Shown here: positions 1-64,000 of the stretch, piece after piece | Numbering within the stretch: position 1 is the stretch's first letter | Layout of the letters: each line of letters opens with the position of its first letter | Source of the DNA: Acidobacteriota bacterium | Lineage (GTDB): Bacteria > Acidobacteriota > Polarisedimenticolia > Gp22-AA2 | Direction: 5' to 3' | Assembly: GCA_003223135.1 (NCBI GenBank) | Contig: QHXX01000032.1 | Span: 21,031 to 85,030 of the forward strand | Length of the DNA stretch: 64,000 nucleotides | Program-made: the position numbers and the translations under genes | The notes under the pieces: generated by a model | Seen by the model: the letters and a program-made list of their open reading frames with translations, nothing else | The model's database searches: none | Told to the model about the DNA's origin: nothing

Positions 1-582
1 GTGGCGCCCGCTGGGGTATTGAGTGGTGCGGGACGCCGTGGCGCGGGTCTCCTCGTGCGCGTACTTGCCGTGGATGAGGGCCGTGAACCCCGTCGATGAG
101 AAGCGATCGACGTTCTTCCAGACGTTGAGGACCGACCCGCACGTCGTGTCCACCAGGACACAGCCGCTCGCTCTGAGACGGGCCATCTCCTCGACCGTCA
201 CTCCGAACGCCGGGAGGATGACGACGTCCCGCGGACGGACCGCCTCGAGCCCCGGGCCGCTGCCGTCCGCCTCCCGCAGGAATTGGATCCCCATCTCTTT
301 CAGGCGGGCGTTGACGTGAGGGTTGTGGATGATCTCGCCGACCAGATAAATCGTGCGCTCGGGGAACTTCCTGCGCGTCTCGTAGGCGTATTCGACGGCG
401 CGGTCGACCCCGTAGCAAAAACCGAACTCGCGGGCCAGGAGAAAGGTGAGCCTGCCCGCCTGCAGCCTGTGGCCCGAGGCCTTGAGCCGCTCCACGATGC
501 GGCTGTGGTAATCGGCCAGAAGCTCAGGTCGAATGGCGTCCTTCAGGCCAAAACCGCGCTGGTAATAATCCGTCTCGCCCAT
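1..582 (-). CDS. ispH: 4-hydroxy-3-methylbut-2-enyl diphosphate reductase IspH/LytB (partial; C-terminus lies beyond window start)
   Basis: Minus-strand translation starting at ATG 582 reads MGETDYYQRGFGLKDAIRPELLADYHSRIVERLKASGHRLQAGRLTFLLAREFGFCYGVDRAVEYAYE... The GFCxGVDRA and HNxxV motifs are characteristic of IspH. The ORF runs open to position 1. Confidence 0.75.
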   Translation of the reverse strand, partial: MGETDYYQRGFGLKDAIRPELLADYHSRIVERLKASGHRLQAGRLTFLLAREFGFCYGVDRAVEYAYETRRKFPERTIYLVGEIIHNPHVNARLKEMGIQFLREADGSGPGLEAVRPRDVVILPAFGVTVEEMARLRASGCVLVDTTCGSVLNVWKNVDRFSSTGFTALIHGKYAHEETRATASRTTQYPSGRH

Positions 583-641
583 CGTGTCCACCGCGCCCTG
601 CTCGCACCCCTCCGACGATTCTACACGATGCGGGACCCGCG

Positions 642-1451
642 CTACCTCTCGTCGATGCGCTCCGGACAGGAGGCGACGTTCATGCCGCTGCCGCGCAGGA
701 AGTTCACCAGCGTGATCTGGAACGCCCGGGCGGTCTCGATCGCGAGGGAGGTGGGTCCGGAGATGGCGCAGACCACCGGGATGCCGGCGACGGCCGCCTT
801 CTGCAGGATCTCGAACGAGGTTCGACCCGACACCATGAGGATGGCGTCGTCGGTGCGCAGGCCGTCCATGGCGGTCCTCCCGACCACCTTGTCGACGGCG
901 TTGTGACGGCCGACATCCTCACGGCAGACACGCAGGCGGCCGTCGGGGTCGAAGAGGCCCGAGGCGTGCAGCGCGCCGGTACGTCCGAAGCTTTCCTGGG
1001 CCGCCAGGAGACGCTCCGGCAGCGACTCCAGGACTGCACGCCGGACTCGCAGACCCGACCTCACGGGCGCCGCCTGGATGGCGAGGGCCTCCAGAGACGC
1101 CTTGCCGCACAGTCCGCAGGCGGCGCTCGCCATGAGATTGCGGCGCAGACTCTGGTGGTCGAAGGCGACCCCCGGACGCAGGGAGACTTCGATGACGTTC
1201 ATCGTGCCGTCCTCGGAGCCGCACTGCCGGATGGTGCCGATGTCGTCGATTGACCGCACCACGCCTTCCGTGAGGCAGAAACCGGCCGCCAGCTCGAGAT
1301 CGTGCCCCGGGGTGCGCATGATCACAGCCAGGCTCTGGCCGTCGACGCGGATCTCCATGGGCTCCTCGACCACGATCCAGTCGGAGGTCTCGCGCCTCCG
1401 CCCCTGCCGGATCTTCCAGAGCGTCCACCGTTCCACGGAATCGCGCGGCAT
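642..1451 (-). CDS. fdhD: formate dehydrogenase accessory sulfurtransferase FdhD
   Basis: 269-aa ORF with the GRHNAVDK motif and overall FdhD-like sequence. Confidence 0.8.
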   Translation of the reverse strand: MPRDSVERWTLWKIRQGRRRETSDWIVVEEPMEIRVDGQSLAVIMRTPGHDLELAAGFCLTEGVVRSIDDIGTIRQCGSEDGTMNVIEVSLRPGVAFDHQSLRRNLMASAACGLCGKASLEALAIQAAPVRSGLRVRRAVLESLPERLLAAQESFGRTGALHASGLFDPDGRLRVCREDVGRHNAVDKVVGRTAMDGLRTDDAILMVSGRTSFEILQKAAVAGIPVVCAISGPTSLAIETARAFQITLVNFLRGSGMNVASCPERIDER

Positions 1452-1684
1452 GCACCGTCCATTCTAGGGGCCCGCGTGGATCTTGGGAAGGGTTGCAGGC
1501 GGCCGGAAGGTTCCAAGCGCCCGGGAGGCGGCCGCTGCGGCCGCTCCGCGGACCCTGGACGGCGCGCCACTTAGATCTTGACACCGGCTGGGGCTTCTGC
1601 AAAGGTATGCCGTCATTTCCAGAAATGCGGTTCCACGGGGGGCACGGCAGAAGCCGCGCGAGCGGCCCGGTGCGTGGGGAAGCA

Positions 1685-2464
1685 ATGCGACGGTCGGTCA
1701 TCTGGAGAGGAGCGCTCCTGGCGTCCGCGGCGGCTGCCATGCTGGCCGGTCCTGTCTGGGCGCAGAATCGTGACAAGGCCTGGGAGGTGACGCCCGAGTT
1801 GGGGTGGATCTTCTACGGGAAACCGCACCTGGGGGACGACTCGATCGATCAGACTTTCACTTCGGGGGCGGACACGCAGCGGGACGTGGTGGTGACGACC
1901 TCGGAGATCAAAGACAGTCTGTCTTACGGCTTCCGCTTCGGATACCACTGGACCAAGAAGCAGATGATCGAGTTCGGATTCGGCGGGACGGGGACGAGCG
2001 GGACGTTCTTCCAGCACAAGACGGTGTATAGAGATCCCACACCTCCTCCCCCTCCTCCGCCTACTCCTCCTCCTCCTTTTACGCCCACCACGATCGTGAG
2101 CGACACCCACAAGCAGGAGGACGTCAGCCTCGATCTCATCGTCGGTCATGTCAATTACGTCTACAACTTCTTCCTCCAGCACCGCGGCAAGGTGGTCGCT
2201 TTCGTCACCGGCGGCATCGGGCTGGTCAACAGCAGCATCTTCGGACAGACGGCCGAGCCCGACCTCTCCCCCACCCTCGACATCCTCGTCGGGGACGAGA
2301 ACACGTTCATGTACAACTACGGGGGAGGCATCCGCTTCTTCGGGAGCGAGAAGGCGGGGTTCCGCATCGACGCGCGGCAGGTGCGCTACGAATCGGGTGC
2401 CCGCGGCAGGCAGGACCACATCGAGATCGGGTTCGCGCTCACCCTGATCCTGGGCGGGGCCTAG
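1685..2464 (+). CDS. outer-membrane beta-barrel protein with an internal poly-proline segment
   Basis: ATG at 1685 precedes the signal peptide MRRSVIWRGALLASAAAAMLAGPVWAQ. The sequence has alternating aromatic/hydrophobic beta-strand patterns and a C-terminal ...FALTLILGGA. A PPPPPPPTPPPPFTPTT insert lies at about 2041-2090. Confidence 0.6.
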   Translation: MRRSVIWRGALLASAAAAMLAGPVWAQNRDKAWEVTPELGWIFYGKPHLGDDSIDQTFTSGADTQRDVVVTTSEIKDSLSYGFRFGYHWTKKQMIEFGFGGTGTSGTFFQHKTVYRDPTPPPPPPPTPPPPFTPTTIVSDTHKQEDVSLDLIVGHVNYVYNFFLQHRGKVVAFVTGGIGLVNSSIFGQTAEPDLSPTLDILVGDENTFMYNYGGGIRFFGSEKAGFRIDARQVRYESGARGRQDHIEIGFALTLILGGA

Positions 2465-2584
2465 GAGCGCGTCGCCTTCGTTCCGCAGTGCCCCCCGGGT
2501 CACATCGCGCGGCATGCCTCCGCTCCCCGGACAGGCAAGCCGGCGCCTCCAGGGCACGCACCCGGTCTCGAAAAACGCGATCTT

Positions 2585-3004
2585 TCATTCTCCCGCCGTT
2601 TCAGGCAGCGCCGCGTCGATCTCCCCGATGAGCACCATGGTGACGAGGGGCGTGAACGTCAGCCAGGGGAACAGACGGGCCTTGAAGCGGCGTGTGCGGT
2701 CCACGAAAGCCTGCTGCAGCGCGTATTGTCCCACGACCTTTTTGATCCTGCTCCCGGTCCCGACGAAGTAGAACAGCGTCATCGTGTGCGTGAACAGGAC
2801 GATCACCATGCCGAACAAGGCGAAGCGGATGTGGGCGCCCACACTCAACGTGCCCGCCGCGGTCCGGTAGCCGTCGTAGGTCATCCAGGCCAGGAGAACC
2901 ACGTTCGCGAGGAAGAGGAAACCGAGGATCCGGGCCACCGGGACGTTCTGCAGCATCGCGGGATTATAGAGGAAACCCCGCGCGGGCACCGCGGGTGGCG
3001 GCAA
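2585..3004 (-). CDS. hypothetical integral membrane protein (about 4 TM)
   Basis: ORF with hydrophobic helices ending 9 nt downstream of the DoxX stop. Start is uncertain: TTG at 3004 or ATG at 2956. Confidence 0.4.
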   Translation of the reverse strand: MPPPAVPARGFLYNPAMLQNVPVARILGFLFLANVVLLAWMTYDGYRTAAGTLSVGAHIRFALFGMVIVLFTHTMTLFYFVGTGSRIKKVVGQYALQQAFVDRTRRFKARLFPWLTFTPLVTMVLIGEIDAALPETAGE

Positions 3005-3013
3005 AGGATTTCT

Positions 3014-3493
3014 TCAGGCGACCCAGTGCGGGAGCCTGTGCTTCAGCAGTGCGTCCAGCCCCACCGCCCTGCCGGCCGCGGTCGCGTAGACCGTGAGGAG
3101 CGCCAGAAGGAACACCGTCGGCGTCTCGACGCTGAGGATCGGCGCACCGCTCGCGAACAGGAAGTTGAGGCACAGGAAGATCCCGCCCAGGGCCGCCAGC
3201 CGGCTGGCGCAACCGACGAGCAGCAGCGCCCCAACCGCCATTTCTCCATAGGCCACGAGGCGCGCGAAGAGACCGGCATGCGGTATGGCGACCTTCTGAA
3301 GAAACGGAGCGTAGAAGTCGTAGGCCGGCCCTGCGGCCCATTTGGTCAGGGTTTCGTGCAATTCAGCGCCGCCGAAACCTCGCGTGATCTTTCCCAGTCC
3401 GTACCGGAAGAAAAAGTAGCCGGCGTACAGTCTGGCCGGCAGACCGGCGAGCGGCGAGCTGTAATCCTCGATTCGACCCTTGAGAAACCCCAT
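3014..3493 (-). CDS. DoxX family membrane protein
   Basis: Start MGFLKG is preceded by GGAGG. The ORF shows the DoxX-like pattern FFRYGLGKI...LVGCASRLAALGGIFLCLNFL. Confidence 0.65.
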   Translation of the reverse strand: MGFLKGRIEDYSSPLAGLPARLYAGYFFFRYGLGKITRGFGGAELHETLTKWAAGPAYDFYAPFLQKVAIPHAGLFARLVAYGEMAVGALLLVGCASRLAALGGIFLCLNFLFASGAPILSVETPTVFLLALLTVYATAAGRAVGLDALLKHRLPHWVA

Positions 3494-3705
3494 CGTCCTG
3501 CCTCCAATTGACCGTCGAGCGTCCCGGCGCGGCCATCCTACAACGAAGGCGGCGCTGCACGGATGCACCAGTGTTTACGGGGCGCGTTGGCCGCCTCTGC
3601 ATGTGCGTGGGACAATTCGGACATTGGGGAGGGGCAGACGGGTGCCCACCCCCGATTCCCCCGCCGTGCGGGCCTCGGGCTCGCACGGCTTCTTCGTCCC
3701 CGGGC

Positions 3706-4680
3706 TCACCGGGCCTCCCGTCGCCGGGCCGCGCGAGACGGTTCGGGGGCCGGGCCGGCAAAGGCATCCGGATGGAGCGCCCGGGCGACCTCTTCGATCC
3801 CGGACACCACTCTGGGGCCCGGCTGCTCGATCGCCTCGCTCACCACAGCAAGCCTGCCGGATCGAACGGCCGGCACCTTCGACCAGGCCGCCTTCCGTCT
3901 CAGACCATTGAGCAGCGCGCGGTTCTGCGGTGTGGTCAGGATGGCTTCGGGAGCACGGGCGATGGCCGACTCGACGTCGAAGGCGGGATATGCGGCGGGG
4001 GCGTCGGCGGTGATCGAGTCGCCGCCGGCGCGCGCGAGGGCGTCCGTCAGGAACGAGGAGCGACCCGGCACCACCAGAGGATCGCCCCACACGATGAACA
4101 AGACCCTGGTGGGGCGTCGCCCCGTGACGGCGGCGCGCACGGCCTCGAGCCTGGAGCGGAGATTGCCCGCGACCGAGCGGCCACGGTCTTCTTCGTCGAT
4201 GAGCCGTGCCAGTTCGAGGATCGACTTGAGGACGCCCTCGACGTCGGGCGTGTCGATCGTATACAGCGGCAAGCCGAGCGAATCGGCCTGCCGGGCGAGA
4301 GAAGGATCGTTGCCGCTCGTCGTGGCTACGAGCAGGTCGGGGCGCAGGCCGCGGATGGTCTCCAGGCTGGGATTCAGCATGCCCCCGATCCGGACGATCG
4401 CACCTGCGCCGGGCGGCAGCTCGCAGAAGTCACTGACGCCCACGAGTCGATCCTGCGACCCCAACGCCAGGAGCGAGTCGGTCACGCTGGGCGCCAGCGA
4501 AACGATGCGGCGCGGGTGGGCAGGCACCCGGATTTCCCGTCCCAGCCCGTCCCGCACGACGCGGATCCCGGCCGGTCGCGGCGCATCCCGACAGGCAGTG
4601 GGCAACCCGCAAAGGACGGCGGCGCAAACGAGGAGGATCGGAAACCGCCAGGGTGGCAGGTCGGCCGGACGCTCATCCAT
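3706..4680 (-). CDS. ABC transporter periplasmic substrate-binding protein (cluster A-II, iron-siderophore/cobalamin BtuF/FhuD-like)
   Basis: Start MDERPADLPPWRFPILLVCAAVLCGL gives a signal peptide. PF01497-like features include RIVSLAPSVTDSL, GVSDFCELPP and RPDLLVATT. Confidence 0.65.
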   Translation of the reverse strand: MDERPADLPPWRFPILLVCAAVLCGLPTACRDAPRPAGIRVVRDGLGREIRVPAHPRRIVSLAPSVTDSLLALGSQDRLVGVSDFCELPPGAGAIVRIGGMLNPSLETIRGLRPDLLVATTSGNDPSLARQADSLGLPLYTIDTPDVEGVLKSILELARLIDEEDRGRSVAGNLRSRLEAVRAAVTGRRPTRVLFIVWGDPLVVPGRSSFLTDALARAGGDSITADAPAAYPAFDVESAIARAPEAILTTPQNRALLNGLRRKAAWSKVPAVRSGRLAVVSEAIEQPGPRVVSGIEEVARALHPDAFAGPAPEPSRAARRREAR

Positions 4681-5015
4681 CGCTGAATCATCTCCGCGGG
4701 GTCCGCGTTTCGTCCAGGGTCCGCGCAGCATCCGGCCGGCCACTCTAGAGCGCCGCCTACGGACTGTCAAGGAAGGCGCGGAGTCGCGAAGCCTGAAAAG
4801 ACGGAGGCCATCGGGCCGTGACGGCCTCGGACAGGCTCCGCACAGGTTGTCGAGAAATTGACGCCCCGATCCGTGCGCGCCCGCCGGGCCGGCAGTGTCG
4901 CGCTCATCCCTGAACACCCCGAGCCTTGAATTGCCCCTCCTCGGACCATAAGTTTGCGCGGGCGAACGGAGATCTTGTCTCCTGCCAGGAGGATCGGCGG
5001 GGGAGTCGGGACCGA

Positions 5016-6293
5016 ATGTATTCCATCAACGAGGCTTTGGCGACCCTCCGGGGGGTGCCGCCCTGGGGGTGGGCCTGCGGCATTGTTGGGGCGCTGTTCG
5101 TCGGCTGGCTCCTGGGCCGGCCCGGAAGCCGCGGCTCGACCTCCAGGCGTCGCCCGCTCCGGCCCGAGGGCGATGTCACCGCGCTGCGCGACCTGAAGGC
5201 GACGGTGGCCCGTCTGGAGGCTGAAAACACCGCTCTCTCGAGCTTCTTCCTCCTGCTTCCGGATTTCACCAAGGAAATCAATTCGCGCATGGATCGGCGC
5301 GCCATTGCGCCTCTCCTCGCAAAGATCACCGAGCGGCTGTTTGCCCCGACCCAGGTCCTGCTCTTCCTGCTGGACGATCGCGTCAACACGCTGATCCTGG
5401 TCCAGCAGAGAGGATTGGCGGAAGACGTGAAGATCGGCTTCCAGGTCAAAATGGGCGAGGGCCGGATCGGCTGGGTCGCGCAGCACAAGGTCCCGATGGA
5501 CACCAATGACTTCATCCGCGAAATGCGCCAGTCGGGCGCCAGCCTCGAGGTGCCGGCGCACTTCCGGTTCAAGACCGAGCTGTGCGCGCCCATGGTGCAC
5601 GAGGGGCGCGTGCTGGGCGTCATCAGCGTCGGCGGAGTCACCAGGCACTACAAGTACGAGAAGACCCTGCTGAACCTGATCGCCGACCTGGGCAGCATCG
5701 CGCTGCACAACAACCATCTCTTCTCTCAGGTCCAGGAGATGGCGAACTCCGATGGTCTGACCAAGCTCTTCAACAAGCGGTTCTTCATGAGCCAGCTCTC
5801 GGAGGAGATCCTGCGGGCGGAGGCAGGTCACTACCCCGTGTCGGTGTTCATCTTCGACCTGGATCATTTCAAGCACTATAACGACACGCAGGGACACCAG
5901 GCGGGAGACGAGGTGCTCAAGGTCACGGGCCAGATCCTGCGCGAAATGGTCCGGCCGGACGACACGCCGGCGCGGTACGGCGGCGAGGAGTTCATCGTCA
6001 TCCTGCCTCAGACGCCCAAGGACGGCGGCATGGTCGCCGCGGAGCGGATCCGCGTCAGGGTCGCGGAGCATCCGTACCCGAACCGCGAGAGCCAACCGCT
6101 CAAAGTCGTTTCTCTGAGCGGCGGCGTCGCCACGTTCCCGGACGACGGCCGCAGCAGCACGGATCTCATCGCCTCGGCGGACGCGGCCCTGTACCGCGCC
6201 AAGCAGGCGGGGCGCAACCGGGTCATGCGCGCCGAGACCAAGTATTTCTCGGACGGTAACGAAGACGCGTATTACAAGGTGAACAACGGCTGA
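5016..6293 (+). CDS. GAF domain-containing diguanylate cyclase (GGDEF)
   Basis: ATG at 5016 (MYSINEAL). Central GAF region, then the GGDEF domain with RYGGEEF, the FDLDHFKHYND motif and an inhibitory-site RxxD. Confidence 0.8.
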   Translation: MYSINEALATLRGVPPWGWACGIVGALFVGWLLGRPGSRGSTSRRRPLRPEGDVTALRDLKATVARLEAENTALSSFFLLLPDFTKEINSRMDRRAIAPLLAKITERLFAPTQVLLFLLDDRVNTLILVQQRGLAEDVKIGFQVKMGEGRIGWVAQHKVPMDTNDFIREMRQSGASLEVPAHFRFKTELCAPMVHEGRVLGVISVGGVTRHYKYEKTLLNLIADLGSIALHNNHLFSQVQEMANSDGLTKLFNKRFFMSQLSEEILRAEAGHYPVSVFIFDLDHFKHYNDTQGHQAGDEVLKVTGQILREMVRPDDTPARYGGEEFIVILPQTPKDGGMVAAERIRVRVAEHPYPNRESQPLKVVSLSGGVATFPDDGRSSTDLIASADAALYRAKQAGRNRVMRAETKYFSDGNEDAYYKVNNG

Positions 6294-6308
6294 GGCCGCC
6301 CGCCGCCC

Positions 6309-7094
6309 ATGCAGAGTCGCCGCCGGAAGCTGGTGAAGGATCTCAAGGAGCGAGGCGAGCTCCGGGGCTCGAGCACCGCCGGGGCGCTCACCGACCTTCT
6401 GTACGACGAGCTCACCGACCTGCCGACCGTGCCGCTGCTCCTCGGCCGGATCCGTCGCCTGTTGAAGGAATCGCGCCAGCTGGGACTCCTGTCCATCAGC
6501 GTCCTGCAGAATGAGCGCGGAGAGCAGACCCTGGGATGGCAGGGGTACGAGTTTCTGGTGCGCAGCGTCGCCTCCTTCCTGGTCGAGATCAAGAAGGTCG
6601 CGCTCCGGCAGGACGACTACGTCTCCGAGGTGATGATCAGCGGCAACGCCTTCGTGATCCTGCTGTCACCACCGCGCGGCAAACAGGAGATCGCCTACAC
6701 CGACCTCGACAAGGTGCGGCGGCGCGTCGCCGCCAGGCTGGAGCGCTTCGTCCGGGATCGCCTGGCGGCCGAGGTGCAGGAAACGTTCGGTCTGTACGTC
6801 GGCTGCGCCGTGCTGATTCACAATTCCTCGGTGCGCTTCGAGCGTCTGGTCTACTCCGCTCTGGAGCAGGCCTTCACCGACTCGCTGCAGCAGCGCAAAA
6901 GGGAACAGCGCGACGCCGCGCTCAAGCTGAGGATGATCTTGAAGGCGGAGGCAGTCCAGCCCGTCTACCAGCCGGTCATTGATCTGCTGGAGCGGCGGGT
7001 GGTCGGATTCGAGGCCCTGACCCGCGTGTCGCCCGACGCCTTCGCCGGCCCCGACCAGCTGTTCAAGGCCGCCTACGACAACGACTCGGTCTGA
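6309..7094 (+). CDS. degenerate GGDEF-like domain plus N-terminal part of EAL domain (gene interrupted at 7092)
   Basis: LTDLPT...ISGNAFVILL aligns to GGDEF with the motif replaced by SGNAF. The C-terminus QPVYQPVIDL...GFEALTR...LFKAAYDNDSV is the start of an EAL domain, followed by a stop. Confidence 0.6.
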   Translation: MQSRRRKLVKDLKERGELRGSSTAGALTDLLYDELTDLPTVPLLLGRIRRLLKESRQLGLLSISVLQNERGEQTLGWQGYEFLVRSVASFLVEIKKVALRQDDYVSEVMISGNAFVILLSPPRGKQEIAYTDLDKVRRRVAARLERFVRDRLAAEVQETFGLYVGCAVLIHNSSVRFERLVYSALEQAFTDSLQQRKREQRDAALKLRMILKAEAVQPVYQPVIDLLERRVVGFEALTRVSPDAFAGPDQLFKAAYDNDSV

Positions 7095-7105
7095 TCGTCC
7101 TGGAA

Positions 7106-7492
7106 ATGACCGAGCACTCCGCGGTGCGCGACTTCACGTCACTGCGGCAGCTCCTCAGCTATCTCCAATTCCACGGGTTCCGGCTGGCGGTGGACGACGT
7201 TGGCTCGGGGTACTCGGGCCTGAAGTCCATCGCCGAGATCAAGCCGGACTTCATCAAGATCGACATGGCGCTCATCCGCGACATCCATCTTCATCCGATC
7301 AAGCAGGACCTGACCGGAACCATCGCCCGCTTCTCGACCAGCTCCGGCATCACTCTCATCGCCGAGGGGGTGGAGGGGTCCGAGGAACTGCGCTGCCTGC
7401 AGGCGATCGGCGTGCGCTACGCTCAGGGTTTCCTGTTTGCGCGCCCCGGGCCACCCTTCCCGCAGGCCGATCTCAGCGCCATCGAGGAGTAG
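7106..7492 (+). CDS. C-terminal part of EAL phosphodiesterase domain (continues the preceding gene in another frame)
   Basis: GLIVLEMTEH...LAVDDVGSGYSGL...IKIDMALIRDI...LIAEGVE...QGFLF are EAL motifs. The frame is open upstream across the stop of the previous ORF. Confidence 0.55.
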   Translation: MTEHSAVRDFTSLRQLLSYLQFHGFRLAVDDVGSGYSGLKSIAEIKPDFIKIDMALIRDIHLHPIKQDLTGTIARFSTSSGITLIAEGVEGSEELRCLQAIGVRYAQGFLFARPGPPFPQADLSAIEE

Positions 7493-7545
7493 GACGACCT
7501 TCCGTGCCCGTCCGTGATGAGACGGTGTTCACCTCGTGGCGCCCG

Positions 7546-7584
7546 AAGAATAGAGAAAGCCGCTTCATGAGACCGAAGCGGCTT
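7546..7584 (-). terminator. putative rho-independent terminator for the small minus-strand gene (also downstream of the EAL gene)
   Basis: Perfect 10-bp stem AAGCCGCTTC/GAAGCGGCTT with an 8-nt loop. On the minus strand it is followed by the U-rich ttctctattctt. Confidence 0.45.
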
Positions 7585-7659
7585 GGAACGATCGTGAGCT
7601 GCGGAGCGTTCGGTGCGAATCTCAGCCCTCATGGACTGGTCGGAGAAAGGCGACGTGCT

Positions 7660-7872
7660 CTAGACCGCCCGCTTCTCCTGGGCCTGCGACTGATTCCATG
7701 CGCCCATGATCAGGCACGTCTTGGCGGTCTCGACCTCGATCCAGCGCTGATACACCTTTCGGCGGGTCGGGTCAATCTGGTATGAAACGTTCGCATAGCT
7801 GAAATCGACCATCCCGTTCGACGGCCTGGACGAACGCTTCTTGCTGGCGACGGCGGCTTTTTTCTTCCTCAT
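7660..7872 (-). CDS. small basic hypothetical protein (70 aa) expressed from a sigma54 promoter
   Basis: ATG at 7872 is preceded by GGGAGGA. The protein is MRKKKAAVASKKRSSRPSNGMVDFSYANVSYQIDPTRRKVYQRWIEVETAKTCLIMGAWNQSQAQEKRAV. I recognise no family. Confidence 0.5.
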   Translation of the reverse strand: MRKKKAAVASKKRSSRPSNGMVDFSYANVSYQIDPTRRKVYQRWIEVETAKTCLIMGAWNQSQAQEKRAV

Positions 7873-7906
7873 CCCGAACGTCCTCCCGAAGGTTGTCACT
7901 CCAGTG

Positions 7907-7922
7907 AGCAATTTCCTTGCCA
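7907..7922 (-). promoter_or_regulatory. sigma54 (RpoN) -24/-12 promoter TGGCAAG-N4-TTGCT
   Basis: Minus-strand sequence tggcaaggaaattgct ends 35 nt upstream of the ATG at 7872. It matches the consensus TGGCACG-N4-TTGCW at 11 of 12 core positions, with GG and GC correctly spaced. Confidence 0.55.
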
Positions 7923-8058
7923 GAATTTCGTCGTCCGCAGCGCGATTTCACAATGCACAAGGGGGTCGTAACTAATTGAAAGAACAGCAGCTTGGGTAGG
8001 CAACGATCGATGCCGCATCGTGTTGCCTCTCCGCTCAACAGCGAAATCGGTTTTGATC

Positions 8059-8107
8059 TGTCACTCTGGCGTGCTTCTACATTGACAGAAATACGTCAAA
8101 GTGACAG
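8059..8107. promoter_or_regulatory. cluster of TGTCA/TGACA dyads (candidate enhancer/UAS for the adjacent sigma54 activator)
   Basis: The sequence is tgtcactctggcgtgcttctacattgacagaaatacgtcaaagtgacaga. It contains the palindrome TTGAC-N8-GTCAA and inverted TGTCAC...GTGACA. It lies about 140-200 bp upstream of the sigma54 promoter on the same strand sense, and a related tgtcactcc motif occurs at about 7882. Confidence 0.35.
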
Positions 8108-8134
8108 ACTTCGGAGGCTCATCGAGAGGTGACG

Positions 8135-9544
8135 ATGCCCGTTCAAGGCAAGCAGATCCTGCTCATCGATCCGGCCCAGCGTTTCGAGGTGGAGCTCATG
8201 CTCCGTGGTTTGGGCATGGACGTACGCTCCGTCGCGAGCCCGGCGGCGGCCCTCGACCTTGCGTCCCGCGACGACTTCGATATGGCCCTCCTCGACGTTG
8301 CGCTGGTCGGAGACGGCGACGACGATGTCGTGGCCAGGCTTCGCGCACAAACGACCATCCCCTCCATTCTGGTGCTGACAACCGAGGACGCGGTCCGCCG
8401 GGCCGTGCGTGCCCTCGAGCATGGGGCCGACGACTACCTGGTCCGGCCGCTGGAACGCGCCGAAGTCCGGGCCCGGCTGGCGCGCATCCTGGAGTGGCAG
8501 CACGCCGGTGACCGCGCCGTCCACCTCCAGAACGAGTTAAGCCGAAAATACCTGGTCGGCAACCTGGTCAGCCGTTCCGAGGGCATGCGGCGCGTGAGGG
8601 ACCAGATTCTCCAGGTCGCCGCGGCGCGCAGCACGGTGCTGATTCTGGGGGAGAGCGGCGTGGGGAAAGAGCTGGTGGCCAAGGCGATCCACTTCAACTC
8701 ACCCAGGCGCGAGGCGCCGTTCATCGCGATCAACTGCTCCGCCATACCCGTCAACCTGATCGAAAGCGAGCTGTTCGGTCACGAAAGGGGCGCTTTCACC
8801 GGTGCCTTCGGACGACAGAAGGGGAAGTTCGAGCTGGCCGACGGGGGGACCGTCTTCCTCGACGAGGTCGGCGACATGGACCTTCTGACCCAGGCGAAGC
8901 TGCTGCGCGTGCTGGAGGAGAGGGAATTCATGCGGGTTGGAGGCAGCCGCGAAGTGCGCGTGGACGTGCGGGTGCTGGCGGCGACCAACACCGACCTGGA
9001 CGATCTGATCCGCAAGAGCCGCTTCCGCGAAGATCTCTATTTCCGCCTCAAAGTGATTACCGTCCGCGTGCCGCCGCTGCGCGAACGGCAGGAGGATATT
9101 CCCGAGCTGGCGCGGGTGATCCTCGAGCAGATCCGGCGCGACAACGGGCTGAGGCCGCGTCGCCTGACCGCGCCGGCCGTGCGCCGTCTGCAGCGCTACC
9201 CGTGGCCCGGCAACGTGCGTGAGCTCAAGAACGTGCTGGAGAGCACCGCGATCACGCGCCCGGGCGACGTGATCCGCGAGAGCGATCTGCCGGCGGGCGT
9301 CCGCGGAGAGGACGGCCCGGGAGCGCCACGCGCCCACCCGCGCTTCGGGATTTCTCTCCGGGAGATGGAACGTGACCTGATCCGGCGGACGCTCCTGCGC
9401 CACGACGGCAACCGCACGCACGCCTCCCGGACCCTGCGCATCGGCGTGAGAACGCTGCAGCGCAAGATCCGCGCCTACGGCATTCGCGTGCCCGGTCCCC
9501 GCGGTCGGCGGGCCGGGCAGACTGCGGGCGTCATCAAAGGTTGA
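8135..9544 (+). CDS. sigma54-dependent Fis-family response regulator (NtrC-like: receiver + AAA+ + HTH)
   Basis: ATG at 8135 follows GAGAGG. Receiver domain (MALLDVAL), Walker A GESGVGKE, GAFTGA motif, R-finger region and a C-terminal Fis-type HTH. Confidence 0.85.
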   Translation: MPVQGKQILLIDPAQRFEVELMLRGLGMDVRSVASPAAALDLASRDDFDMALLDVALVGDGDDDVVARLRAQTTIPSILVLTTEDAVRRAVRALEHGADDYLVRPLERAEVRARLARILEWQHAGDRAVHLQNELSRKYLVGNLVSRSEGMRRVRDQILQVAAARSTVLILGESGVGKELVAKAIHFNSPRREAPFIAINCSAIPVNLIESELFGHERGAFTGAFGRQKGKFELADGGTVFLDEVGDMDLLTQAKLLRVLEEREFMRVGGSREVRVDVRVLAATNTDLDDLIRKSRFREDLYFRLKVITVRVPPLRERQEDIPELARVILEQIRRDNGLRPRRLTAPAVRRLQRYPWPGNVRELKNVLESTAITRPGDVIRESDLPAGVRGEDGPGAPRAHPRFGISLREMERDLIRRTLLRHDGNRTHASRTLRIGVRTLQRKIRAYGIRVPGPRGRRAGQTAGVIKG

Positions 9545-10607
9545 CCGACACCCCGAGACCGTCCCGATCGAGCAGCGGCAGCACGTGACCGTCCGCGATC
9601 AGAACGCCCCCCGACGCGACGTCGTCCGCGAGATCCAGGTGCCCGTCGAGATCGGCGCGCTCGACATTGGCAGCCGCCAGGGCGAAATGCAGCGCGGCGG
9701 CAATGCCGATGCGCGATTCGTCCATGCAGCCGATCATCGCGCCGATCCCTGCGGCCTGGGTGACGCGCGCGATCTCCATCGCCTCTCCGATGCCCCCCGA
9801 CTTCATCAGCTTGATGTTCACCATGTCCGCTACCCGGGCCTCCACAAGCCGCCGGGCGTCGAGCGCGCCCAGAACCGACTCGTCCGCCATGATCGGCAGC
9901 TCGAACTCGTCGGCCAGGCGGCGCAGCGCCTGGAGATCCGAGGCGGCTGTCGGTTGCTCGAGAAGCTCCAGGGAACCCGGCGGCAGACCTGCGAGAAACC
10001 GGCGCGCCGCCTCTTCGCTGTATCCCTGGTTGGCGTCGGCGCGCAGCAGCACACCGGCGCCGAGAGCCTGCCGCAGCAGGCGGACCGTCTTGACGTCCTC
10101 CTCCCAGTTTTCGCCGACCTTCAACTTGAGGATTCGGAATCCGGCGGCCACCTGCCGCTTGGCCCGCTCCAGGGTTGACCCCGGCTCGTCGATGCCGAGG
10201 GTGATGCTCGTCGGAAGCCGGTCGCGCTTGATCCCGAGCACACGGACGAGCGGGACGCGGGCCCTGAGGCCGACCAGGTCGAGAAGTGCCATCTCGCAGG
10301 CGGCACGCGCGGCGGGCGCCGCCGGGGCAGCCTCAGGCGCGCGCCGCGCGAACCCCGCCGGGTCGCCGGCGTCCGACATGCGCAGGAGCGGAATGAGCTG
10401 ATCCAGAAGCGCCCGAAGCGCGTCGGCGGGGGCCTCCCCGGTGACTTCCGGAGCCGGTGCCGCGCAGCCGAATCCGGTGCGCCCGTCGGACGTGTCCACC
10501 TTGACGACGATGTTCTCGGCGCTCGTGTAGGTATGGCCGGCGATGCGATACCCTTCGGTGAGCCGAAAGGGAACAGGGATCGCCTCGACGCGGAGGACGC
10601 GGATCAT
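9534..10607 (-). CDS. enolase-superfamily dipeptide epimerase / N-acyl amino acid racemase-like (MR/MLE family)
   Basis: Start MIRVLRVEAIPVPF. Motifs KLKVG, MADES, DxNQ and DLD match the muconate-lactonizing-enzyme fold. The ATG overlaps the stop of the upstream DUF1611 gene (ATGA). Confidence 0.75.
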   Translation of the reverse strand: MIRVLRVEAIPVPFRLTEGYRIAGHTYTSAENIVVKVDTSDGRTGFGCAAPAPEVTGEAPADALRALLDQLIPLLRMSDAGDPAGFARRAPEAAPAAPAARAACEMALLDLVGLRARVPLVRVLGIKRDRLPTSITLGIDEPGSTLERAKRQVAAGFRILKLKVGENWEEDVKTVRLLRQALGAGVLLRADANQGYSEEAARRFLAGLPPGSLELLEQPTAASDLQALRRLADEFELPIMADESVLGALDARRLVEARVADMVNIKLMKSGGIGEAMEIARVTQAAGIGAMIGCMDESRIGIAAALHFALAAANVERADLDGHLDLADDVASGGVLIADGHVLPLLDRDGLGVSVNL

Positions 10608-11683
10608 CCCGGCGGTCGAGGGAAGCGGCGGAGCACCTCCTCGATGATGGGTCCCACCCCGTCCCGGAGAGGATCGCAGCACGGGACGTCGTGACGGACA
10701 CGGTATGCGGCCGCGTGCGTCCGCACCTCGTCCGGGGACAAGCCCTCGTGGTTCAAGGTGATCGCCACGATCGGTTTGCCGCTGAGGAGGTGAATGAGCG
10801 TCGCCTCCTTTTCGACCCCCGCCAGCGGAAAATCCGGGAATCCATCGTAGTGCGTGCGCGCCGGCGCGTGCTGCAGCACGACCCCGTCCGGTCGGGCTCC
10901 CGCCAGGATCTCGAAGCCGCCCGGGTAGGCCGGGTGGGTGAGGCACCCCTGTCCTTCGATGACAATGACGTCCGGCTTCTCCTCGCGGAACGCGCGGATC
11001 ACCTGGTGCTCGATTTCCCCCGAGACGAAGTCATTGACCAGGCTGTCCATGACGAGGCCGTAGCGCGCGCCCTGCATCCAGGAGGTCTGGCCGGTCCCGA
11101 CCAGGACGGCCCGAAGGCCCCGTGCGTTCAGCCCCTGCACCAGTCGGACGGAGGTCGTCCTCTTGCCGACACCCGAGTCCGTCCCGAGGACCGCGATGCG
11201 GAGCGACAACACCTCGAGGATCCGGCCGCTGAAAGCGTGCATCTCTTCCCGGGGAGGGGTGCGCCTGACGTCACGGATGCGCGCGCCGCTCCTGCGGGCG
11301 AGTGCCTTGAACTCCGGGTCGTCCCCGAGAATTTCATGCAGTCCCGAATCGACGTTGATGCCCCGGGACAGGGCTTCGCCGATGGTCGGGCGCAGCCTGG
11401 CGGGCAGGACCCCGCCGTGCGTGGCGACGCCGACGACGAGATAGTCGGGGCGTCGATCGGCCGCACGGATCGCCTCGTCCAGCCCGGCCACGATGGGGAT
11501 GCCCGCCGAGGCGCCGTCGAGCACCTCGCCCGCGTCACGGCCGGCCAGGCCCCCGTCGATGACGGCCACGACACGGTAGCGGTCCGTATGCCGGACCAGG
11601 CCGTGCGCCGTCTTCCCTTCGGTGGTCCCGAAGCCGCCGTCGCAGAGCACCACCGCCGTTCCGTCGCCGATCGTGGTTTTCAT
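10604..11683 (-). CDS. DUF1611 domain protein (DgcN-like putative N-acetyltransferase)
   Basis: MKTTIGDGTAVVLCDGGFGTTEGKTAHGLVRH... is a typical DUF1611 N-terminus. It is translationally coupled to the downstream epimerase. Confidence 0.75.
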   Translation of the reverse strand: MKTTIGDGTAVVLCDGGFGTTEGKTAHGLVRHTDRYRVVAVIDGGLAGRDAGEVLDGASAGIPIVAGLDEAIRAADRRPDYLVVGVATHGGVLPARLRPTIGEALSRGINVDSGLHEILGDDPEFKALARRSGARIRDVRRTPPREEMHAFSGRILEVLSLRIAVLGTDSGVGKRTTSVRLVQGLNARGLRAVLVGTGQTSWMQGARYGLVMDSLVNDFVSGEIEHQVIRAFREEKPDVIVIEGQGCLTHPAYPGGFEILAGARPDGVVLQHAPARTHYDGFPDFPLAGVEKEATLIHLLSGKPIVAITLNHEGLSPDEVRTHAAAYRVRHDVPCCDPLRDGVGPIIEEVLRRFPRPPG

Positions 11684-11765
11684 GGTCGCCCGGACTGTAG
11701 CATAGGTGGATCGCGTGTGGGTCGCGTCCTTGACGCCCTTTCGAGGCTTGCCCTAAGATGGCCGC

Positions 11766-12425
11766 ATGGTCACGGGTTTCAACACGGACGTGCAGCACCG
11801 CGGCAAGACCTATCACGTCCAGACCGAAGACAAGGGGCTGCAGAACCCCATCATCGAGACCTTGATCTACATGGGCGGTGAAATTCTGGCCGCTCGCCGC
11901 ACTTCCTACGCAGACCTCCTCGAAAAAGAGGTCGACGAGAGGGAGATCGGCGAGCGGATCGAAGCGCAGCACAACCGCATGATCCTCGATATCCGGGAGG
12001 GCAAATATCACAGCAAGCAGATCCGGCCCTTCGGCGAGGGCATCATCTCGAACAAGAGCTTCGACGAGGTCGTCCTGGACTGGCTCAAGTCGCAGACAGC
12101 CACGGAGAGGATCGCCCTGCAGATGATCGGCTCGGACGGCTTCGTGGAGGGCGGGACCGCTCGGCTGGAACTTTTCGTCAGCCGCCCCTCGACCAGCCAG
12201 GGCGTCGCCGGCGCGAAGGTCAAGGTGAAACTGATCAGCACCGTGGCCAAGCCGCGCACGCTCGTCGAGGGGACGACCGACGAGGCGGGCCGGGTGACCC
12301 TGTCCTGTCCGCTGCCCCTTTTGGAGGAAGGGACCGCCGCGCTGATCGTTCAGGCCTCCTCGGGCAAGGAGAGCGCCGAGATCAAACAACTGATCAAAAA
12401 ACCGGCGCGCAAGGCCGCCGGGTGA
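11766..12425 (+). CDS. hypothetical protein, coupled to thiS
   Basis: 219-aa ORF whose stop overlaps the thiS GTG start by 4 nt. The C-terminal half looks beta-sandwich-like (AKVKVKLISTVAKPRTLVEGTTDEAGRVTL). Confidence 0.5.
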   Translation: MVTGFNTDVQHRGKTYHVQTEDKGLQNPIIETLIYMGGEILAARRTSYADLLEKEVDEREIGERIEAQHNRMILDIREGKYHSKQIRPFGEGIISNKSFDEVVLDWLKSQTATERIALQMIGSDGFVEGGTARLELFVSRPSTSQGVAGAKVKVKLISTVAKPRTLVEGTTDEAGRVTLSCPLPLLEEGTAALIVQASSGKESAEIKQLIKKPARKAAG

Positions 12426-12634
12426 CAACCGCCGTGACCATCGTCCTGAACGGGCTGGAGCACGCTGCGCCCGAGGGGGCGTCGGTGCTGGCTCTCCTGG
12501 AGACCCTGGGATTCGCCGCCGGTCGCGTCGCGGTCGAAGCGAACGGCCGCATTCTCCGCCGCGAGGATTTCGCCCGCGCGATCCTGCGCGACGGCGACCG
12601 GCTCGAGGTCGTGCAGTTCGTCGGAGGTGGGTAA
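12422..12634 (+). CDS. thiS: sulfur carrier protein ThiS
   Basis: 70 aa ending ...VQFVGGG. ThiS/MoaD fold signature, GTG start. Confidence 0.7.
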   Translation: MTTAVTIVLNGLEHAAPEGASVLALLETLGFAAGRVAVEANGRILRREDFARAILRDGDRLEVVQFVGGG

Positions 12635-12639
12635 GGATC

Positions 12640-13234
12640 ATGAAGAGCGAAGCACTGACCATCGCGGGCCGCAGCTACCCGTCGCGTCTGATCATCGGCA
12701 CGGGCAAGTACCCGAGCCTTGAGGTCATGCGGCGCGCGATCGAGGCGTCCGGCGCTTCGATGGTCACGGTGGCGGTGCGACGCGTCAACCTGTCGAGGCG
12801 CGACGGTGAGTCCCTGCTCGATTTCATCGATACCAGGAAAGTCGCGCTTCTGCCCAACACCGCGGGCTGCCGTGGTGGCGAGGCGTCTGCGCGATGCCGG
12901 AGCGGCCGCGGTCATGCCGCTGGCCGCCCCGATCGGATCGGGCCTCGGCGTGCAGAATCCCGCCCATCTCAGGCTCCTCCTGGAGGAGATTCGCGACGTC
13001 CCGGTCATTGTGGACGCGGGCGTGGGGACGGCCTCGGACGCGGCCATGGTCATGGAGCTGGGGGCCGACGGCGTGCTGATGAACACCGGCATTGCCGGCG
13101 CCGGCGAGCCCGAGAAAATGGCGCGCGCCATGCGACTCGCGATTGAGGCCGGCCGCCTCGCCTTCGAGGCGGGGCGCATTCCGAGGAAGCTCTACGCCAC
13201 CGCCAGCAGCCCGATGGAAGGAATCGTCCGCTGA
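12640..13234 (+). pseudogene. thiG: thiazole synthase ThiG disrupted by an internal deletion plus frameshift
   Basis: Frame 1 reads [51 protein letters not shown]...LLPNTAGC up to about 12870. The gene then continues in the +1 frame as [75 protein letters not shown]... About 60 residues expected between NTAGC and the RLEEAG..AVMPLGAP region are absent. Confidence 0.7.
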
Positions 13235-13265
13235 GCGCGCCACGTCTCGATCCGCGGACAGCCTC

Positions 13266-13751
13266 CTAGGAGCGGCGTCGTTCACGAATGGCGGCGCGGG
13301 CCTCCTTCTGTTGATCTTTCTCCTTGATCGCCTCGCGCTTGTCCCACAGTTTCTTTCCCTTCGCCAAGGCGATCTCGACCTTGACCCGGCCCTTCGAGAG
13401 GTAGAGGCGCAGCGGTACCAGGGTCTGGCCGCCCGCCCCCGTCTTCTGCGTCAGCTTCAGGATTTCCTGGCGGTGCAGGAGAAGCTTGCGCGGCCGCAGC
13501 GGGTCGTGGTTGGCGTAGCCGCCGTGCGAGTAGGGCGAGATGTGGCAGTTGTGCAGGAACACCTCACGCCCGTCCACGCGCGCGAAGGAGTCCTTGAGGT
13601 TCGCCTTCCCTTCGCGCAGCGATTTCACCTCCGTGCCGAGCAGCGCGACACCGGCTTCATAGCGCTCGCCGATGAAATAGTTGTGGAAAGCCTGCCGGTT
13701 CGACGCCAGCGCCCTCTCCGCGGATTCCTTGGCTTTCGTCCTGGCGCTCAT
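13266..13751 (-). CDS. smpB: SsrA-binding protein SmpB
   Basis: Canonical SmpB sequence (GTEVKSLREGKANLKDSFARVDGREVFLHNCHISPY...). Confidence 0.9.
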   Translation of the reverse strand: MSARTKAKESAERALASNRQAFHNYFIGERYEAGVALLGTEVKSLREGKANLKDSFARVDGREVFLHNCHISPYSHGGYANHDPLRPRKLLLHRQEILKLTQKTGAGGQTLVPLRLYLSKGRVKVEIALAKGKKLWDKREAIKEKDQQKEARAAIRERRRS

Positions 13752-14632
13752 TCTTTCTTCATCCGCTCGCTCACGACCTGCCGGTAGAGGTCCCGGCGTG
13801 AGAGCCCTGCCTCACGAGCCACGCGGCGCATCGCCTCCTTGCGGTCCACTCCGGAATCGATCAGCCGGCGCACCCTCGAGGCGGGCGATTCATTGAGCTT
13901 TACCTCCTGCCCGGTGGACGCCACGGCGGGGAAGGGCGCCCGGGAGCTGCCGGCAAGAAGGAAGGCGATCTCGCCGCGCGGTTCGCGTCCCTCGAACGCC
14001 GCCATCAGGGTCGTAATCGTTCCTGTGAGCAGCTCTTCATGCAGCTTGGTCATCTCCCTTCCGACACAGACGTCGCGATCGCCCAGGATCTCGAGCGCGT
14101 CCGCGAGCGTGGCGATGAAGCGCCGGGGCGATTCGAAGAACAAAAGCGGACGCGGCTCTGCGCGCAGCGCCTGGAGGGTCCGGCGTCTCTCTCCTTTGCG
14201 GTGTGGCAGGAAGCCGATGAATGTGAACGGACCCGGGGCGAATCCGCTGGCCGACACGAGGGTCGTGATCGCCGAGGGCCCCGGGATCGGAACGACGCGG
14301 TAGCCCGCCTCCCGGGCGGCACGCACGAGAAGGGCGCCGGGATCGGAGATTCCGGGCGTCCCGCCGTCGCTGACGAGCGCGACGCGGCCGCCGCGCTGGA
14401 GCGCCTCCAGGAGATCCGGGAGGCGTCTCCCCTCGTTGAACGCGTGATAGCTCACCAGGCGGGTGGAGAGACCGTGGCGGGTGAGAAGGACCCGCGTCCG
14501 GCGCGTGTCCTCGCAGGCGATGAGGTCGCTCGAAGCGAGGGCCTCGACGGCCCTCGGCGAGAGGTCGTCCAGGTTGCCGATCGGCGTCCCGACGACGAAG
14601 AGCGTGCCTCGCGGCTCGCGGCTGGCGTCCAC
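13748..14632 (-). CDS. rsmI: 16S rRNA (cytidine1402-2'-O)-methyltransferase RsmI
   Basis: Tetrapyrrole-methylase fold with N-terminal TLFVVGTPIGNLDDLSPRA. Confidence 0.85.
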   Translation of the reverse strand: MDASREPRGTLFVVGTPIGNLDDLSPRAVEALASSDLIACEDTRRTRVLLTRHGLSTRLVSYHAFNEGRRLPDLLEALQRGGRVALVSDGGTPGISDPGALLVRAAREAGYRVVPIPGPSAITTLVSASGFAPGPFTFIGFLPHRKGERRRTLQALRAEPRPLLFFESPRRFIATLADALEILGDRDVCVGREMTKLHEELLTGTITTLMAAFEGREPRGEIAFLLAGSSRAPFPAVASTGQEVKLNESPASRVRRLIDSGVDRKEAMRRVAREAGLSRRDLYRQVVSERMKKE

Positions 14633-14636
14633 GGCG

Positions 14637-15494
14637 CTATCGCCCCCAGTCGCGCGGGTAGAGGAAGTCGATCCCGACGGTGCGCGGCGACAGCTTGGCG
14701 ATGAGCGGAGTTCGTCGCTTGAATTGTGAGCGGACGATGCGCTTCATGATCCGACGCACCATGCGGTCCGGGAAGCCCGCGGCGACCGCCTCGTCCGGTG
14801 TCGCGCGGCGATCCACCAGGAGACGGAGAAGCCGGTCGACGTCGCGGTAACGGTAGCCAATCTCGTCCTCGTCCGACTGGCCGGCCCACAGATCGGCGGT
14901 CGGGACTTTGAAGGCCACGTTCCGCGGCACACCGAGCTCGAGCGCCAGAGACCGAACCTGCGTCTTGTAAAGGTCGCCGAGCGGGTTGATGCCGCAGGCG
15001 AGGTCTCCGAAAATCGTGCCGTATCCCAGAAGCAGCTCGGTCTTGTTGCTGGTTCCGACAACGATCGCCCGCTCGCGCGCCGACAGGTCGTAAAGGACCG
15101 CCATCCGCTCGCGCGCCATCTTGTTCCCGCGCCTGAGCGCCGACGCTCCGCTCTGGCGCTTGAAGTACGCGTCGATCATCGGCGTGATCGCGATGCGGAC
15201 GCTGCGCGTCCCGAGGAGGCGGACCAGGCGACGGGCGTCCCGAAGACTGTCCGCGCTCGAAGTGCGATAGGGCAGCGAGGCGCACAGGACGTTTGTCGGG
15301 CCCAGCGCGCGCGCGGCCAGGAAGGCCGCCGCGGCCGAATCGACCCCTCCGGAAAGACCCATCACGGCGCGCGAGAACCCGGCCTTGCGCGTCTCCCGCC
15401 GGATGAAATCGACCAGGAGGGCGGAAGCGGTCACCACATCCAAGGCCAGTTCCGCCGGGAGGTCGAAGGTGGGCGCCGGACCACGCGCGATCAC
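14637..15494 (-). CDS. nadE: NH3-dependent NAD+ synthetase NadE
   Basis: SGGVDSA P-loop and a NadE-like pattern throughout. Confidence 0.85.
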   Translation of the reverse strand: MIARGPAPTFDLPAELALDVVTASALLVDFIRRETRKAGFSRAVMGLSGGVDSAAAAFLAARALGPTNVLCASLPYRTSSADSLRDARRLVRLLGTRSVRIAITPMIDAYFKRQSGASALRRGNKMARERMAVLYDLSARERAIVVGTSNKTELLLGYGTIFGDLACGINPLGDLYKTQVRSLALELGVPRNVAFKVPTADLWAGQSDEDEIGYRYRDVDRLLRLLVDRRATPDEAVAAGFPDRMVRRIMKRIVRSQFKRRTPLIAKLSPRTVGIDFLYPRDWGR

Positions 15495-15585
15495 GCACAG
15501 AGCCTATGTCCGCCGCGGGAGGACTGTCAACGAGAGCGCGCCGTCCGGTAGCCCAAGACCCTGCGCACGGCGCGCCGCGCGCGGC

Positions 15586-15614
15586 TTGCGGGCGGGAGAC
15601 CCGGCCGGTATAAT
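15586..15614 (+). promoter_or_regulatory. putative sigma70 promoter of efp (TTGCGG-N17-TATAAT)
   Basis: The -10 hexamer TATAAT ends 58 nt upstream of the efp ATG. The -35 TTGCGG lies 17 nt upstream of the -10. Confidence 0.4.
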
Positions 15615-15671
15615 CCGCGCGTCGGACCCGTCCGCGAGCGCACCTGGCATCGGAGTTCTGAGGACCGAGAG

Positions 15672-16232
15672 ATGATTCAGGCGACACAACTGCGTGCCGG
15701 TATGGCGATTCTCCACGAGGGGAACCTGTGCCGCATCTTGAGCGTGCAGCACATCACCCCCGGCAACTGGCGCGGCATGGTGCAGGCCAAGCTGCGCAAT
15801 CTCAAGTCCGGGAACAGCTTCGAGTATCGGTTCCGATCGGAAGACCGGGTCGAGAAGGCGGACCTCGAAGAGCACGAAATGGAGTTCCTGTATGCTGCCG
15901 GCGACGACTTTCATTTCATGAACACGGACAGCTACGAACAGGTCGCCATTACGCGCGAAGACCTCGGCCAGGCTGTCGATTACCTGGTCCCGAACACCAA
16001 GGTCCTGGTGGAGTTCTACGAACACCGGCCGGTGGGAGTGGAGCTCCCCGTCACCGTCGATTTGCGCGTAGCCGAAACGCAGCCGGGGATGAAGGGTGCG
16101 ACGGCCTCCAACAGCGGCAAGCCGGCCGTCCTGGAGACCGGGCTGCAGGTGATGGTGCCCCAATTCGTCAACGTGGGAGACGTCGTGCGCATCGACACAG
16201 CCGAGGGGAAGTACCTCGAGCGGGCGAAGTAG
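15672..16232 (+). CDS. efp: translation elongation factor P
   Basis: 186 aa with canonical EF-P domains I-III. Confidence 0.9.
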   Translation: MIQATQLRAGMAILHEGNLCRILSVQHITPGNWRGMVQAKLRNLKSGNSFEYRFRSEDRVEKADLEEHEMEFLYAAGDDFHFMNTDSYEQVAITREDLGQAVDYLVPNTKVLVEFYEHRPVGVELPVTVDLRVAETQPGMKGATASNSGKPAVLETGLQVMVPQFVNVGDVVRIDTAEGKYLERAK

Positions 16233-16235
16233 ACG

Positions 16236-17366
16236 GTGGAGCCGGTCACCCGGCTGGCCCGATTCCGCGACGGCGGGCGCATCTTTCACGCGCTCCTCCT
16301 GGATGACGACAGGGCGAAGGAGATCGAGGGCGATCCGTTCGTCGGAGGCCCCTTTGCCGCCGTGGCGCGCGATGCCACGGAGCAAGGCAAGCCGATCGCC
16401 TCGTGGGAGTGGTTGACCCCCTGTCTCCCGTCGAAGATCGTCGGCGTCGGCCGCAACTACCGGAACCACGCCGCCGAGCTGGGACATGCCGCTCCCGAGG
16501 AGCCGCTCCTGTTCCTCAAGCCCCCCTCGTCGCTCCTGCCCCCGGGCGGCACGATTCTCCTGCCGGAGGACAGCCGCCGCGTCGATTTCGAGGGCGAGCT
16601 CGTCGTCGGAGGCCCCTTTGCCGCCGTGGCGCGCGATGCCACGGAGCAAGGCAAGCCGATCGCCTCGTGGGAGTGGTTGACCCCCTGTCTCCCGTCGAAG
16701 ATCGTCGGCGTCGGCCGCAACTACCGGAACCACGCCGCCGAGCTGGGACATGCCGCTCCCGAGGAGCCGCTCCTGTTCCTCAAGCCCCCCTCGTCGCTCC
16801 TGCCCCCGGGCGGCACGATTCTCCTGCCGGAGGACAGCCGCCGCGTCGATTTCGAGGGCGAGCTCGGCGTGGTCATCGGCCGGGAGGCGCGGCACGTTCC
16901 CGAGACGGACGCCCTCCGGTACGTTCTGGGGTACACCTGCGTCAACGATGTCACGGCGCGCGATCTGCAGGAAGCCGACGTCCAGTTCAGCCGCGCCAAG
17001 GGGTTCGATTCGTTCTGCCCGTGCGGACCCTGCATCGCCATCGGGCTTCGTCCGGAGGACCTGGTGGTGGAGACGTTTGTCAACGGCGTGAGACGGCAAT
17101 CGTCCGCGGTCGCGCACATGATCTTCGGGGTCGCCCGCCTGGTCAGCTTCGTGTCGCGCGTCATGACGCTCGAGCCCGGCGATCTCATCGCGACCGGCAC
17201 CCCTGAAGGAGTGGGAGCGTTGGAACCCGGCGACGAAGTCACCGTGTCGATCGAGGGGATCGGGCGGCTCACCAACCGGGTGGGTGCGGATCGGTCGGGA
17301 CCATCATCCACGACGCAGCCTCCGGCGCCGCCCCGGGCGCACGCCGGGTCGCGAGGGGGCCGATGA
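16236..17366 (+). CDS. fumarylacetoacetate hydrolase (FAH) family protein carrying an internal 88-aa tandem duplication
   Basis: GTG start MEPVTRLARF. FAH motifs GVGRNYRNHAAE, LFLKPPSSLL, VDFEGELGVVIG and TGTPEGVG are present. The block VGGPFAAV...VDFEGEL appears twice consecutively. Confidence 0.8.
   Translation: MEPVTRLARFRDGGRIFHALLLDDDRAKEIEGDPFVGGPFAAVARDATEQGKPIASWEWLTPCLPSKIVGVGRNYRNHAAELGHAAPEEPLLFLKPPSSLLPPGGTILLPEDSRRVDFEGELVVGGPFAAVARDATEQGKPIASWEWLTPCLPSKIVGVGRNYRNHAAELGHAAPEEPLLFLKPPSSLLPPGGTILLPEDSRRVDFEGELGVVIGREARHVPETDALRYVLGYTCVNDVTARDLQEADVQFSRAKGFDSFCPCGPCIAIGLRPEDLVVETFVNGVRRQSSAVAHMIFGVARLVSFVSRVMTLEPGDLIATGTPEGVGALEPGDEVTVSIEGIGRLTNRVGADRSGPSSTTQPPAPPRAHAGSRGGR
16339..16866. 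repeat. perfect 264-bp direct tandem duplication (2 copies: about 16339-16602 and 16603-16866) inside the FAH gene
   Basis: The two copies are identical nucleotide for nucleotide. 264 = 88 codons, so the reading frame is preserved. Confidence 0.9.
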
Positions 17367-17501
17367 CCTTCGCGTCCGTCGTCTTCGTCGGTCTGTACGA
17401 CAGCCCTGGTCGCTCAGCGCAACCAGGTCGGCGACGCCCGGCAGCAGATCGGTCGTCGGCCCGATCCGAATGGACGGGCCCGACTTGAAGGCGACAGGTT
17501 T

Positions 17502-19277
17502 CTAGGCGATCGAAGCGGTCGGGTGCCCGGGAACACCGATCCGACCCGGGCGTGCCAGGCGTCGCGCCTGGAATCGTGCCACCGGGTCGTGCGGGTCGAG
17601 GGCGTGGGCGCGGTCAAAAGAGGCCGCAGCCTCCGCGCGGCGCCGCAACCGCAAAAGCGCGGTCCCGAGGAGCGTGTGCGCCAGGTGGAATGCGGGAACG
17701 TCCTCCGCGGCCGCGCGGTAGTGCTCGGCCGCCTCCGCGAAGCGCCTCCGGCGCATCGCCAGCGCCCCCAGACGCAGGCGCGCCCAGAGAGAGCGTGGGT
17801 TATCGCGCAGGATCGCCAAGTACTCCTGGCGCGCCCGGCCGAAAGCGCCACGGCGCTGCCAGTACTCGCCCGACGACAGACGAAGGGCGTAGCAGTCGCC
17901 CACCACGGCGCGCTGCCGCGCAAAGTCCTCCGGGCCATAGACCGAGAGGCGGCCGGTCCGACGCAGCGCGGCCGCGAGCCTCCGGATCGATCGCCGTGTC
18001 CAGGGGTCGTCCCGGACATAGTACGCCTCGCGGTGATCGCTCACCCAGTAGTCGTCGCCCAGCCCGAAGCGGATCTTCGCCTCCTCGTACAGCGCCGTGC
18101 CCGGGTAGACGGTCATCGGCGAGACCAGCCCGTCGTGCGGCCGGATCGCCTCGATCAGACCGATGGTTGCGGCGAGGTCCTCGTCGGTCTCCGAGTCAAT
18201 CCCGGTGATCAGGTAAATTGACAGACCAAGCCCGACTCTGCGGGTGGCGGCGGCCGCGGTGCGGATCTGCTCGATCGTGATCCCCTTGTTGAGTCGCTGC
18301 AGCATGCGTGGCGAGCCCGATTCGACACCATATTGGATGTGCGTGCAGCCGGCCCGCCGCATCCAGGCCAGGCGCTCCTCGTCCACGGCGTTCACCCGCG
18401 ACTGACAGTCCCACAGGAGATCGATCTTCCGATCGATCAACATCCGACAGAAGTCGATGACGCGCTTCTTGTTGACCGTGAATGTGTCGTCCCGCACCGA
18501 CACGTACACGACACCGTGCCTGTCACGCAGCAGACGCACCTCTTCGATCATGTTCTCGGCCGAGCGGAACCGCAGGGCGCGCCCCCAGAACTCGGGGGAG
18601 GAACAGAAAGTGCAGGCGGCCGGGCAGCCGCGCGACGTGATGATGAACTCGAACTGCGTCACCGGGTCGACACCGACGGCCGCCGGGTCGGCGGCCGGGT
18701 GAGGAAGCCGATCGAGGTCCACGATCACCGGCCGATCGGGCGTGTCGACGAAGACGATCCCCCGGTCCACCGTTGAGGGTGGATGGGAAGAAGACGGCGG
18801 TGCCGCGTGAGCCCCTGCCGACGCTCGGAAAGTGATCCCCGCGATCCGCGCCAGCGACCGTGGAGGGTCTCCGCGGCCGAGCGCCCGCACCAGGTCGAGC
18901 ATCGTCTCCTCCCCCTCGCCGCGCACGACGACGTCGATCTGGGGGTAGTGTGACAGGAGAGGGTGCGGCAGGTGCGTGGCGTGCGGGCCGCCGGCCGCGA
19001 TGAAGCACGAGGGGTTGGCGTCGCGCGCCAGCGCCGCCAGGCGCATCGCCTCGTGCCGATTGAAGGTAAACACCGACACACCGAGGATGTCCGGACGCTC
19101 CTTCTGGAAGAAGCGCGCGGTGTCCTTCCACGACCATGCGCTGCAGTTCACGATGCGCGAGTCGTACCCTTCGCGCCGCAAGAGCGCGTTGATGGACCCG
19201 AGTCCGAGCGGCGTAAAGCGGGAGTAGAACTCCATTTTCCCGAGGTCGTGGCAGGTATAGGCCAGAAGGATTTTCAC
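17502..19277 (-). CDS. B12-binding domain radical SAM protein with C-terminal TPR-like region
   Basis: N-terminal cobalamin-binding domain, then the radical SAM core (CPAACTFCSS) and an Ala/Arg-rich TPR-like tail. 591 aa. Confidence 0.8.
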   Translation of the reverse strand: MKILLAYTCHDLGKMEFYSRFTPLGLGSINALLRREGYDSRIVNCSAWSWKDTARFFQKERPDILGVSVFTFNRHEAMRLAALARDANPSCFIAAGGPHATHLPHPLLSHYPQIDVVVRGEGEETMLDLVRALGRGDPPRSLARIAGITFRASAGAHAAPPSSSHPPSTVDRGIVFVDTPDRPVIVDLDRLPHPAADPAAVGVDPVTQFEFIITSRGCPAACTFCSSPEFWGRALRFRSAENMIEEVRLLRDRHGVVYVSVRDDTFTVNKKRVIDFCRMLIDRKIDLLWDCQSRVNAVDEERLAWMRRAGCTHIQYGVESGSPRMLQRLNKGITIEQIRTAAAATRRVGLGLSIYLITGIDSETDEDLAATIGLIEAIRPHDGLVSPMTVYPGTALYEEAKIRFGLGDDYWVSDHREAYYVRDDPWTRRSIRRLAAALRRTGRLSVYGPEDFARQRAVVGDCYALRLSSGEYWQRRGAFGRARQEYLAILRDNPRSLWARLRLGALAMRRRRFAEAAEHYRAAAEDVPAFHLAHTLLGTALLRLRRRAEAAASFDRAHALDPHDPVARFQARRLARPGRIGVPGHPTASIA

Positions 19278-20182
19278 GCGGTTCTCCGCGCCCGGGTGAC
19301 GGCCGGGAAACCCATCAGTCGCTGCACTTCACGCGCCAGAACGGGCAGGCGCTCGTCCCGCAGCAGCGGGAACATCGTGCGCGCCCGGCGCAGGGCGGAG
19401 CGCTCCAGGTCACACACGACGAGGCTTTCTTCGAGGATCGGCCCCTCGGCGAGCGCCTCGCCGAACGGGTCGAAAACGCAGGATCCGCCTGCGAAGTTCA
19501 CCCCGTCCTCGAAGCCCACACGGTTGACGTACACGATGAACATGGTCTGCATCTGCGCGGTCACTTTGACCAGGTCTCTCCAGGTCGCCTGGCCGATCAG
19601 TCCCCGCCGCCGATCGACCCCCTCGGTCGGGCCGGCCGATATCACAAGCAGGTAGTCGGCGCCGTCCTGGGCGAGGATCAGGGCGGTCGACGGGTGCCAG
19701 AAATCCTCGCAGACGAGCAGTCCCATCCGGCCGAAGGGCGTGGGGAATGCTTCCAGGCGATCCCCGGCGGCGAAGAAACGTCCTTCGTCGAACATCCCGT
19801 AAGTCGGCAGGTAGACCTTGCGGTGCACATGGCAAGCCCGCCCCCCGGAAAGGAACACGGCGCTGTTGTGATAACGGTGCCCCTGCGTCTCCTCGACCAG
19901 GCCGACCACCATCGGGATCCGCCGACTCATGTCGAGAAGCGCTCTGATCCGCCCGGGCTCGTGGAGCGGGACCGCGACGTCCGCCACCAAGTCTTGAAGG
20001 GAATATCCGGTCAAGCTCAGCTCCGGGAAGATGAGCAGCTGGGCGCCCCTCCCAACGGCTCTGCGAGCCCAGACCAGGTGTCGGGCGACGTTCGCCTCGA
20101 AGTCCCCGAGGACGGGCTCCATCTGCGCCAGGGCGATCCGCAGTGGCGTGGGCCTTCGATGCAACGCGCGCCGCCGCGCCAT
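19274..20182 (-). CDS. carbon-nitrogen hydrolase (nitrilase superfamily)
   Basis: Start MARRRALHRRPTPLRIALAQM, with LLIFPELSLTGY (catalytic Glu), RKVYLP (Lys) and LLVCEDFWHP (Cys). It overlaps the downstream radical SAM start by 4 nt. Confidence 0.75.
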   Translation of the reverse strand: MARRRALHRRPTPLRIALAQMEPVLGDFEANVARHLVWARRAVGRGAQLLIFPELSLTGYSLQDLVADVAVPLHEPGRIRALLDMSRRIPMVVGLVEETQGHRYHNSAVFLSGGRACHVHRKVYLPTYGMFDEGRFFAAGDRLEAFPTPFGRMGLLVCEDFWHPSTALILAQDGADYLLVISAGPTEGVDRRRGLIGQATWRDLVKVTAQMQTMFIVYVNRVGFEDGVNFAGGSCVFDPFGEALAEGPILEESLVVCDLERSALRRARTMFPLLRDERLPVLAREVQRLMGFPAVTRARRTA

Positions 20183-20334
20183 GATAAGAAGCCCCTCCAC
20201 TCGATCTTGAGGCGCGGATCGTAGCACACCGGCGTCGGTGAAACAATGCAAGTGTCCCGTTTTCTTTACTTTGGCCATACCATCTGGTAGCATGACCGGG
20301 CTTCTCAGACGAGGGCCCAAGACCGGGAAGCGCG

Positions 20335-21144
20335 ATGATCCGTAAAGCCGCCGTGGCCGGTCAGTTCTACTCGGCCAACCCGGAGACGCTCCGGAACGAT
20401 CTGGTCGCGCTGACGCAGGGAATGTCCCCTCCGGCGGAACCGCGCGGCCTTGCGTTGATGGTGCCGCACGCCGGCTACAAGTATTCGGGAAGAGTGGCGG
20501 GGGAGACGTATACCGCCGCGCGCCTTGCGAAGCGTGCCGTCATCCTCTGCCCGAACCATACGGGCCTGGGAGAGGCCATCGCGGTCAACGATGAGGGCCA
20601 TTGGGAGACGCCGCTCGGCCGGATCCCGATCGACGCCTCCCTGGCGCGCGCCGTCCTTGCCGGCTGCCGGGAGGCGCGAGTCGACTGGGCGGCGCACAGC
20701 CGCGAGCACTCCCTGGAAGTGCAGCTGCCCTTTCTGCAGCACCTCCTGGGCGACCCGACCATCGTGCCGATCTGCGTCGGGACACTGAATCTTCGAGCGC
20801 TCCTCGACCTGGGGCGGGCGGTCTCTTCGGCCGTCGAGCAGGATGGGGGAGACGTCCTGCTGATCATCAGCAGCGATATGTCGCACTACGTCCCGGCGAC
20901 GGTCGCCAGAAAGCAGGACCATAAGGCGATCGAGCGCGTCGTGGCGCTCGATCCAGAAGGGCTCCACCGGATCGTCCTCGAGGAGGAGATCAGCATGTGC
21001 GGGATGGCACCCGCGGTCGCGGGTCTGGAAGCCGCCCGGAGGCTCGGGGCCGGACAAGCGCGGCTCGTCGCCTACGGCCACTCCGGTGAGACGACGGGGG
21101 ATTCGCGCTCTGTCGTCGGGTACGCCGGCGTCGTCGTCACCTGA
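20335..21144 (+). CDS. MEMO1-family protein (AmmeMemoRadiSam system protein B-like)
   Basis: AGQFY, VPHAGYKYSG, CPNHTG, LEVQLPFLQ and SSDMSHY motifs. Confidence 0.8.
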   Translation: MIRKAAVAGQFYSANPETLRNDLVALTQGMSPPAEPRGLALMVPHAGYKYSGRVAGETYTAARLAKRAVILCPNHTGLGEAIAVNDEGHWETPLGRIPIDASLARAVLAGCREARVDWAAHSREHSLEVQLPFLQHLLGDPTIVPICVGTLNLRALLDLGRAVSSAVEQDGGDVLLIISSDMSHYVPATVARKQDHKAIERVVALDPEGLHRIVLEEEISMCGMAPAVAGLEAARRLGAGQARLVAYGHSGETTGDSRSVVGYAGVVVT

Positions 21145-21150
21145 CCGCGC

Positions 21151-22782
21151 ATGCGTGCCGCCCCGAAGGCCGGTCTCGGGCTGCTCCTCCTGGCCGCCCT
21201 CTGCGGGAGCGCCGCGGCGAAGCAGGAGCCGGCCGCGACGCCCACCCCCCAGCCCGCTGAGCGCCAGCGCATGCTCGTCGGCAAAGGTCCGGGCGGTAAG
21301 ACCGTGGAGATCGCGGTCGGCCCGGGTTCGATCTTCGGCAAGGACGAATTCATCCTCAAGGAATACGTCGACATCAAGTACGGCGACACCCGTCTGCAGG
21401 CGGACTACGTCCGCTACGTTCCGTCCACCAAGGACGTGACCGCGCTGGGAAACGTCATCCTCGATCAAGGAACGTCGCGCATGACCGCCGACAAGATCAC
21501 GTACAACCTGGACAGCGAGACCGGAACCTTCTACTCGGCCCGGGGCTACACCGAGCCGTCGTACTACTTCGAAGCGGAGACTGTCGAGAAGATTTCCAAG
21601 GACGAAATGGTCCTGCACAATGCGACATTCACCGCGTGCACGCAGCCGGTGCCTTACTGGAGCTTCAAGATCAGCAGCGCCCTCATCCGGCAGGACAACT
21701 ATGCCTACCTGCACAATCCGCGTTTCAAGATCGGGCACGCCATCGTCTTCTACTCCCCGTATCTTGTCTGGCCGGTGAAATCCGACCGGGCCTCCGGCCT
21801 GCTGTTTCCCGAATTCGGCTTCTCGCAACGCAGCGGCACCATCATCAGCAACGCCCTCTACTGGGCGATTCGCCGGAACATGGACGCCACGTTCTATCTT
21901 GATTACATGTCGCTCGCCGGGTACGGCACCGGGCTGGAGTATCGCTACGTGCCGAGCGAAAGCGGTCGAGGCTACTTCACCGGTTATTTCATCCGCGACC
22001 AGATCGCGAAGCAAGCGGAGGAATCCGGTGTCCCCACCGATCGCTGGGTCATCAACTACGGGCACAACCAGACCTTCGCTCCGGGCTGGAAGCTGGTCGC
22101 GACCGCGAACTTCATCAGCGATTTCGACTATTACCGCGACTTCGAACGAGATTTGAGGCTCTCGACGAACCCGCAGGCGGTCAGCGACCTGTTCGTGACC
22201 CGGACCTGGGGGTTCTACTCTTTGAACCTCCGGGGACAGCGCCGCGAGCAGCTGGTCAACGTGACCATCCCGCCCACCCTGAACGGTCCCTTCTTCCAGA
22301 CCGAGGAGGAGTCGATCACCCGGTGGATGAGGCCGGAGATCGAGCTCCGCGGCCGACGACAGCGGCTGGGCACCTTGCCCCTGTTCCTGACGCTCGAGTC
22401 CTCCGCCGATCTTTTCACCAAGGGCACACCGGGAGCGGAGTACGGTCGCTTCGACCTGTTCCCGGTGTTCTCCTCGCAGCTGTCTCCCGTGCCCTGGGTG
22501 GACGTGAACGCCAGCTTCGGTTTCCGCGACACCTATTACACGAAGAGCCAGCGTAGCGATCTGGGCTGCGACAACCGCCCGGGCACGGGCGGCTTCGGCG
22601 AGGGGAACGGGATCGTGGACGCGGAGCACGACGAAAACCAGAACGGCATCTTCGACGCCGCGGATGACCTCGGCTGTGACAATCTGCCGGGCACGGGGGA
22701 TTACGGGGAGGGAAACGGCGTCCTGGACAGCGAGACGACGTTGATGAGATCGACTTCGTCAGCGGCAACAGCAACAGCGTAA
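21151..22782 (+). CDS. lptD: LPS-assembly protein LptD, N-terminal/central part (gene frameshifted near 22735)
   Basis: Signal peptide and OstA-like N-terminal domain. It ends after two tandem Ca-binding-like motifs, DLGCDN[RL]PGTG..GEGNG[IV][VL]D. Confidence 0.75.
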   Translation: MRAAPKAGLGLLLLAALCGSAAAKQEPAATPTPQPAERQRMLVGKGPGGKTVEIAVGPGSIFGKDEFILKEYVDIKYGDTRLQADYVRYVPSTKDVTALGNVILDQGTSRMTADKITYNLDSETGTFYSARGYTEPSYYFEAETVEKISKDEMVLHNATFTACTQPVPYWSFKISSALIRQDNYAYLHNPRFKIGHAIVFYSPYLVWPVKSDRASGLLFPEFGFSQRSGTIISNALYWAIRRNMDATFYLDYMSLAGYGTGLEYRYVPSESGRGYFTGYFIRDQIAKQAEESGVPTDRWVINYGHNQTFAPGWKLVATANFISDFDYYRDFERDLRLSTNPQAVSDLFVTRTWGFYSLNLRGQRREQLVNVTIPPTLNGPFFQTEEESITRWMRPEIELRGRRQRLGTLPLFLTLESSADLFTKGTPGAEYGRFDLFPVFSSQLSPVPWVDVNASFGFRDTYYTKSQRSDLGCDNRPGTGGFGEGNGIVDAEHDENQNGIFDAADDLGCDNLPGTGDYGEGNGVLDSETTLMRSTSSAATATA

Positions 22783-22802
22783 CCTACGCCCTGGTCACCC
22801 GG

Positions 22803-23642
22803 TTGTTCGCCAAGAGACCGGTAGGGGGGGCCGAGCAGATGGGCCAGCTGTTCGGGCCCCAGAACTCGACCTTCGTGGGCGGTGGACGATTCGATCCGTA
22901 CGCCAAGAGCCGCGAGGCCCTGCAGCGCCTGCAGAAGGAACAACAGGCGGGCGGAGCGTCCCAGGAGTCCAAGGAGAAGGAGGAAGAGAAGAAGCGCCTC
23001 AGCACGGTCGAGATCGCCACGCTCGAGATCAGCCAGGATTACTCGTTCCTGGGGCCGCTGAGCCTGTCAACGGGACTGGGATTCCCCGACCCGCCAGTCG
23101 AGAGCCACTTCGGACCGGTGCGCACGACGCTGCGCATCAATCCCTCGATCCACACCAGCGTCGACGTGCGAAGCGACTATGATATTCTGTTCCGCCAGAT
23201 CCGGGAGGCGAGCCTGAGCGCCAACCTGCGCAACGCGCGGCGCGGGTTTCTCGACGTCACTTGGTCCATGGTCCGCGACCTCGAGGGGCGCGCCCTTCTG
23301 GAGAAGGGAATCGGTTTCAGCCAGCCGTTCGACCAGAACCAGATCGGCCTGCAGGGAGAGACCAGCTTCTGGGGCCGCAAGTTCCTGGTCGGCATGCAGA
23401 CGAATTACGAGCTGGGGTCCATCCTGCCGGGCGAGCCGCGTCTCCGGGACCAGCGGTACCGCTTCGGGTACAACACGCAGTGCTGCGGCTTCCAGCTCGA
23501 AGTCCTCAATCGCAACTTCGTCGGCTCCAGTCAGCGCGAATTCCGCTTCCTGATCAATCTCAAGGGTGTGGGAAACGTGATCGATTTCCAGTCGGGATCC
23601 GTCGGGGCGCTGCCCGGGACCTTCCCGGGGATCGTGCCGTGA
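22803..23642 (+). CDS. lptD: LptD C-terminal part (frame open from 22680, continues the previous ORF after a frameshift)
   Basis: The upstream in-frame extension reads ...DDVDEIDFVSGNSNSVTYALVTRLFAKRPV..., and the ORF then reads YRFGYNTQCCGFQLEVLNRNF (LptD C-terminal barrel). Combined length of about 820 aa is typical for LptD. Confidence 0.7.
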   Translation: MFAKRPVGGAEQMGQLFGPQNSTFVGGGRFDPYAKSREALQRLQKEQQAGGASQESKEKEEEKKRLSTVEIATLEISQDYSFLGPLSLSTGLGFPDPPVESHFGPVRTTLRINPSIHTSVDVRSDYDILFRQIREASLSANLRNARRGFLDVTWSMVRDLEGRALLEKGIGFSQPFDQNQIGLQGETSFWGRKFLVGMQTNYELGSILPGEPRLRDQRYRFGYNTQCCGFQLEVLNRNFVGSSQREFRFLINLKGVGNVIDFQSGSVGALPGTFPGIVP

Positions 23643-24520
23643 GCGGCTCACCGTCCAGGGTCGCCCTCGTTCTGGGGGCCGGCGGCATGCTGGGGCGGGC
23701 CGTCACGGAGACACTGGAACGGGCGTTCCCGGGAACGGTTTCGGCCACACGCTGGGAGGTTGACGTGACCGATCGTTTCCGACTGGATGCGGAAGTCGAA
23801 AGGTTGCGGCCCGATCTGGTCGTCAACTGCGCCGCGTACACCGATGTCGATGGGTGCGAGATCGACAGGGATCGGGCTCGTCGGGTGAACGCCGAGGGTG
23901 CGGAAAACGCGGCACGGGCCGCCGCCGCGGCCGGATGCCCCATCGTTCACGTCAGCACCGACTTCGTCTTCGATGGCCGCAAGGGGGCTCCCTACTCGGA
24001 GGACGATCCGCCCTCCCCGCTGTCGGAATACGGCCGCAGCAAGTACGACGGGGAGCGACGCGTCGCGGCGGCGACGCCGGAGCATCTGATCGTGCGGACG
24101 TCGTGGCTGTACGGACCGGGGCGCGGCAACTTCGTGGACTCAATCCGCGCGCGCGCCCGCAATGGCGGGACACTGCGGGTCGTGGACGATCAGTTCGGAT
24201 CGCCGACCTACGTCGCCGACCTGGCACGGGCGCTGCACCATCTCGTGCTCAGGAACGCCAGGGGCCTGGTGCATTTCGCCAATGCGGGCGCGTGCTCGCG
24301 CTACGCCCTGGCGCAGGCAGTCCTTTCGGTCTCCGGCATGAGCCACGTCAGGCTCGAGCCGATCCGGACCGACGAGGCCGGCCGGATCGCCATCCGCCCT
24401 GCGTACGCCGCCCTCGACACGTCGCGTTATGCGAGCCTCATCGGCGAGGGGCCACGCCCCTGGGAGGAGGCCCTGCGCGACTATCTCGACGCGGACCGGT
24501 CGCGAGCCGGGGGCGGATGA
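23639..24520 (+). CDS. rfbD: dTDP-4-dehydrorhamnose reductase RmlD
   Basis: GTG start overlapping the lptD stop. VALVLGAGGMLG Rossmann motif, YGRSK catalytic motif and an RmlD-like C-terminus. Confidence 0.8.
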   Translation: MSGSPSRVALVLGAGGMLGRAVTETLERAFPGTVSATRWEVDVTDRFRLDAEVERLRPDLVVNCAAYTDVDGCEIDRDRARRVNAEGAENAARAAAAAGCPIVHVSTDFVFDGRKGAPYSEDDPPSPLSEYGRSKYDGERRVAAATPEHLIVRTSWLYGPGRGNFVDSIRARARNGGTLRVVDDQFGSPTYVADLARALHHLVLRNARGLVHFANAGACSRYALAQAVLSVSGMSHVRLEPIRTDEAGRIAIRPAYAALDTSRYASLIGEGPRPWEEALRDYLDADRSRAGGG

Positions 24521-25518
24521 AGGTTCTGGTCACCGGAGCCACCGGGTATCTCGGTGGCCACGTCGCGGCCCGCCTCGCCTCGGCAGGGCATCGCGTCCTC
24601 GCCTTGGCGCGGCCCGGACGCGAGGCGAGCGTTCCGGCCGGCTGCCGCCCGGTTGTCGGTGACGTCCTTGATCCCGCCTCACTGGACCGGGCCCTCGACG
24701 GGTGCGACGCGCTCGTCCACATGGCGGCGCTGGTCAAGATGTGGGTCAAGGACCGGCGCGAGTTCCACCGCGTGAACGTCGAGGGGCTCGGCGCCGCCCT
24801 GCGGGCGGCGGAGCGCTGTGGTGTGCGGCGCATTCTCTACACCTCCACCATCGGCGCGCTCGGTCCGACCGGCCCGGAGCCCCGCGACGAGACGAGCGAG
24901 CGGACCGAGTTCCGTTTTTGCACCGATTACGAGCGCTCGAAGTGGGTCGCCGAGCTGATGGCGCGCGAGCGGGCGGCGAACGGCCTCCCGGTCATCACGG
25001 TCTACCCGGGCGTGGTCTATGGCATCGGGGCGATGACGCAGGGCAATCTTCTCGACCGGGTCTTCCGCGACTACCTGGCGGGCCGACTGAAGGTTCGACT
25101 CGGGAGCGCGCCGAGCCGGATCTGTTACGCCTGGGCGGACGATGTGGCCGAAGGACACCGTCTTGCGCTCGATAAGGGGGAGGCGGGGAGGGGCTATATC
25201 CTGGGCGGAGAGAATGTCAGCCAGGACGAGCTGTTTGGCCTGCTACACGAGCTGACCGGCCTGCGGCCGCCGCGCGTCGCGGTTCCATTCTGGGCCGCGA
25301 CGACCGCCGGCAAGGCGATGCGCTCCTGGGCGCGGCTGACGGGCCGGCCTCCCGCATTTACGGACGGGGCGATCGCAACCTTCCGGTTTCACTGGGCCTA
25401 TTCGAGCGGCCGGGCCATCCGCGAGCTCGGGTATCGGGTCACGCCCCTCCGCGAGGGGCTTCGCCTGACGCTCGCGGCGCTACGATTGCAGGAGGCTGCC
25501 CGGGCCGGGGCGGGGTGA
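24517..25518 (+). CDS. NAD-dependent epimerase/dehydratase (SDR family, HpnA/dihydroflavonol-reductase-like)
   Basis: ATG overlaps the rmlD stop (ATGA). MKVLVTGATGYLGGHV and the YERSK catalytic motif. Confidence 0.75.
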   Translation: MKVLVTGATGYLGGHVAARLASAGHRVLALARPGREASVPAGCRPVVGDVLDPASLDRALDGCDALVHMAALVKMWVKDRREFHRVNVEGLGAALRAAERCGVRRILYTSTIGALGPTGPEPRDETSERTEFRFCTDYERSKWVAELMARERAANGLPVITVYPGVVYGIGAMTQGNLLDRVFRDYLAGRLKVRLGSAPSRICYAWADDVAEGHRLALDKGEAGRGYILGGENVSQDELFGLLHELTGLRPPRVAVPFWAATTAGKAMRSWARLTGRPPAFTDGAIATFRFHWAYSSGRAIRELGYRVTPLREGLRLTLAALRLQEAARAGAG

Positions 25519-25525
25519 GGGGCGG

Positions 25526-26845
25526 GTGCCGACAAACGGGGAGGCGGCGCGCAGGGCGGTGCACTTCGCAATGGGAGGGTTGGCCTTCGTGCTTCCCTGC
25601 CTGACGCCACGGCTGGCCGCCTGCGCCGCAGGGAGCGCTGTCGTCTTCAACCTGCTCCTCCTGCCGCGCCTCGCCCCCTCATTGTTCAGGCGCGGCGAGA
25701 TCGACGCTCCCTGGCGCTCGGGGATCGTCATCTACCCAGTGGCGGTTCTCCTGCTCGTCCTCCTCTTCCACCGTCGCATGGAGATCGCCGGCGCGGCGTG
25801 GGCGATCATGGCCGCAGGGGACAGCGCCGCCGGGTGGGTCGGCCGGCGCTGCGGCCGGCGCCCGATTCCCTGGAACCGCTCCAAGACGATGGAGGGGTCG
25901 GCGGCGTTCGCCATCGCGGCCTTCGCCTTCTCCTGGGCCGTCCTTGTCTGGATGGGCCGCGGCTCGCTGGAGGCGGCCCTCCTGTCGGGGTCGGCGTCGT
26001 TGTTCGCGGCCTTCATGGAGTCGCTGCCTTGGCGGCTCGACGACAACCTCACAGTGCCGCTCCTCGGGGCGACCTTCCTGGCCGGTCTGACGCAGTTCGA
26101 TCTCGATCGATTCCGGGCGGGTGCGCCGGGGTTCGGGCGAGGGCTCCTACTGGGGGCGGCGGTCAATCTCGTCCTGGCCGTCCTGTTTCATCGAAGCGGG
26201 ACGGTCGATCGGTCTGGGATGATCGCGGGGTTCGTTGTCGGCGTTCTGACGTTCACCTTCGCCGGCTGGCGTGGGTTCCTGGTTCTCATCTCCTTCTTCA
26301 TCCTCGGGAGCACATCGACACGCCTGGGGCTGCGCCGCAAGGAGCGGCTCGGTATCGCGCAGGAGATGAAGGGCGCGCGATCGGCGCGGCACGCGCTGGC
26401 CAACTGTGGTGTCGCCGTGTACCTGGCGTTCCTCGCGGCCACCGCCACAACACCGGAAATCTTTTCCCTGGCGTTTGTGTGCGCCTACGCCACCGCCGCC
26501 TTCGACACCGTGAGCAGCGAAATCGGTCGGGCGTACGGTGGCCGGCCCGTCCTGATCACGACCTTCCGGCCGGTACCGGCGGGCACCAACGGCGCGGTCT
26601 CCTGGCTCGGAACGTTCGCAGGGATGGCGGCTGCGGCTGTCGTATGCGCCGTGGCGATCGCCGACGGGTACCTGGGGCCTCGCTGGTTGGTCGTCGTGCT
26701 CGTCGCGGCGTTCGTCGGTTCGACCGCCGATTCCGTGCTGGGCGCGACGCTCGAGACCCGGGGCCTCATCGACAACGAGGCAGTGAACTTCTCCAACACC
26801 CTCGTCGGCGCGCTCTCGGGAATCGGTCTCGCCGCCTTAATCTAG
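25526..26845 (+). CDS. fusion of a CTP-dependent prenol (phytol/dolichol) kinase-like domain and a DUF92/COG1836 (VTE6-type) integral membrane domain
   Basis: The N-terminal about 200 aa are multi-TM, COG0170-like. The C-terminal about 240 aa carry DUF92 hallmarks, for example TRGLIDNEAVNFSNTLVGA. Confidence 0.6.
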   Translation: MPTNGEAARRAVHFAMGGLAFVLPCLTPRLAACAAGSAVVFNLLLLPRLAPSLFRRGEIDAPWRSGIVIYPVAVLLLVLLFHRRMEIAGAAWAIMAAGDSAAGWVGRRCGRRPIPWNRSKTMEGSAAFAIAAFAFSWAVLVWMGRGSLEAALLSGSASLFAAFMESLPWRLDDNLTVPLLGATFLAGLTQFDLDRFRAGAPGFGRGLLLGAAVNLVLAVLFHRSGTVDRSGMIAGFVVGVLTFTFAGWRGFLVLISFFILGSTSTRLGLRRKERLGIAQEMKGARSARHALANCGVAVYLAFLAATATTPEIFSLAFVCAYATAAFDTVSSEIGRAYGGRPVLITTFRPVPAGTNGAVSWLGTFAGMAAAAVVCAVAIADGYLGPRWLVVVLVAAFVGSTADSVLGATLETRGLIDNEAVNFSNTLVGALSGIGLAALI

Positions 26846-26990
26846 AACCCTCCCCGGCGCTCACGAGGCCCACCGCTCGACCATGTCGACCAGGCCGTTG
26901 ATGGCGGGATCGCGGGAGGGCAGCCCGACGACGTACTGCCTGCCGGGAACATCCAGGACGAGCCTCTCTCCGGATCCCTTCCCGGACCAG

Positions 26991-27440
26991 TCATCGGGGC
27001 GTGCCGAGGCGATGGCGGCGCAAGACGTCGATTTCGGCGGCGGCCAGCCTGCGCCTGAGCGTTCGGCCGCGCGCGCTCCGCGTCCAGATCTCTCCGTCGC
27101 TCTCGACGATGATCTGCGAGCCGTCCCTGTGCGCCGCCATCGGCGTCGTGAACGAGGGCAGGGGAGCGCGCTTCGAAGGCTTCATGGCCTGCCCGCGGAC
27201 CAGGTCGCCGTTCGCCTTGGGAACCGTACCGAGGTATCCCAGCCTGCGCATGGATTCCATCATCGGCGCGGCAGGCGCCCCGGACCGGACACCGAGCGCC
27301 GTCTGGGCCGCGGCGCTGCCGAAGACCCCTTCGTAAGTCACGCCCTCGGGCAATTCGACCGGGACGCGCATGGGCGTGGACTGGCCCGTGGCGTTCGAGA
27401 CCTCGGTGTCCACGGCCACGAACGATGTGCAGGCCGTCAT
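26991..27440 (-). CDS. hypothetical protein (supported mainly by codon-position GC bias)
   Basis: 149-aa minus-strand ORF with third-position GC of about 85% in the sampled stretch, against about 70% for the overlapping plus-strand ORF. It lies divergent to the ECF sigma gene. Confidence 0.35.
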   Translation of the reverse strand: MTACTSFVAVDTEVSNATGQSTPMRVPVELPEGVTYEGVFGSAAAQTALGVRSGAPAAPMMESMRRLGYLGTVPKANGDLVRGQAMKPSKRAPLPSFTTPMAAHRDGSQIIVESDGEIWTRSARGRTLRRRLAAAEIDVLRRHRLGTPR

Positions 27441-27565
27441 CAGACGGTAGCGCAGCCCCAGCTCGGCCTGGAACGTTCCTTCACGCCGGTAGGACAGGGA
27501 TGGGGCGGGCGGAGTTCCGCGAGGAGCATTTTTGGGTCACCCGGGCCGCGGGCGCGCGCGACCTG

Positions 27566-27594
27566 GGAACTTGGGCGTGCCGGAGGATGTCTCA
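27566..27594 (+). promoter_or_regulatory. putative ECF-type autoregulatory promoter GGAACTT-N16-GTCTCA
   Basis: The motif matches the RpoE-like consensus (GGAACTT ... TCTNA) and ends about 20 nt upstream of the ATG at 27614. Confidence 0.4.
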
Positions 27595-27613
27595 TGTCGG
27601 GAAAGGCGAATCG

Positions 27614-28306
27614 ATGAGCACAATCGTGCGGCCGCGTGGCATGCTGTCGCGGATGACCTGGGGCACGAGGGCCAAGCCCGGTGAGACGGGGGATCAACGG
27701 GCTCCCGCGCCGGGAAGCGAAACGGAAGAAATGCCTCTGGTGGAGCGGGCGCGGCGGGGGGACCGCGAAGCGTTCGATCTCCTCGTCGAGCGCCACCTGC
27801 AACACGTCTGGGCGGTCGTCTGGCGGATCCTGCGCCACCATGAGGACACCGAGGACGTCGTGCAGGAGGTCTTCCTGGCGGCGTTTCAGGCCCTGCCGCG
27901 CTACAGAGGCGAGTCACGACTCTCGACATGGCTCCATCGGATCGCCGTGACGCGGGCCCTCAACCACCTCGATCGAAAAGAGGAAAAAATGCGACGCGCG
28001 CTCAGGAGTGTCGAGGACGTGACCGACCGCCTGGAAACAAGCGCAGACGGTCCTTCGGCGTGGGTCCTGCGCGAAACTCCTTCCCCCCTCCAGGCCCTGG
28101 AAGCGGACGAGCTCGTTCGTCGGCTGGCCTCCTGCCTGTCGCGACTTCCGGCCGCCTGGAGGCTCGTCCTGACATTGCGTGACGTGGACGCCCGCTCCTA
28201 CGAAGAGATCGCCGGGCTCGCCGGCCTGGCCCTGGGGACGGTACGCTCTCGACTGTCGCGGGCACGCCTGGCGCTGCGGCAGTGCGTCGCCGGAGATGCC
28301 CCATGA
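27614..28306 (+). CDS. ECF (sigma-70 family, group 4) RNA polymerase sigma factor
   Basis: LVERARRGDREAFDLLVERH begins region 2, and a region 4 HTH is present. The start is chosen downstream of the predicted promoter; ATG 27731 is an alternative. Confidence 0.8.
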   Translation: MSTIVRPRGMLSRMTWGTRAKPGETGDQRAPAPGSETEEMPLVERARRGDREAFDLLVERHLQHVWAVVWRILRHHEDTEDVVQEVFLAAFQALPRYRGESRLSTWLHRIAVTRALNHLDRKEEKMRRALRSVEDVTDRLETSADGPSAWVLRETPSPLQALEADELVRRLASCLSRLPAAWRLVLTLRDVDARSYEEIAGLAGLALGTVRSRLSRARLALRQCVAGDAP

Positions 28307-29475
28307 GCTTCCGGCAGGACGACCATCCGCACGACCTGCTCTCCCCCTACCTGGACGGTGAGCTGGAGGAGAAGGCGCGGGCTGCGATCGAAGCGCACCT
28401 TGCGGGATGCTCCTCCTGCCGGGTGCTCGTGGAGGATTTCCGATCCATGGCCGCGTCCGAGGCGGCGGAGGCGCCGCCTCCCATACCCGCCGATCTCCGT
28501 GGCCGGATTCGCCTGGCCCTCGATCCGAAGCGAGCCTCGGGCGGCGCGGTCCTCGGGGGGTGGATTTGGTCCTACCGCCTCGGACTCGCCGCGGCGGCCG
28601 GCGTCGTGATGGTGATTGGGCTGTGGGCTCTGCGGCAGGAGCCGTCCCCGCCGGTCGGCACCGCGGTGCCCGCGCCGGTCGTTCCAGACACCGCGGGAGA
28701 CCTTGAACGTCCCGGCGCCGGAGCCGGAGTCGCGCCGCCGCCCGTGGCCCCGGCGAGGCCGGAGGAGAAGGAGACAATGAAACGATTCAAATCGCTCGGG
28801 TACACCGGTGCTGAGTCACCGAAGAAGAGCGAGCCTGTTTCGCCTCCCCCTTCGGCGCATCAGAGACTCTCGGACGGAGCGCTTCCCACGCGGGAGGCGC
28901 CGGCGCCCCCGGCCGCCTCTCAGGGGTGGGAGGGGAAGACGACTCCGCCGGCTCAGGCCGTCCCGAAATCCGGGTCCGGTGGATCGCACGAGGAGGCCCC
29001 GATGGGTGAGCCCGAAATTGCGCGCATGCAGGCCGCAAGGACGGCCGCCGGCGCACCGCCCTCCGAGTACGGGGCGCCCTCGGGCCGAAGTCTCGTGGTC
29101 GAATTCCCGGCCTACCGGGTCTTGGTCTTCGAGGACGGCACGATCGCCCTGTCGGCAAAGGGGTACTCCTGCGCTGCGCGGCGGGACGGATCGTCCGTCG
29201 ACCCCGACCTCGCGGCGCTCTTCACCCTGGCTTCCTCCTCCGGCGAGGGAGGGTCGGGGAACAAAGGCCCTGCACCGGCCGGCGGGCCGGTCGTCCGGCT
29301 GGTCGAGCCGCCGGCCGGCGCCGAGAGGGCATCGGGCGCGATCGCGGGGGTGGTGGTGCAGGCCGCGAAGTCGATCGAGATTGAGAGGCGCCTGAGGGTC
29401 CTGCTGCAGGACAGATACCTGGCGCTCATCGAGGTGCGCTGCGGGCCGGCGCCCCGGGCGGTCCGCAGTCCCTAG
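28303..29475 (+). CDS. zinc-finger (ZAS-type) anti-sigma factor, membrane-spanning with Pro/Ala-rich periplasmic region
   Basis: ATGA overlap with the sigma gene. HLAGCSSCRVLVEDF is an HxxxCxxC motif. One TM helix (LGLAAAAGVVMVIGLWAL). Confidence 0.65.
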   Translation: MSFRQDDHPHDLLSPYLDGELEEKARAAIEAHLAGCSSCRVLVEDFRSMAASEAAEAPPPIPADLRGRIRLALDPKRASGGAVLGGWIWSYRLGLAAAAGVVMVIGLWALRQEPSPPVGTAVPAPVVPDTAGDLERPGAGAGVAPPPVAPARPEEKETMKRFKSLGYTGAESPKKSEPVSPPPSAHQRLSDGALPTREAPAPPAASQGWEGKTTPPAQAVPKSGSGGSHEEAPMGEPEIARMQAARTAAGAPPSEYGAPSGRSLVVEFPAYRVLVFEDGTIALSAKGYSCAARRDGSSVDPDLAALFTLASSSGEGGSGNKGPAPAGGPVVRLVEPPAGAERASGAIAGVVVQAAKSIEIERRLRVLLQDRYLALIEVRCGPAPRAVRSP

Positions 29476-29482
29476 GAGCCCG

Positions 29483-29507
29483 CCCGCCGAGGTCGGCGGG
29501 TTCGTTG
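29483..29507 (+). terminator. putative terminator hairpin after the anti-sigma gene
   Basis: Stem CCCGCCG/CGGCGGG with a 4-nt loop, followed by ttcgttg (weak U-tract). Confidence 0.4.
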
Positions 29508-29557
29508 AGGTCGCGATTTGTGCGGCCGCGGGCCGGCGAGTATCCTACGCTTCGCGC

Positions 29558-30577
29558 ATGGGTGGGATCGCGGTCAGCACGGTCAGAAGCTTCGCCTCGC
29601 GGGCACGGCTCTACTTCGCCTTCACCCGTCCGTTCACCCTCCTGCCGCCAACGTTCGGCGTCGTCTCAGGTGCGCTCACCGCGTTCGGGTCGGCGCACAA
29701 CCCCGATCCGGCCCGGCGCTTCTCGGCCTCTGTGCTGATGATGATCGCCCTCGGATCGATGACGGCCGCCCTCCTGAATGCGGCGAGCAACGTGATCAAT
29801 CAGTACCACGACCTCGAGATCGATCGCCGCAACAAGCCCCAGAGGCCGCTGGCGTCCGGCGCAATCTCCACGGTGGCGGGAGTGCGGTTCGCGGCCCTGC
29901 TCTACGTGCTGGCGCTCGTGCCGACGTGGCTGGTCGTCGTTTACCCGAGCACGACATTATGGGAGAAGGCGACGGCGCCCCCCGGTGATCACCAGTGTTT
30001 TTTCATCTATCTCGCCGGATTGATCTTCACCCTGGTCTATTCCGATCCCGCCTGGGGGCGGAGCAAGCGCTACGGCATCTGGGCGAATCTCACGATCGCC
30101 GTCCCGCGCGGCTGCCTCCTGAAGGTGGCGGGCTGGTCCACGGTCGGGAGCGTCCTGCTCCTGGAACCCTGGTACATCGGGTCGATCTTCCTGCTGTTCC
30201 TTCTAGGGGCGACCTCCAGCAAGGACTTCTCCGACATGGAGGGAGACATGGCCCACGGCTGTCTGACGCTGCCGATCCGACTGGGCGTCGAGAGGGCGGC
30301 GCGCTTTATCGCGCCGTTCTTCTGTCTGCCGTGGCTCCTCATTCCGCTCGGCGCGTGGCTCCCCGATCCGTTCGGGGCGGGCCCGGTCCTGACGGGGGAC
30401 CGCACGTTGCTCACTCTGCTCGGTCTGGCGCTGTTCGGCTGGGGAGCCTGGACCGCGCGACTCATCCTGCGCGACCCGGCGGCACTGGCCCGGTCGGAGA
30501 ACCATCCATCATGGACGCACATGTATCTGATGATGATGTTCGCCCAGATCGGCTTCGCGATCGCCTACCTTGCTTGA
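29558..30577 (+). CDS. UbiA-family prenyltransferase (DGGGP-synthase/chlorophyll-synthase-like subgroup)
   Basis: NVINQYHDLEIDRRN (NxxxDxxxD) and KDFSDMEGD second Asp-rich motif. 8-9 TM helices. Confidence 0.75.
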   Translation: MGGIAVSTVRSFASRARLYFAFTRPFTLLPPTFGVVSGALTAFGSAHNPDPARRFSASVLMMIALGSMTAALLNAASNVINQYHDLEIDRRNKPQRPLASGAISTVAGVRFAALLYVLALVPTWLVVVYPSTTLWEKATAPPGDHQCFFIYLAGLIFTLVYSDPAWGRSKRYGIWANLTIAVPRGCLLKVAGWSTVGSVLLLEPWYIGSIFLLFLLGATSSKDFSDMEGDMAHGCLTLPIRLGVERAARFIAPFFCLPWLLIPLGAWLPDPFGAGPVLTGDRTLLTLLGLALFGWGAWTARLILRDPAALARSENHPSWTHMYLMMMFAQIGFAIAYLA

Positions 30578-31731
30578 GCGATCCCTCTCTTGGTTGTTGG
30601 CGGCAGGTTCCCTGGCCGTCGCGCTCCTGGTCGCGCCCGGTACGGCGGGAGGCTCAACACCGGCGCACCGTGGAGGGGCCGACACGGTCGTCGTCATTTC
30701 GATCGACGGCGTGCGCTGGGACTACCCGGCCAGGGCTGGAGCTCCGGCCCTCGCGCGCATGTCGTCGGAGGGCGCCTCCTGCGGCGCCCTCAGTGCGAAC
30801 CGCGGTGTATCACTGGGTCTTCTCGTACACGCCGTGGCACGGCCTCGCGGCCACGATCCGGATGCCATTCTCCAGGGAGACGACGGATCGGGAGAAGGTC
30901 GATCGGATCGTCGAATGGCTGTCTCTGCGGGATGCTCAGCGACCGCGCCTCATCCTGTCGTATCTACACGGGCCCGACTCCGCTGGACACCTCGAGGGGC
31001 CGGAGGCGCCGGCGGTCATGGAGCGGGTCCGCCAGACCGACCAACTGGTGGAACGCCTGTTACGGGCCCTCGAGGGCGTGCCCAGGTCGGCCCTGGTGGT
31101 CGTATCCGATCACGGCATGACCCCGGTGTCGCGGGTCCTGCGGACCGCGGAATTTCTACGCGATGGCGCGGCGCGGCGGGCGCGCGCCGTCTCCTCGGGA
31201 GCCGTCTCCAACATTTACTGTCCCGACGCCCCCTCATGTGACGGCGCCGAGTCAGCACTCCGGAGAACGACGGGGGTGAGCGTCTTCCGGCAAGAAGCCC
31301 TCCCGGATGATTTGAGATACCGGCAGCCCTCACGCACCGGAGATCTCGTGGCCATCGCTCCCGCGGGAGCCTACTTCGCCGACGGTCCGAACGGTATAAG
31401 GCCGGCCCGGGGCATGCACGGTTATCGCCCGGAGGAAAAATCGATGCAGGGAATCTTCCGTGCCTGGGGGGCGGGCGTGAGGAGGGGATCGCGGAGCGAC
31501 AGCATCCGGGCCGTGGACGTCGCGCCTTTCGTCTGCCGGCTTCTCGGCATCGAGTGTCCGCCGGGAATCGACGGCCGCGCGCCGGAGGAACTCCTCGCAG
31601 GCGCGGACAGCGGGCCTGCTTCGGAGCGGGGCCCTACTCCTTCCGGGTCTCCGGTCCGGAGGCCGCCGCCGCGCGCGGATCGGCCCGTTCAGGGACCCCG
31701 GACTCCTGACTATCCTCCGGGCGGTCCGTAG
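30570..31731 (+). CDS. type I phosphodiesterase/nucleotide pyrophosphatase (NPP/alkaline phosphatase superfamily), frameshifted near 30780
   Basis: Frame 1 gives a signal peptide plus VVVISIDGVRWDY. The gene continues in another frame as PSVRTAVYHW...YTPWHGLAA...LSYLHGPDSAGHLEGPEAP...VVVSDHGM...GMHGY. The start overlaps the UbiA stop by 8 nt. Confidence 0.65.
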
Positions 31732-32338
31732 AGGCCTGGGGCCGGTAGCGCGCCACTCTGACCCTGGCCGGGCGCAGGAGTGTTGATCCCAGCATGTAGC
31801 CCCTGCCGTTCTCCGCCAGAATCAGATTGTCGCGCTCAGGCTCGCCGGTTTCTTCGATCGAAACCGCCTCCGCGACCGCCGGGTCGAACCGCTGTCCCAC
31901 CAGATCCAGCGCCTGCGCACCTTCGGACGCCAGGATCCGCAGAAGGTGATCGCGGATCAGGTTCACGCCGGACAGGAGCGGGGCGGTTTCGGAGGTATTT
32001 GCACCGGCGGCGATCGCGCGGTCAAGGTCGTCCAGGACGCCCAGGACCTTGCGCATCATTCCAACGCGGGCGATTTCGACGCGACGCTCGAGGTCGCGCG
32101 TCAGGCGCTCCCGGAAGGCGTCGCGCTCCTCATCGATCTTGCGGTACGCGGCGGAAATCTCCCGGGCGCGCCGCTCCGCTTCCTCCGCGCGCGCCTTGAA
32201 CTCTTCGACGACTGTCGGGTAGCGTGGCTCGGTCGCCGCCGCGGCGTCATCATGCAGCGCAGGACGCCGATCGACCACCGAAAAGGCCGGCTCCTGACCG
32301 TTTCCCTTCTTCGCGCCTGCTTTGCTCTTTTCGTTCAT
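31634..32338 (-). CDS. grpE: nucleotide exchange factor GrpE
   Basis: Coiled-coil N-terminus and GrpE C-terminal beta-domain (ILASEGAQALDLVGQRFDPAVAEAV). Confidence 0.85.
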   Translation of the reverse strand: MNEKSKAGAKKGNGQEPAFSVVDRRPALHDDAAAATEPRYPTVVEEFKARAEEAERRAREISAAYRKIDEERDAFRERLTRDLERRVEIARVGMMRKVLGVLDDLDRAIAAGANTSETAPLLSGVNLIRDHLLRILASEGAQALDLVGQRFDPAVAEAVSIEETGEPERDNLILAENGRGYMLGSTLLRPARVRVARYRPQASTDRPEDSQESGVPERADPRAAAASGPETRKE

Positions 32339-32371
32339 GTTGCCTCGAACGGGCCGCCGCGCAGCCGGAGA

Positions 32372-33211
32372 TCAGCGCCCCGTGAGGCGCCGGATGCGCT
32401 CACGGATCGGCGGGTGCGTGCTGAACAGGCTCGCGAGCGCCTCGCCCGTGAACGGCTTGACGATGAACAGGTGGCTCGAGGCCGGCCCCGCGGTCTGCAT
32501 CGGGATCCGGCGGCTCGCGTCCTCCAGCTTCTGCAGGGCGTTGGCGAGGCCGTAGGGGTTATGCGTGAGGTCAGCGCCGCTCGCATCCGCCTGGTACTCG
32601 CGCGCGCGCGACACGGACAGCTGGATCAGGGTCGCCGCGATGGGTGCCAGGATGATTCCCGCCAACAGGGCGATCGGGTTCGTCCCACCGCGGTCGTCGC
32701 GGTTCCCGCCGCCGAAAATCGCGGCGAACCGGGCCATGTTGGCGAGCACCATGACGGCCGCCGCCAGGGTCGCTGCGATCGAACTGATCAGAATATCGCG
32801 GTTCTTGACGTGGGACAGCTCGTGCGCCAGGACCCCCTCGAGCTCTTCGGCGTTCAGGATTCGCAGAATGCCGTGCGTGACCGCGACCGCAGCGTGCTGC
32901 GGATCGCGCCCGGTGGCGAAGGCGTTCGGGGCCTCCTCGGGCAGCACGTACACCCGAGGCATGGGGATCCCGGCTCGGGCCGTGAGGCGCTCCAGGATCT
33001 CGTAGAGCTGGGGCGCCTGCTCGCGGGCGATCGGCTGCGCGCGGTGCATTGCCAGAACGATGCGGTCGGAGAACCAGTAGGCGAAGAAATTCATGACCGC
33101 CGCCACTCCCAGGGCCACATACATCCCGTTCGGGCCCCCGAACAGGCCGCCCATGGCCACGATGAGGGCCGAAAGGAGTCCGAGAAAAAAAGCCGTCTTC
33201 AATGCGTTCAT
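32372..33211 (-). CDS. htpX: zinc metalloprotease HtpX (M48)
   Basis: HELSHV zinc motif, four TM helices, HtpX-like throughout. Confidence 0.9.
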
Positions 33212-33344
33212 TTTGGTTTTGTCTCCTTAGTCGTTCACGCGCCGTCCGCCCGCGCTGCGGGGATGGATTCTACTCCGCCGCGGCTCCGGGGCCCATGCGC
33301 GCCGGGGCCGCTTCCCCCGGGTCGGGCCACGGGTGGGCGGCGCG

Positions 33345-33794
33345 TCATTTCACTTCGATGCGGATCGCCTTGGCCCTCGATTCCTGCTTTTTGGGCAGGA
33401 CGACTTCCAGGACGCCGTTCTTCTGCGAGGCGCGTATCCCCGACTGATCGACGTTCGATGGCAGGCTGAACGACCGCACGAAGGTACCGTGGGGACGCTC
33501 TGCGCGGTGCAGGTCCTCCGGCCGCACATCTCCGGGACGCTTCCGTTGCCCCCTGAGGATGAGGGTACTGTCCTCCAGCCTAAGCTCGATGTCGTCCTGC
33601 TCGACCCCGGGGAGATCGGCGCGTAGGACGATCGTCTCCGCGCTCTCGAAGATGTCGACGGCCGGCGCCCATTGACCGGCCTGCAGATCTTCCTCCTGTC
33701 CCGAGCGCCGGGCCATACCTTCCTGGAAGAGTCGGTTGACGCGATCCTGCAGCGTCCACAGATCCCGCAACGGATCCCACTTGGCGACAGGCAT
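33345..33794 (-). CDS. Hsp20/alpha-crystallin family small heat-shock protein
   Basis: Start MPVAKWDPLRDL, alpha-crystallin domain (APAVDIFESAETIVLRADLPGV...GVLEVVLPK). Confidence 0.9.
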   Translation of the reverse strand: MPVAKWDPLRDLWTLQDRVNRLFQEGMARRSGQEEDLQAGQWAPAVDIFESAETIVLRADLPGVEQDDIELRLEDSTLILRGQRKRPGDVRPEDLHRAERPHGTFVRSFSLPSNVDQSGIRASQKNGVLEVVLPKKQESRAKAIRIEVK

Positions 33795-33904
33795 GCACAC
33801 TTCCTTACGTGTCGGTGCGCCGCGCGGCTATCGGACAAGGGAAGCGCTCAACGCGTCCGCCGCCCGGCCGGGTCGAGCGATCGTTCTTTATTAATGCGCG
33901 AGCT

Positions 33905-33933
33905 AGTATAAACATTGAGTGTATTATTGTCAA
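33905..33933 (-). promoter_or_regulatory. consensus-like sigma70 promoter TTGACA-N17-TATACT for hsp20, within an AT-rich island
   Basis: Minus strand reads ttgacaataatacactcaatgtttatact. The leader to the ATG is about 100 nt. The surrounding 33885-33990 region has much lower GC than the genome. Confidence 0.5.
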
Positions 33934-34042
33934 GTACACAGTATCTCTATACAAGTTATTTCGTTACAGCGGCTTATTGGATTGACTTCGGTCGGATGGA
34001 CTCTCTGATGCAACGCAACGTGGTGGACTGGAGCGCCGGCGG

Positions 34043-34906
34043 TCAATCGGCGTTTGGTTCAGGCTGGCTGACTCGGACAGGAGATTGTGTCCCCTGTTCC
34101 TGGGTTCCTTCGTTCAGGAACTCCCTGAACAAGTCCAGGCACAGGCGAGTGTGCGTCAGGAAAAGGTGATGGCCAGTCCCGCGCACCGTTCGGAGGCGCA
34201 TGTGCGCGTAAAGCTCCGGGATGGGGCGCACGTGGTCGAGCGGCGCCACGGAGTCCTGCTCCCCATGGATGAGGAGTGTCGGAACGGGAGGAACTGACGG
34301 CAGAATCCGGTCGACCTGGTAATTCAGGAGGCAGTGCTCCAGGGTCGAGGTCAGCGACTTGAAGGTGAATTTGTGGCTATCAACCAGGACCGTCCAGGGA
34401 AAACGCAACAGATAACGCAGGGTGATCTCCAGGCCGCTGCGCTTCAACTGGGACATCGTCTCTCCGAGCGAATGCTCATTGAGGAGCCGGCGGTAGTGTG
34501 GCGAGCCTCGCCAGAACAGCGCGTGCGCGGTCGCCGGGTCGCTGAAGCGCGGCAGGCTCAGGAGGATCATCCGCCGCACGTGCGACCCGTAACGGGCGGC
34601 GTACTCCAGGGCGATGAGGCCGCCGAGAGAGTGGCCGACGATCGTCAGAGGACGGGCGACAAGATCAAACTCCTCCACGAAACCCCTCACGCTGTCGCGA
34701 AACACTTCGATGGTGTACTCCAGGTGAGGTTTTGGGGACAGGCCGAAGCCGAGCAGATCGGGAATGATGATGCGATGATCGGATTCGAGCGGGCGGACCT
34801 TCTTTTGCCAGTAACGCCTGGAGCCCGTGATGCCGTGGAGGAATAGCAGGATAGGTCCGCGGGGATTGCCGGTCTCGACGTAATGGAGGGCGTTCGGCGG
34901 TCTCAT
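34043..34906 (-). CDS. alpha/beta hydrolase
   Basis: GHSLGG nucleophile elbow and an HGxxD-like C-terminal catalytic region. Confidence 0.7.
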   Translation of the reverse strand: MRPPNALHYVETGNPRGPILLFLHGITGSRRYWQKKVRPLESDHRIIIPDLLGFGLSPKPHLEYTIEVFRDSVRGFVEEFDLVARPLTIVGHSLGGLIALEYAARYGSHVRRMILLSLPRFSDPATAHALFWRGSPHYRRLLNEHSLGETMSQLKRSGLEITLRYLLRFPWTVLVDSHKFTFKSLTSTLEHCLLNYQVDRILPSVPPVPTLLIHGEQDSVAPLDHVRPIPELYAHMRLRTVRGTGHHLFLTHTRLCLDLFREFLNEGTQEQGTQSPVRVSQPEPNAD

Positions 34907-35133
34907 GGCACGCAACTCGCTTCGGCGCGTAGGACCGCGCGGGCGGAGGATCATAGCACGGCGCTGCCAAGCGGCCCGCCTTGATCTCCGAAAGGCGCGT
35001 GTCCTATGATCAACCGCGCTTCGAGCGAACCGTTCCGCGCAGGACCTCCTGATTCATTCCCCCGGTGACGGTGGTCCGACGCTCAGCGTCCAGGGCACGA
35101 GGTGCCGCAGGACGCCATCGGGAGGGAGGATCC

Positions 35134-36423
35134 GTGCTGGAACCCCTGCAGATGACCGATCCGGAAGTGGCTGCGGCGCTGGCCGCCGAGGTCGCGCGGC
35201 AGGCAGACACCCTCGTCCTCATCGCCTCGGAGAACTTCGCCTCGCGCGCGGTGCTGGAGGCGATGGGATCCGTCTTCACCAACAAGTATGCCGAGGGATA
35301 TCCCGGCCGGAGGTACTACGGCGGCTGCGAGAATTCCGACACTGTCGAGCGGCTGGCCATCGACCGGGCCAAGGCAATCTTCGGGGCGGAGCACGCCAAT
35401 GTCCAGCCGCACTCAGGATCGCAGGCGAACATGGCCGTCTACATCGCGGCGCTCAAGCCGGGGGACACCATCCTGGGAATGGACCTCTCGCACGGGGGCC
35501 ATCTGACACATGGCCATCCGCTGAATTTCTCGGGGCGCTATTTCAAGATTGTCCGGTATGGCGTCACCCGCGACTCAGAGCTGCTCGACTACGATCAGCT
35601 GGAGCGCCTGGCGCGCGAGCATCGGCCGCGCATGATCGTCGCAGGGGCGAGCGCCTACTCGCGCACCATCGACTACGCCCGCATCCGCCGTATCGCCGAC
35701 GAGGTGGGCGCCCTGCTGATGGCAGATATCGCCCATGTGGCGGGGCTGATCGCGGGCGGGGTGCATCCGAATCCCGTGACGTATGCCGATTTCGTCACGA
35801 CCACGACCCACAAAACGCTGCGCGGCCCGCGCGGTGCGATCATCCTCTGTCGCGAGCGCTTTGCCAAAGAGGTGGACAGCGCCGTCTTTCCTGGGACACA
35901 GGGCGGACCTCTGGTCCACATGATCGCCGCCAAGGCCGTGGCTTTCAAGGAGGCGATGACGGAGGACTTCCGGCGGGACCAGAAGCGCACCGTGGACAAC
36001 GCGGCGCGCCTGGCGGCGCGCCTGAACGAGGGCGGGTTGCGCATTGTCTCGGGCGGCACCGATACGCACCTGTTTCTCGTCGACCTTCGCCCCAAGAAGC
36101 TGACCGGCCGGGCGGCGGAGCAGAGACTCGAGAGAGTCGGCATCGCCCTGAACAAAAACACCATCCCATTCGATCCGGAGAAACCGATGATCGCGAGCGG
36201 CGTGCGCGTCGGCACGCCCGCCGTCACCACGCGGGGTATGGGTGCGGACCAGATGGATGAGATCGCCCGTCTGATCCTGGACGCCCTGGAGCAGGAACCT
36301 GACACGCGCCGCATCGCGGCCCTGCGAGAGCGCGTGGCGGCCCTCTGCCGCGCCTTTCCGATTTACACCTGGCTGCCGCGCCCCCCGGTGTCGCTGGACG
36401 CGCCGCCGTGCCGCCCGTCCTGA
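35134..36423 (+). CDS. glyA: serine hydroxymethyltransferase
   Basis: GTG at 35134 after GGAGGGAGGA. SHMT motifs (LIASENF, PLP-Lys region [12 protein letters not shown]). Confidence 0.9.
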
Positions 36424-36582
36424 CGCTCCGCCTCCGGGTTCCCGTGCGCCTCCCGATGCTTCTGGATCTGGTCGGGGTCCGATGGGCGATCATCCGCCGG
36501 GGCAGGGTGGCGGGACGGAAGAGCGCGGCCCGGCAGGCCGACCCCCGGGAAACCGGACCCATGTCGAAGAGAAAGGCACCAG

Positions 36583-39117
36583 ATGTCGGAGCGTCCTGAC
36601 CCGGCAAACACCGTCTACCTTGTCGACGGAAGCAACAACCTGTACCGCGCCTTCTACGCGATTCGCGGCCTGAGCACGAGCAAGGGTCTGCCCACCAATG
36701 CCGTCTACGGGTTCACCTCGATGCTCAGGAAGCTCCTGCGGGAGCACGCGCCGCGTTATCTGGGAGTTGCCTTCGACCTCGCGGAGCCCACGTTCCGCCA
36801 CAAGGCGTTTGCGGAGTACAAGGCGAACCGCCCCGAAACACCGCCCGACCTCGTCGTCCAGGTACCCTACGTCAAAAAAGTGTGCCACGTTCTCGGAGTC
36901 CCCGCGCTGGAGCTTCCCGGATTCGAGGCCGATGACATCATCGCGACCCTGGCCGAGCGGGCCCGGAAGGCCGGCTTCCATGTCGTCGTCGTGGCCACCG
37001 ACAAGGACCTGCTGCAGCTCGTGGGAGACGGCGTCCTGATCTATCACCCGGTGAGGGACGAATTCCTCGACTCCGATGGCGTGGAGCGGGTGTTCGGCGT
37101 GAAGCCCGCCCAGGTGCGCGACGTTCTGGCGCTGAGCGGCGACGCCTCCGACAACATTCCGGGCGTCCCCGGGATTGGCGAGAAGGGAGCGAAGGATCTG
37201 ATCCGCGAGTACGGAGATGTCGAATCGGTCATTCGCGCGGCAGGCAGCATCAGGAACAAGAGGGCCCGCGAGGGCCTGCTGGCGCACGCCGAGACGGCCC
37301 GTTTGAGCCGCGAACTGGCCACGCTGCGCTACGACGTGCCGGTGCCGTTCGATCCCGAGCGCTTCCGCGTCGGCGATGCCGATCAGGAGGCGGCGCGCCG
37401 GCTGTTCGAGGAGCTCGAGTTCGGCGCGCTCGTGCGCGAGTACGTGGCTCCCATCGCACCGGCACAGGTGAGGCACACGGTCGTCCGGGACGCCGCGACC
37501 CTGGAAGGTGTCGTCGAGCGTCTGCGCAAATGCGGGCGGTTCGCCTTCAATTTCGAGCGTGACCACGCCGAGCCGATGCGGGCGGGGCTGGTCGGAGTCG
37601 CATTGGCCGGTGAGGACGACGAAGGCTTTTATGTGCCCATCGCGCACCGCTCCCTCGGCGCGCAGCCCCAGATCGATCGCGCGACAGTCCTGCGCCTCCT
37701 GCAACCCTTGTTCGAGGGCGAAGGGTTGCGGCGCTCTGGCCACAACGTCAAGAGCGACCTGGTCCTCCTGCGGCGTCTCGGATGGGATCCCCCATCGGTT
37801 GAATTCGACACCATGCTCGCAAGCTATCTCCTGAACGCCTCGCGTCGCAGCCACGCGCTCGAGGCAGTCGCGCAGGACGTCGCGGGGCTCGCGATTCCGG
37901 GCTACGAGTCGGTCCTCGGGTCGGGCGCGAGGAGCGTCCCCCTGGCCGATCTCGATGTGGAGCGAGCCGCGGCCCTGGCGTGCGCCCGCGTTGCGGGCGT
38001 CCTGGCCATTCGCCATCGCCTGGAGGAGGGCCTTACATCTGACAATTTGATGCCACTGTTCCGCGACCGAGAGATATTGTTCGATGTGCTGAAGCTCACG
38101 CCGGGCCGGAAGACCCAGAAGACCCGCTCGTACTCCACGGGCGTGGAGACCCTCGAGGAGCTGGCGGACGAGCACGACCTGCCCCGGAAGATCCTCGAGT
38201 ACAGGACCCTGCAGAAGCTCAAGTCCACCTATGTGGACAGTCTGCCCGGCCTCATCAACCCGGCGACCGGCCGCGTGCACACGTCATTCAACCAGGCGGT
38301 GGCGGCGACTGGCCGACTCAGCAGCAGCGATCCCAATCTCCAGAACATTCCGATCCGAACCGAGCAGGGGCGGCTGATTCGCAGGGCCTTCGTCACGGAC
38401 CCCGGCTTCGTCCTGCTGTCGGCCGACTATTCGCAGATTGAGCTGCGCGTTCTAGCCCACCTGTGCGGAGACGCCGCCCTGGTGGACGCCTTCCGGCGCG
38501 GAGAGGACATCCATCGTCGCACCGCCGCGGAGGTGTTCGGCGTCATGCCCGATCTGGTGAGCGACGAAATGCGTCGGCGCGCCAAGGTGGTGAACTTCGG
38601 GATCATCTATGGCATGGGGTCCCAGCGCCTGGCGCGCGAGCAGGGGATTCCCGTGAAGGAGGCGGAAGGCTTCATCCAGGCATACTTCTCCCGGCTCCCG
38701 AAGGTGAAGGAGTACATCGATACGACCATCGCCGTCGTGGAGTCGGAGGGGCGGGTGCAGACACTGCTCAACCGCATCCGTTACTTTCCGGAGGTCAAGG
38801 GGACCGATCGCAACGCGCGCCAGCAGGCGCTCCGGGCCGCCGTGAACACCACCATCCAGGGTTCGGCCGCCGACCTCATCAAGCTGGCCATGGTGGGGCT
38901 CTCCCGCCGCCTCAAAGAAGCGGGAAGCGCGGCGCGCATGACGCTGCAGGTGCATGACGAGCTGGTCCTCGAGGTGCCCCGGGACGAGGTATCGAGCGTG
39001 GCACGGATCGTCCGGGAGGTGATGGAGGGAGTCTACGCGCTGCGCGTCCCGCTGGTCGCCGATCTGAAGCTCGGCCCGAACTGGCTGGAGATGTCGAAGC
39101 TCGAATCCAAAGATTGA
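36583..39117 (+). CDS. polA: DNA polymerase I
   Basis: 5'-nuclease N-terminus, 3'-5' exo-like middle and a family A polymerase C-terminus (RRAAKVVNFGIIYG, QVHDELVLE). Confidence 0.95.
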   Translation: MSERPDPANTVYLVDGSNNLYRAFYAIRGLSTSKGLPTNAVYGFTSMLRKLLREHAPRYLGVAFDLAEPTFRHKAFAEYKANRPETPPDLVVQVPYVKKVCHVLGVPALELPGFEADDIIATLAERARKAGFHVVVVATDKDLLQLVGDGVLIYHPVRDEFLDSDGVERVFGVKPAQVRDVLALSGDASDNIPGVPGIGEKGAKDLIREYGDVESVIRAAGSIRNKRAREGLLAHAETARLSRELATLRYDVPVPFDPERFRVGDADQEAARRLFEELEFGALVREYVAPIAPAQVRHTVVRDAATLEGVVERLRKCGRFAFNFERDHAEPMRAGLVGVALAGEDDEGFYVPIAHRSLGAQPQIDRATVLRLLQPLFEGEGLRRSGHNVKSDLVLLRRLGWDPPSVEFDTMLASYLLNASRRSHALEAVAQDVAGLAIPGYESVLGSGARSVPLADLDVERAAALACARVAGVLAIRHRLEEGLTSDNLMPLFRDREILFDVLKLTPGRKTQKTRSYSTGVETLEELADEHDLPRKILEYRTLQKLKSTYVDSLPGLINPATGRVHTSFNQAVAATGRLSSSDPNLQNIPIRTEQGRLIRRAFVTDPGFVLLSADYSQIELRVLAHLCGDAALVDAFRRGEDIHRRTAAEVFGVMPDLVSDEMRRRAKVVNFGIIYGMGSQRLAREQGIPVKEAEGFIQAYFSRLPKVKEYIDTTIAVVESEGRVQTLLNRIRYFPEVKGTDRNARQQALRAAVNTTIQGSAADLIKLAMVGLSRRLKEAGSAARMTLQVHDELVLEVPRDEVSSVARIVREVMEGVYALRVPLVADLKLGPNWLEMSKLESKD

Positions 39118-39225
39118 AATCGACGCCCGCGGCCCCGGCCGTGGTCCGTTGCGCCTCCCCCTTCTGTAACCTACATTGCCGTTGCGCCGGTGGCGTGTCG
39201 GCGCCGAAACCACCGGATCGAGCGA

Positions 39226-40329
39226 ATGCCCGAACCGACCCACATTCTGATTGTCGATGACGACCAGGCCATACGGGACCTCCTGCTGGAGGGCCTGTCC
39301 GACAGCGGCTATCGGTGCGACACGGCATGCGACGGCGTCGAGGGCCTCAAGAAGGTGCGGACGAACGGGTTCCAGCTCGTGGTGAGCGACATCGACATGC
39401 CCGAGATGGACGGCGTGAATCTTCTGCAGGAGTTCAAGAAGGTCCGGCCTGACACCGAGATCATCATGCTGACGGGCGTGGTGGATGTCGAAATCGCAAT
39501 CCAATCGATGCGGCTCGGGGCGTGCGATTATCTGACCAAACCCTTCAACCTGGCCGAAGTGCGGATCACGGTGGAAAGGGCCCTGGAGAAGCAGCGCCTG
39601 CTCCGTGAGAACCGCGAGTACCAGAAGACGCTCGAGATGAAGGTCGCGGAACGCACCGCCGAACTCAGCCGGAAGAACCGGGAAGTGGAGGAGCTGTTCA
39701 GGCGGCTGCAGACCTCCTACCAGACGACGCTGGAGGCGCTGGCGACGGCCCTCGACACCCGTGACACGGAAACTCTCGGCCATTCCCTGCGCGTCGCGGC
39801 TTATACCGTGGCGGTGGCGCGCCGGATGGGCGTGCGGGAGCCGGATCTGACTGACATCTACCGTGGTGCGCTGCTGCACGACGTCGGGAAGATCGGCATC
39901 CCGGATGCGATCCTCAGGAAGCCGGGGAAACTGACGCCCGAGGAGTGGGTGGAGATGCGAAGGCACCCCGAGATCGGCTACCGCATCCTGCACGGGATCA
40001 ACTTCCTGGAGGCGGCGCGGGAGATCGTCCTTAGCCACCAGGAGACTTACGACGGGTCGGGCTACCCTCGCGGCCTGAAGGGGAAGGATATCCCGCTGGG
40101 AGCGCGCATTTTCGCCGTGGTCGACACGCTGGACGCCATGACCTCCGATAGACCGTACCGCAAGGCCCTGCCGTACGAGGCGGCACGGGCAGAGATCCTC
40201 AAGTTCAGCGGGGCCCAGTTCGATCCGGAAGTGGTGAAGGCCTTCCTGGAGATCCCTGACGGGGAATGGGCCGAGATCCACCACAGGGTCATGCAGGACG
40301 TGCTGGTCCGCAGCCAGATGCACTTCTAG
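39226..40329 (+). CDS. response regulator with HD-GYP phosphodiesterase domain (RpfG-like)
   Basis: Receiver domain (MPEPTHILIVDDD...DIDMPEMDG), then HD (HDVGKIGIPD) and GYP (YDGSGYPRGL). Confidence 0.85.
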   Translation: MPEPTHILIVDDDQAIRDLLLEGLSDSGYRCDTACDGVEGLKKVRTNGFQLVVSDIDMPEMDGVNLLQEFKKVRPDTEIIMLTGVVDVEIAIQSMRLGACDYLTKPFNLAEVRITVERALEKQRLLRENREYQKTLEMKVAERTAELSRKNREVEELFRRLQTSYQTTLEALATALDTRDTETLGHSLRVAAYTVAVARRMGVREPDLTDIYRGALLHDVGKIGIPDAILRKPGKLTPEEWVEMRRHPEIGYRILHGINFLEAAREIVLSHQETYDGSGYPRGLKGKDIPLGARIFAVVDTLDAMTSDRPYRKALPYEAARAEILKFSGAQFDPEVVKAFLEIPDGEWAEIHHRVMQDVLVRSQMHF

Positions 40330-40359
40330 ACGATCGGGCCGTGGGACCCCGCAGAAGGT

Positions 40360-40851
40360 TCAGGGAGCCGGGGAGGCCGCGCGCTCGACGAGGACGGCGA
40401 AATCGTGCTCCAGGGAGGTCTCCGGCGTCTCGACGATGCGCCCGACTTCGCGGCCGTCAATCTTCAGGATGAATGTGGGCACCTTTTCGATGGCGCCCTT
40501 TTTGACGAGTCGCGCCGGCTCCTTCTTCGTGCGGTCCAGTCCAAAAAACCGCAGCTTAAGACGGGAAGGGGAGGCCAGGTCCAGGATCTTGAGGAAGCGG
40601 GGGACCTCCCGGCGGCTATCGGAGCACCAGCTCCCGAAATAGACGTCCAGGGTGGCGGGCACCTGAAGCGAAGCGATGCGCTGGACGTCCGTCGCGGACG
40701 GTTCGTAGGCGTCGTGGTTTTTCCGCCACTCTTCGGAAATCGACAGGATGGTCCCGGGGCGCACCCGGCCGAGCACGACATCGTTGGCCCAGACCGACCC
40801 GGCCGCAACGAGGAGGACCAGGAATCCGATGACGCGTCGCGAGGTTCTCAA
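40360..40851 (-). CDS. thioredoxin-like fold protein with WCxxS motif, signal peptide
   Basis: MRTSRRVIGFLVLLVAAGSVWA signal peptide, then GSWCSDSRREVPRF. Confidence 0.6.
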   Translation of the reverse strand: MRTSRRVIGFLVLLVAAGSVWANDVVLGRVRPGTILSISEEWRKNHDAYEPSATDVQRIASLQVPATLDVYFGSWCSDSRREVPRFLKILDLASPSRLKLRFFGLDRTKKEPARLVKKGAIEKVPTFILKIDGREVGRIVETPETSLEHDFAVLVERAASPAP

Positions 40852-40950
40852 TGTTCCGTCTCCGTCGGCGGATCATCGCGGGAGAGGGGTCCTTGTGTCA
40901 ACCGGCGCGGCGCCGGCGGCGCTCCCGCGGACGACGTTGAGGAGCGTTGC

Positions 40951-40979
40951 TTGACGGAGCGATCTCCCTCTGTTAGATT
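40951..40979 (+). promoter_or_regulatory. putative sigma70 promoter TTGACG-N17-TAGATT upstream of the LolA-like gene
   Basis: Hexamer spacing is 17 nt, and the -10 ends 43 nt upstream of the ATG. Confidence 0.3.
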
Positions 40980-41021
40980 GACGTGGTCCTCATCCTCGGG
41001 GGGTTCCACCCTGTGATCCGC

Positions 41022-41783
41022 ATGCAAATGGCCGCCGCAGTGCCAACCATCGCCTTGTCCGCCGCGCTCACGATCGCTCTTGCGGGCGCGCCGCCGAGCG
41101 GCCCTTCGAAGAACGGGGCCGTCCCGGTCGAGGCCGCCTCCGACGCCGCGGCCGAACCGATGCTCGCGCGGATCCTGCAGGCATTCGACAAGGCGCAGCG
41201 TGAAACCACTTCGCTGGTCGCCGGGTTCACCGAGAAGAAGGAGCTCAAGCTCCTCGCACGACCCGTGCTATCGCGGGGCGAGTTCTACTACAACCGGCCC
41301 AACCAGGTGCGCTGGGAGTACGTCGAACCCGACCGCAAGGTGTTCGTGATCACGGAGGACATGTATATCGCCTACTACCCGGCGCTCAAGAGGGCGGAGG
41401 AGGTGCCGATCAAGAAGTTCGTCGGAAAACGCCTGTTCCGCTTCCTGGGGGTGGGCCAGTCGATCGATGAGCTTGGGAAGTATTACGAGTTCAGACTCGC
41501 CGCGCAGAGCGACATCAAGGACACACACCTCCTGGTCCTGGTTCCGCGCAAAAAGAAGCTGGCGGAGCGGGTGGCCGAGATGAAGATCTGGGTCGACGCG
41601 CAGACCTACCTGCCCAGGCAGCTCCAGTACGTCGAATCCGACGGGGACTCGACACTCCTGACCTTCGAGGACGTCCGCACGAACGTCGCCGTCGCCGCCA
41701 GCCGGTTCCGGCTCGAGCTCCCCAAGGACGTGGTGGTGTCGGAGTCTTTCAACGGCTTCTCTCTCGGCGAGCAGAGCTTCTAG
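41022..41783 (+). CDS. LolA-like outer-membrane lipoprotein carrier family protein
   Basis: Signal peptide, then LolA-like features (RGEFYYNRPNQVRWEY, LVLVPRKKKL). Confidence 0.6.
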   Translation: MQMAAAVPTIALSAALTIALAGAPPSGPSKNGAVPVEAASDAAAEPMLARILQAFDKAQRETTSLVAGFTEKKELKLLARPVLSRGEFYYNRPNQVRWEYVEPDRKVFVITEDMYIAYYPALKRAEEVPIKKFVGKRLFRFLGVGQSIDELGKYYEFRLAAQSDIKDTHLLVLVPRKKKLAERVAEMKIWVDAQTYLPRQLQYVESDGDSTLLTFEDVRTNVAVAASRFRLELPKDVVVSESFNGFSLGEQSF

Positions 41784-41809
41784 TCGCCGGGCGCCCCTTC
41801 CGCTCCCGC

Positions 41810-41843
41810 AAAAAAAAGAGCCCCTCGCGTAGAGAGGGGCTCT
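41810..41843. terminator. bidirectional rho-independent terminator (A8-hairpin) between the convergent LolA-like and groEL genes
   Basis: Sequence aaaaaaaagagcccctcgcgtagagaggggctc: GC stem of about 9 bp. It is flanked by an A8 run, which is a U8 run on the groEL strand. Confidence 0.7.
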
Positions 41844-41914
41844 TGCTGCCTCGGACGGCTGCGGCCAAATCGCGAACCGCTGCCGTGGCCGCCGGTTGTG
41901 GCGGCCATTGCCTC

Positions 41915-43437
<1,523 letters not shown>

Positions 43438-43725
43438 TCAGCTGATCACTCCGAGCACTTCGTCCTCGCGCACGATGACGTGCTCAACCTCATCGATCTT
43501 GATCTCGGTGCCGGCGTACTTGCCGACCAGCACGCGATCACCGACCTTCACCTCGAGTGGAATCCTCTTGCCGTCGTCATCGAGGCGACCGGTTCCCACT
43601 GCAACCACCTTGCCCTCGAGCGGCTTTTCCTTGGCCGTGTCCGGGATGATGATTCCGCCCTTGACCTTCTCCTCGGGATCCACCCTCTTCACCAGGACCC
43701 GGTCGTGCAGAGGCTTTACCTTCAT
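43438..43725 (-). CDS. groES: co-chaperonin GroES
   Basis: [15 protein letters not shown]...; preceded by AGGAGGG. Confidence 0.9.
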
Positions 43726-43800
43726 CTTGTGTTCCCTCCTGATCGGATTTTGGAGCCTTCTCAAGCGGTTGATAGAGCTTCTCTAACAAGCTTGCCGTCG

Positions 43801-43827
43801 CTGGCACTCAACTCAATGGAGTGCTAA
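43801..43827 (-). promoter_or_regulatory. CIRCE operator (HrcA binding site) for groES-groEL
   Basis: Minus strand reads TTAGCACTC-cattgagtt-GAGTGCcag, matching the CIRCE consensus TTAGCACTC-N9-GAGTGCTAA. It lies 76 nt upstream of the groES ATG. Confidence 0.75.
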
Positions 43828-43856
43828 TAATAGCCGGCGAGATCCGGGAATGTCAA
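43827..43856 (-). promoter_or_regulatory. sigma70-type promoter TTGACA-N18-TATTAT abutting CIRCE
   Basis: Minus strand reads cttgacattcccggatctcgccggctattat, followed immediately by the CIRCE arm. This is the typical arrangement. Confidence 0.45.
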
Positions 43857-43989
43857 GAGGTCATTCCAGGTTCATCCTGTCGATCCTGGCAGGGCGTGGA
43901 GAAGGGTGGACGGTTGGCCAGGAGACGCTATACTTTGATACAGAGACCCGGAAGGCCCTATCTGCCAAGCCATCCGGGCCAAGGCGACG

Positions 43990-44652
43990 ATGAATCCCCC
44001 CCGGTCCCTCGTGGACGTCCTCAAGTCGATGATCGAAAGGACCTACGGCCTACCCGCCGTCATCGGCGAACTGGCGCCCTTCATCGTAGTGGACCAGGGG
44101 TACCGCATGTTCTATGCCGAGCCCGACCTGGAACCAGAAGAGGCGGGTGCACGCATCCTGGTGCGTGATATGGGCAAACCCTTGAGAGCGGCGTTGTATT
44201 GCCCCGATGCGCTCGTGCGTCATCTGGAAACGTTCAATCCCCTCAAGGGCTTGGGAGATGTGAATATCGAGGCGTTCGCGGTCCTTGTGGAGGAGATCGA
44301 TCACATCCTCACCCTGGCCAGCCGGGCTTCGGAGAGGCGTCCGATAAGCCTCCTCGAGCTGGAGCACCACGCCAACATCACAAAGTACCTCGCGGTCATG
44401 CATTTTCTCGGGAAGCAGACCGGTCGCCGGCGCGTCGCCGAGCCCTTGCGACAATGGGCCCGTCACCACCTCTTCGAGAGGTACAGCGGAAAACAAGGCG
44501 CGGACGAGGCGAGATACCGTGAGGCCGCGCGCCTGGCCTGCCGGTACCTCAGGATCCTCGAGGCCCTGGCGCCGGAGGACCGACGGGCCGAGATCCTGAC
44601 CTTCCACAGGCGGACTATTCCGGAGATTTTGCGCCTGGTCCAGAACAACTGA
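43990..44652 (+). CDS. conserved hypothetical protein
   Basis: 220-aa ORF between groES and ctpA. I recognise no family. Confidence 0.45.
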   Translation: MNPPRSLVDVLKSMIERTYGLPAVIGELAPFIVVDQGYRMFYAEPDLEPEEAGARILVRDMGKPLRAALYCPDALVRHLETFNPLKGLGDVNIEAFAVLVEEIDHILTLASRASERRPISLLELEHHANITKYLAVMHFLGKQTGRRRVAEPLRQWARHHLFERYSGKQGADEARYREAARLACRYLRILEALAPEDRRAEILTFHRRTIPEILRLVQNN

Positions 44653-44695
44653 GCGACAGGAGAGGGAAGCCGCCGCCCCGGGAACGAGCGGGCTT

Positions 44696-46291
44696 CTAGC
44701 GGGCGGGAGCCGCCTTCTCCCCGGCCAGTGCGGCCAGGTTCTGCGCCTGGGGGAAGAGGTCCAGCGCCTTCTGGAGCTGGCGATCGATCTCGGCGTGGGC
44801 CTTGTAGGCTTCCTCCAGGCCCCAGAGCGCCGAGATGATCGCCTCTTTGATCTCCCCCTTCAGCCGATCCCCGCAGGCCTCGATGTCGGACGGCGCCCAC
44901 TTGAGCTTGCGGGCGGTGAGGAAGTCCTGGAACTCCTGCAGAACCGCCGGAGTCACCTCGAATGTCCGCTGGATCCCCTTGTGCCTCGCGTTGTAGTCGA
45001 CCGCGAAGTCGAAGAAGACGCGAGCGCGCTCGAGCTGGTCGACGAACGGCGGCGTCGGATCGGGCACGACGACGTCCGGATGAATCCCTCCGCCGCCGTA
45101 CACCGTGCGGCCGGAGTCGGTGCGTCGGATGTCTTTCGAGACGTTGAGCAGTTGCTCGTCGCTCTCCTCGTGGGAGAGGTAGTCTTCGAGGGAGTTGTAG
45201 TCGCGCTGGATCAACCGCCCGCTCGGGGTGTAGTAGCGGGCTGTCGTCAGCGCGAGTGCCGCGTCCTGGCTGAGCGGGTAGACGGTCTGTACCAAGCCCT
45301 TTCCCCAGGTGGTCTCGCCCACGATGAGACCACGGTCGTGGTCCTGGATGGCGCCTGCCACGATCTCCGAGGCGCTGGCGCTGAACTTGTCCACCAGGAC
45401 CACGAGCGGCAGCTCCAGCCGCTCGGCCCCGCCGGACGCCCGGTACTCCTGGTCGGCGCCGTTGATCCGCCCGTGCGTGTAGACGATCATCTGGTCCTTC
45501 CTCAGGAAACGGTCGGCAACCCGCACGGCCTGTTCCAGCAGGCCCCCTGGATTGCGCCGCAGATCCAGGATAAGACGTGCCATCCCCTGCTTCTGCAAGG
45601 CGCGTATGCGCTCGTCCAGCTCGCGCTCCGTGGTGCGCGTGAAATTCTCGATCTTGACGTAGCCCACTCCGGGACGGACGAGGAAGGCCTGGCGGATGCT
45701 GTAGGTCGGGATGTCGTCGCGCGTGATGGTGAAGTGCAGAACCACCGGGTCGCCGGGCCGCGTCACGGTAATCGTCACCTTCGTTCCCTTCGGTCCCTTG
45801 AGCCGCCGAAGGGCATCGTCGATGGTCATGTCGAGCGTGTCCACGCCCTCGATCTGGGAGATGACGTCACCGGCACGGATGCCGACGTTCCACGCCGGCG
45901 TGCCCTCGAGGGGTGAGATCACGGTCAGCGGCTTGTCGTTGGAGGGCTTCGAGATCACGATCCCGAGCCCGGAGAAGCTGCCCGATTGCTCCTCGAGCAT
46001 GTGCTTGTAATCGTCAGGGTCGAGGTAATTGGAGTGGGGATCCATCGTCCGCAGCATGCCGCGGATCGAGCCTTCGATCGCGACCCGCGGCTCGACCGGG
46101 TCGGCCGCCCGCGCCTGGACGAGACTGAGCAGGTGCGTGTAGGTGGCGAGCTGCTCTCCCGTGCGCTCGGTGACGGACGCGGCGCGCCCGCCGAGCAATC
46201 CCCCGGCGAGGCCGCCCGCGATCACAAAAGCCAACCCCCCGAGAATCGTCTTCCTGCGCACCCACCTCTCCTTGAAGGCGCTGTGGACCAA
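44696..46291 (-). CDS. ctpA: carboxyl-terminal processing protease (S41, Ctp/Prc, with PDZ)
   Basis: N-terminal TM anchor, PDZ, and the S41 catalytic region (GAGSEI-like ASASEIVAGA, HDRGLIVGETTWGKG). Confidence 0.85.
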   Translation of the reverse strand: MVHSAFKERWVRRKTILGGLAFVIAGGLAGGLLGGRAASVTERTGEQLATYTHLLSLVQARAADPVEPRVAIEGSIRGMLRTMDPHSNYLDPDDYKHMLEEQSGSFSGLGIVISKPSNDKPLTVISPLEGTPAWNVGIRAGDVISQIEGVDTLDMTIDDALRRLKGPKGTKVTITVTRPGDPVVLHFTITRDDIPTYSIRQAFLVRPGVGYVKIENFTRTTERELDERIRALQKQGMARLILDLRRNPGGLLEQAVRVADRFLRKDQMIVYTHGRINGADQEYRASGGAERLELPLVVLVDKFSASASEIVAGAIQDHDRGLIVGETTWGKGLVQTVYPLSQDAALALTTARYYTPSGRLIQRDYNSLEDYLSHEESDEQLLNVSKDIRRTDSGRTVYGGGGIHPDVVVPDPTPPFVDQLERARVFFDFAVDYNARHKGIQRTFEVTPAVLQEFQDFLTARKLKWAPSDIEACGDRLKGEIKEAIISALWGLEEAYKAHAEIDRQLQKALDLFPQAQNLAALAGEKAAPAR

Positions 46292-46623
46292 TTATAGTGC
46301 CCGATCCGGCCTCTGTAAAGAAACTGTGGAAGGACCCGGCTCATCGGCCGTCGGTGGAATGACGGCCGCTCGTCTGAATCGCCGCGGACGATAGTGCTAA
46401 GATGATGATGACGCGTGACGCATACCGCTCGCATGCCGGAAACCGGTTCGGCCGGAACCGGACGCGCAAGGCGGCGGACGGCGGGACACGCTCGACGCCG
46501 AGGTGGCCCGATCGGAGACCTCGGCTCCCAAAGGACGGACGCTGACCGATGGTGGGGGAGAGCAGGAACCAGCCACGGCCACCGATGCCAAGACGCGGGA
46601 CGAGCGGCCCTGATCTTCCCACG

Positions 46624-47352
46624 ATGAGCTTTCTGGAGCACCTCGAGGAGCTCCGGAAGCGGCTGTTGCGCTCGGTATACGCGATTGCGGCTGCCTTCGC
46701 CGTGTGCCTGACCTACGCCCGCAAGATTCTGGACTTCTTCATCGATCCGATCCGCAGCCTCCCGGGCAAGCCGCAGCCCGTCTTCCTCGACCTGACGGAG
46801 CCGTTTCTGCTGTACATGAAGGTGGCGTTTCTCGCCTCCCTGTTCCTGTCCGCGCCCCTCGTCCTGTATCAAGTCTGGGCGTTCATCCGGCCGGGACTGT
46901 ATCCGCGGGAACGCCGCTACGCGACGCCGTTCGGGGTCTTCGCGACGGTTTTCTTCCTGCTGGGCGGCGCGTTCGGATATTACGTGGCGTTCCCCGCCGC
47001 CTGCCGCTTCCTCCTGAGCGTGGCGGAGGGATTCACGCCCGCCCTCCGGGTCAGCAGTCTGTTCGCTTTCGAGAGCAAGATGATCCTCGGTATGGGCCTC
47101 GTCTTCGAGCTGCCGACCTTGGTGTATTTCCTGTCGCGCCTCGGGCTGATCACGGCCGGATTCCTGTGGCGCAATTTCAAGTACGCCGTCCTGATCATCT
47201 TCATCGTGGCCGCCGTGATCACCCCCACGCCCGACGTCGTCACCCAGTGCATCTTCGCCGGGCCGATGATCCTCCTGTACCTGTTCGGCATCCTGGTAGC
47301 CCACGTGTTTGGCCGCGAGCGGGCCCCCCAGGCGGCCACCGAAGAAGCGTGA
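46624..47352 (+). CDS. tatC: twin-arginine translocase subunit TatC
   Basis: MSFLEHLEELRKRL... with six TM helices and the TatC signature. Confidence 0.9.
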   Translation: MSFLEHLEELRKRLLRSVYAIAAAFAVCLTYARKILDFFIDPIRSLPGKPQPVFLDLTEPFLLYMKVAFLASLFLSAPLVLYQVWAFIRPGLYPRERRYATPFGVFATVFFLLGGAFGYYVAFPAACRFLLSVAEGFTPALRVSSLFAFESKMILGMGLVFELPTLVYFLSRLGLITAGFLWRNFKYAVLIIFIVAAVITPTPDVVTQCIFAGPMILLYLFGILVAHVFGRERAPQAATEEA

Positions 47353-47369
47353 GCCGGAAAGGAGAGTCC

Positions 47370-48242
47370 GTGCGAAGGGTGCCGGACGAGCTTGCGCCGT
47401 TCTACGTCCAGATCCGCTCGCCCGCGGCGGCGTGGTTTGCGAGGCGGGAGTGCGCCGAGGCCATCGGGCGGGGAGAGGCCGACGACCTGTTCGGCGGGCG
47501 GACGGGTGATCCGGTCCAGGCGGGGTCAGGTCGCGGCCCGATGGCCCGTTTCACGCTGGCGGGACGGCCGGCGATCGGAAAGCGTGCGCTGCACGGCGGG
47601 CTTCTGGGGCGGCTTTTCGGCCGATTGTACGTAGGGCATCGGCGTGCTCTCGACCAACTCCTCTCCGCCGCCCGGCTGGAGCGGGCCGGGGTCCCCACCC
47701 CCGCGATCCTCGCGGTCGGCTCGGCGCGCGCATTCGGACTCTTCTGCGAACATGCGATCGTGACCCGGCAGCTCGAGGGAGCGCGGAATCTGTACGAACT
47801 GGCGGGTGGCGCCCCGGAGCACAACCGGCGCCGCGACATCCTTCGGCTGTGCGCCGACCTGCTGCGGCGATTGCATGATGCCGGGTTCCTGCACGCCGAC
47901 TTGAACGTGAGCAACCTGGTCATGGAACGTGGCCCCGCCGGCGAGACGCTGCATGTCGTCGATCTCGATCGCGGACGGTTCCGCCTCGTCGTTACGCCGG
48001 AGGAGCGCCTCGCCAATCTGACGCGGCTGCTCCGATCCTACGAGAAATGGATCGCCGGGAGGCTGCGACTCTCGCCGCGCGAGGAGATCTACTTTCTGCG
48101 ATGTTACGTCGGCCACGACCGCGAGCTCGCTCGCTTTCTGGCGAAGCGTCTCACCCGTTATCGTTCCCGTCTCGGACTCAGGCGGCTCCGCTGGCGCCTC
48201 GGCTCCCTGTCAAAGGGCCGACTCGCGGGCCCTCTGCAGTAA
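47370..48242 (+). CDS. lipopolysaccharide kinase family protein (Kdo kinase KdkA/InaA-like)
   Basis: GTG start after AAAGGAGAG. FLHADLNVSNLVM (HxDLxxxN catalytic loop) and VVDLDRG (DFG-equivalent). Confidence 0.6.
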   Translation: MRRVPDELAPFYVQIRSPAAAWFARRECAEAIGRGEADDLFGGRTGDPVQAGSGRGPMARFTLAGRPAIGKRALHGGLLGRLFGRLYVGHRRALDQLLSAARLERAGVPTPAILAVGSARAFGLFCEHAIVTRQLEGARNLYELAGGAPEHNRRRDILRLCADLLRRLHDAGFLHADLNVSNLVMERGPAGETLHVVDLDRGRFRLVVTPEERLANLTRLLRSYEKWIAGRLRLSPREEIYFLRCYVGHDRELARFLAKRLTRYRSRLGLRRLRWRLGSLSKGRLAGPLQ

Positions 48243-49292
48243 ATCTGCCGCTGCGACCTCCACGTCCTCCACCCGCACCTCCTCCAGGCAGAACGGCTTG
48301 CCGGCGGGCGACGGCGGGCACTCGTGGAAGAATTTCTGCCGGCAAGGCGAGCACGGGTAGTCCTTGCTCACGGCGATGACCCTGCCGCGGCTTCCGATCG
48401 GCGCAGTGCGCCGCGGCGTCCCGGGCCCGAAGATGCCGATGGTCGGCACGCCCAGGGCGGCGGCCACGTGCATGGGACCGCTGTCGTTTCCCACGAACAG
48501 ATGGCAGCTCTCGAGGAGGGCACCGGTCACCTTGATCGACAGACCCGGACCCGGCACGAAGGCGCATCCGGACGGCATGCCGGCGGCGATCTGCCGCAGC
48601 CGATCGTGCTCTGCCGCGCTTCCGAGCAGCACGACGCGGGCCCCATAACGACCGGCCAGGCGACGTCCGAGATCGGCGAAGCGCTCAGGGTGCCAGGCGC
48701 GCGGCTCCTTCGACGCTCCGGGATGCAGCGCCAGGAGCGGCGAGTGTCCGGTCAGGCGGGCGTCGGCAAGGAGCGTTCTTGCCTGCCGCCGGTCATCCTC
48801 CCGAAGGTGAAAGGACGGAAAGGGATCGTCGATCCGGCACCCGAGAGCCCGGGCGATTCCGAGGAACGCCTCGACGTGATGCGTGTCTTCCCGGGGAGGG
48901 TCGAGTGCGTGGGTCAAGAGGAGGGAGCGGCGATCGGTGGCGTAACCGACGCGGTAGCGGACCGCCGCCAGGAAGGCCAGCGCCGCGGCCTCGAAGGCCT
49001 TCTGGAACAGCACCGCCAGGTCGAACCGCTCGCGCCGCAATGCTGCGGCCAGCCGCAGTCGCCCGCCGAGGCCTCGGTGCGCCCCGGCACTGTCGTACTC
49101 GATCAGGTCATCGTAGAAGGGATCGCCTGTTAGTGTCTCAAGGACCCAGCTCTTGGCGACGATGGCGATGCGCGCACCGCGGAAGTGCGCGCGCAGGGCG
49201 CGAACGGCGGGCGAGATCATCACCACGTCGCCGATCCAGTTGTTGGCGCGGATCAGAACACGACGGATAGAACCGGGATCGATCGGTGTCAC
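48210..49292 (-). CDS. ADP-heptose:LPS heptosyltransferase (GT9), with Cys-rich C-terminal tail
   Basis: GTG start (VTPIDPGSIRRVLIRANNWIGD) overlaps the stop of the upstream GT9 gene. GT9 C-terminal domain (HLFVGNDSGPMHVAAALGVPTIGIFGP). The tail is ...CSPCRQKFFHECPPSPAGKPFC. Confidence 0.75.
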   Translation of the reverse strand: MTPIDPGSIRRVLIRANNWIGDVVMISPAVRALRAHFRGARIAIVAKSWVLETLTGDPFYDDLIEYDSAGAHRGLGGRLRLAAALRRERFDLAVLFQKAFEAAALAFLAAVRYRVGYATDRRSLLLTHALDPPREDTHHVEAFLGIARALGCRIDDPFPSFHLREDDRRQARTLLADARLTGHSPLLALHPGASKEPRAWHPERFADLGRRLAGRYGARVVLLGSAAEHDRLRQIAAGMPSGCAFVPGPGLSIKVTGALLESCHLFVGNDSGPMHVAAALGVPTIGIFGPGTPRRTAPIGSRGRVIAVSKDYPCSPCRQKFFHECPPSPAGKPFCLEEVRVEDVEVAAADLLQRARESAL

Positions 49293-50389
49293 CGCCCGGC
49301 CTCCGCGGAGCGCGGAAAGAGCGCGGAGCGCAGGAGCCGGGGAGCGGCGGCCCCGGGCGTGGACCGCCCCATGATCCGCCGCGCCGCCTCGAGCGCCTGT
49401 TCCGGCGTGATGTCGGAGGTGGAGCGCCCGGCACGCAGGACGATATGGGCGCCCCCCAGCGGAGCGTTGAGAGCCGGGTCGGTGGGGCCGAAGAGGGCGA
49501 GCACCGGGCATCCAACACTCCAGGCCAGATGCATCGGTCCGGTATCGGCGCCAATGAATAGCGCGGACCGCCTCAGGACGGCCGCCAGGAGACGGAGGGA
49601 CGTGGGCGGCGCGACCACGGCGTGACCGCCTGACCCGGCGACGACCGCTCGAGCCAGCGCCTCTTCGCCGGGACCCCAGGCGACCAGGGGCACGACGCCA
49701 AAAGATGGCGCCATGAGGGCGGCGAGCCGGGAGAAGTGCTCGGCCGGCCAGCGCTTGCCCCGCTGTCGGCGGCTCGTGCCGGGCGACAGGATGACGACGG
49801 GCGATCCTCCTGGGTTGAGACCGCGCAGCATCTCCTCGGCAACCCGCCCTTCCTCCGGGCGTTCCGGCAGGATCACCTCAATCGTGTCGCCCCGGGCGCC
49901 GACCGCCTCGGCGAGGAGGAGGTTGCGCTCGACGCGATTCAAGCGACGACCCCGCGGACGCACCCAATCATTGGTCAATGCGAAACTGAGCTCCCGGCTG
50001 TGACCCGGCGCGAATCCGACACGACGGGGCGCCGCCGAGAGCAGCGCCAGAAGGCCGCTCTTGAAGCTCCCCTGAAAGTCCAGGACCACGCTGAAGCTCC
50101 TCCGGCGCAGGTCGCGCGCGAATGCGGCGATGAGCCCGGCCAGGAGGCGCGGTCGGGTCGCGGCATCGCGAAGCTCACGGCGCGGGAACTGAAGGACCTC
50201 GTCGATCTCCGGGTGGCCGCACAGGAGATCGTGGGATAGATCCTCGACCAGCCAGGTGACATGCACTGTCGGATATGTCGAGCGGATCAGGTGCAGGGCG
50301 GGAAGCGTCCGCAGGACGTCGCCCACGGCACCGAGGCGGATGAGGAGCACGCGATCGTGATCCTGCAGGCGGCGCGGACGGTCGTCCAT
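49289..50389 (-). CDS. ADP-heptose:LPS heptosyltransferase (GT9)
   Basis: RVLLIRLGAVGDVLRTLPAL N-terminus and the ALFIGADTGPMHLAWSVGCPVLALFGP motif. Confidence 0.75.
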   Translation of the reverse strand: MDDRPRRLQDHDRVLLIRLGAVGDVLRTLPALHLIRSTYPTVHVTWLVEDLSHDLLCGHPEIDEVLQFPRRELRDAATRPRLLAGLIAAFARDLRRRSFSVVLDFQGSFKSGLLALLSAAPRRVGFAPGHSRELSFALTNDWVRPRGRRLNRVERNLLLAEAVGARGDTIEVILPERPEEGRVAEEMLRGLNPGGSPVVILSPGTSRRQRGKRWPAEHFSRLAALMAPSFGVVPLVAWGPGEEALARAVVAGSGGHAVVAPPTSLRLLAAVLRRSALFIGADTGPMHLAWSVGCPVLALFGPTDPALNAPLGGAHIVLRAGRSTSDITPEQALEAARRIMGRSTPGAAAPRLLRSALFPRSAEAGR

Positions 50390-50485
50390 GAACCCTCGAA
50401 TCTTACACCGCGGAGGCCTGGGTCTCCGAGGTTTGACAAGTTTTTCGCGTGGGTGCTATAAGTCGCGGCGGTGAGCGGGAGAGTC

Positions 50486-50668
50486 ATGGTCCTCGATCCG
50501 CGCCTTCTCGAGATTCTCGCATGTCCGCTGTGCAAGACCGAGGTCACTCTGACCCCGGACGGCACCGGTTTGGTCTGCCGGTCCTGCCGCAGGCGCTACC
50601 CGATCGTCGATGATATCCCGATCATGCTCGTGGAAGAGGCGACCGTCCTGCCCGAGGATCGTCCCTGA
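50486..50668 (+). CDS. Trm112 family protein (DUF343)
   Basis: MVLDPRLLEILACPLCK...CRSCRRRYPIVDDIPIML: zinc-ribbon-like Trm112 signature. Confidence 0.6.
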   Translation: MVLDPRLLEILACPLCKTEVTLTPDGTGLVCRSCRRRYPIVDDIPIMLVEEATVLPEDRP

Positions 50669-50751
50669 GCCGGGCCAGGAGCCAGGAGCCGCACCTCGAC
50701 CGAGCCCGCACCGCCGACCTGGCAGCCCGATTTCCCGGCGTCTCCCTCCTG

Positions 50752-51672
50752 GTGGTCGGCGACCTGATGATCGATCAGTACCTGTGGGGTGGGGTGTCGC
50801 GCATTTCTCCCGAAGCGCCGGTGCCGGTCGTCAGGCTGGAGCGCGAGAGTTTTCGGCTCGGCGGCGCAGGCAACGTTGTCAACAACCTGGTGTCCCTCGG
50901 CGCGCGGGCCATTCCCGCGGGCGTGCGCGGCGACGATCGTCAGGGCGAGCTCCTCGAGACCTTCTGCCGCGACGCGGGCATTCCGACGGAGGCCCTGGTC
51001 CTGGCCCCCGGCCGGCCCACCACGGTCAAGACACGGGTGATCGCGCACAACCAGCAGGTGGTGCGGGTCGACCGAGAGGTGGACGGACCTCTCGAGGCGG
51101 GAGTCGCCGGTCGCCTCGCAGAGAGGGCCCTGTCGAGCCTGGAGCGCGTTCAAGGGCTGGTGGTTTCCGATTATGACAAGGGCGGGGTTTCGGCGGACCT
51201 CCTGGCGACGCTCCTGCCGGATGCGGCCCGGCGACGCCTGCCCATCGTGGTGGATCCGAAGGTCCGCCTCTTCCGGCATTACCGTCCGGCGACCGTCGTG
51301 ACACCCAATTCACGGGAGGCCATGGAGGCGACCGGCATGTCGGCGCGCACCGACGAGGAGTTCGAGACGGTTGGCCGCAGGCTCCTGGAAATTCTGGACG
51401 GCCCCTGCGTCCTGATCACACGCGGGGAGCGGGGCATGCTGCTTCTGAAAAGGGGCGGTCCTTCGCTCGCGATCCCCGCGACGGCACGTGAGGTGTTCGA
51501 TGTGACGGGAGCGGGGGACACGGTGGCGGCGACGCTTGCCCTGGCCCTGGGAGCCGGCGCGGACATGGAGGAGGCGGCTCTGCTCGCAAACCGCGCCGCC
51601 GGAGTGGTGGTCGGCAAGGTAGGCACCGCCACGCTGACGGTGCAGGAGCTGCTGGACGCCATCGGTCAGTGA
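50752..51672 (+). CDS. hldE: D-glycero-beta-D-manno-heptose-7-phosphate kinase (HldE kinase domain / RfaE domain I, PfkB family)
   Basis: GTG start. LVSLGARAIPAGVRGDDRQGELL, DVTGAGDTVAATLALAL, and otherwise RfaE-I-like. Conserved N-terminal residues (ADLAARFPGVSLLVVGD) are encoded in frame upstream of any canonical start codon. Confidence 0.75.
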   Translation: MVGDLMIDQYLWGGVSRISPEAPVPVVRLERESFRLGGAGNVVNNLVSLGARAIPAGVRGDDRQGELLETFCRDAGIPTEALVLAPGRPTTVKTRVIAHNQQVVRVDREVDGPLEAGVAGRLAERALSSLERVQGLVVSDYDKGGVSADLLATLLPDAARRRLPIVVDPKVRLFRHYRPATVVTPNSREAMEATGMSARTDEEFETVGRRLLEILDGPCVLITRGERGMLLLKRGGPSLAIPATAREVFDVTGAGDTVAATLALALGAGADMEEAALLANRAAGVVVGKVGTATLTVQELLDAIGQ

Positions 51673-51683
51673 CGTCCCCGGGC

Positions 51684-52415
51684 TCAGGTCGCGGACGAAA
51701 GACGGACGACGATTCCGAGCGTCAGAAGGGCCCAGAGGAGCCGGCAGATCTCGAAATCCTTCAGCGTCGAACCGCGGCACAGATCACGCAAAGTGGTAGG
51801 CCGCTCGCAATGCGACAGGAGCGTCCACTCCTCCAGCGAGAGGGTGAGGTCGCGGCTCATGTCCTCGAGACCCGGTGCCGTCTGGTAACGCATCTCCAGG
51901 TCGCCGACCGCCTCCCAGATTCTCTCCCAACTTTCGATCCTCCGGATCCCTTCGAGGATGGTGTTCCCCGCGCTCAGCTTCAGCGTGATGACTTCGTCGG
52001 TGGGCAGATCGCCGGGGCGGTAGCGATACCGCCCGCGCGTCCACAGAAACAGGCTGCAGACGATGTTCCGGACTTGGCAGCGCACCCCCTCCACGAGGTC
52101 ATGCGCCTCGATCAGCTCCATCTCCACGAGGACCGTGCCGAGCCGCTTGCCCTCTTCCGCGGCGCGCTCGAGGGCGCCCATGAGTCCTTCCAGGCTCACG
52201 AGCCCGGCCTTGAAGAAGATCTGCCCGACGCGATCGTCGCGATCGTTGGAGGTGGCAAACACCGGCCGTCCCGACTGGATGTAGATCGACTTCTCGATCG
52301 TGTCCCCGGTCAGGGTCAGCACGCCGGTCTCTTTCCTGCGCAGGACGGAATACACCAGACCCGGAAACGTCGTGGTGGAGAGAATTCCTTCGCGCGGCTG
52401 GCTGTCCTTCGGCAT
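51684..52415 (-). CDS. DUF4388 domain-containing protein
   Basis: Start MPKDSQPREGIL is preceded by GAGAGAG. The FPGLVYSVLRRKETGVLTL N-terminus is typical of DUF4388. Confidence 0.55.
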   Translation of the reverse strand: MPKDSQPREGILSTTTFPGLVYSVLRRKETGVLTLTGDTIEKSIYIQSGRPVFATSNDRDDRVGQIFFKAGLVSLEGLMGALERAAEEGKRLGTVLVEMELIEAHDLVEGVRCQVRNIVCSLFLWTRGRYRYRPGDLPTDEVITLKLSAGNTILEGIRRIESWERIWEAVGDLEMRYQTAPGLEDMSRDLTLSLEEWTLLSHCERPTTLRDLCRGSTLKDFEICRLLWALLTLGIVVRLSSAT

Positions 52416-52720
52416 CTCTCTCGATCGACCCCCGGTACAGTAGGGACAGGATCGCCATTTGTCAATGAGACGATGACTGTCTTCGCAAGCGAAATAAATT
52501 CGACTATCCCTCGTCCCTGGAGTAAGATAGGGGTCGCTGCAAACGCTCAGCAGGCCGATTACAAATGTTTCTTGACGAATCTTTTGCATGACGGCACACT
52601 TGCACTAGTCGGCGCTTCCCCGTACCTTCACAGGCCTCACGAAGCGTCGATGCAGTAGTGAGCGGCAGGCTGGACGTCAGGTCCGCGACCACAGGGCACC
52701 GGTGCCAGGGGAACGGCAAG

Positions 52721-53899
52721 ATGGAACAGGAGCTGCGGGGAAGTACCCGGCTGGGCAATTACCTCCGCAGGCTCAGAATCGGATACGGTCTCTCGTTGCG
52801 CAGGGTCGAGGACAAGGCCAAGACCGGCGGCGGCGAGATCGACAATTCCCAGTTGTCCCGTTATGAGCGCGGCAAGTGTTACCCGTCCTTCGACAAGCTG
52901 TGCCTCCTGGCCAACATTTTCAACGTCCCCATCCAGAACTTCTCGGACGTGCTCGATCTCGAGAGGGTCGATCCGTTCGAGCCGGCCCCGTCGGCCGCCT
53001 ACGAAGACCTGAAGGCGGAGGCCAACCGGGAGTGGGACCAGGGAAACTACGCACGGGCCTACGCCATCTACGAAACGGCCCTGGCGCGCCTCGAGGACGG
53101 CGTCGAGGGACAGGTGGACGCGGAGATCCTGGCCAGGGCGCGCTTCAACCTGGCCCGCACGCTCCTGCGCATGGGGAAGATCAGCCTCGCGGAGACCGAG
53201 CTGCGGCTGATTCTGCGGCGCCACAAGGACATCTCGCCGACGACCGAGGGCGCCGTCCTGGGGTGCCTGGCCGACGCCCACGAAGACAAGGGCGACCGGT
53301 ACCTGGCGCTCCTCGAGTCGGAAAAGGCCCTCGCCATCGCCCGTCGATCTGTCAACGTCGAATATGAAGGCTACGCCCTGCATCGCATCGGACGACTGCA
53401 CTTCCTCGATGCCAATTACGACATGGCCCTCGAGAGCTTCCGCGAAGCGCGTGTACTTCTGGAGGGGAAGGCCGGCCGCTACGATCTGACGCTCCTCCGG
53501 ATCAACATCGGCTTCTGCCAGGCCATGCTGGGCCGCCTGGACCGGGGCATCCGCGAGCTGAAGGAAGCGCTCCAGGTCGCTGGCAAGGAAGGCTTCCGCC
53601 GGTGCTCAACGTACGCGCTCCTGTACCTCGGGCAGGTCCACATGCTCAAAGAAGAGCACGTCCGGGCGCGCGATTACTTTGAGGAAGCGGAGCTTCTGGC
53701 GCACGGCGGCGAAGAGAGATTCGTCGACATCCTGTTCCAGACGGCCTACCACCTCTGGGAAATGGCCCGGATGTCCAGGAACCAGGTGCAGGAGAAAGTG
53801 TACTTTGGCCGCTTGAAGTTCCTGCGCTCCCAGCTCGACCGTCAGTTCCAGGAGGTCGAGAAGTTCGACCAGTACATCGAACAAGGAAAGGGTCGGTGA
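52721..53899 (+). CDS. XRE-family helix-turn-helix transcriptional regulator with TPR repeats
   Basis: LGNYLRRLRIGYGLSLRRVEDKA...SQLSRYERGK HTH, followed by about 300 aa of TPR-like helical repeats. Confidence 0.65.
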   Translation: MEQELRGSTRLGNYLRRLRIGYGLSLRRVEDKAKTGGGEIDNSQLSRYERGKCYPSFDKLCLLANIFNVPIQNFSDVLDLERVDPFEPAPSAAYEDLKAEANREWDQGNYARAYAIYETALARLEDGVEGQVDAEILARARFNLARTLLRMGKISLAETELRLILRRHKDISPTTEGAVLGCLADAHEDKGDRYLALLESEKALAIARRSVNVEYEGYALHRIGRLHFLDANYDMALESFREARVLLEGKAGRYDLTLLRINIGFCQAMLGRLDRGIRELKEALQVAGKEGFRRCSTYALLYLGQVHMLKEEHVRARDYFEEAELLAHGGEERFVDILFQTAYHLWEMARMSRNQVQEKVYFGRLKFLRSQLDRQFQEVEKFDQYIEQGKGR

Positions 53900-53903
53900 T
53901 CCC

Positions 53904-54668
53904 GTGAACAGGCTGCGCGGCACTCGGTCCTGGGCAACGGTCGCGGCGCTTCTGCTCTTCCCCTCCATGGTGCTGGCCGAGGTCAGCGTGCAGGTCGACA
54001 GCCTCGGCAACTACAAGCGCTTTGTGTACCTGACGGTCGGCAAGGGACGCACTGCCGTTGTCTGGCGCCAGATGCGGGCGCGCCTGCCACAGAACCTGGT
54101 GTTGAATCCCCTCGGGGACAACCTCGGCGACCGGCCGCCCGTCATCCAGGTCTCCCCGGTGACCGGCTATCCCTGGGTCGTGTGGCCTAAGAATTTCGGC
54201 AACATCAAGCTGCTCGTTTCAGCGACCTGGGAAGGTACGGGCAAGAAATGGACCGAGCCGTCCCTGATAGCACCGGGCGCCCCGCTGGTCTACGATGACC
54301 TGGATCCTTCCCTTGCGATCGACGGGTCCGGCACGCTCTACCTCGTCTGGTCGCGGGCGGAACAGACGGCGAAGGTGTACTTCAGCACGATGATCCAGGG
54401 TCGATGGACTCCGGCGCTGCTGATCAGTGAGGCGACCGTCGACGGTCGAGCGCCTTCGATTGTGCTGAGCGGCAAGACGGCGATCATCAGCTACCAGACG
54501 CCGGCCGGCCCCGTGACGAGGAATTACCAGGCCGCGTCCCTGGTGCAGAGCGCTGCCAGCCTGATGGACAACCCGATCCCTCCGCTCTTCGGTCCCCCTC
54601 CGGGTGGAGACAATCCCTCAGGTGGCGGCGGCGGCGGCGGAGGCCACGCGGGGATTTACAGGGAGTAG
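53904..54668 (+). CDS. secreted hypothetical protein with C-terminal Pro/Gly-rich poly-glycine tail
   Basis: GTG start 4 nt after the regulator stop. Signal peptide MNRLRGTRSWATVAALLLFPSMVLA. Beta-rich, with tail ...PIPPLFGPPPGGDNPSGGGGGGGGHAGIYRE. Confidence 0.5.
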   Translation: MNRLRGTRSWATVAALLLFPSMVLAEVSVQVDSLGNYKRFVYLTVGKGRTAVVWRQMRARLPQNLVLNPLGDNLGDRPPVIQVSPVTGYPWVVWPKNFGNIKLLVSATWEGTGKKWTEPSLIAPGAPLVYDDLDPSLAIDGSGTLYLVWSRAEQTAKVYFSTMIQGRWTPALLISEATVDGRAPSIVLSGKTAIISYQTPAGPVTRNYQAASLVQSAASLMDNPIPPLFGPPPGGDNPSGGGGGGGGHAGIYRE

Positions 54669-54686
54669 GAACCGACCTCGACGACT

Positions 54687-54716
54687 AAAAAACCCGGCTG
54701 CAAGGCCGGGTTTTTT
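54687..54716. terminator. bidirectional rho-independent terminator
   Basis: Sequence aaaaaa-CCCGGC-tgcaag-GCCGGG-tttttt. It lies between the convergent secreted-protein gene and lapA. Confidence 0.8.
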
Positions 54717-54743
54717 GTGCCCGCAGATGGACCCCGCGCCTAG

Positions 54744-55073
54744 CTAGGAGGCACCCTCCGTCCCGGCCGGCCCGCCGGCCGATCCTTCGTTGCGGGCCAG
54801 GCGCAGGCGCAGCGCGTCCGCCTCTTCCTCGAGACGCCGCAATTGCCTCCGAAGCTGGCGGTTCGTGATCCGGATCTTGATCCCGTCGATCACGCCGATG
54901 GTGCATGCGAAGGCGACGCCGAAGATCGCGGCCGTCGCCATCACCGCGCCCATCGGCACCGGGCCGACACGCCAGACGAAGAGGTTGACGGTCACGTCGG
55001 AGCTGTTGTAAACGCCCACGACGAACAGAACGATGAAGAAGAAGAAGACGACGAGGTAGACCAGGATGTTCAC
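54744..55073 (-). CDS. lapA: LapA family protein (DUF1049, lipopolysaccharide assembly protein A-like)
   Basis: GTG start after GGAGG. Two TM helices (NILVYLVVFFFFIVLFVVGV...) plus a C-terminal coiled-coil RQLRRQLRRLEEEADALRLRLA. The start overlaps the kdsC stop (GTGA). Confidence 0.6.
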   Translation of the reverse strand: MNILVYLVVFFFFIVLFVVGVYNSSDVTVNLFVWRVGPVPMGAVMATAAIFGVAFACTIGVIDGIKIRITNRQLRRQLRRLEEEADALRLRLARNEGSAGGPAGTEGAS

Positions 55074-55657
55074 CGATGAGCCTCCGCCGCGCGCGCGGCC
55101 CGGCCGCGGCGCCCCCCGGACCACGCCGGATCGAACCACGCGAGCACTTCCCTCCACCTGCCCTGGGCCTTGAGGATCTCGTCGATGACCTCGCGCACGG
55201 CGCCACGACCCCCCGCCGCGCGCGTCACGAACAGGGCCCGCCGCAGCACCTCGGGACGCGCGTCCGCCACGGCCACCGGCATGCCGACCCGGCCCAGGAC
55301 CGGCAGGTCAGTGAGGTCGTCACCGATGTAGCAGACCTGCGCGTCGGTCAGCTTCTGGCGGCGCAGGATCCGCTCGTAGGCCGTGAGCTTGTCCCTGACC
55401 CGCAGATGGACCTCGTGCATGCCGAGCTCCTCGGCCCGCCGGGAGACGGCGGCGCTGCTGCGGCCCGAAATGACGCCGGTGCGCAGTCCGATCCTGCGGG
55501 CGATTGAAAGTCCGACGCCGTCCCGGGCGTCGTAGGTCTTCGCTTCCGCGGATCCCTCGATGAACGAGATGCCGCCGTCAGTCAGAACACCGTCCACATC
55601 CATCAGGATCAGGGCGATCGGGCGCGCGCGCGGAACGAGCGGCCGTCGGCACCTCAT
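55070..55657 (-). CDS. kdsC: 3-deoxy-D-manno-octulosonate 8-phosphate phosphatase KdsC (HAD)
   Basis: ILMDVDGVLTDG (DxD motif) and GDDLTDLP. ATG is preceded by GGAGGGGGG. Confidence 0.8.
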   Translation of the reverse strand: MRCRRPLVPRARPIALILMDVDGVLTDGGISFIEGSAEAKTYDARDGVGLSIARRIGLRTGVISGRSSAAVSRRAEELGMHEVHLRVRDKLTAYERILRRQKLTDAQVCYIGDDLTDLPVLGRVGMPVAVADARPEVLRRALFVTRAAGGRGAVREVIDEILKAQGRWREVLAWFDPAWSGGRRGRAARAAEAHR

Positions 55658-55690
55658 GGAGTCCCCCCTCCGGTCCCGGGGCACGACATC

Positions 55691-56647
55691 CTAGAACAGC
55701 TGCGTCCGCCACAGGTCGTGGATGTGCAGGACGCCCTCGACGCGATTCTGCGCGTCGACGACGACCAATGAGGTGATCTTCCGCGCCTCAAGGATATTGA
55801 GCGCAGCCACCGCGAGCTCCTGCCGTCCGATGGTGACCGGGTTCTGCGACATTACGCCGTCCACGGTCATCGTCAGGAGATTTTCCCCGCGCCCGAGACG
55901 CCGGCGCAGGTCGCCGTCGGTGACGACCCCCGCCAGTGTCCCGTCCTCGCGCACGACACAGGTCATCCCGAGCTTCCTGTCACTCATGGTCTTGATGGCG
56001 TCGCGCATCGATGTGCCGATCGGGACAAGGGGCGCGTCGCTTCCGGCGTGCATGACGTGCGCGACCGTGACCACCTTCCTGCCGATGTGGCCCCCGGGGT
56101 GGAAGCGGGCGAAGTCGTCCGGCGTGAGGCCGCGCCTCTCGAGAAGCGCCATCGCCAGGGCGTCTCCCATCGCGAGCGCGGCCGTCGTGCTTGCTGTGGG
56201 CACCAGGCCCAGGGGCGACGCCTCCTGTTCGATCCGCACGTCCAGGACGATGCGCGAATGGCGTGACAGGGTCGAGCCGGGGCTGCCGGTCATCGCGATC
56301 AGCGCGACATCGAGCCGCCTGATGAGCTCGAGAAGCCGCAGGATCTCCTCCGTCTCACCGCTTTGCGAAATGGCCAGGACGACGTCGCCGGGGACGACCA
56401 TGCCGATATCCCCGTGCACCGCTTCCGCCGGGTGCATGAACAGGGACGGTGTCCCGGTGCTGCTGAAGGTGGCGGCGATCTTGGCGCCGATGAGACCCGA
56501 CTTGCCCATCCCGGTCACGACGACCCGCCCCTTGCACGCGTACAGGGCGTCGATCGCCCGGTCGAACGCGTCGCCCAGGCGGGGCACCAGGTCCAGGATG
56601 GCGCGCGCCTCCAGCTCGAGGACCTTGCGGGCAATCGTCCGGGGCAT
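55691..56647 (-). CDS. kdsD: arabinose-5-phosphate isomerase KdsD/KpsF (SIS + tandem CBS)
   Basis: Start MPRTIARKVLELEA. GRVVVTGMGKSG SIS motif and two CBS domains. The ATG shares one base with the kdsA stop. Confidence 0.85.
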   Translation of the reverse strand: MPRTIARKVLELEARAILDLVPRLGDAFDRAIDALYACKGRVVVTGMGKSGLIGAKIAATFSSTGTPSLFMHPAEAVHGDIGMVVPGDVVLAISQSGETEEILRLLELIRRLDVALIAMTGSPGSTLSRHSRIVLDVRIEQEASPLGLVPTASTTAALAMGDALAMALLERRGLTPDDFARFHPGGHIGRKVVTVAHVMHAGSDAPLVPIGTSMRDAIKTMSDRKLGMTCVVREDGTLAGVVTDGDLRRRLGRGENLLTMTVDGVMSQNPVTIGRQELAVAALNILEARKITSLVVVDAQNRVEGVLHIHDLWRTQLF

Positions 56648-57462
56648 CAGCCGTTCCTGACGATGACGTCGATGGCGGCGACCTGTCGCAGAAGCCGGTC
56701 GAGCGCGTCCAGAGGCAGGGAGTTCGGCCCGTCGCTCTTCGCCGCCTTCGGATCGTCGTGTACCTCGCAGAACAGCGCGTCGATCCCGACCGCGGAGGCC
56801 GCACGGGCGAGAACCGGAATGAACTCCGCGTCGCCCCCGCTCCTGTCTCCGAGCCCACCGGGGTGCTGCACGGAGTGGGTCGCATCCATGATCACCGGGT
56901 ATCCGAAGCCGCGCATCACCGCGAGCGATCGAAAGTCCACCACGAGATTCTGGTAGCCGAAGGTTGTGCCGCGCTCGGTGACCATGACCTTTTCGTTTCC
57001 CGCCGAACGCACCTTGTCGATGGCATGGCGCATCTCCCAGGGCGACAGGAACTGTCCTTTCTTGATGTTGACCGGCTGTCCGGTGCGGCCGGCGGCCACG
57101 AGCAGGTCGGTCTGCCGGCAGAGGAACGCAGGGATCTGAATCACATCCAGGACGCCGGCGGCCTCCTCCGCCTGGCCGGGCTCGTGGATGTCCGCGAGCA
57201 CAGGGACACCCACCTCCGACTTGACCGCCTTCAGGATCCGCAGCCCCTCCCTGAGACCGGGACCGCGGAACGACTCCATCGAGCTGCGGTTGGCCTTGTC
57301 GAATGAGGACTTGAAGACATAAGGAATGCCGCGCTCCCGGGCGATCTTCGAAAGCGCGCGCGCCATGCGCAGGGCGTGCGTCTCGCTTTCGATCACGCAC
57401 GGGCCGGCGATGAGCGCCAGGGGCGCACCGTCGCCGATCGCGAGCTCGGGGCTGATCTCCAC
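56647..57462 (-). CDS. kdsA: 3-deoxy-8-phosphooctulonate synthase KdsA
   Basis: LALIAGPCVIESE, KSSFDKANRSS and VPVLADIH motifs. Start is taken at GTG (VEISPEL); the upstream alternative GTG at 57522 would overlap pyrG. Confidence 0.85.
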   Translation of the reverse strand: MEISPELAIGDGAPLALIAGPCVIESETHALRMARALSKIARERGIPYVFKSSFDKANRSSMESFRGPGLREGLRILKAVKSEVGVPVLADIHEPGQAEEAAGVLDVIQIPAFLCRQTDLLVAAGRTGQPVNIKKGQFLSPWEMRHAIDKVRSAGNEKVMVTERGTTFGYQNLVVDFRSLAVMRGFGYPVIMDATHSVQHPGGLGDRSGGDAEFIPVLARAASAVGIDALFCEVHDDPKAAKSDGPNSLPLDALDRLLRQVAAIDVIVRNG

Positions 57463-57487
57463 TCGCCGGGTCCGCCCGGCGCCCGGG

Positions 57488-59107
57488 TCAGCGCTGGGTC
57501 TGCCGGAATTGTTTGCAGGCACCGACGAAGCTCCTGAACAGGGGGTGGGGGAGCATCGGCTTCGACTTGAACTCGGGATGGAACTGGCAGGACAGGAAAT
57601 ACGGATGATCCGGGATCTCCATGATCTCCACGAACCGGCGGTCGGGCGTTTCGCCGCTGACCCGCAGCCCTTTCTTCACCATGGCGTCGAGATACTCCCG
57701 GTTCACCTCGTAGCGGTGACGGTGACGCTCGCTGATCTCCGACTTGCCGTAGGCGTTCTGGGCCTTCGAGCCCGGCTGCAGGACGCAGGGCCACTTGCCG
57801 AGGCGCATGTTGCCACCCATGCGCTCCACCCCCTCGAGCTCGCGCAACTTGTAGATCACCGGGTGCGGCGTTCCCGGGTTGAACTCGGCTGAATCGGCGT
57901 CCTTCAGGCCGCAGACGTTGCGGGCGAATTCGATCACGGCGCATTGCAGCCCCAGGCAGATGCCGAAGAAGGGGATCTTGCGCTCGCGCGCGTGCCTGAT
58001 CGCCTCGAGCATCCCGGCCACGCCTCGGATCCCGAATCCGCCGGGCACCAGGATCCCGTGGCACGGGGCGATCGCCTCCCCCAACTGACCATCGCTGAGA
58101 TTGTCGGCCTCGATCCAGCGCAACTTGACCCGCACGTCGATGGCGATGCCTCCGTGGCACAAAGCCTCGTTCAGGCTCTTGTAGGAGTCCTCGTAGGTGA
58201 CGTACTTCCCGACGATCCCGATCGCCACGTCCCCGGCCGCGGGGGTCTTGATCTTTTCGACCATGCGCACCCAGTCGTCCATGTTCTTGTCGCGGTACGG
58301 CAGGTCGAGGAGCTTGAGCAGGATGGCGTCCAGACCCTCCCGCGCGAGGACCAGAGGGACCTCGTAGATCGTCTCCACGTCCTTGGCGGTGATGACCGCG
58401 TCCTCGGGCACGTTGCAGAAGAGGGCGATCTTCTTCTTGATCTCCTTCGGAATAAACCGGTCGGTCCGGCACATGAGCACATCGGGCTGGATGCCGATCG
58501 CCCGAAGGTCGCGCACCGAGTGCTGCGTCGGCTTCGTCTTCAGCTCCCCGGACGCCCCGATGTAGGGCACCAGCGTGAGGTGGACGAAGACGGCGTCGAT
58601 GCGGCCGACCTCCAGTCGGAACTGGCGGATGGCCTCCAGGAACGGCAGCGATTCGATGTCGCCGACCGTCCCCCCGATCTCCACGATCTGGATATCCGCG
58701 CCCTTCGAGATCTTGCGGATGCTTTGCTTGATCTCGTCCGTCACGTGCGGAATGACCTGCACGGTGCCGCCCAGGTAGTCGCCGCGCCGCTCCTTGGCGA
58801 TCACCTGCTCGTAAATCCTGCCGCTCGTGAAGTTGTGGTCGCGCGTGCTCACGGAGGAAGTGAATCGCTCGTAGTGCCCCAGGTCGAGGTCGGTCTCCAC
58901 GCCGTCCTCGGTCACGTACACCTCGCCGTGCTGGAAGGGGCTCATGGTGCCGGGATCGACGTTGAGGTAAGGATCGAGCTTCTGCAGCGTCACGCTGAAG
59001 CCGCGGGCCTCCATGAGGCGGCCGATCGAGGCGGCCGCCAGACCCTTCCCCAGCGAGGACACCACACCGCCTGTGATGAAAATGTACTTGGTCGGCACGT
59101 TCAGCAC
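57488..59107 (-). CDS. pyrG: CTP synthase
   Basis: 539 aa with a canonical PyrG synthetase domain and a glutamine amidotransferase domain (GICLGLQ). Confidence 0.95.
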
Positions 59108-59108
59108 C

Positions 59109-59900
59109 TCATGAGGACGTCCGAAGCGCCTGCTCCACCGCGCGGACGTCGTCGGGGGTGTCGACCCCGTGATAGCGTCCGCGCGCCCTCAGGACCTTGA
59201 TCGTGCGGCCCCGCTCGAGCGTGCGGAGCTGCTCCAGCCCTTCGAGCTCTTCCAAAACGCCGGGACTCCAGGAGGCGAACTCGAGCAGGAACCCGCGCCG
59301 GTACGCGTACAGGCCGACGTGCCGCAGCCACGGGCGCGATCGCTCCGCGACCGCGGCGTCGGGCAGATCCGCGACGTCCGCCGGCGCCCGACCCGCCCGT
59401 CCCTCCCGGGCCAGGACGTACGGAATCGGGCTCCGCGAGAAATACAGCGCTCTCCCGGAGGCGTCGCAGACGACCTTGACGACGTTTGAATCGCGCGCCT
59501 CCTCCGCGTCGAGAAGCGGGTCCGCGAGCGTCGCCATGTCCGACGACGGATCCGAGTCGAGGCACTCGACCAGCCCGTCGATGTCCCGTGGATCAAGGAG
59601 CGGTTCGTCGCCCTGTATGTTGACGAACACGTCCGCGGAGAGAGAGCGCGCCACTTCCGCCAGGCGGTCCGTGCCCGAGGCGTGCGTCGGAGACGTCATC
59701 GCGACCTCGCCGCCGAACGCGCGCACCGCGGAGGCGATGCGCTCGTCGTCCGTCGCCACCAGGAGCCGCGCGATCCGACCCGCGGAGCGCGCGCGCTCGA
59801 ACACGCGCTCGACGAGGGTCCGGCCGTCGATGAGTGCGAGGGGTTTTCCGGGAAACCGGGACGACTGGTAGCGGGCCGGGATGACACCGACAGCGTGCAT
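59109..59900 (-). CDS. kdsB: 3-deoxy-manno-octulosonate cytidylyltransferase KdsB
   Basis: Start [25 protein letters not shown] and NIQGDEPL motifs. Confidence 0.85.
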
Positions 59901-60128
59901 GGCTGCCTGGGGCGTCGGTTGCCGCATCGAAGAATGTTAGCGCACGCCGCTCGGGCAAGTCAAAGGAATTTCCCGGCGCGCGCAGGCGTGCCGCGCGGGC
60001 GGAACGGCGCGCGGGCGCGCGAAATCTCTGGACAGCGCGACGCGCGATGCTAATATTATGCGACGCGCGGTTGATCGCCGCGACGTGCTTCGCGGGCCAC
60101 GGCTCACTCGCCGGCAGGAGGGCCTCGA

Positions 60129-60593
60129 ATGGCAGGAGAGGTCGAGAAAAACCTGGAAGCAGCGGGATACCGGCTCCCGGAGGTCGGAAAGCCTCTCGGG
60201 ACGTACGTTCAGAGCGTGAGATGCAGCAACTTCCTCTACATCTCGGGCAAACTGCCCAAGGAGAACGGACGCCTCAAGTACCCCGGGAAGATCGGGCGCG
60301 AGGTGACCGTCGAGGAGGGGAAGGACGCGGCTCGCCTCGCCGCCCTCAGCGTTCTCGCGACCGCCAAGCAGGCCGTCGAGGATCTGGATCGGGTGAAGAG
60401 GATCGTCGAGGTCACCGGTTACGTCGCCGTGGCGCCGGGTTTCCTGGACGCGTTCGAGGTGCTCGAGGGCGCCTCCGAAGTCTTCGTGAAGGTGTACGGC
60501 GAGCGCGGCAGGCACGCGCGGCTCGGGGTCGGAGTGGCCGAGCTGCCGTCCAACGCCTGCCTGCAGCTGCAGGCGATTCTTGAAGTCGAGTAG
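60129..60593 (+). CDS. Rid (YjgF/RutC/L-PSP) family protein
   Basis: 154 aa with a chorismate-mutase-like fold signature. ATG is preceded by AGGAGGG. Confidence 0.65.
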   Translation: MAGEVEKNLEAAGYRLPEVGKPLGTYVQSVRCSNFLYISGKLPKENGRLKYPGKIGREVTVEEGKDAARLAALSVLATAKQAVEDLDRVKRIVEVTGYVAVAPGFLDAFEVLEGASEVFVKVYGERGRHARLGVGVAELPSNACLQLQAILEVE

Positions 60594-60599
60594 CGCCGC

Positions 60600-60971
60600 G
60601 TGAACCTCCCCTTCAAGCAGCACGTCCTGATCTGCACCGGCCCGCGCTGCGGAGGGGAGCGCCACTCCGAGCGCATCCGCCAGGAGTTCCGCAGGCAGTT
60701 CGTCCGCCAGTCGCTGCCGACCTCCGTCAAGGACACGCCGTGCATCTGCTTTGGTCTGTGCAGCTTTGGCCCGAATGTGATCATCTACCCGGATGGCGTC
60801 GTGTACAGCGGCGTCAAGCCGCAGGACGTGGCCGAAATCGTGCGCGAACACCTGCTGCGCGGTCGAGTCGTCGAGCGCCTGTTGCTCAGGAAGACCGCGA
60901 CAGCGCCGGCCGATTCCCCTGACGGTCAGGACCCCGAAGACGGTCCGGTCCCGGACGACACCCGCACCTGA
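60600..60971 (+). CDS. thioredoxin-like [2Fe-2S] ferredoxin
   Basis: CTGPRC...C...CxxxC cysteine pattern (VLICTGPRCGGERH...PCICFGLCSFGPNV). Confidence 0.6.
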   Translation: MNLPFKQHVLICTGPRCGGERHSERIRQEFRRQFVRQSLPTSVKDTPCICFGLCSFGPNVIIYPDGVVYSGVKPQDVAEIVREHLLRGRVVERLLLRKTATAPADSPDGQDPEDGPVPDDTRT

Positions 60972-61047
60972 GAATCCCCGGCCTCCCGGGATCGGGACTG
61001 CCGCCCGGGGGGGCCCGACGCGACCCTGGCGGGACTATAATCACCGC

Positions 61048-62073
61048 ATGAACGTAACTCGGGGGGAAGACGACAGGCCGGGCCTTCTCGTCGATCGATT
61101 CGGCCGGGTCGTGCGCAGTCTGCGTCTCTCCGTGACCGACCGCTGCAACCTGCGCTGCCAGTACTGCATGCCCGAAGGTGAGATCCCCTGGTTTCCGAAG
61201 GAACGAATTCTGACTTTTGAGGAGATCGAGCGCGTCGCAAGGCACCTGGCCTTGCTGGGCGTGGCGGAGATCCGGCTCACCGGGGGAGAACCGCTCCTGC
61301 GCAGGGACCTTCCGGTCCTGGTGCGGCTGCTGTCGCGCATCGAGGGGATCGAGGATCTGGCGGTGACCACGAACGGCCTGCTGCTCGAGGAAATGGCCGG
61401 GCCGCTCCTCAGGGCCGGAGTGCGTCGGTTCAACGTGCACATCGATTCTCTCGATCCGGCCAGCTTCGCCGCCCTCAGCCGGCGGAATGGCCTCCCACGC
61501 GTGCTCGCAGGCCTCAGCGAGCTGGAGCGGCTCGGCGCCATCCCCGTCAAGATCAACGTGGTCCTGGTGCGCGGCGTCAACGACGACCAGATAGAGCGCT
61601 TCGTCGACCTGGCGTTGCGCCGACCCTACCAGGTCCGCTTCATCGAGCTGATGCCGCTGGGAGGCGGGGAGCCGTTCGAGATGGACAGGCTGGTGCCGGG
61701 CCGCGAGGTGAAGCGACGGATCGAGTCGATGAAGCCGCTCCTGCCGATCGGCCGCGACCGGCCCTCGGCCCCGGCCAACGTCTACCGGCTGGCGGACGGT
61801 CTCGGCGATATCGGCTTCATCAATCCGGTGACCGAGCCGTTCTGCGGCGACTGCGATCGGATCCGGCTGACCGCCGACGGCAAGATCCGCAACTGCCTGT
61901 TCGCGCGCGCCGAGACCGACATCGCCGCCCTGCTGCGCGACGGCAGTCCGGACGAGAGCATCAGCGCCGCGCTGCGGGCCGCCGTCGCCGCCAAGGGTGC
62001 GGGAGGGTGCCTGGATCTGCACCAGTTCTACCGCGACCGGCTGCCACGCAAGATGTGGCAGATCGGCGGTTAG
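61048..62073 (+). CDS. moaA: GTP 3',8-cyclase MoaA
   Basis: Start MNVTRGED. CNLRCQYC radical SAM motif and C-terminal CGDCDRIRLTADGKIRNCLF. Confidence 0.9.
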   Translation: MNVTRGEDDRPGLLVDRFGRVVRSLRLSVTDRCNLRCQYCMPEGEIPWFPKERILTFEEIERVARHLALLGVAEIRLTGGEPLLRRDLPVLVRLLSRIEGIEDLAVTTNGLLLEEMAGPLLRAGVRRFNVHIDSLDPASFAALSRRNGLPRVLAGLSELERLGAIPVKINVVLVRGVNDDQIERFVDLALRRPYQVRFIELMPLGGGEPFEMDRLVPGREVKRRIESMKPLLPIGRDRPSAPANVYRLADGLGDIGFINPVTEPFCGDCDRIRLTADGKIRNCLFARAETDIAALLRDGSPDESISAALRAAVAAKGAGGCLDLHQFYRDRLPRKMWQIGG

Positions 62074-62142
62074 GTCTGTAGGGACTTCTCCGGCGGTGTC
62101 GAGCCCCTTCGCGCCGCGCCGAAACCGCCCCCACTTTCCGCT

Positions 62143-62964
62143 GTGCTATGCTTCCACGCTCCGGAGGGAAGGGTGTCGGCGGGGATCGCGATCGGTTTTT
62201 TCACCAGCGCCGCGGCGGGGATCCTGGGGGCGCTGCTGCTCGCCCCTTTCCGGGAGCTGGGGCGATTTTTCTTCGTCCTCAACGCCGGGCTGGCCTTCCT
62301 CTTGCTGTGTCTGGCGGCGCCTTTCCGGGTGTCCTCGCCGTCCGCCGCTCCCGCCGGCCGAATTCTCGCGGCGGTTGCCATGGCGCTTTTGATCGGCTAT
62401 GTCTCGGCGCTCCTGCTGCTGCGCCGGGGACGATCCTGGACGGGTCTTCTGGTCCCGGCCGCGGCCGCGGCACTTCTCGCCACGGCAGAGGACGGCTGGG
62501 CGGCGGCGGGGGAGCGCGGACCGAAGTGGATGTTCAGCGTCGCGGCCCTGTGCGCCGCGGCTCTGCTCGGGTCGGTCACGGTCGGCATGCTCCTGGGTCA
62601 CTGGTACCTCGTGAGGACCCGGCTGGACGTGTCCCACCTGGAGACCTTTGCTCGTTTTTTCGCCATCTCCCTCGTCGCCAGGGCCGCGTTCTTCGTGGCC
62701 GGCCTCCTCTGGACCGGCGCACGTTCGCCCCTGGGGCTCGGGCTCTTCCTGTCGGAGATCGCGATCGATCGGGGGGTGTTCTTCTGGCAACGCGTGTTCT
62801 TCGGGTTCCTGGGCCCCGCGGCGTTCGCTTACATGGTGCACGAGACGGCGCGCATCCGCTCCACCCAGTCGGCGACCGGCATCCTCTATCTCGGGGTGAT
62901 CTTCGTGGTCTACGGAGAATTCCTGGCCCGTTACCTGGCTCTCGCCGGAGCGGGGCCGATGTGA
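62143..62964 (+). CDS. hypothetical polytopic membrane protein
   Basis: Third-position GC of about 80% in this frame, against about 55% in the overlapping 62148 frame. 7-8 TM helices. GTG at 62176 after GGAGGGAAGG is an alternative start. Confidence 0.45.
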   Translation: MLCFHAPEGRVSAGIAIGFFTSAAAGILGALLLAPFRELGRFFFVLNAGLAFLLLCLAAPFRVSSPSAAPAGRILAAVAMALLIGYVSALLLLRRGRSWTGLLVPAAAAALLATAEDGWAAAGERGPKWMFSVAALCAAALLGSVTVGMLLGHWYLVRTRLDVSHLETFARFFAISLVARAAFFVAGLLWTGARSPLGLGLFLSEIAIDRGVFFWQRVFFGFLGPAAFAYMVHETARIRSTQSATGILYLGVIFVVYGEFLARYLALAGAGPM

Positions 62965-62996
62965 GCAGCGGGAGGCGCGCCGCAAGGGGGTTGAGC

Positions 62997-63422
62997 GTGG
63001 CGTTCCTTTGCGATCGCTGCGGCCGGGAGGCCGTGCAGGCGCTCGGGTCGGACGCGCGCCCGGCGACCTGTCCGGGATGCGGGCTGAGGTTCGAGGCGCC
63101 CGCGGGCGGGGCCCTGCCCGCGTCGCGGCTCCTGTCGCGATGTCTTCGCTGCGGCCTGGATCGGCTCTACGTCCAGAAGGATTTCAACAAGAAGGCCGGG
63201 CTGTGGGTGTTCATCGTGGCGGCGCTCCTGAGCGTCCCCACCTGGGGACTGAGCCTCCTGGCGGCGACGATCATCGATCTGATCCTTTATTTCGCGCTGG
63301 GAGACGCGACGCTGTGCTACGGCTGCGGTGCTTTGCACCGCGGCTTCCGGAAGAACCCGGACCACGGAGACTTCGACATCCACATCCAGGAGTCGGTGGA
63401 CCGCCGCGTGCGGACGGCCTGA
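62997..63422 (+). CDS. membrane protein with two zinc-ribbon pairs (4x CxxC)
   Basis: GTG after AAGGGGG. The four CxxC motifs are CDRC, CPGC, CLRC and CYGC, flanking two TM helices. Confidence 0.5.
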   Translation: MAFLCDRCGREAVQALGSDARPATCPGCGLRFEAPAGGALPASRLLSRCLRCGLDRLYVQKDFNKKAGLWVFIVAALLSVPTWGLSLLAATIIDLILYFALGDATLCYGCGALHRGFRKNPDHGDFDIHIQESVDRRVRTA

Positions 63423-63430
63423 GAAGACGA

Positions 63431-64000
63431 TGACGCTCACGACGAAGGAGACGCAGGTCGAGGGCGCGGGCCCCGCCGGCGAGGCGGGAGACAGGAGCGA
63501 CTGGAAGGTCGTCCTGCAGTTCTTCATCGTGCCCCTGGCGCTGGTGGCGGTCCTGGTCACGGTCTTCTTCGGGCTTCAGGTCCTGCGCTCGCGCCATCCT
63601 GATCCCCGGACGACGCTCGACGACCTGGAGTCCAAAGGAGGGTTTCTCCTGCCGTGGGTGGGCGACCCGAAGCGCTGGCAGTCGGGCTACGACCTGTCGC
63701 TCCTGCTGCGCTCCGGCGACGGGGTGTCGACCGCCGCGATCCTGCCGGAGATGATGCGCGCCTTCCATGACGCCCGCCACCCGGGAGACCCGAAGCTGCG
63801 GCGTTACCTGGCGCTGGCGCTCGGGCGCACGGGCGACGCGCGGGCCGGAACCGTTCTCGCGGAGGGGCTCGAAGACGGCGACGGCGAGACGCGGCTCAAC
63901 TGCGCGTGGGGGTTGATGCAGATCGGCGGCGCGCCGGCCCTTGGCGTGTTGCGGCAGGCGGTCACATCCCACGTCGATGCGGGAGTCCGGAAGATGGCCA
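63431..64000 (+). CDS. HEAT-repeat (PBS-lyase-like) protein with N-terminal TM anchor (partial, continues beyond window)
   Basis: MTLTTKETQVEGAG...VVLQFFIVPLALVAVLVTVFFGL, then HEAT-like repeats (PKLRRYLALALGRTGDARA, GETRLNCAWGLMQIGGAPA). The ORF is open to the window end. Confidence 0.5.

Follow-up and report, generated by a model that had tools for sequence, protein, structure and literature searches.

Nine private block lesions in a contig of an uncultivated soil Acidobacteriota are very probably faulty contig joins rather than genome decay

Local misassemblies and collapsed scaffold gaps are reportedly discussed in the literature on the curation of MAGs, of which the work of Chen et al. 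2020 in Genome Research is an example. Two further systems invite comparison with the DNA described here, namely the pseudogenes of reductive evolution, as in Mycobacterium leprae and insect endosymbionts, and bacterial genes that start at a non-AUG codon such as CTG. In the project PRJNA449266, IDBA-UD was used to assemble and scaffold reads that had been trimmed to 200 nt, followed by an automated correction of 'scaffolding errors' (PMC6784897), in which flanking reads are reassembled with Velvet or the region is replaced by N (PMC5079060). The window, that is the whole stretch of 64,000 nucleotides that was analysed, shares 99.2-99.9% identity with contigs from at least 10 independent assemblies of one uncultivated Acidobacteriota soil population. 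The contigs used for comparison were the ENA CRIT18-1 scaffolds 134, 119, 317, 170 and 370, MEGAHIT k141 contigs and JGI Ga0209157_1000936, together with the NCBI assemblies GCA_001920795.1, GCA_001919375.1 and GCA_009771655.1, so that each lesion site is covered by 3-10 independent sources. The window differs from these relatives by nine structural differences located between 2.6 and 46.5 kb, all of which are private to it and missing from every covering contig. Eight of them are block deletions of 135-187 nt and one is an exact tandem duplication of 264 nt; the affected genes are the following:

2585..3004, minus strand: gene for a hypothetical membrane protein (168 aa in relatives); in-frame block of 135 nt (codons ~108-153) lost, junction 2634/2635
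6309..7492, plus strand: EAL-domain gene; 166 nt (codons ~262-317 of 449) lost with a frameshift, junction 7093
12640..13234, plus strand: thiG; 185 nt (codons ~78-140 of 259) lost with a frameshift, junction 12871/12872
16236-17366, plus strand: gene of the FAA (fumarylacetoacetate) hydrolase family; exact 264-nt tandem repeat, duplication at 16339..16866
21151..23642, plus strand: lptD (891-892 aa in relatives); 187 nt (codons ~531-593) lost and gene split, junction 22742/22743
30570..31731, plus strand: nucleotide pyrophosphatase/phosphodiesterase gene (NPP; Pfam Phosphodiest); 182 nt lost, junction 30791/30792
36583..39117, plus strand: polA; in-frame block of 174 nt (codons ~496-554) lost, junction 38068/38069; 844 aa vs 902 aa in relatives
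41915..43377, minus strand: groEL; 169 nt (aa 309-365 of 543) lost with a frameshift, junction ~42449-42453
46400..46545, plus strand: tatA/B region; 160 nt lost, junction 46480/46481

In the relatives, the full-length products comprise 543 (GroEL), 259 (ThiG), 449 (EAL), 891-892 (LptD), 902 (PolA), 122 (TatA) and 288 (FAA hydrolase) amino acids, and the gene for the hypothetical membrane protein is intact in the relative loci L007, L008 and L009. Exceptions were seen for GroEL: GCA_001920795.1 carries a private 63-nt groEL deletion of its own, and the contig of GCA_009771655.1 stops within the gene. In more distant species, all these genes are intact and the gene order is conserved. Relatives among the public genomes carry the label Polarisedimenticolia or gp22.

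The initial annotation of this DNA had noted a missing block and a change of frame in each of groEL, thiG and the EAL gene, which is borne out by the losses of 169, 185 and 166 nt and by matches to Pfam profiles. The Cpn60 profile is matched on groEL in two pieces (1-299 and 333-488), as are the ThiG profile (1-77 and 134-247) and the EAL profile (4-54 and 117-236), and in all three cases the gap agrees with the missing block. The N-terminal EAL fragment ends with a stop codon that straddles the deletion junction at 7093, the block missing from thiG contains the KLEVIGD segment, and three or four private SNPs are found no more than 25 nt from the groEL junction. The perfect 264-bp tandem duplication, which had also been reported, is indeed exact, with positions 16339-16602 being identical to 16603-16866; the FAA hydrolase gene thereby gains 88 codons in frame, and its product has 376 amino acids in the window vs 288 in all relatives. 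Damage to lptD and the NPP gene had likewise been recognized; however, what had been taken for frameshifts of the single-nucleotide type are block deletions of 187 and 182 nt, which belong to the same class as the others. The block missing from the NPP gene contains the segment SSTFP...GVYPDRHGIVNN, which is taken to be the catalytic motif. Three lesions had been overlooked: the 174 nt missing from polA, which form the beginning of the polymerase domain, the 160 nt missing from tatA, which comprise the ribosome-binding site, the start codon and the N-terminal transmembrane helix (MFGSIGGPELLVIFVIALLIFGPKK...), and the 135 nt missing from the gene for the 168-aa hypothetical protein. A 51-nt 'overlap' at tatA in blastn proved to be an alignment artefact caused by a low-complexity stretch, and kdsB and moaA were rejected as further lesions, with correct products of 263 and 341 amino acids, respectively, on record.

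The nine sites follow one another at a spacing of 3.7-8 kb and lie within 44 kb, and comparison with near-identical contigs revealed zero lesions over the following 17 kb (46.5-63.9 kb of the window). Indels of 1-100 nt that are private to the window were not found, apart from one 3-nt microsatellite change, and private SNPs amount to about 4 across the first 46 kb. The surviving gene fragments are amino-acid identical to intact orthologues and free of extra stops; residues 1-308 and 366-543 of GroEL, for instance, match the intact orthologue with 100% identity. Microhomology at the deletion junctions is limited to 0-3 nt, which rules out microhomology-mediated deletion as the cause.

One gene that the initial annotation had listed as damaged, encoding an hldE-like kinase, lies outside this series and turned out to be unaffected:

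50719..51672, plus strand: PfkB/HldE-like sugar kinase gene; no lesion, likely start codon CTG 50719, PF00294 in orthologues

The kinase region is base-for-base the same in all 11 near-identical relatives, CTG 50719 included, and this CTG is annotated as the start codon of a 317-aa product in two NCBI MAG records. The LLVVGD N-terminal strand is encoded, in frame and reachable from CTG 50719, and either of the first canonical start codons, GTG 50752 and ATG 50767, would cut into it; PF00294 (PfkB) is listed for the orthologues. One related species possesses a GTG one codon downstream of the CTG position. Judged from these sequences, the kinase gene is probably a normal gene that starts at a CTG codon.

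Lesion-bearing proteins are present in NCBI for three of the nine junctions, those in polA, the EAL gene and lptD, and all of them are derived from one MAG contig of 107,119 nt. PYT36727.1 is an 844-aa PolA that reads across the polA junction, and PYT36700.1 (DMF52_05905) is the 261-aa N-terminal EAL fragment, which terminates at the stop codon lying across the junction. The two LptD halves are PYT36712.1 and PYT36713.1 (DMF52_05990 and DMF52_05995); PYT36712.1 is a fragment of 543 amino acids, which continues 13 codons beyond the junction. The duplicated 376-aa FAA hydrolase and the groEL and thiG fragments were not found in the protein collection. A 32-mer of the polA junction had no match among JGI metagenome contigs, and a scan of JGI metagenome contigs for pyrG retrieved distant relatives only. 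Genome contigs scanned with LolA yielded matches from other species alone, none above 88% amino-acid identity.

The lesions are read as assembly errors because they occur in one assembly alone and many independent assemblies carry an intact locus; very probably, they mark contig joins of a short-read MAG that collapsed or were repaired wrongly and are not the outcome of mutation or genome decay. The deposited contig of this uncultivated soil Acidobacteriota MAG would accordingly contain nine wrong joins: at eight of them, a stretch of 135-187 bp that truly separates two assembled pieces would have been left out, and at the ninth, 264 bp would have been written twice. The sites may be contig joins or scaffold gaps that were left without a spacer and without filling sequence. 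Two candidate routes could lead to such joins, namely the loss of runs of N and an automated local repair step that pastes the flanks directly together, and either may have been the pipeline step at work. The organism's own groEL, thiG, lptD, polA, tatA and the remaining genes are almost certainly intact. The BioSamples of the sibling contigs (SAMN089028xx) presumably form part of PRJNA449266, and the near-identity of the MAG to contigs of those samples suggests that it belongs to the same project.

Breaks in the sibling assemblies bear on this reading. The left breakpoints of the lptD and NPP lesions fall on the same nucleotide as N10 scaffold gaps of the near-identical sibling scaffold_134; we estimate that two out of 8 breakpoints placed at random in ~51 kb would fall on such gaps with a probability of roughly 2e-5. 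At the groEL site the match is looser, as the GCA_009771655.1 contig ends in a divergent tail and GCA_001920795.1 has its private 63-nt deletion, and no sibling-assembly breaks were seen at the other six lesion sites. Matches to a sibling-assembly gap that are exact to the nucleotide are confined to two of the nine junctions. Artefacts of the same kinds are also found at other sites within the sibling assemblies: in scaffold_317, an end that is duplicated over 55 nt flanks an N100 gap, and scaffold_370 contains split genes that are private to it. An extra 353 nt beside the N10 gap in scaffold_134 was considered as an unmerged overlap and rejected, the sequence being unique. With regard to variability in the population, the blocks missing from groEL, lptD and the NPP gene are in the 84th-98th percentile, and the remaining five are either ordinary or invariant; as these five show no unusual variability, strain variation does not account for every break. 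Related species are represented by two '_curated' MAG scaffolds (L021 and L025), seemingly from the same soil study, and both are lesion-free over the syntenic 20 kb. L025, which belongs to the same bacterial class and seems from its scaffold names to stem from that soil study, has kept an N run, which leaves a wholesale stripping of Ns unproven. The comparison neither supports nor excludes an artefact that recurs systematically among the deposits apparently drawn from this study.

The same class of artefact could also have arisen at another step, in which Velvet patching pasted flanks together or inserted a patch twice and no N gaps collapsed. This variant is possible, though somewhat doubtful. 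Such patching has been described for datasets of this kind (PMC5079060) and was applied in the project paper (PMC6784897). An exact overlap of 264 nt exceeds both the 200-nt reads and the maximum k-mer and is thus not the simplest product of an unmerged contig overlap; a patch used twice would account for an exact duplication longer than a read, and patching would also account for the N runs kept in L025. Furthermore, a cluster of private SNPs adjoins the groEL junction. However, such lesions are absent from the syntenic 20 kb of the '_curated' scaffolds L021 and L025. Uncorrected errors of a nanopore or PacBio assembly, in turn, would fit the several frameshifts in conserved genes, but they are exceedingly unlikely: the window is devoid of private 1-2-nt or homopolymer indels, every lesion is a clean block of 135-264 nt, and both the sibling data and the probable source project consist of assemblies of Illumina short reads (PMC6784897). 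Of the initial suspicion that the quality of a metagenome assembly was at fault, the general part stands, given that the lesions are private to one assembly, and the part that invoked uncorrected small or long-read indels gives way to block losses on the scale of a read length at joins.

Real deletions in a decaying or mutator lineage, in which eight genes would each have lost a piece and a ninth would have been partly duplicated, had been proposed as well. The lesions do stand in the deposited genome and not just in the window, and the few private SNPs indicate that the window represents a slightly distinct consensus. Nevertheless, this explanation is highly improbable, since eight deletions in one narrow size class occur without 1-100-nt indels, the fragments are identical to intact orthologues and lack extra stops, and there is no more than a handful of private SNPs. 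In addition, groEL, lptD, polA and tatA are struck at their only syntenic locus and are intact in relatives and other species, two breakpoints fall exactly on sibling-assembly scaffold gaps, and none of the at least 10 population assemblies shares a lesion, which speaks against inheritance in common with the closest relatives. It is hardly conceivable that deletions and duplication are real and arose in one lineage through a size-specific, microhomology-free excision of ~170 nt that is undescribed in bacteria, with the MAG representing a non-viable or relic-DNA subpopulation. Deliberate editing had also been named, and the removal of blocks and duplication of one of them after download, whether intended or accidental, would agree with the uniform sizes and the clean junctions without microhomology, with the missing 376-aa protein and groEL and thiG fragments in the protein collection and with the absence of the polA junction from JGI metagenome contigs. 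However, the PolA, EAL and LptD products that read into or across three junctions (PYT36727.1, PYT36700.1 and PYT36712.1) are already in NCBI on the single 107,119-nt contig, and editing after download is therefore not supported. Moreover, breakpoints fall on sibling scaffold gaps, and absent groEL and thiG fragments are expected if the annotator called those genes pseudogenes; editing is accordingly very unlikely.

Reading the lesions as faulty joins makes them a flag for data quality rather than biology. A public MAG, which may be a species representative, would contain joins that nothing marks, spaced at roughly 5 kb along part of a 107-kb contig, and truncated products have entered nr and protein clusters, such as the 844-aa 'DNA polymerase I' and the split LptD and EAL 'hypothetical proteins'. 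Pseudogene counts, calls of missing pathways (thiamine, LPS transport, Tat export) and estimates of decay based on this MAG would be misleading. If an automated correction or N-handling step is the cause, other genomes of the same batch may be affected.

In comparison with known systems, the window resembles the pseudogenes of reductive evolution in that many conserved genes are interrupted within a short stretch; however, it lacks a spectrum of small indels as well as accumulated substitutions and stops in the fragments, its lesions are common to no close relative, and essential single-copy genes are struck. The kinase gene resembles bacterial genes with non-AUG (CTG) starts, as the N-terminal β-strand of the PfkB fold is encoded 5' of the first ATG, GTG or TTG; it has the CTG at the expected, predicted start, and a related species has a GTG one codon downstream. 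Short-read MAG misassemblies resemble the window in several respects: the lesions occur in a single assembly and are not seen in independent ones of that population, blocks on the scale of a read length are lost or repeated at joins, essential genes show apparent frameshifts, and the lptD and NPP breakpoints meet N gaps in sibling scaffolds. The window differs from them by its high density of nine lesions per 44 kb and by joins that contain no Ns and are hence unmarked in the record, where annotation has turned them into truncated proteins.

The window has a G+C content of 67% and, judged by third-position GC content, carries ordinary, densely packed bacterial genes. By exact-protein look-up with GroES, the locus was recovered on numerous contigs from soil metagenomes, and after further look-ups, window positions 905-63899 were covered by relatives from at least 10 independent assemblies. 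The covering contigs comprise the CRIT18-1_SAMN089028xx scaffolds 134, 119, 317, 170 and 370 from ENA, several MEGAHIT k141 contigs, one of which is 106 kb long, one JGI contig and the NCBI MAGs GCA_001920795.1 (Acidobacteria bacterium 13_1_20CM_2_68_14), GCA_001919375.1 and GCA_009771655.1. These contigs are 99.2-99.9% identical to the window; more distant relatives from the species-representative genome set carry the labels Acidobacteriota, Candidatus Polarisedimenticolia or gp22. Alignment to all covering contigs revealed exactly nine structural differences at which every covering contig disagrees with the window, and no private structural difference of this kind is found at 46481-63899.

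Structural differences private to the window (window positions)
2634/2635, gene for a 168-aa hypothetical membrane protein: 135-nt deletion, reading frame kept
7093, EAL gene: 166-nt deletion with frameshift
12871/12872, thiG: 185-nt deletion with frameshift
16339-16602 = 16603-16866, FAA-hydrolase gene (376 aa versus 288): exact 264-nt tandem duplication, reading frame kept
22742/22743, lptD: 187-nt deletion with frameshift
30791/30792, NPP phosphodiesterase gene: 182-nt deletion with frameshift
38068/38069, polA (844 aa versus 902): 174-nt deletion, reading frame kept
~42449-42453, groEL (aa 309-365 of 543): 169-nt deletion with frameshift
46480/46481, tatA: 160-nt deletion that takes away the ribosome-binding site together with the start codon and the transmembrane helix

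The holes in Cpn60, ThiG, EAL and DNA_pol_A are also seen in Pfam profile coordinates. The initial annotation had reported damage in six genes, five of which are indeed lesioned. Its missing blocks in groEL, thiG and the EAL gene agree with both the contig alignment and the Pfam holes, and the 264-nt duplication is an exact copy as described; lptD and NPP, however, did not suffer the proposed single-base frameshifts, but lost blocks of 187 and 182 nt. Four lesions lie beyond the cited genes, of which only the duplication had been noticed, whereas those in polA, tatA and the hypothetical protein gene had not. The sixth gene, a PfkB/HldE-like sugar kinase gene (50719-51672, + strand), is intact. 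Its first in-frame ATG, GTG or TTG (50752) lies within the conserved LLVVGD strand, and it had been counted among the lesions; yet all 11 near-identical contigs share the window's sequence over this region, including CTG 50719, and two NCBI MAG records start the coding sequence at this CTG, giving 317 aa. A related gp22 species has a GTG one codon downstream of the CTG position. The feature is population-wide and no sequence error; judged from these sequences, CTG 50719 is most likely the translation start.

The nine lesions are better explained as assembly artefacts than as mutations, on several grounds. None of them was found in any relative, and in other species of the class all lesioned genes are intact and gene order is kept. 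A diderm bacterium normally cannot lose groEL or lptD. The spectrum is unlike that of mutation, because all eight deletions measure 135-187 nt and, compared with the covering contigs, the window has no private small indel except a 3-nt microsatellite step; microhomology at the junctions is 0-3 nt. The remaining gene parts show no decay, since both GroEL fragments share 100% amino-acid identity with the intact orthologue and the window contains only a handful of private SNPs. A decaying or mutator lineage, as had been considered, is thus not supported. The left breakpoints of the lptD and NPP lesions coincide with the exact nucleotide of N10 scaffold gaps in scaffold_134, a nearly identical sibling; by our own estimate, the chance of two such matches for eight random positions in ~51 kb is ~2e-5. 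Siblings carry private artefacts as well, among them an N100 gap with a 55-nt duplicated end alongside in scaffold_317 and, in scaffold_370, privately split genes. Unusually high population variability is seen in only three of the eight missing blocks.

Deliberate editing had also been proposed. An exact look-up among ~15 billion proteins returned the 844-aa PolA (PYT36727.1), the 261-aa EAL fragment, whose junction lies within the stop codon (PYT36700.1, DMF52_05905), an LptD fragment of 543 aa that continues for 13 codons past the junction (PYT36712.1, DMF52_05990), the second half of LptD (PYT36713.1) and the product of pyrG in its window-specific form (PYT36780.1). A single NCBI contig of 107,119 nt, designated 'MAG: Acidobacteria bacterium', carries them all. 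Since matching PolA, EAL and LptD products are on record, at least three junctions are present in the deposited sequence, without Ns; for these three, editing at a later stage is ruled out, and for the remaining junctions it is unlikely. No match among the ~15 billion proteins was returned for the fragments of groEL and thiG or for the hydrolase with the duplication, which would fit pseudogene annotation or other start codons. The pyrG variant reflects a private non-synonymous SNP at 58140 (codon 320, GGIA[I/N]DVRV), with Ile in the window versus Asn in all five relatives compared; through this SNP the source MAG could be traced.

We infer that the BioSamples SAMN089028xx, the source of sibling contigs, belong to PRJNA449266. 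In that study, reads were trimmed to 200 nt, assembled and scaffolded with IDBA-UD, and dereplicated bins were subjected to automated correction of 'scaffolding errors' (PMC6784897). In the correction method, regions with zero coverage are flagged and reads from their vicinity are assembled anew with Velvet; where a region cannot be fixed, Ns are inserted or the scaffold is broken (PMC5079060). Pieces of 3.7-8 kb and losses below read length would correspond to contigs joined over scaffold gaps whose content is absent. Runs of N might have been lost at the gaps, or the patching step might have joined the flanks directly. Patching could also have generated the 264-nt exact repeat, which is longer than a read. 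An N run is kept in another deposit of the same bacterial class (L025), which, going by its scaffold names, may stem from the same soil study.

Within this population, groEL is a fragile, recurrent weak spot for assembly (window 42250-42600; sibling contigs L006, 11435-11617, and L015, 467-590). The NCBI contig WNEQ01000860.1 ends in groEL with a divergent, 93% identical tail, and in MNKL01000024.1 a private in-frame deletion of 63 nt, with GTGAT repeats on its flanks, leaves a GroEL of 522 aa. Three or four private SNPs, two of them synonymous third-position changes, lie within 25 nt of the window junction and suggest that the sequence switches here to the allele of a different strain.

Further peculiarities were observed at the locus. 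Some population contigs diverge strongly from the others in the N-terminal signal-peptide region of NPP (30573-30700) or have a shorter version of it, with an 86-nt deletion in L015 and many substitutions plus an N100 gap with duplicated ends in the sibling L018; by sequence comparison, the region is a strain-variable hotspot just upstream of the NPP junction. The convergent 3' ends of grpE and NPP (31634-31731) overlap by ~98 nt in relatives (L015: 10874-11578 versus 11481-12683); if it is not genuine, a stop or an extension has been called wrongly in one of the two genes. Directly upstream of the lptD junction (22560-22742), and also in intact orthologues, an insert contains two copies of the motif GCDN(R/L)PGTG(G/D)(F/Y)GEGNG(I/V)(V/L)D with an acidic stretch between them and looks like a calcium-binding-type repeat, which would be unusual for LptD. 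The (GAT)n microsatellite upstream of tatA (46401-46411), the sole small private indel, has one unit more in the window than in all relatives. In scaffold_134 (13976-14338; window ~39920), a unique 353-nt insertion with an N10 gap extends a response-regulator/HD-domain gene to 489 aa versus 367 aa everywhere else, including the window; the insertion matches no other part of the locus and probably arose by chimeric joining in that assembly.

Taken together, the window reflects a sequence-quality problem of metagenome assembly and not decay, mutator activity or editing, and the practical value of this result is a warning on the deposited MAG and on the truncated proteins to which it has given rise. 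Of the sequence-quality explanations offered initially, the metagenome-assembly problem holds, whereas long-read indel error does not. The lesions fail the tests of long-read indel error as well as those of genome decay and, at the three junctions on record, of later editing; they are local misassemblies of a kind well known from short-read MAGs and represent no biological feature.

Follow-up and report, generated by a model that had tools for sequence, protein, structure and literature searches.

We identified, in a 64-kb stretch of acidobacterial DNA that was analysed as a whole and is called the window here, what is very likely a self-contained enhancer-dependent module of two divergent genes, in which a sigma54 activator drives the gene of a small protein. 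Judged from its conservation across related loci, the activator almost certainly switches on this gene, which encodes 70 residues. An initial annotation of the locus had proposed an enhancer-dependent architecture with the activator controlling the small gene, and the conserved gene pair, promoter and dyad pair described below support that proposal. The regulatory wiring of the module is ordinary and follows a textbook architecture. Many uncultured Acidobacteriota retain the two-gene unit together with its promoter and binding sites.

The -24/-12 promoter of the small gene, TGGCAAGGAAATTGCT, is located on the minus strand at 7907..7922, with the GG at 7921-7920 and the GC at 7909-7908. It fits 11 of the 12 specified positions of the sigma54 consensus (TGGCAC-N5-TTGCW-like), has GG and GC exactly 10 nt apart and is separated by 34 nt from the ATG of the small gene at 7872. 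It is the sole match to TGGCA-N6-TTGCW in the window; 100 shuffles of the window yielded a mean of 0.04 matches, and 4 of the 100 contained at least one. The minus-strand TGGCAAG-N4-TTGCT promoter named in the initial annotation was thus confirmed at 7922-7907 as unique in the 64 kb and conserved. Further -24/-12-like matches in the window deviated in the -12 region and did not precede an obvious gene start, and no rpoN gene was found within the 64 kb. Standard sigma54 geometry places the predicted transcription start at 7896..7897 on the minus strand, approximately 11-12 nt past the -12 C (7908), which predicts a 5′ UTR of approximately 24 nt.

The TGGCA-N6-TTGCW element was invariant in the window and the close loci L001-L021 (22/22), where it lies 32-55 nt before the start codon. 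All 34 genome loci and 63 of the 72 metagenome loci carried a -24/-12 element 25-75 nt upstream of the small gene, and the relaxed form TGGYRYR-N4-YTG was recovered in 12/12 distant genome loci and again in 63/72 metagenome loci, with a background of 45 matches in 693 kb. A -12 C is normally a hallmark of sigma54 promoters. Here it is restricted to the clade of the window; the distant genome and metagenome loci outside this clade carry A, G or T at this position and never C. Because the -12 C is replaced, the -24/-12 element of these relatives is atypical.

The small gene itself (7660..7872, minus strand) is present in the ORF list and encodes a 70-aa protein with a pI of 10.4. The homologue search that had been suggested for this protein retrieved 124 homologues, all of the same size class (64-72 aa) and none belonging to a known family, which share the invariant core YQIDPxRRKVYxRWxEVETAKT. 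Pairwise differences at codon positions 1, 2 and 3 were 0.13, 0.15 and 0.34, respectively, a 2.5-fold excess of third-position substitutions. A Shine-Dalgarno sequence, GGGAGGA, can be read at 7881..7887 on the minus strand, 8 nt 5′ of the ATG, and its GGGAGG block is kept in the alignment of loci L001-L021. Because of the third-position excess, the conserved Shine-Dalgarno sequence and the constant length of the 124 homologues, we regard the 70-aa ORF as a genuine translated gene under purifying selection. Downstream, 76 nt past the stop codon, a probable intrinsic terminator consists of an 11-bp stem followed by UCUCUAUUCU (7557..7584, minus strand); the transcript is therefore predicted to be monocistronic.

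A short monocistronic transcript (approximately 310-340 nt) with its own terminator, coding for a protein without a known family, might also be expected if the ORF were untranslated and the sigma54 transcript were a regulatory RNA. We consider this most improbable in view of the codon-position pattern, the conserved Shine-Dalgarno sequence and ATG, the amino-acid conservation shared by the 124 homologues and by 49 clusters (50% identity), with similar lengths throughout, and the confident core of the AF2 model. Moreover, a search of 7400-8300 against Rfam returned no RNA family, and the 3′ region folds no better than shuffled sequence (z = -0.5).

In the AF2 model of the translated product, a disordered basic N-terminal tail (aa 1-20) precedes a three-stranded beta-meander and a C-terminal helix, and the core has a pLDDT above 90. 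The product is predicted to be a basic cytoplasmic protein with a beta-beta-beta-alpha fold. The initial description of a lysine-rich protein of unknown family holds for the ORF and for the lack of a family match, and "basic" describes the composition better than "lysine-rich" (8 K, 7 R, 2 D and 3 E). Searches against Pfam, NCBIfam, PDB sequences and PDB folds gave no significant match, and no similarity to PspA, FliX or known anti-activators was detected. A profile search of 1.84 billion representatives with the family returned only 49 matches, all of them short members of this family and none fused to an informative domain, and a literature search on the family found no publication. Our best guess, held with low confidence, is a stress-induced effector that binds nucleic acid or the activator.

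The divergent gene (8135..9544, plus strand) encodes a sigma54-dependent enhancer-binding protein of 469 aa; the ORF list starts it at a GTG at 8129, and the alignment of orthologues favours the ATG at 8135. Pfam assigned an atypical REC domain (Response_reg, nt 8168-8479), the AAA+ sigma54-interaction domain (PF00158 Sigma54_activat, nt 8567-9064, aa 147-312, E 2e-69), AAA_lid_14 and a C-terminal HTH_8 (PF02954, nt 9353-9478, aa 409-450 of the 471-aa ORF, E 1.2e-11). Walker A (GESGVGK, aa 172), Walker B (FLDEVG, aa 241) and an exact GAFTGA sigma54-contact loop (aa 219, nt 8789-8806) are all in place. With its AAA+ domain, GAFTGA loop and Fis-type HTH, the protein is an NtrC-family bacterial enhancer-binding protein; the divergent sigma54 response regulator of the initial annotation was correct in its domains and GAFTGA motif, and its receiver turned out to be degenerate. 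Assignment to a named orthologue group (NtrC, AtoC, NifA, ZraR, FlbD, LuxO, NorR, PspF and others) was rejected, the protein scoring under all 25 listed NCBIfam equivalog cut-offs; the best was AtoC, with 382 bits vs a cut-off of 714.

Among loci with enough upstream DNA, the small gene and an orthologous activator gene were adjacent and divergent, approximately 260 bp apart, in 32 of 32 genome loci and in 47 of 47 metagenome loci, the latter gathered with a narrower subfamily alignment; roughly 110 pairs of orthologues (L001-L113) were assembled in all. The pairing persists where all other synteny is lost and the other neighbours change, and it extends down to identities of approximately 36% for the small protein and 50% for the activator. 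The module was found in Polarisedimenticolia and on contigs labelled Terriglobia. No other activator gene is conserved near the locus.

The best-conserved intergenic blocks in the alignment of 22 loci are two 11-bp dyads of the form GYCA-N3-TGRC. Dyad A, GTCACTCTGGC, is located at 8060..8070, distal from the activator gene; dyad B, GTCAAAGTGAC, is located at 8095..8105, 35 bp from dyad A centre to centre and 30 nt before the activator ATG. A conserved half-site, TTGAC (GTCAA on the strand of the small gene), lies midway between them at 8082..8086. The TGTCA/TGACA dyads of the initial annotation are present as described, with TTGAC-N8-GTCAA at 8082-8099 and TGTCAC and GTGACA at 8059-8064 and 8101-8106, and an inverted-repeat search recovered a 22-nt repeat (8057-8078 / 8087-8108) that is 82% complementary. 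From the locus alignment, however, the units under selection are the two 11-bp dyads GTCA-N3-TGRC and the central GTCAA half-site, rather than the TTGAC-N8-GTCAA palindrome in its own right. Of the 33 genome loci, 29 had exactly two GYCA-N3-TGRC dyads separated by 29-36 bp, as did 55 of the 61 metagenome loci; the background was 42 dyads in 329 kb and 18 dyads in 300 kb, or approximately one per 8-17 kb. Other matches in the window are single sites with no second dyad near, and no further regulon members were found there.

The dyad elements are located 137-199 bp upstream of the promoter element in the window, and in most loci approximately 120-190 bp separate the centre of the enhancer from the -24 element downstream of it. 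Because dozens of orthologous loci keep the promoter and the two dyads at matching relative positions amid otherwise diverged intergenic sequence, these elements represent more than chance matches. The dyads also precede the start codon of the activator by only approximately 30-75 nt, a typical operator position, which together with the relatives that lack the -12 C would fit dyads that are only an autoregulatory operator of the activator, or the operator of another regulator, with the -24/-12 element served from elsewhere or non-functional. This reading is very unlikely, given that promoter, dyad pair and spacing are kept together in approximately 90% of more than 90 loci, that 120-190 bp is a typical enhancer distance, that the nearby region conserves no second activator gene, and that the single promoter-grade sigma54 site in the 64 kb faces the activator. 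An enhancer that serves the small gene accounts better for these observations, and the same dyads probably also autoregulate the activator gene because they lie so close before its ATG. A scan with the E. coli consensus detected no sigma70-type promoter for that gene, so the case for autoregulation is one of position.

Between enhancer and promoter lies a weakly defined A+T-rich patch (7966..7990); within it, TTTCAATTAGTTA (7981-7969 on the minus strand) departs from the IHF consensus WATCAANNNNTTR at a single position. Across the 22 loci, the sequence at -80 to -50 relative to the TGG has an AT fraction of 0.49-0.59 vs 0.33 overall. The patch may bend the DNA or bind IHF or HU; an IHF site in particular is poorly supported by this weak match, which recurs with at most one mismatch in only 7 of the 22 loci.

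In the receiver domain of the window activator, the phosphoacceptor Asp (LLDVAL) and the Thr are retained, Asp-Pro replaces Asp-Asp/Glu, which puts Pro at the Mg-binding Asp, and Arg replaces the conserved Lys (DYLVRP vs DDYxxKP in PDB receivers). In most orthologues the phosphoacceptor residue is replaced by Gly, Ala, Pro or Ser and the Thr by Ala, while the receiver fold and the motifs EFDMAL and GADDYL are kept; a complete phosphorylation pocket is thus not conserved among the orthologues as it would be in a canonical receiver. Among adjacent genes, no kinase gene adjoins the activator in the window or in related loci, and its neighbours encode an MR_MLE epimerase, an EAL protein and a GGDEF-GAF protein. 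The receiver looks non-functional for phosphorylation. Because of this degeneracy, ordinary His-Asp phosphorylation control is doubtful, and a ligand, a partner protein or the abundance of the activator more likely governs activity.

Such a partner could be the small protein itself, which would bind its own activator at the degenerate receiver or at the AAA+ ring and inhibit or stimulate it. The strict co-occurrence of the pair over deep divergence, the loss of the phosphoacceptor Asp in most orthologues from a receiver whose fold and motifs are kept, the Pro and Arg substitutions in the window and the missing adjoining kinase gene are all in line with this idea. A precedent is FlbD of Caulobacter crescentus, whose divergent receiver lacks residues required for phosphorylation; its activity is controlled not by phosphorylation but by FliX, a small trans-acting protein that binds it directly (PMC3096577). 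However, co-occurrence is equally expected of a dedicated regulator with a single target, the small protein resembles neither PspA, FliX nor any known anti-activator, and its long basic tail suggests binding to nucleic acid or membrane over a protein partner, so we consider such feedback unlikely. It would constitute an autonomous feedback switch like PspA-PspF, HrpV-HrpS and FliX-FlbD, and it adds to the enhancer-dependent module and is compatible with it. Similarly doubtful is the wider view that the 70-aa protein supplies the input that a phosphorylation-independent pseudo-receiver activator lacks and, by binding it, completes a feedback switch shared across Acidobacteriota, that it represents a new family of small sigma54-activator modulators, and that the promoters form a class tolerating any -12 base.

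For the enhancer-dependent module, we infer that activator dimers bind the dyads at 8060-8070 and 8095-8105 via the C-terminal Fis-type HTH and that transcription of the small gene depends on sigma54. The activator would then assemble into a ring, with approximately 160 bp of DNA looped out and the A+T-rich patch perhaps helping, and ATP hydrolysis with the GAFTGA loops would open the closed complex of sigma54-RNA polymerase at TGGCAAG-N4-TTGCT (7922-7907). The predicted product is a short monocistronic mRNA that starts near 7896, carries the Shine-Dalgarno sequence GGGAGGA, ends at the 7584-7557 terminator and would encode the basic cytoplasmic protein of 70 aa. Occupancy of the dyads would probably also repress or tune the activator gene.

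In enterobacteria, two NtrC (NRI) dyads, TGCACC-N5-GGTGCA, lie approximately three helical turns apart and more than 100 bp upstream of the -24/-12 promoter glnAp2. The window activator shares with NtrC the order of REC, AAA+ (GAFTGA) and Fis-type HTH, and the locus shares with glnAp2 two dyads distant upstream of a -24/-12 element, with looping and oligomerisation proposed here. Unlike NtrC, the activator reaches 374 bits vs a TIGR01818 cut-off of 559 and so is no NtrC orthologue; its dyad is GYCA-N3-TGRC, its receiver is degenerate, no NtrB-like kinase is adjacent, and the target is a 70-aa protein rather than a nitrogen-assimilation gene. In the E. coli pairs ZraR/zraP and PspF/pspA, the small product feeds back on its system; ZraP is located in the periplasm, and PspA is a coiled-coil protein of 25 kDa. 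These pairs likewise have the activator divergent from the sigma54 promoter of a small protein, with sites in the shared intergenic region, but the window activator scores 313 bits vs 760 for ZraR and 270 vs 444 for PspF, and the basic cytoplasmic beta-beta-beta-alpha protein has no homology to ZraP or PspA.

Activator genes divergent from sigma54 target promoters are common (PMC4641369), and the mechanism involving UAS, looping and IHF has been reviewed (PMC7175178). As in the one-component and orphan EBPs of Desulfovibrio vulgaris, whose motifs were likewise identified by comparative genomics, the activator is divergent from a sigma54 promoter and the motif lies in the shared upstream region (PMC4641369), whereas phylum, motif and target differ. 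FlbD too has a divergent receiver, and it lacks a cognate kinase (PMC3096577); in contrast to FlbD, the window activator reaches 325 bits vs an equivalog cut-off of 750 and has no flagellar context, and the small protein is unrelated in sequence to FliX, whose gene is not the neighbouring sigma54 target of FlbD.

Acidobacteriota are abundant in soils and sediments, yet almost untouched genetically. The module is a complete, testable circuit of an activator, a motif in two copies (GYCA-N3-TGRC), a promoter and a single target, and its conservation means that it can serve directly as an inducible sigma54 part and offers a way into a family of small proteins that is still uncharacterised. The degenerate receivers provide a natural series on the control of sigma54 activators without phosphorylation, and the clade-specific loss of the -12 C provides one on how sigma54 reads a non-consensus -12.

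The 70-codon open reading frame at 7872 (ATG) to 7660 on the minus strand is preceded by a Shine-Dalgarno sequence (GGGAGGA, 7887-7881, minus) and followed by a candidate terminator (an 11-bp hairpin with a U-rich tail, 7584-7557, minus), which suggests a monocistronic unit. Its product is strongly basic (8 K, 7 R, 2 D and 3 E; pI 10.4). A word-indexed search returned 124 homologues, most of 64-72 aa and all unnamed, from Acidobacteriota and Polarisedimenticolia MAGs and from metagenomes; they share the invariant core YQIDPxRRKVYxRWxEVETAKT, preceded by a tail that is variable yet always basic. AlphaFold2 predicts a disordered tail (aa 1-20), strands at 22-26, 29-34 and 39-42 and a helix at 49-68, with a pLDDT of ~90 for the core. 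Differences among 19 orthologues concentrate at codon position 3 (means of 0.13, 0.15 and 0.34 pairwise differences per site at positions 1, 2 and 3), a pattern characteristic of a protein under purifying selection.

Searched exhaustively with an HMM, 1.84 billion representatives yielded 49 clusters only, all of 53-132 aa and none fused to another domain; the family is narrow. We found nothing on it in the literature. The initial annotation had called the protein one of unknown family, and it indeed belongs to no described family. Judged from its sequence, the reading frame is a genuine gene whose family is undescribed.

With a single genome scanned per species, 33 small-gene loci emerged, and in all 32 genome loci with upstream DNA an activator orthologue (52-88% identity) lies divergently ~260 bp away. 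The 21 closer genomes also keep a DUF1611-family gene, an MR_MLE epimerase, an EAL protein and a GGDEF-GAF protein; this wider synteny, taken alone, proves little. In 11 distant genomes, including Ca. Polarisedimenticola svalbardensis and contigs labelled Terriglobia, the pair alone persists. In metagenomes, a remote small-protein subfamily used as query gave 80 further loci, with a divergent activator in each of the 47 that extend >1 kb upstream. Gene order thus compared, the conserved unit is the pair of small gene and activator. The labels Cryosericum, Dongiaceae, Verrucomicrobiia and Patescibacteria appear on four module-bearing contigs (L016, L018, L019 and L020); because the gene content and synteny of these contigs match Acidobacteriota loci, they were probably mis-binned into those MAGs.

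The distant loci have features of their own. In 11 of 11 (L022-L024 and L026-L033), the small gene is followed 60-400 nt downstream on the same strand by a gene for a TlpA-like AhpC/TSA-Redoxin (WxxWCxPC) and FG-GAP repeat protein of ~490-660 aa, whose N-terminus resembles a signal peptide by eye. This gene may have its own promoter; no homologue occurs in the 64-kb window. Because TATAAT-like boxes (TATAAT, TTATAT, TAGACT, TACACT) stand only 5-10 nt before several start codons in L022-L033, among them those of the activator and the Redoxin/FG-GAP gene, they suggest leaderless mRNAs in these distant Acidobacteriota; by contrast, the window activator has a Shine-Dalgarno sequence (GAGAGG).

The -24/-12 element read from the sequence, TGGCAAGGAAATTGCT (7922-7907, minus), ends 34 nt upstream of the small-gene ATG. 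Its GG and GC lie 10 nt apart, the exact sigma54 geometry, and it agrees with TGGCACG-N4-TTGCW at 11 of 12 specified positions. TGGCA-N6-TTGCW matches nowhere else in the window (mean chance expectation of 0.04 in dinucleotide-preserving shuffles) and recurs 32-55 nt upstream of the start codon in 22 of 22 loci (the window and 21 close genome loci), so that the near-consensus promoter initially proposed is present, unique in the window and conserved among close relatives. All 22 carry TTGC at -12. Outside this clade TGGYAYG and TTG are retained 25-75 nt upstream of the small-gene start, with TTGA at -12 in all 12 distant genome loci; the -12 base in 63 metagenome loci is A in 30, G in 21, T in 12 and C in none. 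The -12 element there reads as a conserved non-consensus form.

The TGTCA/TGACA dyads described upstream of the promoter are present, and a repeat scan finds a 22-nt inverted repeat there (8057-8078 / 8087-8108). In the 22 close loci, the intergenic region aligns poorly outside the Shine-Dalgarno sequence, TGGCA-N6-TTGCW and a ~50-bp activator-proximal block, (C)TGTCACTTTGACGCA - N5 - GTCAA - N10-11 - CGYCAGAGTGACRGA. The block comprises two 11-bp GYCA-N3-TGRC dyads (8060-8070 and 8095-8105) and a central TTGAC half-site (8082-8086). The reported palindrome TTGAC-N8-GTCAA is present but is a by-product of this half-site and the left arm of the second dyad. Exactly two dyads occur in 29 of 33 genome loci (35-36 bp apart in the close clade, 29-34 bp in the others) and in 55 of 61 metagenome loci (29-34 bp), against background densities of 42 in 329 kb and 18 in 300 kb, respectively. 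The other 11 matches in the window are all isolated, none forming a pair. The enhancer centre lies 161 bp from the -24 T in the window and 120-190 bp upstream in most loci. By their conservation, promoter and putative enhancer are phylogenetic footprints, which makes 8050-8110 a well-chosen candidate for footprinting. An A+T-rich patch separates them (AT of 0.49-0.59 vs 0.33 overall), and only 7 of 22 loci contain an IHF-like match.

A 15-nt inverted repeat, AGTGACA[A/G][A/C]CTTCGG (13 of 15 identical; 7886-7900, minus, and 8100-8114, plus), sits just 5′ of the Shine-Dalgarno sequences of both divergent genes. In many orthologues, the small-gene 5′ UTR copy retains a GTCAA(C) half-site; it may give the activator a further half-site, placed downstream of the promoter.

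The divergent sigma54-dependent regulator with GAFTGA is found, as claimed, at 8135 (ATG)-9544 (plus), with Response_reg, Sigma54_activat (E 2e-69), AAA_lid_14 and HTH_8 domains, Walker A, GAFTGA (nt 8789-8806) and Walker B, the full set of defining enhancer-binding-protein features. Because it reaches the cut-off of no named NCBIfam equivalog (top AtoC, 382 bits vs 714), we assign it to an unnamed orthologue group. Aligned to solved receivers, the Asp of LLDVAL matches the phosphoacceptor; Asp-Pro replaces the canonical acidic pair (ILLIDPA vs ILVVDDE) and Arg the invariant Lys (DDYLVRP vs DDYxxKP). Most orthologues have Gly, Ala, Pro or Ser at the phosphoacceptor position; Ala mostly stands in for the Thr, and the residue at the Lys position varies. 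Because these residues are degenerate and no kinase gene adjoins the activator in the window or the related loci inspected, the family is probably not under His-Asp phosphotransfer control.

In FlbD, too, the receiver is divergent and a kinase is missing; there, control comes from the small protein FliX, which binds FlbD directly (PMC3096577). This precedent and the atypical receiver prompt an alternative, namely that the 70-aa protein acts back on its activator as a modulator; we consider it unlikely. On the sequence evidence, expression of the small gene from this sigma54 promoter, controlled by this activator, is very probable. Taken together, the domains of the activator, the enhancer-like distance of the dyads and the -24/-12 element agree with the classic enhancer-dependent architecture initially suggested and with the standard mechanism, in which activator HTH dimers would occupy the upstream dyads and assemble a ring, DNA would loop, and the sigma54 closed complex would be opened at the expense of ATP (PMC7175178). 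It is common for an activator gene to diverge from its sigma54 target (PMC4641369). Because the dyads lie close to the activator start (in the window, the dyad at 8095-8105 ends 30 nt upstream of its ATG; in nearly all loci, the distance from the start to the first dyad is 15-85 nt), their position suggests that they probably also autoregulate the activator. No sigma70 promoter for it was detected with an E. coli-type consensus.

The module is flanked by a GAF-GGDEF diguanylate cyclase gene (4926-6293, plus) and a disrupted EAL-domain gene (6309-7492, plus) convergent with the small gene, a flank shared by 13-17 close relatives and absent from distant ones. Relative to the intact 449-aa orthologue in the close locus L001, the gene matches aa 1-263 at 6309-7106 and, in a different frame, aa 318-449 at 7094-7489, with ~54 residues of the EAL domain missing. 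The gene is likewise fragmented in the closest public relative, GCA_036841725.1; the explanation is a pseudogene or an assembly error common to both. Beyond gene adjacency, we saw no link between cyclic-di-GMP and the atypical-receiver activator. The module architecture operates like NtrC-glnAp2, ZraR-zraP and PspF-pspA: this is a regulatory module of a known kind whose target protein is uncharacterised.

Follow-up and report, generated by a model that had tools for sequence, protein, structure and literature searches.

Phytol salvage in plants and cyanobacteria relies on two enzymes, the phytol kinase VTE5 and the phytyl-phosphate kinase VTE6, which feed prenyltransferases of the UbiA family (HPT/VTE2, MenA and chlorophyll synthase). 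COG1836 has been tied to phytol-phosphate metabolism and to VTE6 (PMC3223725, PMC9782597). Archaea possess fusions of a Sec59-like domain with a COG1836 domain (arCOG02245), e.g. Mbar_A3310, for which an HHpred value of 99.85% to COG0170 was reported, and the archaeal fusion genes are linked to UppS (Makarova et al. 2015, PMC5898192).

The DNA analysed in this work, a stretch of 64,000 nucleotides referred to as the window, carries a fusion gene of this kind and, downstream of it, a gene for a UbiA-family prenyltransferase (Table 1). The locus resembles phytol salvage in the DUF92 C-terminal domain of the fusion, in the CTP-dependent-superfamily fold of its N-terminal domain, in a UbiA close to chlorophyll synthase (ChlG) and homogentisate phytyltransferase (HPT), and in what would be the same logic, leading from alcohol to diphosphate to prenyl transfer. 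It differs in that both activation steps would reside in one polypeptide, that the gene adjoins the transferase gene, and that the host, on the data at hand, is not phototrophic and has no chlorophyll-derived phytol. By published description the Mbar_A3310-type fusions share with ours the order of the two domains, the assignment of both halves to the cytidylyltransferase/polyprenol-kinase superfamily and the conserved acidic residues, but whereas the archaeal genes are UppS-linked, genes of the bacterial family neighbour an HpnA-like SDR gene and, in one lineage, that of UbiA.

Our preferred interpretation, to which we tentatively assign a probability of about 45%, is that the fusion and UbiA form a prenol-activation and prenyl-transfer module of Polarisedimenticolia-type Acidobacteriota. 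The N-terminal domain (Sec59/VTE5-like) would phosphorylate a free isoprenoid alcohol with CTP, the DUF92 domain (VTE6-like) would add the second phosphate, and UbiA would take the resulting allylic prenyl diphosphate to prenylate an acceptor. The SDR encoded upstream may control oxidation of the alcohol (prenal/prenol), or its substrate may be the acceptor. The conserved (SDR)-fusion-UbiA set would then be a membrane-lipid module closing a compact operon of envelope genes. The module is a new arrangement of known parts, and the pairing of fusion and UbiA in soil and sediment Acidobacteria points to an undescribed membrane-lipid pathway. It speaks against prenol activation that an obvious source of free prenol is lacking in a non-phototroph.

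Table 1. Features of the fusion-UbiA region (positions in the window)
Feature	Position	Strand	Remarks
Extended SDR, HpnA-like	24517-25518	+	333 aa; PF01370 E 5.5e-36
Fusion gene	25526-26845	+	GTG start, 439 aa
Fusion, N-terminal domain	25526-26140	+	aa 1-205; CTP-transferase-fold membrane domain, candidate polyprenol kinase (Sec59/VTE5-like)
Fusion, C-terminal DUF92/COG1836 domain	26162-26845	+	aa 213-439; family of plant phytyl-phosphate kinase VTE6
149-aa ORF	26991-27440	-	in a ~520-nt insertion (about 27019-27540) seen only in the window's strain
ECF-type promoter-like motif GGAACTT-N16-GTCTCA	27566-27594	+	ends 20 nt before the sigma start codon
ECF sigma factor	27614-28306	+	230 aa; Sigma70_r2 E 2e-17, r4_2 E 8.5e-13
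Anti-sigma factor	28303-29475	+	N-terminal zf-HC2, PF13490 E 2.9e-11; ATGA overlap with the sigma stop
UbiA-family prenyltransferase	29558-30577	+	339 aa; DGGGPS/chlorophyll-synthase/HPT branch; PF01040 E 9.6e-29
NPP-type phosphodiesterase gene, disrupted	30570-31731	+	signal-peptide-like N-terminus; PF01663 split over two frames

The first-pass annotation had described the fusion as a prenol-kinase-like domain joined to DUF92. The DUF92 half was confirmed by PF01940 (aa 213-429, E 4.3e-56), with TIGR00297 (183.5 bits) staying under its cut-off of 205.85. The family assignment of the other half did not hold: the N-terminal 205 aa had zero matches to Pfam or NCBIfam models even at E=10, PF01148 and, in distinction from VTE5 itself, the VTE5/Sec59 Pfam model included. 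Weak model matches were seen for few of its relatives (3 of 108 in one set, 1 of 10 in another). In fold the domain resembles CarS and CdsA, lipid enzymes that depend on CTP, and the structure it matches best is that of a cytidylyltransferase rather than a kinase. The domain contains the motifs AAGD99SAAGWVGRRCGRRPIPWNRSK120TMEGS and E165SLPWRLDD173N174; when it was aligned with the DUF92 domain by hhalign (E 7.5e-5), the GD..A/DT..S and ES..DN motifs of the two fell together, suggesting that two CTP-transferase-fold domains of distant homology lie in tandem in the fusion. Because a family-model match is absent, the prenol-kinase-like label has its basis in the fold, weak profile links, the motifs and the HHpred result published for this architecture. 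Both kinase activities are candidate functions, through which the fusion probably converts an isoprenoid alcohol from the free form to the diphosphate. The architecture is widespread, DUF92 being carried also by 71 of the 108 top N-domain relatives, and a protein from JGI metagenomes (P0001) is identical to the 439-aa fusion.

The unrecognised N-terminal domain and its structural match to a cytidylyltransferase count against prenol activation. An archaeal-type ether-lipid pathway, in which this domain would be a CarS-like cytidylyltransferase making a CDP-activated lipid and UbiA a DGGGP-synthase-like enzyme acting on prenyl- or alkyl-glycerol phosphate, seems improbable to us. Bacteria widely carry DGGGPS-like genes whose role is not known (PMC6431249), and in the PDB the closest relative of UbiA is DGGGPS of M. 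jannaschii (6m31, E 1.2e-14, both Asp-rich motifs aligned), followed by chlorophyll synthase (9sau, 1.8e-9). The N-terminal domain profile, however, did not match CarS or CdsA in the PDB at the sequence level; a CarS-type family model is not matched either, since the domain has no Pfam match at all, and for its DUF92 partner a kinase relative, VTE6, has been characterised. The NCBIfam scores of UbiA (PRK12884 4e-27, ChlG 2.5e-25, DGGGPS 1.2e-20, HPT 1.5e-19) were all under cut-off; compared with DGGGPS and with the DGGGPS-like UbiA proteins that the FCB group possesses, it differs in falling far short of the equivalog thresholds and in matching ChlG and HPT about equally well. Neither a GGGPS partner nor G1P dehydrogenase was found in the scanned window ORFs or in any neighbourhood.

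As had been annotated, UbiA contains two Asp-rich motifs (N81QYHDLEID and D223FSDMEGD) and its stop overlaps the TTG start of the NPP gene by 8 nt. It belongs with the DGGGPS/ChlG/HPT enzymes rather than with those of menaquinone or heme O synthesis, scores with MenA (1.7e-7) and heme O synthase (1.4e-6) being far weaker. C20 donors are used by all of its closest characterised relatives, namely DGGGP synthase, chlorophyll synthase and homogentisate phytyltransferase, and the donor of this UbiA may likewise be a C20 compound.

The linkage of fusion and UbiA, put forward from position in one genome, stood up to the comparison of gene order in relatives that the first-pass annotation had itself suggested as a test. 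UbiA lies downstream of the fusion, directly in most cases, in all of the approximately 30 Polarisedimenticolia-type loci of sufficient extent, and the same order occurs in three deeper lineages (L045/L052/L053, L048, L054/L055) with fusion identities of 40-47%. The spacing can be very tight (4-nt overlap in L004/L005, 1-nt gap in L054, 12-nt gap in L045/L052). The genes after UbiA differ by locus (NPP, DoxX+NDH2, 3HCDH+arginase, HEAT, or GrpE directly); the pair stays. Reciprocal look-up from P0240, at 66% identity the most distant UbiA among the matches listed, led again to SDR-fusion-UbiA-NPP.

Gene order also provides arguments of the opposite kind. The region is part of a Memo-LptD-RmlD-SDR-fusion-UbiA...GrpE-HtpX block, which stays collinear at every depth sampled. 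In the window, the genes from Memo to the fusion form an unbroken run in which neighbours are separated or overlap by 4-8 nt (the SDR start overlaps the RmlD stop by 4 nt), those upstream of the fusion being packed equally tightly. Because this stretch is so tightly packed and collinear, the proximity of fusion and UbiA may in part reflect an inherited order of genes and not a common function. The region cannot be called an island, as was proposed: its GC content (0.68-0.71) is unremarkable against 0.62-0.71 in the rest of the window, and the block is class-wide. In 6 of 9 more distant fusion lineages (L028, L031, L046/47, L049, L050, L051) UbiA was absent within 6-7 kb, and a scan of 30 window ORFs revealed no isoprenoid gene, neither a prenyl-diphosphate synthase nor GGGPS nor any other; like the collinearity, these observations weigh against prenol activation.

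The most widespread neighbour of the fusion is the SDR, which the first-pass annotation did not mention. Its top PDB match is the 'putative oxidoreductase' 3wj7 (E 3.5e-44), and with TIGR03466 (HpnA) it scored 219 bits, under the cut-off of 367. In most Polarisedimenticolia loci it lies immediately 5' of the fusion, as it does in L028, L045/52/53, L046/47, L048, L050, L051 and L054/55, which range in GC content from 0.47 to 0.74. SDR-fusion and LptD-rml-SDR-fusion orders recur more widely than fusion-UbiA, and L046/47 and L050 have LptD-RmlA/RmlD-epimerase-SDR-fusion without UbiA. Such conservation, together with the unbroken run from Memo to the fusion and the tie of archaeal COG1836 to the cis-prenyltransferase UppS, favours a carrier-lipid role, which we regard as rather unlikely. 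The fusion and SDR would serve the LptD/dTDP-rhamnose operon, the fusion phosphorylating a long-chain polyprenol (e.g. undecaprenol) and so regenerating polyprenyl phosphate/diphosphate carriers for LPS/O-antigen-type synthesis; UbiA would be adjacent by inherited order and use de novo prenyl diphosphate. Carrier recycling, however, needs no second kinase step to the diphosphate, and UbiA adjoins the fusion at every class-level locus and in the three deeper lineages despite the changing downstream genes. UbiA is moreover the most conserved gene of the set (64-99% identity across all relatives; 64-66% where the fusion has 45-47%), which is compatible with, without proving, a linked essential role.

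The NPP gene had been taken as an intact member of the operon. In comparison with a 99.5%-identical contig (L043), in which NPP is intact and matches the Xanthomonas NPP 2gsn with E 1.8e-40, exactly 182 nt are absent after position 30791, and because of this loss the 5' part (30570-30791) and the 3' part (30793-31731) are in different frames. The missing nucleotides encode VPPFPSSTFPAHASLATGVYPDRHGI..., with the catalytic Thr/metal motif; tblastn with the NPP of L001 likewise showed residues 74-134 to be missing in the window. As a periplasmic phosphodiesterase that about half of the loci encode, NPP is an accessory component. A UbiA, a phosphoesterase and an SDR beside LptD/Rml genes parallel Rv3806c/Rv3807c/DprE2, and L031, where the N-terminal domain and DUF92 are encoded by split genes, has a FAD_binding_4 protein and a UDP-glucose dehydrogenase before them. 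In a decaprenyl-phosphoribose-type pathway UbiA would move a phospho-sugar onto polyprenyl phosphate made by the fusion, NPP would take off a phosphate and the SDR epimerise the sugar. We consider this very improbable: the decaprenyl-phosphate phosphoribosyltransferase model matched UbiA very weakly (E 2.8e-4 vs 4e-27 for the DGGGPS-like model), class-level loci have no DprE1-like oxidase, and about half have no NPP.

The ECF sigma/anti-sigma pair was confirmed in the window, but the claim that the operon stands under it is not supported as a general feature. The sigma factor scored 106.5 bits with TIGR02937 (cut-off 42.9). Its start is most likely ATG 27614, chosen by length match with L001 (230 aa) and by placement after the promoter motif, and that of the anti-sigma factor ATG 28303. 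The motif occurs once in the window vs 0.01 expected by chance, and GGAACTT/GGAACCT with TGTC(T/C) is kept at the same position in eight loci (L001, L007, L009, L010, L011, L012, L043, L044), among which spacer and flanks diverge. The r2/r4 domains, the HxxxCxxC anti-sigma factor, the translational coupling and the GGAAC...GTC-type promoter are as in RpoE/SigW-type ECF sigma factors with membrane ZAS (zf-HC2) partners; a difference is that here sigma and anti-sigma genes split two biosynthetic genes, and do so in a single subclade. It was found between fusion and UbiA in six related loci of other genomes and in the window's own strain and was absent elsewhere; judged from gene order, it is a two-gene insertion limited to that subclade. 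The anti-sigma factor (34-45% identity in relatives vs 65-79% for sigma) has the zf-HC2 motif H32-x3-C-x2-C (HLAGCSSC), one TM helix (aa 87-112) and a Pro/Ala-rich extracytoplasmic part of ~280 aa. To call it redox-sensing was an overstatement, since a membrane-spanning protein does not indicate RsrA-type sensing. No terminator-like site was found in the 82-nt gap between anti-sigma and UbiA, and UbiA may be co-transcribed from the ECF promoter. In the subclade, insertion of the autoregulated pair would place UbiA, and NPP where intact, also downstream of an envelope-stress-type promoter.

The ~520-nt insertion preceding the sigma gene is absent from L001, L007 and L011 and present in L043 and L044. 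Its 149-aa ORF had no Pfam match; homologues were strain-level only, apart from weak matches to 'Ca-activated chloride channel family protein', and by these similarities it is probably the remnant of a vWA/CLCA-type gene, outside the module.

In every class-level (Polarisedimenticolia-type) locus that extends past the fusion gene, UbiA is the next gene, in some with a sigma/anti-sigma pair intervening. This set comprised about 30 loci from GTDB genomes and metagenomes; the genome scan used a class-level alignment and yielded mostly Polarisedimenticolia. The window itself is assigned to Candidatus Polarisedimenticolia (Acidobacteriota) by the database names of its closest proteins. UbiA directly adjoins the fusion in 20 of the loci, with a 4-nt overlap in two of them (L004 and L005), and the sigma/anti-sigma pair stands between the two genes in 6 loci of other genomes, in the window and in L043 and L044, two contigs of the window's own strain. 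The first-pass annotation had asked whether the fusion is conserved beside UbiA homologues in related genomes; it is, and the linkage reaches into deeper lineages. The order SDR-fusion-UbiA occurs in two further lineages, in which the fusion is 40-47% identical, and reciprocal look-up of the most distant UbiA among the matches listed (66% identity) gave Memo-LptD-RmlD-SDR-fusion-UbiA-NPP, the genes being joined by overlaps or 1-nt gaps.

Features of the region and of two further genes in the window
Feature	Position	Strand	Remark
B12-binding radical SAM protein	17505-19328	-	C-terminal TPR repeats; conserved, preceding Memo in every class-level locus
Memo	20335-21144	+	
LptD	21151-23642	+	split over two frames
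RmlD	about 23639-24520	+	
HpnA-like extended SDR	24517-25518	+	
Fusion gene	25526-26845	+	
Gap, fusion to sigma			768 nt; contains the 149-aa ORF
149-aa ORF	26991-27440	-	inside a ~520-nt insertion (about 27019-27540); coding-like GC3
ECF sigma	27614-28306	+	
zf-HC2 anti-sigma	28303-29475	+	
UbiA	29558-30577	+	
NPP-type gene	30570-31731	+	split over two frames
GrpE-HtpX-Hsp20 heat-shock cluster			convergent, beyond the NPP gene
GroEL	41915-43377	-	frame change

The UbiA protein belongs to the UbiA superfamily (PF01040, E 9.6e-29) and has both Asp-rich motifs, N81QYHDLEID (N81xxxDxxxD) and D223FSDMEGD (D223xxDxxGD). Its best models were DGGGPS-like (PRK12884), ChlG, DGGGPS and HPT (E 4e-27 to 1.5e-19), and the best-scoring solved structures were those of M. 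jannaschii DGGGPS (1.2e-14) and chlorophyll synthase (1.8e-9). The description of this enzyme as DGGGPS/chlorophyll-synthase-like is supported. None of the curated equivalog cut-offs for DGGGPS, ChlG or HPT was reached (95 vs 269 for PRK12884, 89 vs 313 for ChlG, 74 vs 296 for DGGGPS, 70.5 vs 226 for HPT); judged by these profiles it forms a subfamily of its own within the DGGGPS/ChlG/HPT branch. A specificity for menaquinone or heme O synthesis had been named as an outcome that would speak against prenol salvage. We reject MenA and heme O synthase as identities of this protein: their models (E 1.7e-7 and 1.4e-6), like that of 4-HB polyprenyltransferase (3.4e-5), fall short of the DGGGPS/ChlG-type matches by some 20 orders of magnitude. 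The nearest characterised relatives all use C20 diphosphates, which fits a VTE5/VTE6-like supply route. A second, different UbiA (300 aa) is encoded together with a DUF116 gene in L052, a locus of the 47%-identity lineage (6689-8528, minus strand), convergent to an SDR-fusion-UbiA-HEAT operon.

The C-terminal part of the fusion (aa 213-429) is, as annotated, a DUF92/COG1836 domain: it matches PF01940 with E 4.3e-56 and 190 bits (gathering score 27.5) over profile positions 2-251 of 251, and scores slightly below the cut-off of TIGR00297 (183.5 vs 205.85 bits). This family includes the plant phytyl-phosphate kinase VTE6 (PMC3223725, PMC9782597).

The assignment of the N-terminal domain (aa 1-205) as prenol-kinase-like stood only in part. 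The domain has the fold of the CTP-dependent CdsA/CarS/polyprenol-kinase superfamily with its conserved acidic residues, and we take its motifs to resemble those of Sec59/VTE5; however, it does not match the polyprenol kinase profile (Sec59/DOLK, VTE5, FOLK; COG0170, within PF01148). Its best structural matches are cytidylyltransferases. It found no family in Pfam and NCBIfam at E<=10, its profile had no match among PDB sequences, and PF01148 was reached weakly by 3 of 108 relatives in one set and by 1 of 10 in another. We therefore do not count the domain among the polyprenol kinases. It may nevertheless function as one, and "prenol kinase" is a reading by fold, motifs and analogy. In a profile-profile comparison the domain aligned with the DUF92 domain (E 7.5e-5) with the GD..A/DT..S and ES..DN motifs in register, in agreement with Makarova et al. 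2015, who assigned COG1836 to the cytidylyltransferase superfamily and reported archaeal fusions in which it follows an N-terminal Sec59-like domain, the Sec59-like assignment being supported by HHpred (PMC5898192). Searched against 1.84 billion representatives, the N-domain profile yielded 7458 relatives, and of the best 108, which were scanned, 71 carry DUF92; together with the published archaeal fusions, this shows that the architecture is real, widespread and already in the literature. Stand-alone N-domain proteins occur in Patescibacteria and Micrarchaeota, and gave no bridge to PF01148 (the 1 weak match in 10). In L031, a Planctomycetota MAG locus (6968-8339), two overlapping genes encode the N-domain and DUF92 separately, downstream of genes for a FAD_binding_4 protein and a UDP-glucose dehydrogenase; either the two domains had not yet fused here or they have been split again.

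How much the constant company of fusion and UbiA says about a common function depends on the rest of the block. The whole 15 kb is collinear at all depths sampled, with the upstream genes packed equally tightly, the fusion occurs without UbiA in six more distant lineages, and the SDR-fusion association, often after LptD and rml genes, is more general than fusion-UbiA. For these reasons we give a probability of about 0.45 to the model in which the fusion activates a prenol and UbiA transfers the prenyl group. The wider SDR link and the lineages without UbiA speak for a role of the fusion in carrier-lipid or envelope-glycan synthesis, an explanation that we consider less likely; if true, it would make the protein a carrier-lipid kinase of a new kind with a link to LPS genes. 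No other neighbour of the fusion is as widely conserved as the HpnA-like SDR, which often overlaps its start, in genomes with GC of 0.47-0.74 (the window and the related loci L028, L046, L048, L050, L051, L052 and L054), and frequently stands at the end of an LptD-rml operon.

The prenol-activation and prenyl-transfer model can be drawn out further for these non-phototrophic soil and sediment Acidobacteriota. Free C20 alcohols such as phytol or geranylgeraniol, set free by the decay of chlorophyll or archaeal lipids, would be activated by the single fused two-step kinase, and the dedicated DGGGPS/ChlG-like prenyltransferase would link the prenyl group to an envelope acceptor, giving an ether or ester lipid that would be an unrecognised bacterial prenyl lipid, made under envelope-stress ECF control in one subclade. 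This full sequence of events seems to us quite improbable. The observation made in the first-pass annotation is partly confirmed and its interpretation partly supported. The parts are of known kinds; what is new is that, in non-phototrophic Acidobacteriota, a candidate two-step prenol kinase in fused form is conserved together with an orphan prenyltransferase of the DGGGPS/ChlG-like type and with an SDR. We found no paper describing a bacterial fusion-UbiA operon, and the polyprenol and polyprenyl-phosphate kinases of the "missing" pathway for prenol salvage have been identified in few organisms only (PMC9782597). The fusion of both candidate steps beside the likely consumer of their product offers a compact biochemical test system for DUF92 and the N-domain family, a role for one DGGGPS-like UbiA protein out of the many in bacteria that are orphans, and a route by which an abundant but uncultured class of acidobacteria might obtain isoprenoid lipids. 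Whether the prenol or the carrier-lipid reading holds, several thousand proteins whose N-domain is without a Pfam model would gain an annotation.

The sigma/anti-sigma pair has been inserted between fusion and UbiA in one subclade only. The sigma factor is of the ECF type (TIGR02937, 106.5 bits vs 42.9; PF04542 and PF08281 matches; regions 2 and 4 only), and the anti-sigma factor has a zf-HC2 domain (PF13490, E 2.9e-11) with the ZAS zinc motif HxxxCxxC as H32LAGCSSC. Its single TM helix and long external domain argue for response to an envelope signal rather than redox, and the label "redox-sensing" is unsupported. The suggested autoregulatory promoter fared better: GGAACTT-N16-GTCTCA occurs once in the window (0.01 expected), and in eight loci GGAAC(T/C)T...TGTC(T/C) is kept ~20 nt ahead of the sigma start although spacer and flanks diverge, a good footprint of ECF autoregulation. 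A second such promoter, before UbiA or elsewhere, was rejected, the sole other GGAACTT...GTC match being on the other strand and within coding sequence. The control of UbiA by the pair is credible for one subclade only, in which UbiA is plausibly co-transcribed with it, since the 82-nt gap before UbiA contains no terminator-like site.

The term "island" had to be dropped. The GC content of the region matches the rest of this high-GC window (~0.67), and the core genes are vertically conserved, collinear in all relatives; horizontal acquisition of the region as an island was rejected on these grounds. The only variable insertions are the sigma/anti-sigma pair and a 520-nt remnant. The latter, with its 149-aa ORF, was found in the window, L043 and L044 only, i.e. 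in a single strain. The sole distant matches of the ORF are 'Ca-activated chloride channel family' (vWA-type) proteins; it is probably a vWA-type gene remnant, divergent to the ECF promoter, and was rejected as a member of the system. None of 20 further window ORFs scanned was an isoprenoid gene.

The supposed secreted NPP-type phosphodiesterase is not intact in the window. Compared with L043 (JGI sample 3300026536, 99.5% identical to the window over 14 kb), exactly 182 nt are missing after 30791, which shifts the frame and removes 61 codons including the catalytic Thr motif PSSTFPAH...HGI, so that the window has no continuous PF01663 ORF with this motif and the metal ligands. The L043 orthologue has both and looks like other members of the family (E 1.8e-40 to the Xanthomonas NPP 2gsn). 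LptD lacks exactly 187 nt (about 61 codons) at 22745/22746, a stretch present in L043 and all other relatives, and in GroEL ~60 canonical residues are missing at 42448-42454, where '...TEDLGIKL' jumps to another frame (19 protein letters not shown). The like size of the three deletions (~185 nt), the normally essential role of two of the genes hit, and the intact LptD and NPP of a near-identical contig suggest that the breaks arose during assembly or processing of the source sequence and are not biological.

NPP follows UbiA in 8 class-level loci of other genomes, in L043 and in the deeper L054 and L055; it is absent from 11, replaced by DoxX and NDH2, by 3HCDH and arginase, or by GrpE directly. 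The 3' ends of NPP (plus strand) and GrpE (minus strand) overlap convergently by 98 nt (31634-31731), and L001, L043 and L054 have similar convergent overlaps as their genes are called. ClpB lies between Hsp20 and an alpha/beta-hydrolase gene in L001 (17944-20571), L002, L004 and L054; its loss from the window (33875-34043) and from the near-identical L043 appears real and strain-level.

Follow-up and report, generated by a model that had tools for sequence, protein, structure and literature searches.

The two co-oriented genes at the centre of the window (the whole 64,000-nucleotide stretch of acidobacterial DNA analyzed here) encode an XRE-family helix-turn-helix (HTH) regulator with a long TPR domain and a small exported protein, and we propose, with modest confidence, that they form an autoregulated, probably self-activating operon of a transcription factor and an envelope protein. 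In this model, a dimer of the regulator most likely binds an inverted repeat placed at a fixed, helical-phase-preserving distance upstream of its own -35-like box, and from there controls, probably activates, its own operon. The TPR superhelix would act as the input module for some binding partner or ligand. The partner, translationally coupled to the regulator gene and predicted to be exported by Sec, would be the envelope-located member of the module, its partial propeller probably oligomerizing or binding a glycan or another envelope component.

Organization of the locus

The locus comprises the following genes and terminator:

52721-53899, plus strand: XRE-HTH/TPR regulator gene (ORF 52658-53899), encoding a cytoplasmic protein of 392 aa
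53904-54668, plus strand: exported-protein gene with a GTG start at 53904, encoding 254 aa
51684-52415, minus strand: PATAN/DUF4388 (PatA_N) gene, encoding 243 aa from ATG 52415 (the ORF reaches 52589)
54687-54716, no strand assigned: bidirectional intrinsic terminator, identified by folding, common to the pair and the convergent lapA-kds operon

The regulator most likely starts at ATG 52721, with GGGGAA 7 nt upstream, and the resulting 392 aa is the length of most of its homologues among those listed. As a preliminary description of this DNA had pointed out, its stop codon (TGA, 53897-53899) is separated by only 4 nt from the GTG of the 254-aa protein. The tight coupling claimed there extends well beyond the window, since every informative locus has the two genes side by side in the same orientation, with a 4-nt gap or an overlap. 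The strong bidirectional terminator reported after the pair is likewise real: it folds into a 13-bp stem with a 4-nt loop (-21.5 kcal/mol, z -2.8), with A6 on one side and T6 on the other, and agrees with the Rho-independent pattern of a GC-rich hairpin followed by a U-run. Extension of the stem by A/T pairs caused a consensus scan to overlook it. Homologues of all three genes are numerous, which rules out a chance pattern of ORFs, and the organisms carrying the operon are uncultured Acidobacteria of soil and sediment.

The pair is conserved in three genomic contexts

Co-conservation of the two genes, the check that the preliminary description had proposed, is decisively positive. The pair is found in three unrelated contexts, namely the LPS-core/Kdo cluster (as in the window), alaS-SLT/pgsA, and upstream of the dcw cluster, all of which adjoin cell-envelope biogenesis genes. 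In clade A, wherever a contig spans the two genes, the regulator lies directly upstream of the partner; synteny in this clade extends over an entire 15-kb block, however, so that clade-A pairing is uninformative on its own. There and in the L004 lineage the position of the pair is constant, with rfaE on one side and lapA-kdsCDA-pyrG-kdsB on the other, and only in these two groups do LPS genes flank it. In clade B, the larger sister clade, its neighbours are recX-alaS-SLT and pgsA-cinA, and the regulator homologue, full-length wherever the contig reaches, ends at or overlaps the partner start in 35/35 metagenome loci that extend far enough upstream. Locus L070 (49% GC) has the pair beside the mraZ-dcw cluster; there the two genes overlap by 4 nt and the regulator is 40% identical over 388 aa. 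Pairing persists down to about 40% identity for the regulator and 30% for the partner.

No relative was found in the phage and plasmid collections IMG/VR and PLSDB. The best reading is that the operon is chromosomal and vertically inherited in Acidobacteriota (class Polarisedimenticolia, 'gp22') and in one unplaced lineage.

The divergent gene does encode a DUF4388/PatA_N protein, as previously described (PF14332, 3.9e-21, 75.8 bits against a cut-off of 25 in Pfam). Three called orthologues are 243 aa long, which places its start at ATG 52415 and not at 52589. The GAGAGAG proposed as its Shine-Dalgarno-like sequence is present, but it abuts the ATG directly, a poor spacing for that function, and is not conserved in other loci. 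The helical insert of the protein carries a putative tandem MshEN-like c-di-GMP-binding motif (24 residues in the MshEN type) in which both half-motifs, RVGQIFFKAGLVSLEGLMGALERA and RLGTVLVEMELIEAHDLVEGVRCQ, are visible, with NF053729 scores of 31.3-35.7 bits in three orthologues, below the NCBIfam cut-off of 38. Neither the L004 lineage nor clade B nor L070 has the gene; it is clade-specific and lies outside the conserved core pair.

The regulator

The HTH-plus-TPR architecture first read from the ORF is confirmed by Pfam matches to HTH_3 (PF01381; 9e-7, 29.3 bits against a cut-off of 23), TPR_12 (3.8e-14) and TPR_2 (1.4e-10), and the HTH_3 score above the family threshold makes the protein a member of the XRE-family HTH regulators. 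The HTH spans about aa 9-82 and is followed by some eight TPR-like helix pairs at aa 94-389, with 16 helices C-terminal to the HTH in the AlphaFold2 model. The HTH is nearly invariant, and few proteins of the locus are as conserved as the regulator, whose identities across loci are 70-90%, vs 70-82% for KdsA and 42-64% for the partner. To judge from these values, its conservation appears housekeeping-like, comparable to that of KdsA and far above that of the partner.

In the PDB, BldD, DdrO and ImmR are matched in sequence through their HTH domains. A fold search places the peptide-binding TPR proteins NprR, Rap, AimR and PlcR among its structural neighbours; the likeness to these RNPP proteins, however, does not exceed that to the unrelated TPR proteins APPBP2, TONSOKU, APC5 and MalT domain III. 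The similarities to ALPK1 and MalT are generic TPR matches.

A candidate operator upstream of the regulator gene

The region upstream of the regulator gene contains the following elements:

52535-52552, no strand assigned: inverted repeat CGCTGCAAACGCTCAGCA, candidate operator of the regulator, its centre exactly 28 bp upstream of a conserved TTGAC box
52572-52600, plus strand: promoter-like elements of the regulator operon, TTGACG (52572-52577), 17 nt, CACACT (52595-52600), proposed from conservation
52437-52465, minus strand: promoter-like elements of the PATAN gene, TTGACA (52465-52460), 17 nt, TACTGT (52442-52437), of putative function
52609-52650, plus strand: candidate 5'-leader hairpin, stem 52609-52617/52642-52650 around the conserved loop TTCCCCGTACCTT

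Across 321 kb of clade-A loci and the window, each locus has a single copy of the repeat, and that copy invariably precedes the regulator gene. Related palindromes precede the regulator gene in clade B, the L004 lineage and L070; for the clade-B form, GCGGAY-N5-RTCCGC, 15/17 matches in 542 kb lie upstream of it. The repeat centre lies 28.0 bp from TTGAC in 17/17 clade-A sequences with a match; in L070 and the majority of clade-B loci the distance is greater by roughly one turn of the helix, at 36.5-38.5 bp. With respect to the inferred transcription start the repeat would fall near -64 or -73, on the upstream side of the -35-like box, a position that looks activator-like rather than repressor-like. 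No further copy was found near other genes in the loci searched, including upstream of LPS operons, and thus no regulon beyond the operon is known.

In this regard, the regulator resembles XRE autoregulators such as SinR, BldD, DdrO and ImmR, which share the HTH_3 domain and a palindrome at their own promoter, binding being putative in the present case. It differs from them in its additional TPR sensor domain of roughly 300 aa, and in a site upstream of the -35-like box that would suit an activator.

Within the candidate promoter, TTTCTTGAC is present in 13/16 clade-A loci, followed by CACCATTGCAG. A strict sigma-70 consensus scan did not detect the regulator-operon promoter, whose hexamers are weak matches. 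For the promoter-like elements of the PATAN gene, an intergenic alignment of 17 loci shows two conserved blocks, TGTCAA and GGTAGGG. The leader hairpin pairs 73.5% of cells, where slid controls reach 39-51%, and covariation is 0.308 against at most 0.18; RNAalifold support is weak, and Rfam gave no match. The alignment revealed no conserved ORF in the 5' leader.

The exported protein and its variable tail

The partner (ORF 53904-54668) had been described as a signal-peptide protein with a poly-glycine C-terminus, and both features are read directly in the sequence as a Sec-type leader and a G8 tail (...GPPPGGDNPSGGGGGGGGHAGIYRE). The leader, called by inspection and alignment, consists of MNRLRGTRSWATVAALLLFPSMVLA, with predicted cleavage before EVSV; its n-region is basic, its core hydrophobic, and its A-x-A site, followed by E, is conserved. 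In 29 homologues neither the A at -1 nor the E at +1 varies, and the n-region differs between clades. The signal peptide (aa 1-25) is followed by an N-terminal hairpin and three BNR/sialidase-like blades (aa 26-209), a helix (aa 210-221), the motif LMDNPIPP (aa 220-227; 54561-54584) and a disordered Pro/Gly-rich tail (aa 228-254).

The structural model, with a pLDDT of about 90 up to residue 220, indicates a folded three-blade BNR/sialidase-like partial propeller half the size of an enzyme. Its three blades and hairpin, about 185 aa, fall short of a closed five- or six-bladed propeller, and the protein cannot close as a propeller alone. The degenerate blade motifs (SATWEGTGKKWTEP, STMIQGRWTPA; general form S-x-x-x-G-x-W-T-x-P) liken it to BNR/Asp-box sialidase-type propellers (sialidases, GH43, BNR_4), from which it departs in blade number and in its C-terminal additions, a conserved linear motif and a disordered tail. 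The sequence shows neither canonical Asp-boxes (S-x-D-x-G-x-T-W) nor the RIP/Arg-triad signature of catalysis. No BNR match was obtained in Pfam, the GH43 match being weak (19.8 bits, cut-off 32.2), and no Pfam family scored above cut-off in the four members of the partner family scanned; the partner profile also matches long BNR_4-type multi-repeat proteins. The fold corresponds in spirit to the second refuting condition of the preliminary description, a typical enzyme such as a sialidase/BNR-like protein, although the partner has only half the size of one.

The motif preceding the tail is either LMDNPIPP or ITDDINP, nearly invariant within each clade (motif-spanning peptides SAASLMDNPIPPLF and TITDDINP). 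As LMDNPIPP stands at the end of the confidently predicted helix, it may be structural and not a free ligand. The tails themselves vary in length and sequence while the regulators remain 70-100% identical. The glycine run of the window is encoded as follows:

54621-54644, plus strand: (GGN)8 tract, GGT (GGC)5 GGA GGC, encoding G240-G247, length-polymorphic

This run had been singled out as a feature of interest, an emphasis that does not withstand comparison: G7, G8, G9 and G11 all occur within one 90%-identity cluster, and runs of at least six G are found in 2/52 clade-A tails and 0/90 clade-B tails. The poly-glycine run is a slippage-prone, strain-variable spacer in the tail, not a signal. 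In L070 and in many clade-A sequences, the tail finishes with a Gly-rich stretch, an aromatic residue and basic residues, in that order.

Alternative explanations

Tight translational coupling kept across deep divergence is more typical of interacting proteins than of a regulator paired with a simple target gene, which leaves room for a direct regulator-partner relationship outside the autoregulated-operon model. We regard as unlikely that the regulator reads the envelope or export state by binding LMDNPIPP or ITDDINP of its own co-translated partner, whether before export or after processing in the periplasm and re-import. If true, this would represent a new signalling logic, a diderm counterpart of receptor-plus-exported-ligand signalling, and the pair, although outside Bacillota, could be remotely related in function to RNPP systems.

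The first version, rather improbable when taken alone, is that the TPR domain binds the cytoplasmic precursor of the partner through the C-terminal motif or the leader, so that operon expression would report export capacity or envelope state. The conserved coupling or overlap would suit two interacting proteins made in stoichiometric amounts, the motif is likewise conserved, the TPR structural neighbours of the regulator bind extended peptides, and all three contexts adjoin envelope-biogenesis genes. The idea is nevertheless pure inference; the n-region of the leader differs from clade to clade, and the motif may belong to the helix that it ends. In type III secretion, TPR chaperone/activator circuits (IpgC-MxiE, SicA-InvF) couple secretion to transcription, and by analogy transcription control would be linked genetically to a TPR protein and a secreted protein here too. 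In the present pair, however, TPR and DNA-binding domain share one polypeptide, export is predicted to be by Sec, and no secretion apparatus lies nearby.

A role as dedicated regulator of the LPS core (heptose and Kdo pathway, lapA), in which the TPR-like domain would sense ADP-heptose or CMP-Kdo and the sialidase-like partner would act on Kdo-containing LPS, also appears doubtful. It is suggested by the invariable position of the pair in clade A and L004 and by the partner fold, Kdo being an ulosonic acid for which hydrolases have been described (PMC3573668). Against it, the pair remains intact in clade B and L070, where LPS genes are missing from the surrounding 6 kb, the repeat is confined, within the loci, to the operon, the ALPK1 and MalT similarities are generic, and the partner has only three blades, degenerate Asp-boxes and no RIP. 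Next to lapA inside an LPS cluster, a TPR protein gene also recalls LapA/LapB (YciS/YciM), a likeness limited to clade A. Unlike LapB (YciM), the regulator carries an HTH instead of an N-terminal membrane anchor and a C-terminal rubredoxin-type zinc finger; neither a hydrophobic N-terminus nor Cys-x2-Cys pairs at the C-terminus were found in it. Moreover, its gene is convergent to lapA, not downstream, and the association is lost in other clades.

The preliminary description had read the regulator as an RNPP-type quorum receptor. In that case the partner would be processed in the periplasm, and a C-terminal fragment, either the tail or LMDNPIPP/ITDDINP, would be re-imported to switch the regulator via its TPR groove. 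We consider this quite improbable. The RRNPP(A) receptors of Bacillota and phages (PlcR, NprR, Rgg/ComR, PrgX, AimR, Rap) resemble the regulator in fusing an N-terminal XRE-type HTH to a TPR superhelix. Receptor/peptide co-diversification and frequent mobile-element carriage are typical hallmarks of these systems, not formal criteria; here, the opposite of co-diversification is seen, freely varying tails beside highly conserved receptors, and the phage and plasmid collections yielded no relative. At 392 aa the regulator falls within the size defined by receptor criteria 3 and 4, 250-500 aa containing TPRs (PMC10075063). Further likenesses are the adjoining gene 4 nt away with its predicted Sec-exported product, the strict co-conservation, the peptide-binding structural neighbours, a short motif near-invariant in each clade within the lower-confidence C-terminal region, and the Gly-rich, then aromatic and basic tail ends. 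Yet the partner is a folded 254-aa propeller, whereas validated propeptides have 21-50 aa and the detector range is 10-100 aa (PMC10075063), and genes only 4 nt apart leave no space for a small propeptide ORF between them. Also against this reading, the poly-glycine length differs among near-identical strains and sequence similarity to RNPP proteins is confined to the HTH (PlcR, E 0.0019). Finally, the host is a diderm acidobacterium, in which a fragment would need periplasmic production and import.

Adjacency with no functional coupling, as ordinary conserved synteny in a narrow clade, would suit the syntenic 15-kb block but is effectively refuted by the clade-B and L070 pairing outside the LPS context, the pair alone surviving three context changes with stop and start always adjacent or overlapping.

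Significance

Currently annotated only as 'helix-turn-helix domain-containing protein' and 'hypothetical protein', the pair constitutes an uncharacterized two-gene module whose partners never change, conserved to roughly the degree of core enzymes, in a class of Acidobacteriota that is widespread and uncultured. The exported protein represents a new small family of three-blade BNR-like proteins of about 240 aa. The operon supplies testable parts, namely a candidate operator with helical-phase-conserved spacing and a conserved linear motif in the exported protein. If the regulator senses its exported partner, receptor-plus-exported-ligand logic would extend to diderm bacteria; otherwise, the module would provide a clean example of an activator/effector operon.

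Gene organization of the locus

The three genes and the terminator reported in the preliminary description are all present in the window, and the 4-nt gap between the stop codon of the regulator (TGA, 53897-53899) and the GTG at 53904, where the 254-aa ORF of its partner begins, is confirmed in the sequence.

52658-53899, + strand: ORF of the XRE-HTH/TPR regulator, from an ORF scan
54687-54716, both strands: bidirectional terminator, a 13-bp hairpin with A6 and T6 flanks (-21.5 kcal/mol), common to the pair and the convergent lapA gene (Pfam LapA_dom, 2.2e-13)

The regulator almost certainly starts at ATG 52721, with GGGGAA 7 nt upstream, giving a protein of 392 aa, which is the length of most of the regulator homologues listed. 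In Pfam it matches an XRE-type HTH (HTH_3, 29.3 bits against a cut-off of 23) as well as several TPR families (e.g. TPR_12, 3.8e-14). The partner carries a typical predicted Sec leader, whose A|E junction is invariant across 29 homologues, and ends in ...GPPPGGDNPSGGGGGGGGHAGIYRE. Several public gene calls start instead at an internal ATG (53964-53966, Met21; MVLAEVSV, 233 aa), a start that would strip the signal peptide; since Met21 is not conserved in the homologues, we favour the GTG/ATG start, which retains the leader.

The divergent gene (51684-52415, minus strand) encodes a PATAN/DUF4388 protein (Pfam, 3.9e-21), and its start is placed at ATG 52415 because three called orthologues are 243 aa long. 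The GAGAGAG proposed as its Shine-Dalgarno-like sequence does exist, but it abuts this ATG and lacks conservation. Residues about 62-111 of the PATAN protein hold two consecutive MshEN-like c-di-GMP motifs, RVGQIFFKAGLVSLEGLMGALERA and RLGTVLVEMELIEAHDLVEGVRCQ; three orthologues score 31-36 bits against NCBIfam NF053729, just under the cut-off of 38, and there are weak matches to the MshEN region of NfrB. The protein may be a c-di-GMP receptor. In the literature search, no publication turned up that ties PATAN to MshEN motifs like this.

In the window the pair is embedded within an LPS inner-core cluster, ordered by ORFs and Pfam as follows.

Minus strand: two heptosyltransferases, left of Trm112/RfaE
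+ strand: Trm112, then an RfaE-type kinase, after the heptosyltransferases
Minus strand: PATAN, between the RfaE-type kinase and the pair
Minus strand: lapA, kdsC, kdsD, kdsA, pyrG and kdsB, after the pair

Elsewhere in the window, groEL (41915-43377, - strand) is disrupted, with residues 1 to about 318 in one frame (ending ...EDLGIKLKK) and the C-terminal part, through to MGGGDMY, in another; it appears short of about 50 codons relative to E. coli GroEL. The neighbouring groES (43438-43764) is intact, and the disruption is either an assembly artefact or a pseudogene.

Conservation of the pair

Exact and near-exact copies of both proteins occur in soil MAGs ('Acidobacteria bacterium 13_1_40CM_2_68_10' and similar names), and homologues further removed carry the labels Candidatus Polarisedimenticolia or 'gp22', an uncultured class. 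In clade A, represented by 17 genome loci and additional metagenome loci, the gene order is identical wherever the contig reaches; since the entire 15-kb block is syntenic there, pairing within this clade says little on its own. The more distant loci L004 and L005 have lost PATAN and keep the pair at the same place, with genes overlapping by 26 nt (regulator 53% and partner 38% identical).

A profile search of 1.8 billion representative proteins placed the 254-aa protein in a wider family of exported proteins of about 230-260 aa, from which 47 metagenome loci (clade B) were fetched. In 35/35 loci whose upstream sequence is long enough, the partner is preceded by a regulator homologue (about 40% identical; full-length where the contig extends far enough) that has the same orientation and ends at or overlaps the partner start. 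No LPS gene lies within 6 kb of the pair in these loci; recX-alaS-SLT transglycosylase borders the pair, an AraC-type gene is present in some cases, and pgsA-cinA lies downstream. The taxonomic label is Polarisedimenticolaceae for one member and 'Acidobacteriota' for the AlaS of one neighbourhood. In L070 (positions 6832-8729), a contig of 49% GC with no phylum assigned, the pair overlaps by 4 nt, the regulator is 40% identical over 388 residues, and mraZ-rsmH-ftsL-ftsI-murE-murF-mraY (the dcw cluster) follows directly. The coupling proposed from the window alone is found in every informative locus, and its persistence across at least three neighbourhood changes defines an autonomous two-gene module. 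That all three neighbourhoods concern the cell envelope is suggestive but anecdotal.

The regulator

Regulator identity across clade A (70-90%) resembles that of KdsA (70-82%), next to 83-95% for PyrG and only 42-64% for the partner, and is unusually high. Almost no variation is seen in the HTH (residues 21-75) or in the last two helices. A confident AlphaFold2 model (pLDDT 92.5) is all-helical, with a five-helix HTH domain followed by 16 helices forming about eight TPR-like pairs.

Table. Structural comparison values for the regulator model
APPBP2: 26.4
TONSOKU: 24.9
APC5: 23.0
NprR: 22.5
phage Rap: 22.4
MalT domain III: 22.3
AimR: 18.9
PlcR: 18.6

By these values RNPP receptors are among the nearest bacterial structures, yet no closer than unrelated TPR proteins; for PlcR, the sequence match is confined to the HTH (E 0.0019).

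The exported protein

In the AlphaFold2 model of the partner (pLDDT 79.5), the leader helix and a beta-hairpin at the N-terminus precede about three blades of four strands each (residues 80-209), a helix (210-221) and a disordered end (234-254, pLDDT below 50). The blades bear degenerate Asp-box-like motifs (STWDGxxWTxP, STxxxGxWTPP), a RIP motif is absent from the sequence, and all Pfam families stay below threshold. The protein is predicted to be BNR/sialidase-like in fold but is not a typical enzyme. Because three blades cannot close a propeller, oligomerisation is plausible; the designed three-blade 'Pizza3' is among the fold-search matches. Many larger proteins (380-2480 aa; P0181, P0185 and P0187 among them), some of them bearing BNR_4 or PD40 signatures, contain 4-18 copies of the blade region (profile positions about 78-205), and the 254-aa protein looks like a stand-alone copy of this widespread repeat unit.

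Family-wide invariants are the mature N-terminus (A|EV), LNPxGDxxGD, PWVVW and a C-terminal motif. The conserved element at the C-terminus is this motif just before the tail, not the tail: LMDNPIPP in 37/52 clade-A proteins, the remainder being one substitution off, and ITDDINP in 73/90 clade-B proteins. Tail sequences themselves are unconstrained.

Table. Tails of the exported proteins
Length: clade A, 19-32 residues; clade B, 11-25 residues
Gly content: clade A, 26%; clade B, 9%
Pro content: clade A, 20%; clade B, 8%
G runs of at least 4: clade A, 19/52; clade B, none
G runs of at least 6: clade A, 2/52; clade B, none
At least 2 K/R among the last four residues: clade A, 30/52; clade B, 18/90

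Many clade-A tails end in a hydrophobic residue followed by basic residues (GFVKKK, GFIKRR, HVFRK), and the L070 protein ends similarly (GGGFHGNKEK). The G8 run in the window is encoded by GGT (GGC)5 GGA GGC (54621-54644, + strand), and proteins from different samples that share at least 90% identity have runs of G7, G8, G9 or G11, a polymorphism that bears the signature of in-frame replication slippage in a tolerant spacer.

Candidate operator and promoter

Alignment of the intergenic regions reveals a conserved block with an inverted repeat in every clade.

Clade A (window 52535-52552): TGCTGCA-N6-CMGCR, in the window CGCTGCAAACGCTCAGCA
L004/L005: TGCTGTATCTGAGCAGCA
Clade B: GCGGAY-N5-RTCCGC
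L070: TTGCTGCATCTATGCAGCAA

In 321 kb, each locus has a single copy of the clade-A pattern (L003 alone has a second), and every copy lies upstream of the regulator gene; the clade-B pattern has 17 matches in 542 kb, 15 of them just upstream of that gene, at 98-174 nt from the start codon in the 13 whose start is mapped. The repeat is followed by a conserved TTGAC(A/G) box, exactly 28.0 bp from the palindrome centre in all 17 clade-A sequences with a match and 36.5-38.5 bp from it in most clade-B loci and L070, a difference of about one helical turn. Taking TTGAC as the -35 element would place the palindrome centres near -64 and -73. Such positions are typical of class I activators (CRP-type activation), and we infer from them that a dimer of the regulator binds the candidate site and activates the operon in which it is encoded.

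A conserved loop, TTCCCCGTACCTT, sits in the 5' leader of the regulator mRNA (52609-52650, + strand), closed by a stem between 52609-52617 and 52642-52650. Under this structure 73.5% of cells pair, versus 39-51% in the slid controls, and some of the changes are compensatory (CGGCGC/GCGCCG versus CGACGC/GCGTCG); RNAalifold support is weak and Rfam gave no match. The leader UUCCCC is complementary to the GGGGAA Shine-Dalgarno sequence (52708-52713) and could pair with it.

Discussion

Our results confirm the arrangement first observed and partly support its interpretation. In the best-supported model, an XRE-TPR transcription factor regulates its own expression and is co-expressed with a BNR-like protein located in the envelope. 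Given that translational coupling persists and that the linear motif before the tail is invariant, the regulator may sense its own partner, whether before export or after processing; we give these two models, taken together, a low but real probability. It is unlikely that the pair serves the neighbouring LPS genes alone, as it is independent of such genes elsewhere and the repeat is absent from LPS gene promoters. The proposed identity as an RNPP-type quorum regulator, in its canonical form, is argued against on three counts: the partner, at 254 aa, fails the small-propeptide criterion for these systems (PMC10075063), receptor and 'peptide' show no co-diversification, and no relative was found in phage or plasmid collections (IMG/VR, PLSDB). 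Chance adjacency of the two genes is ruled out by the data.

The pair is best described as an XRE-TPR regulator with an obligate exported partner, in which the TPR domain of the autoregulated factor would receive the input.
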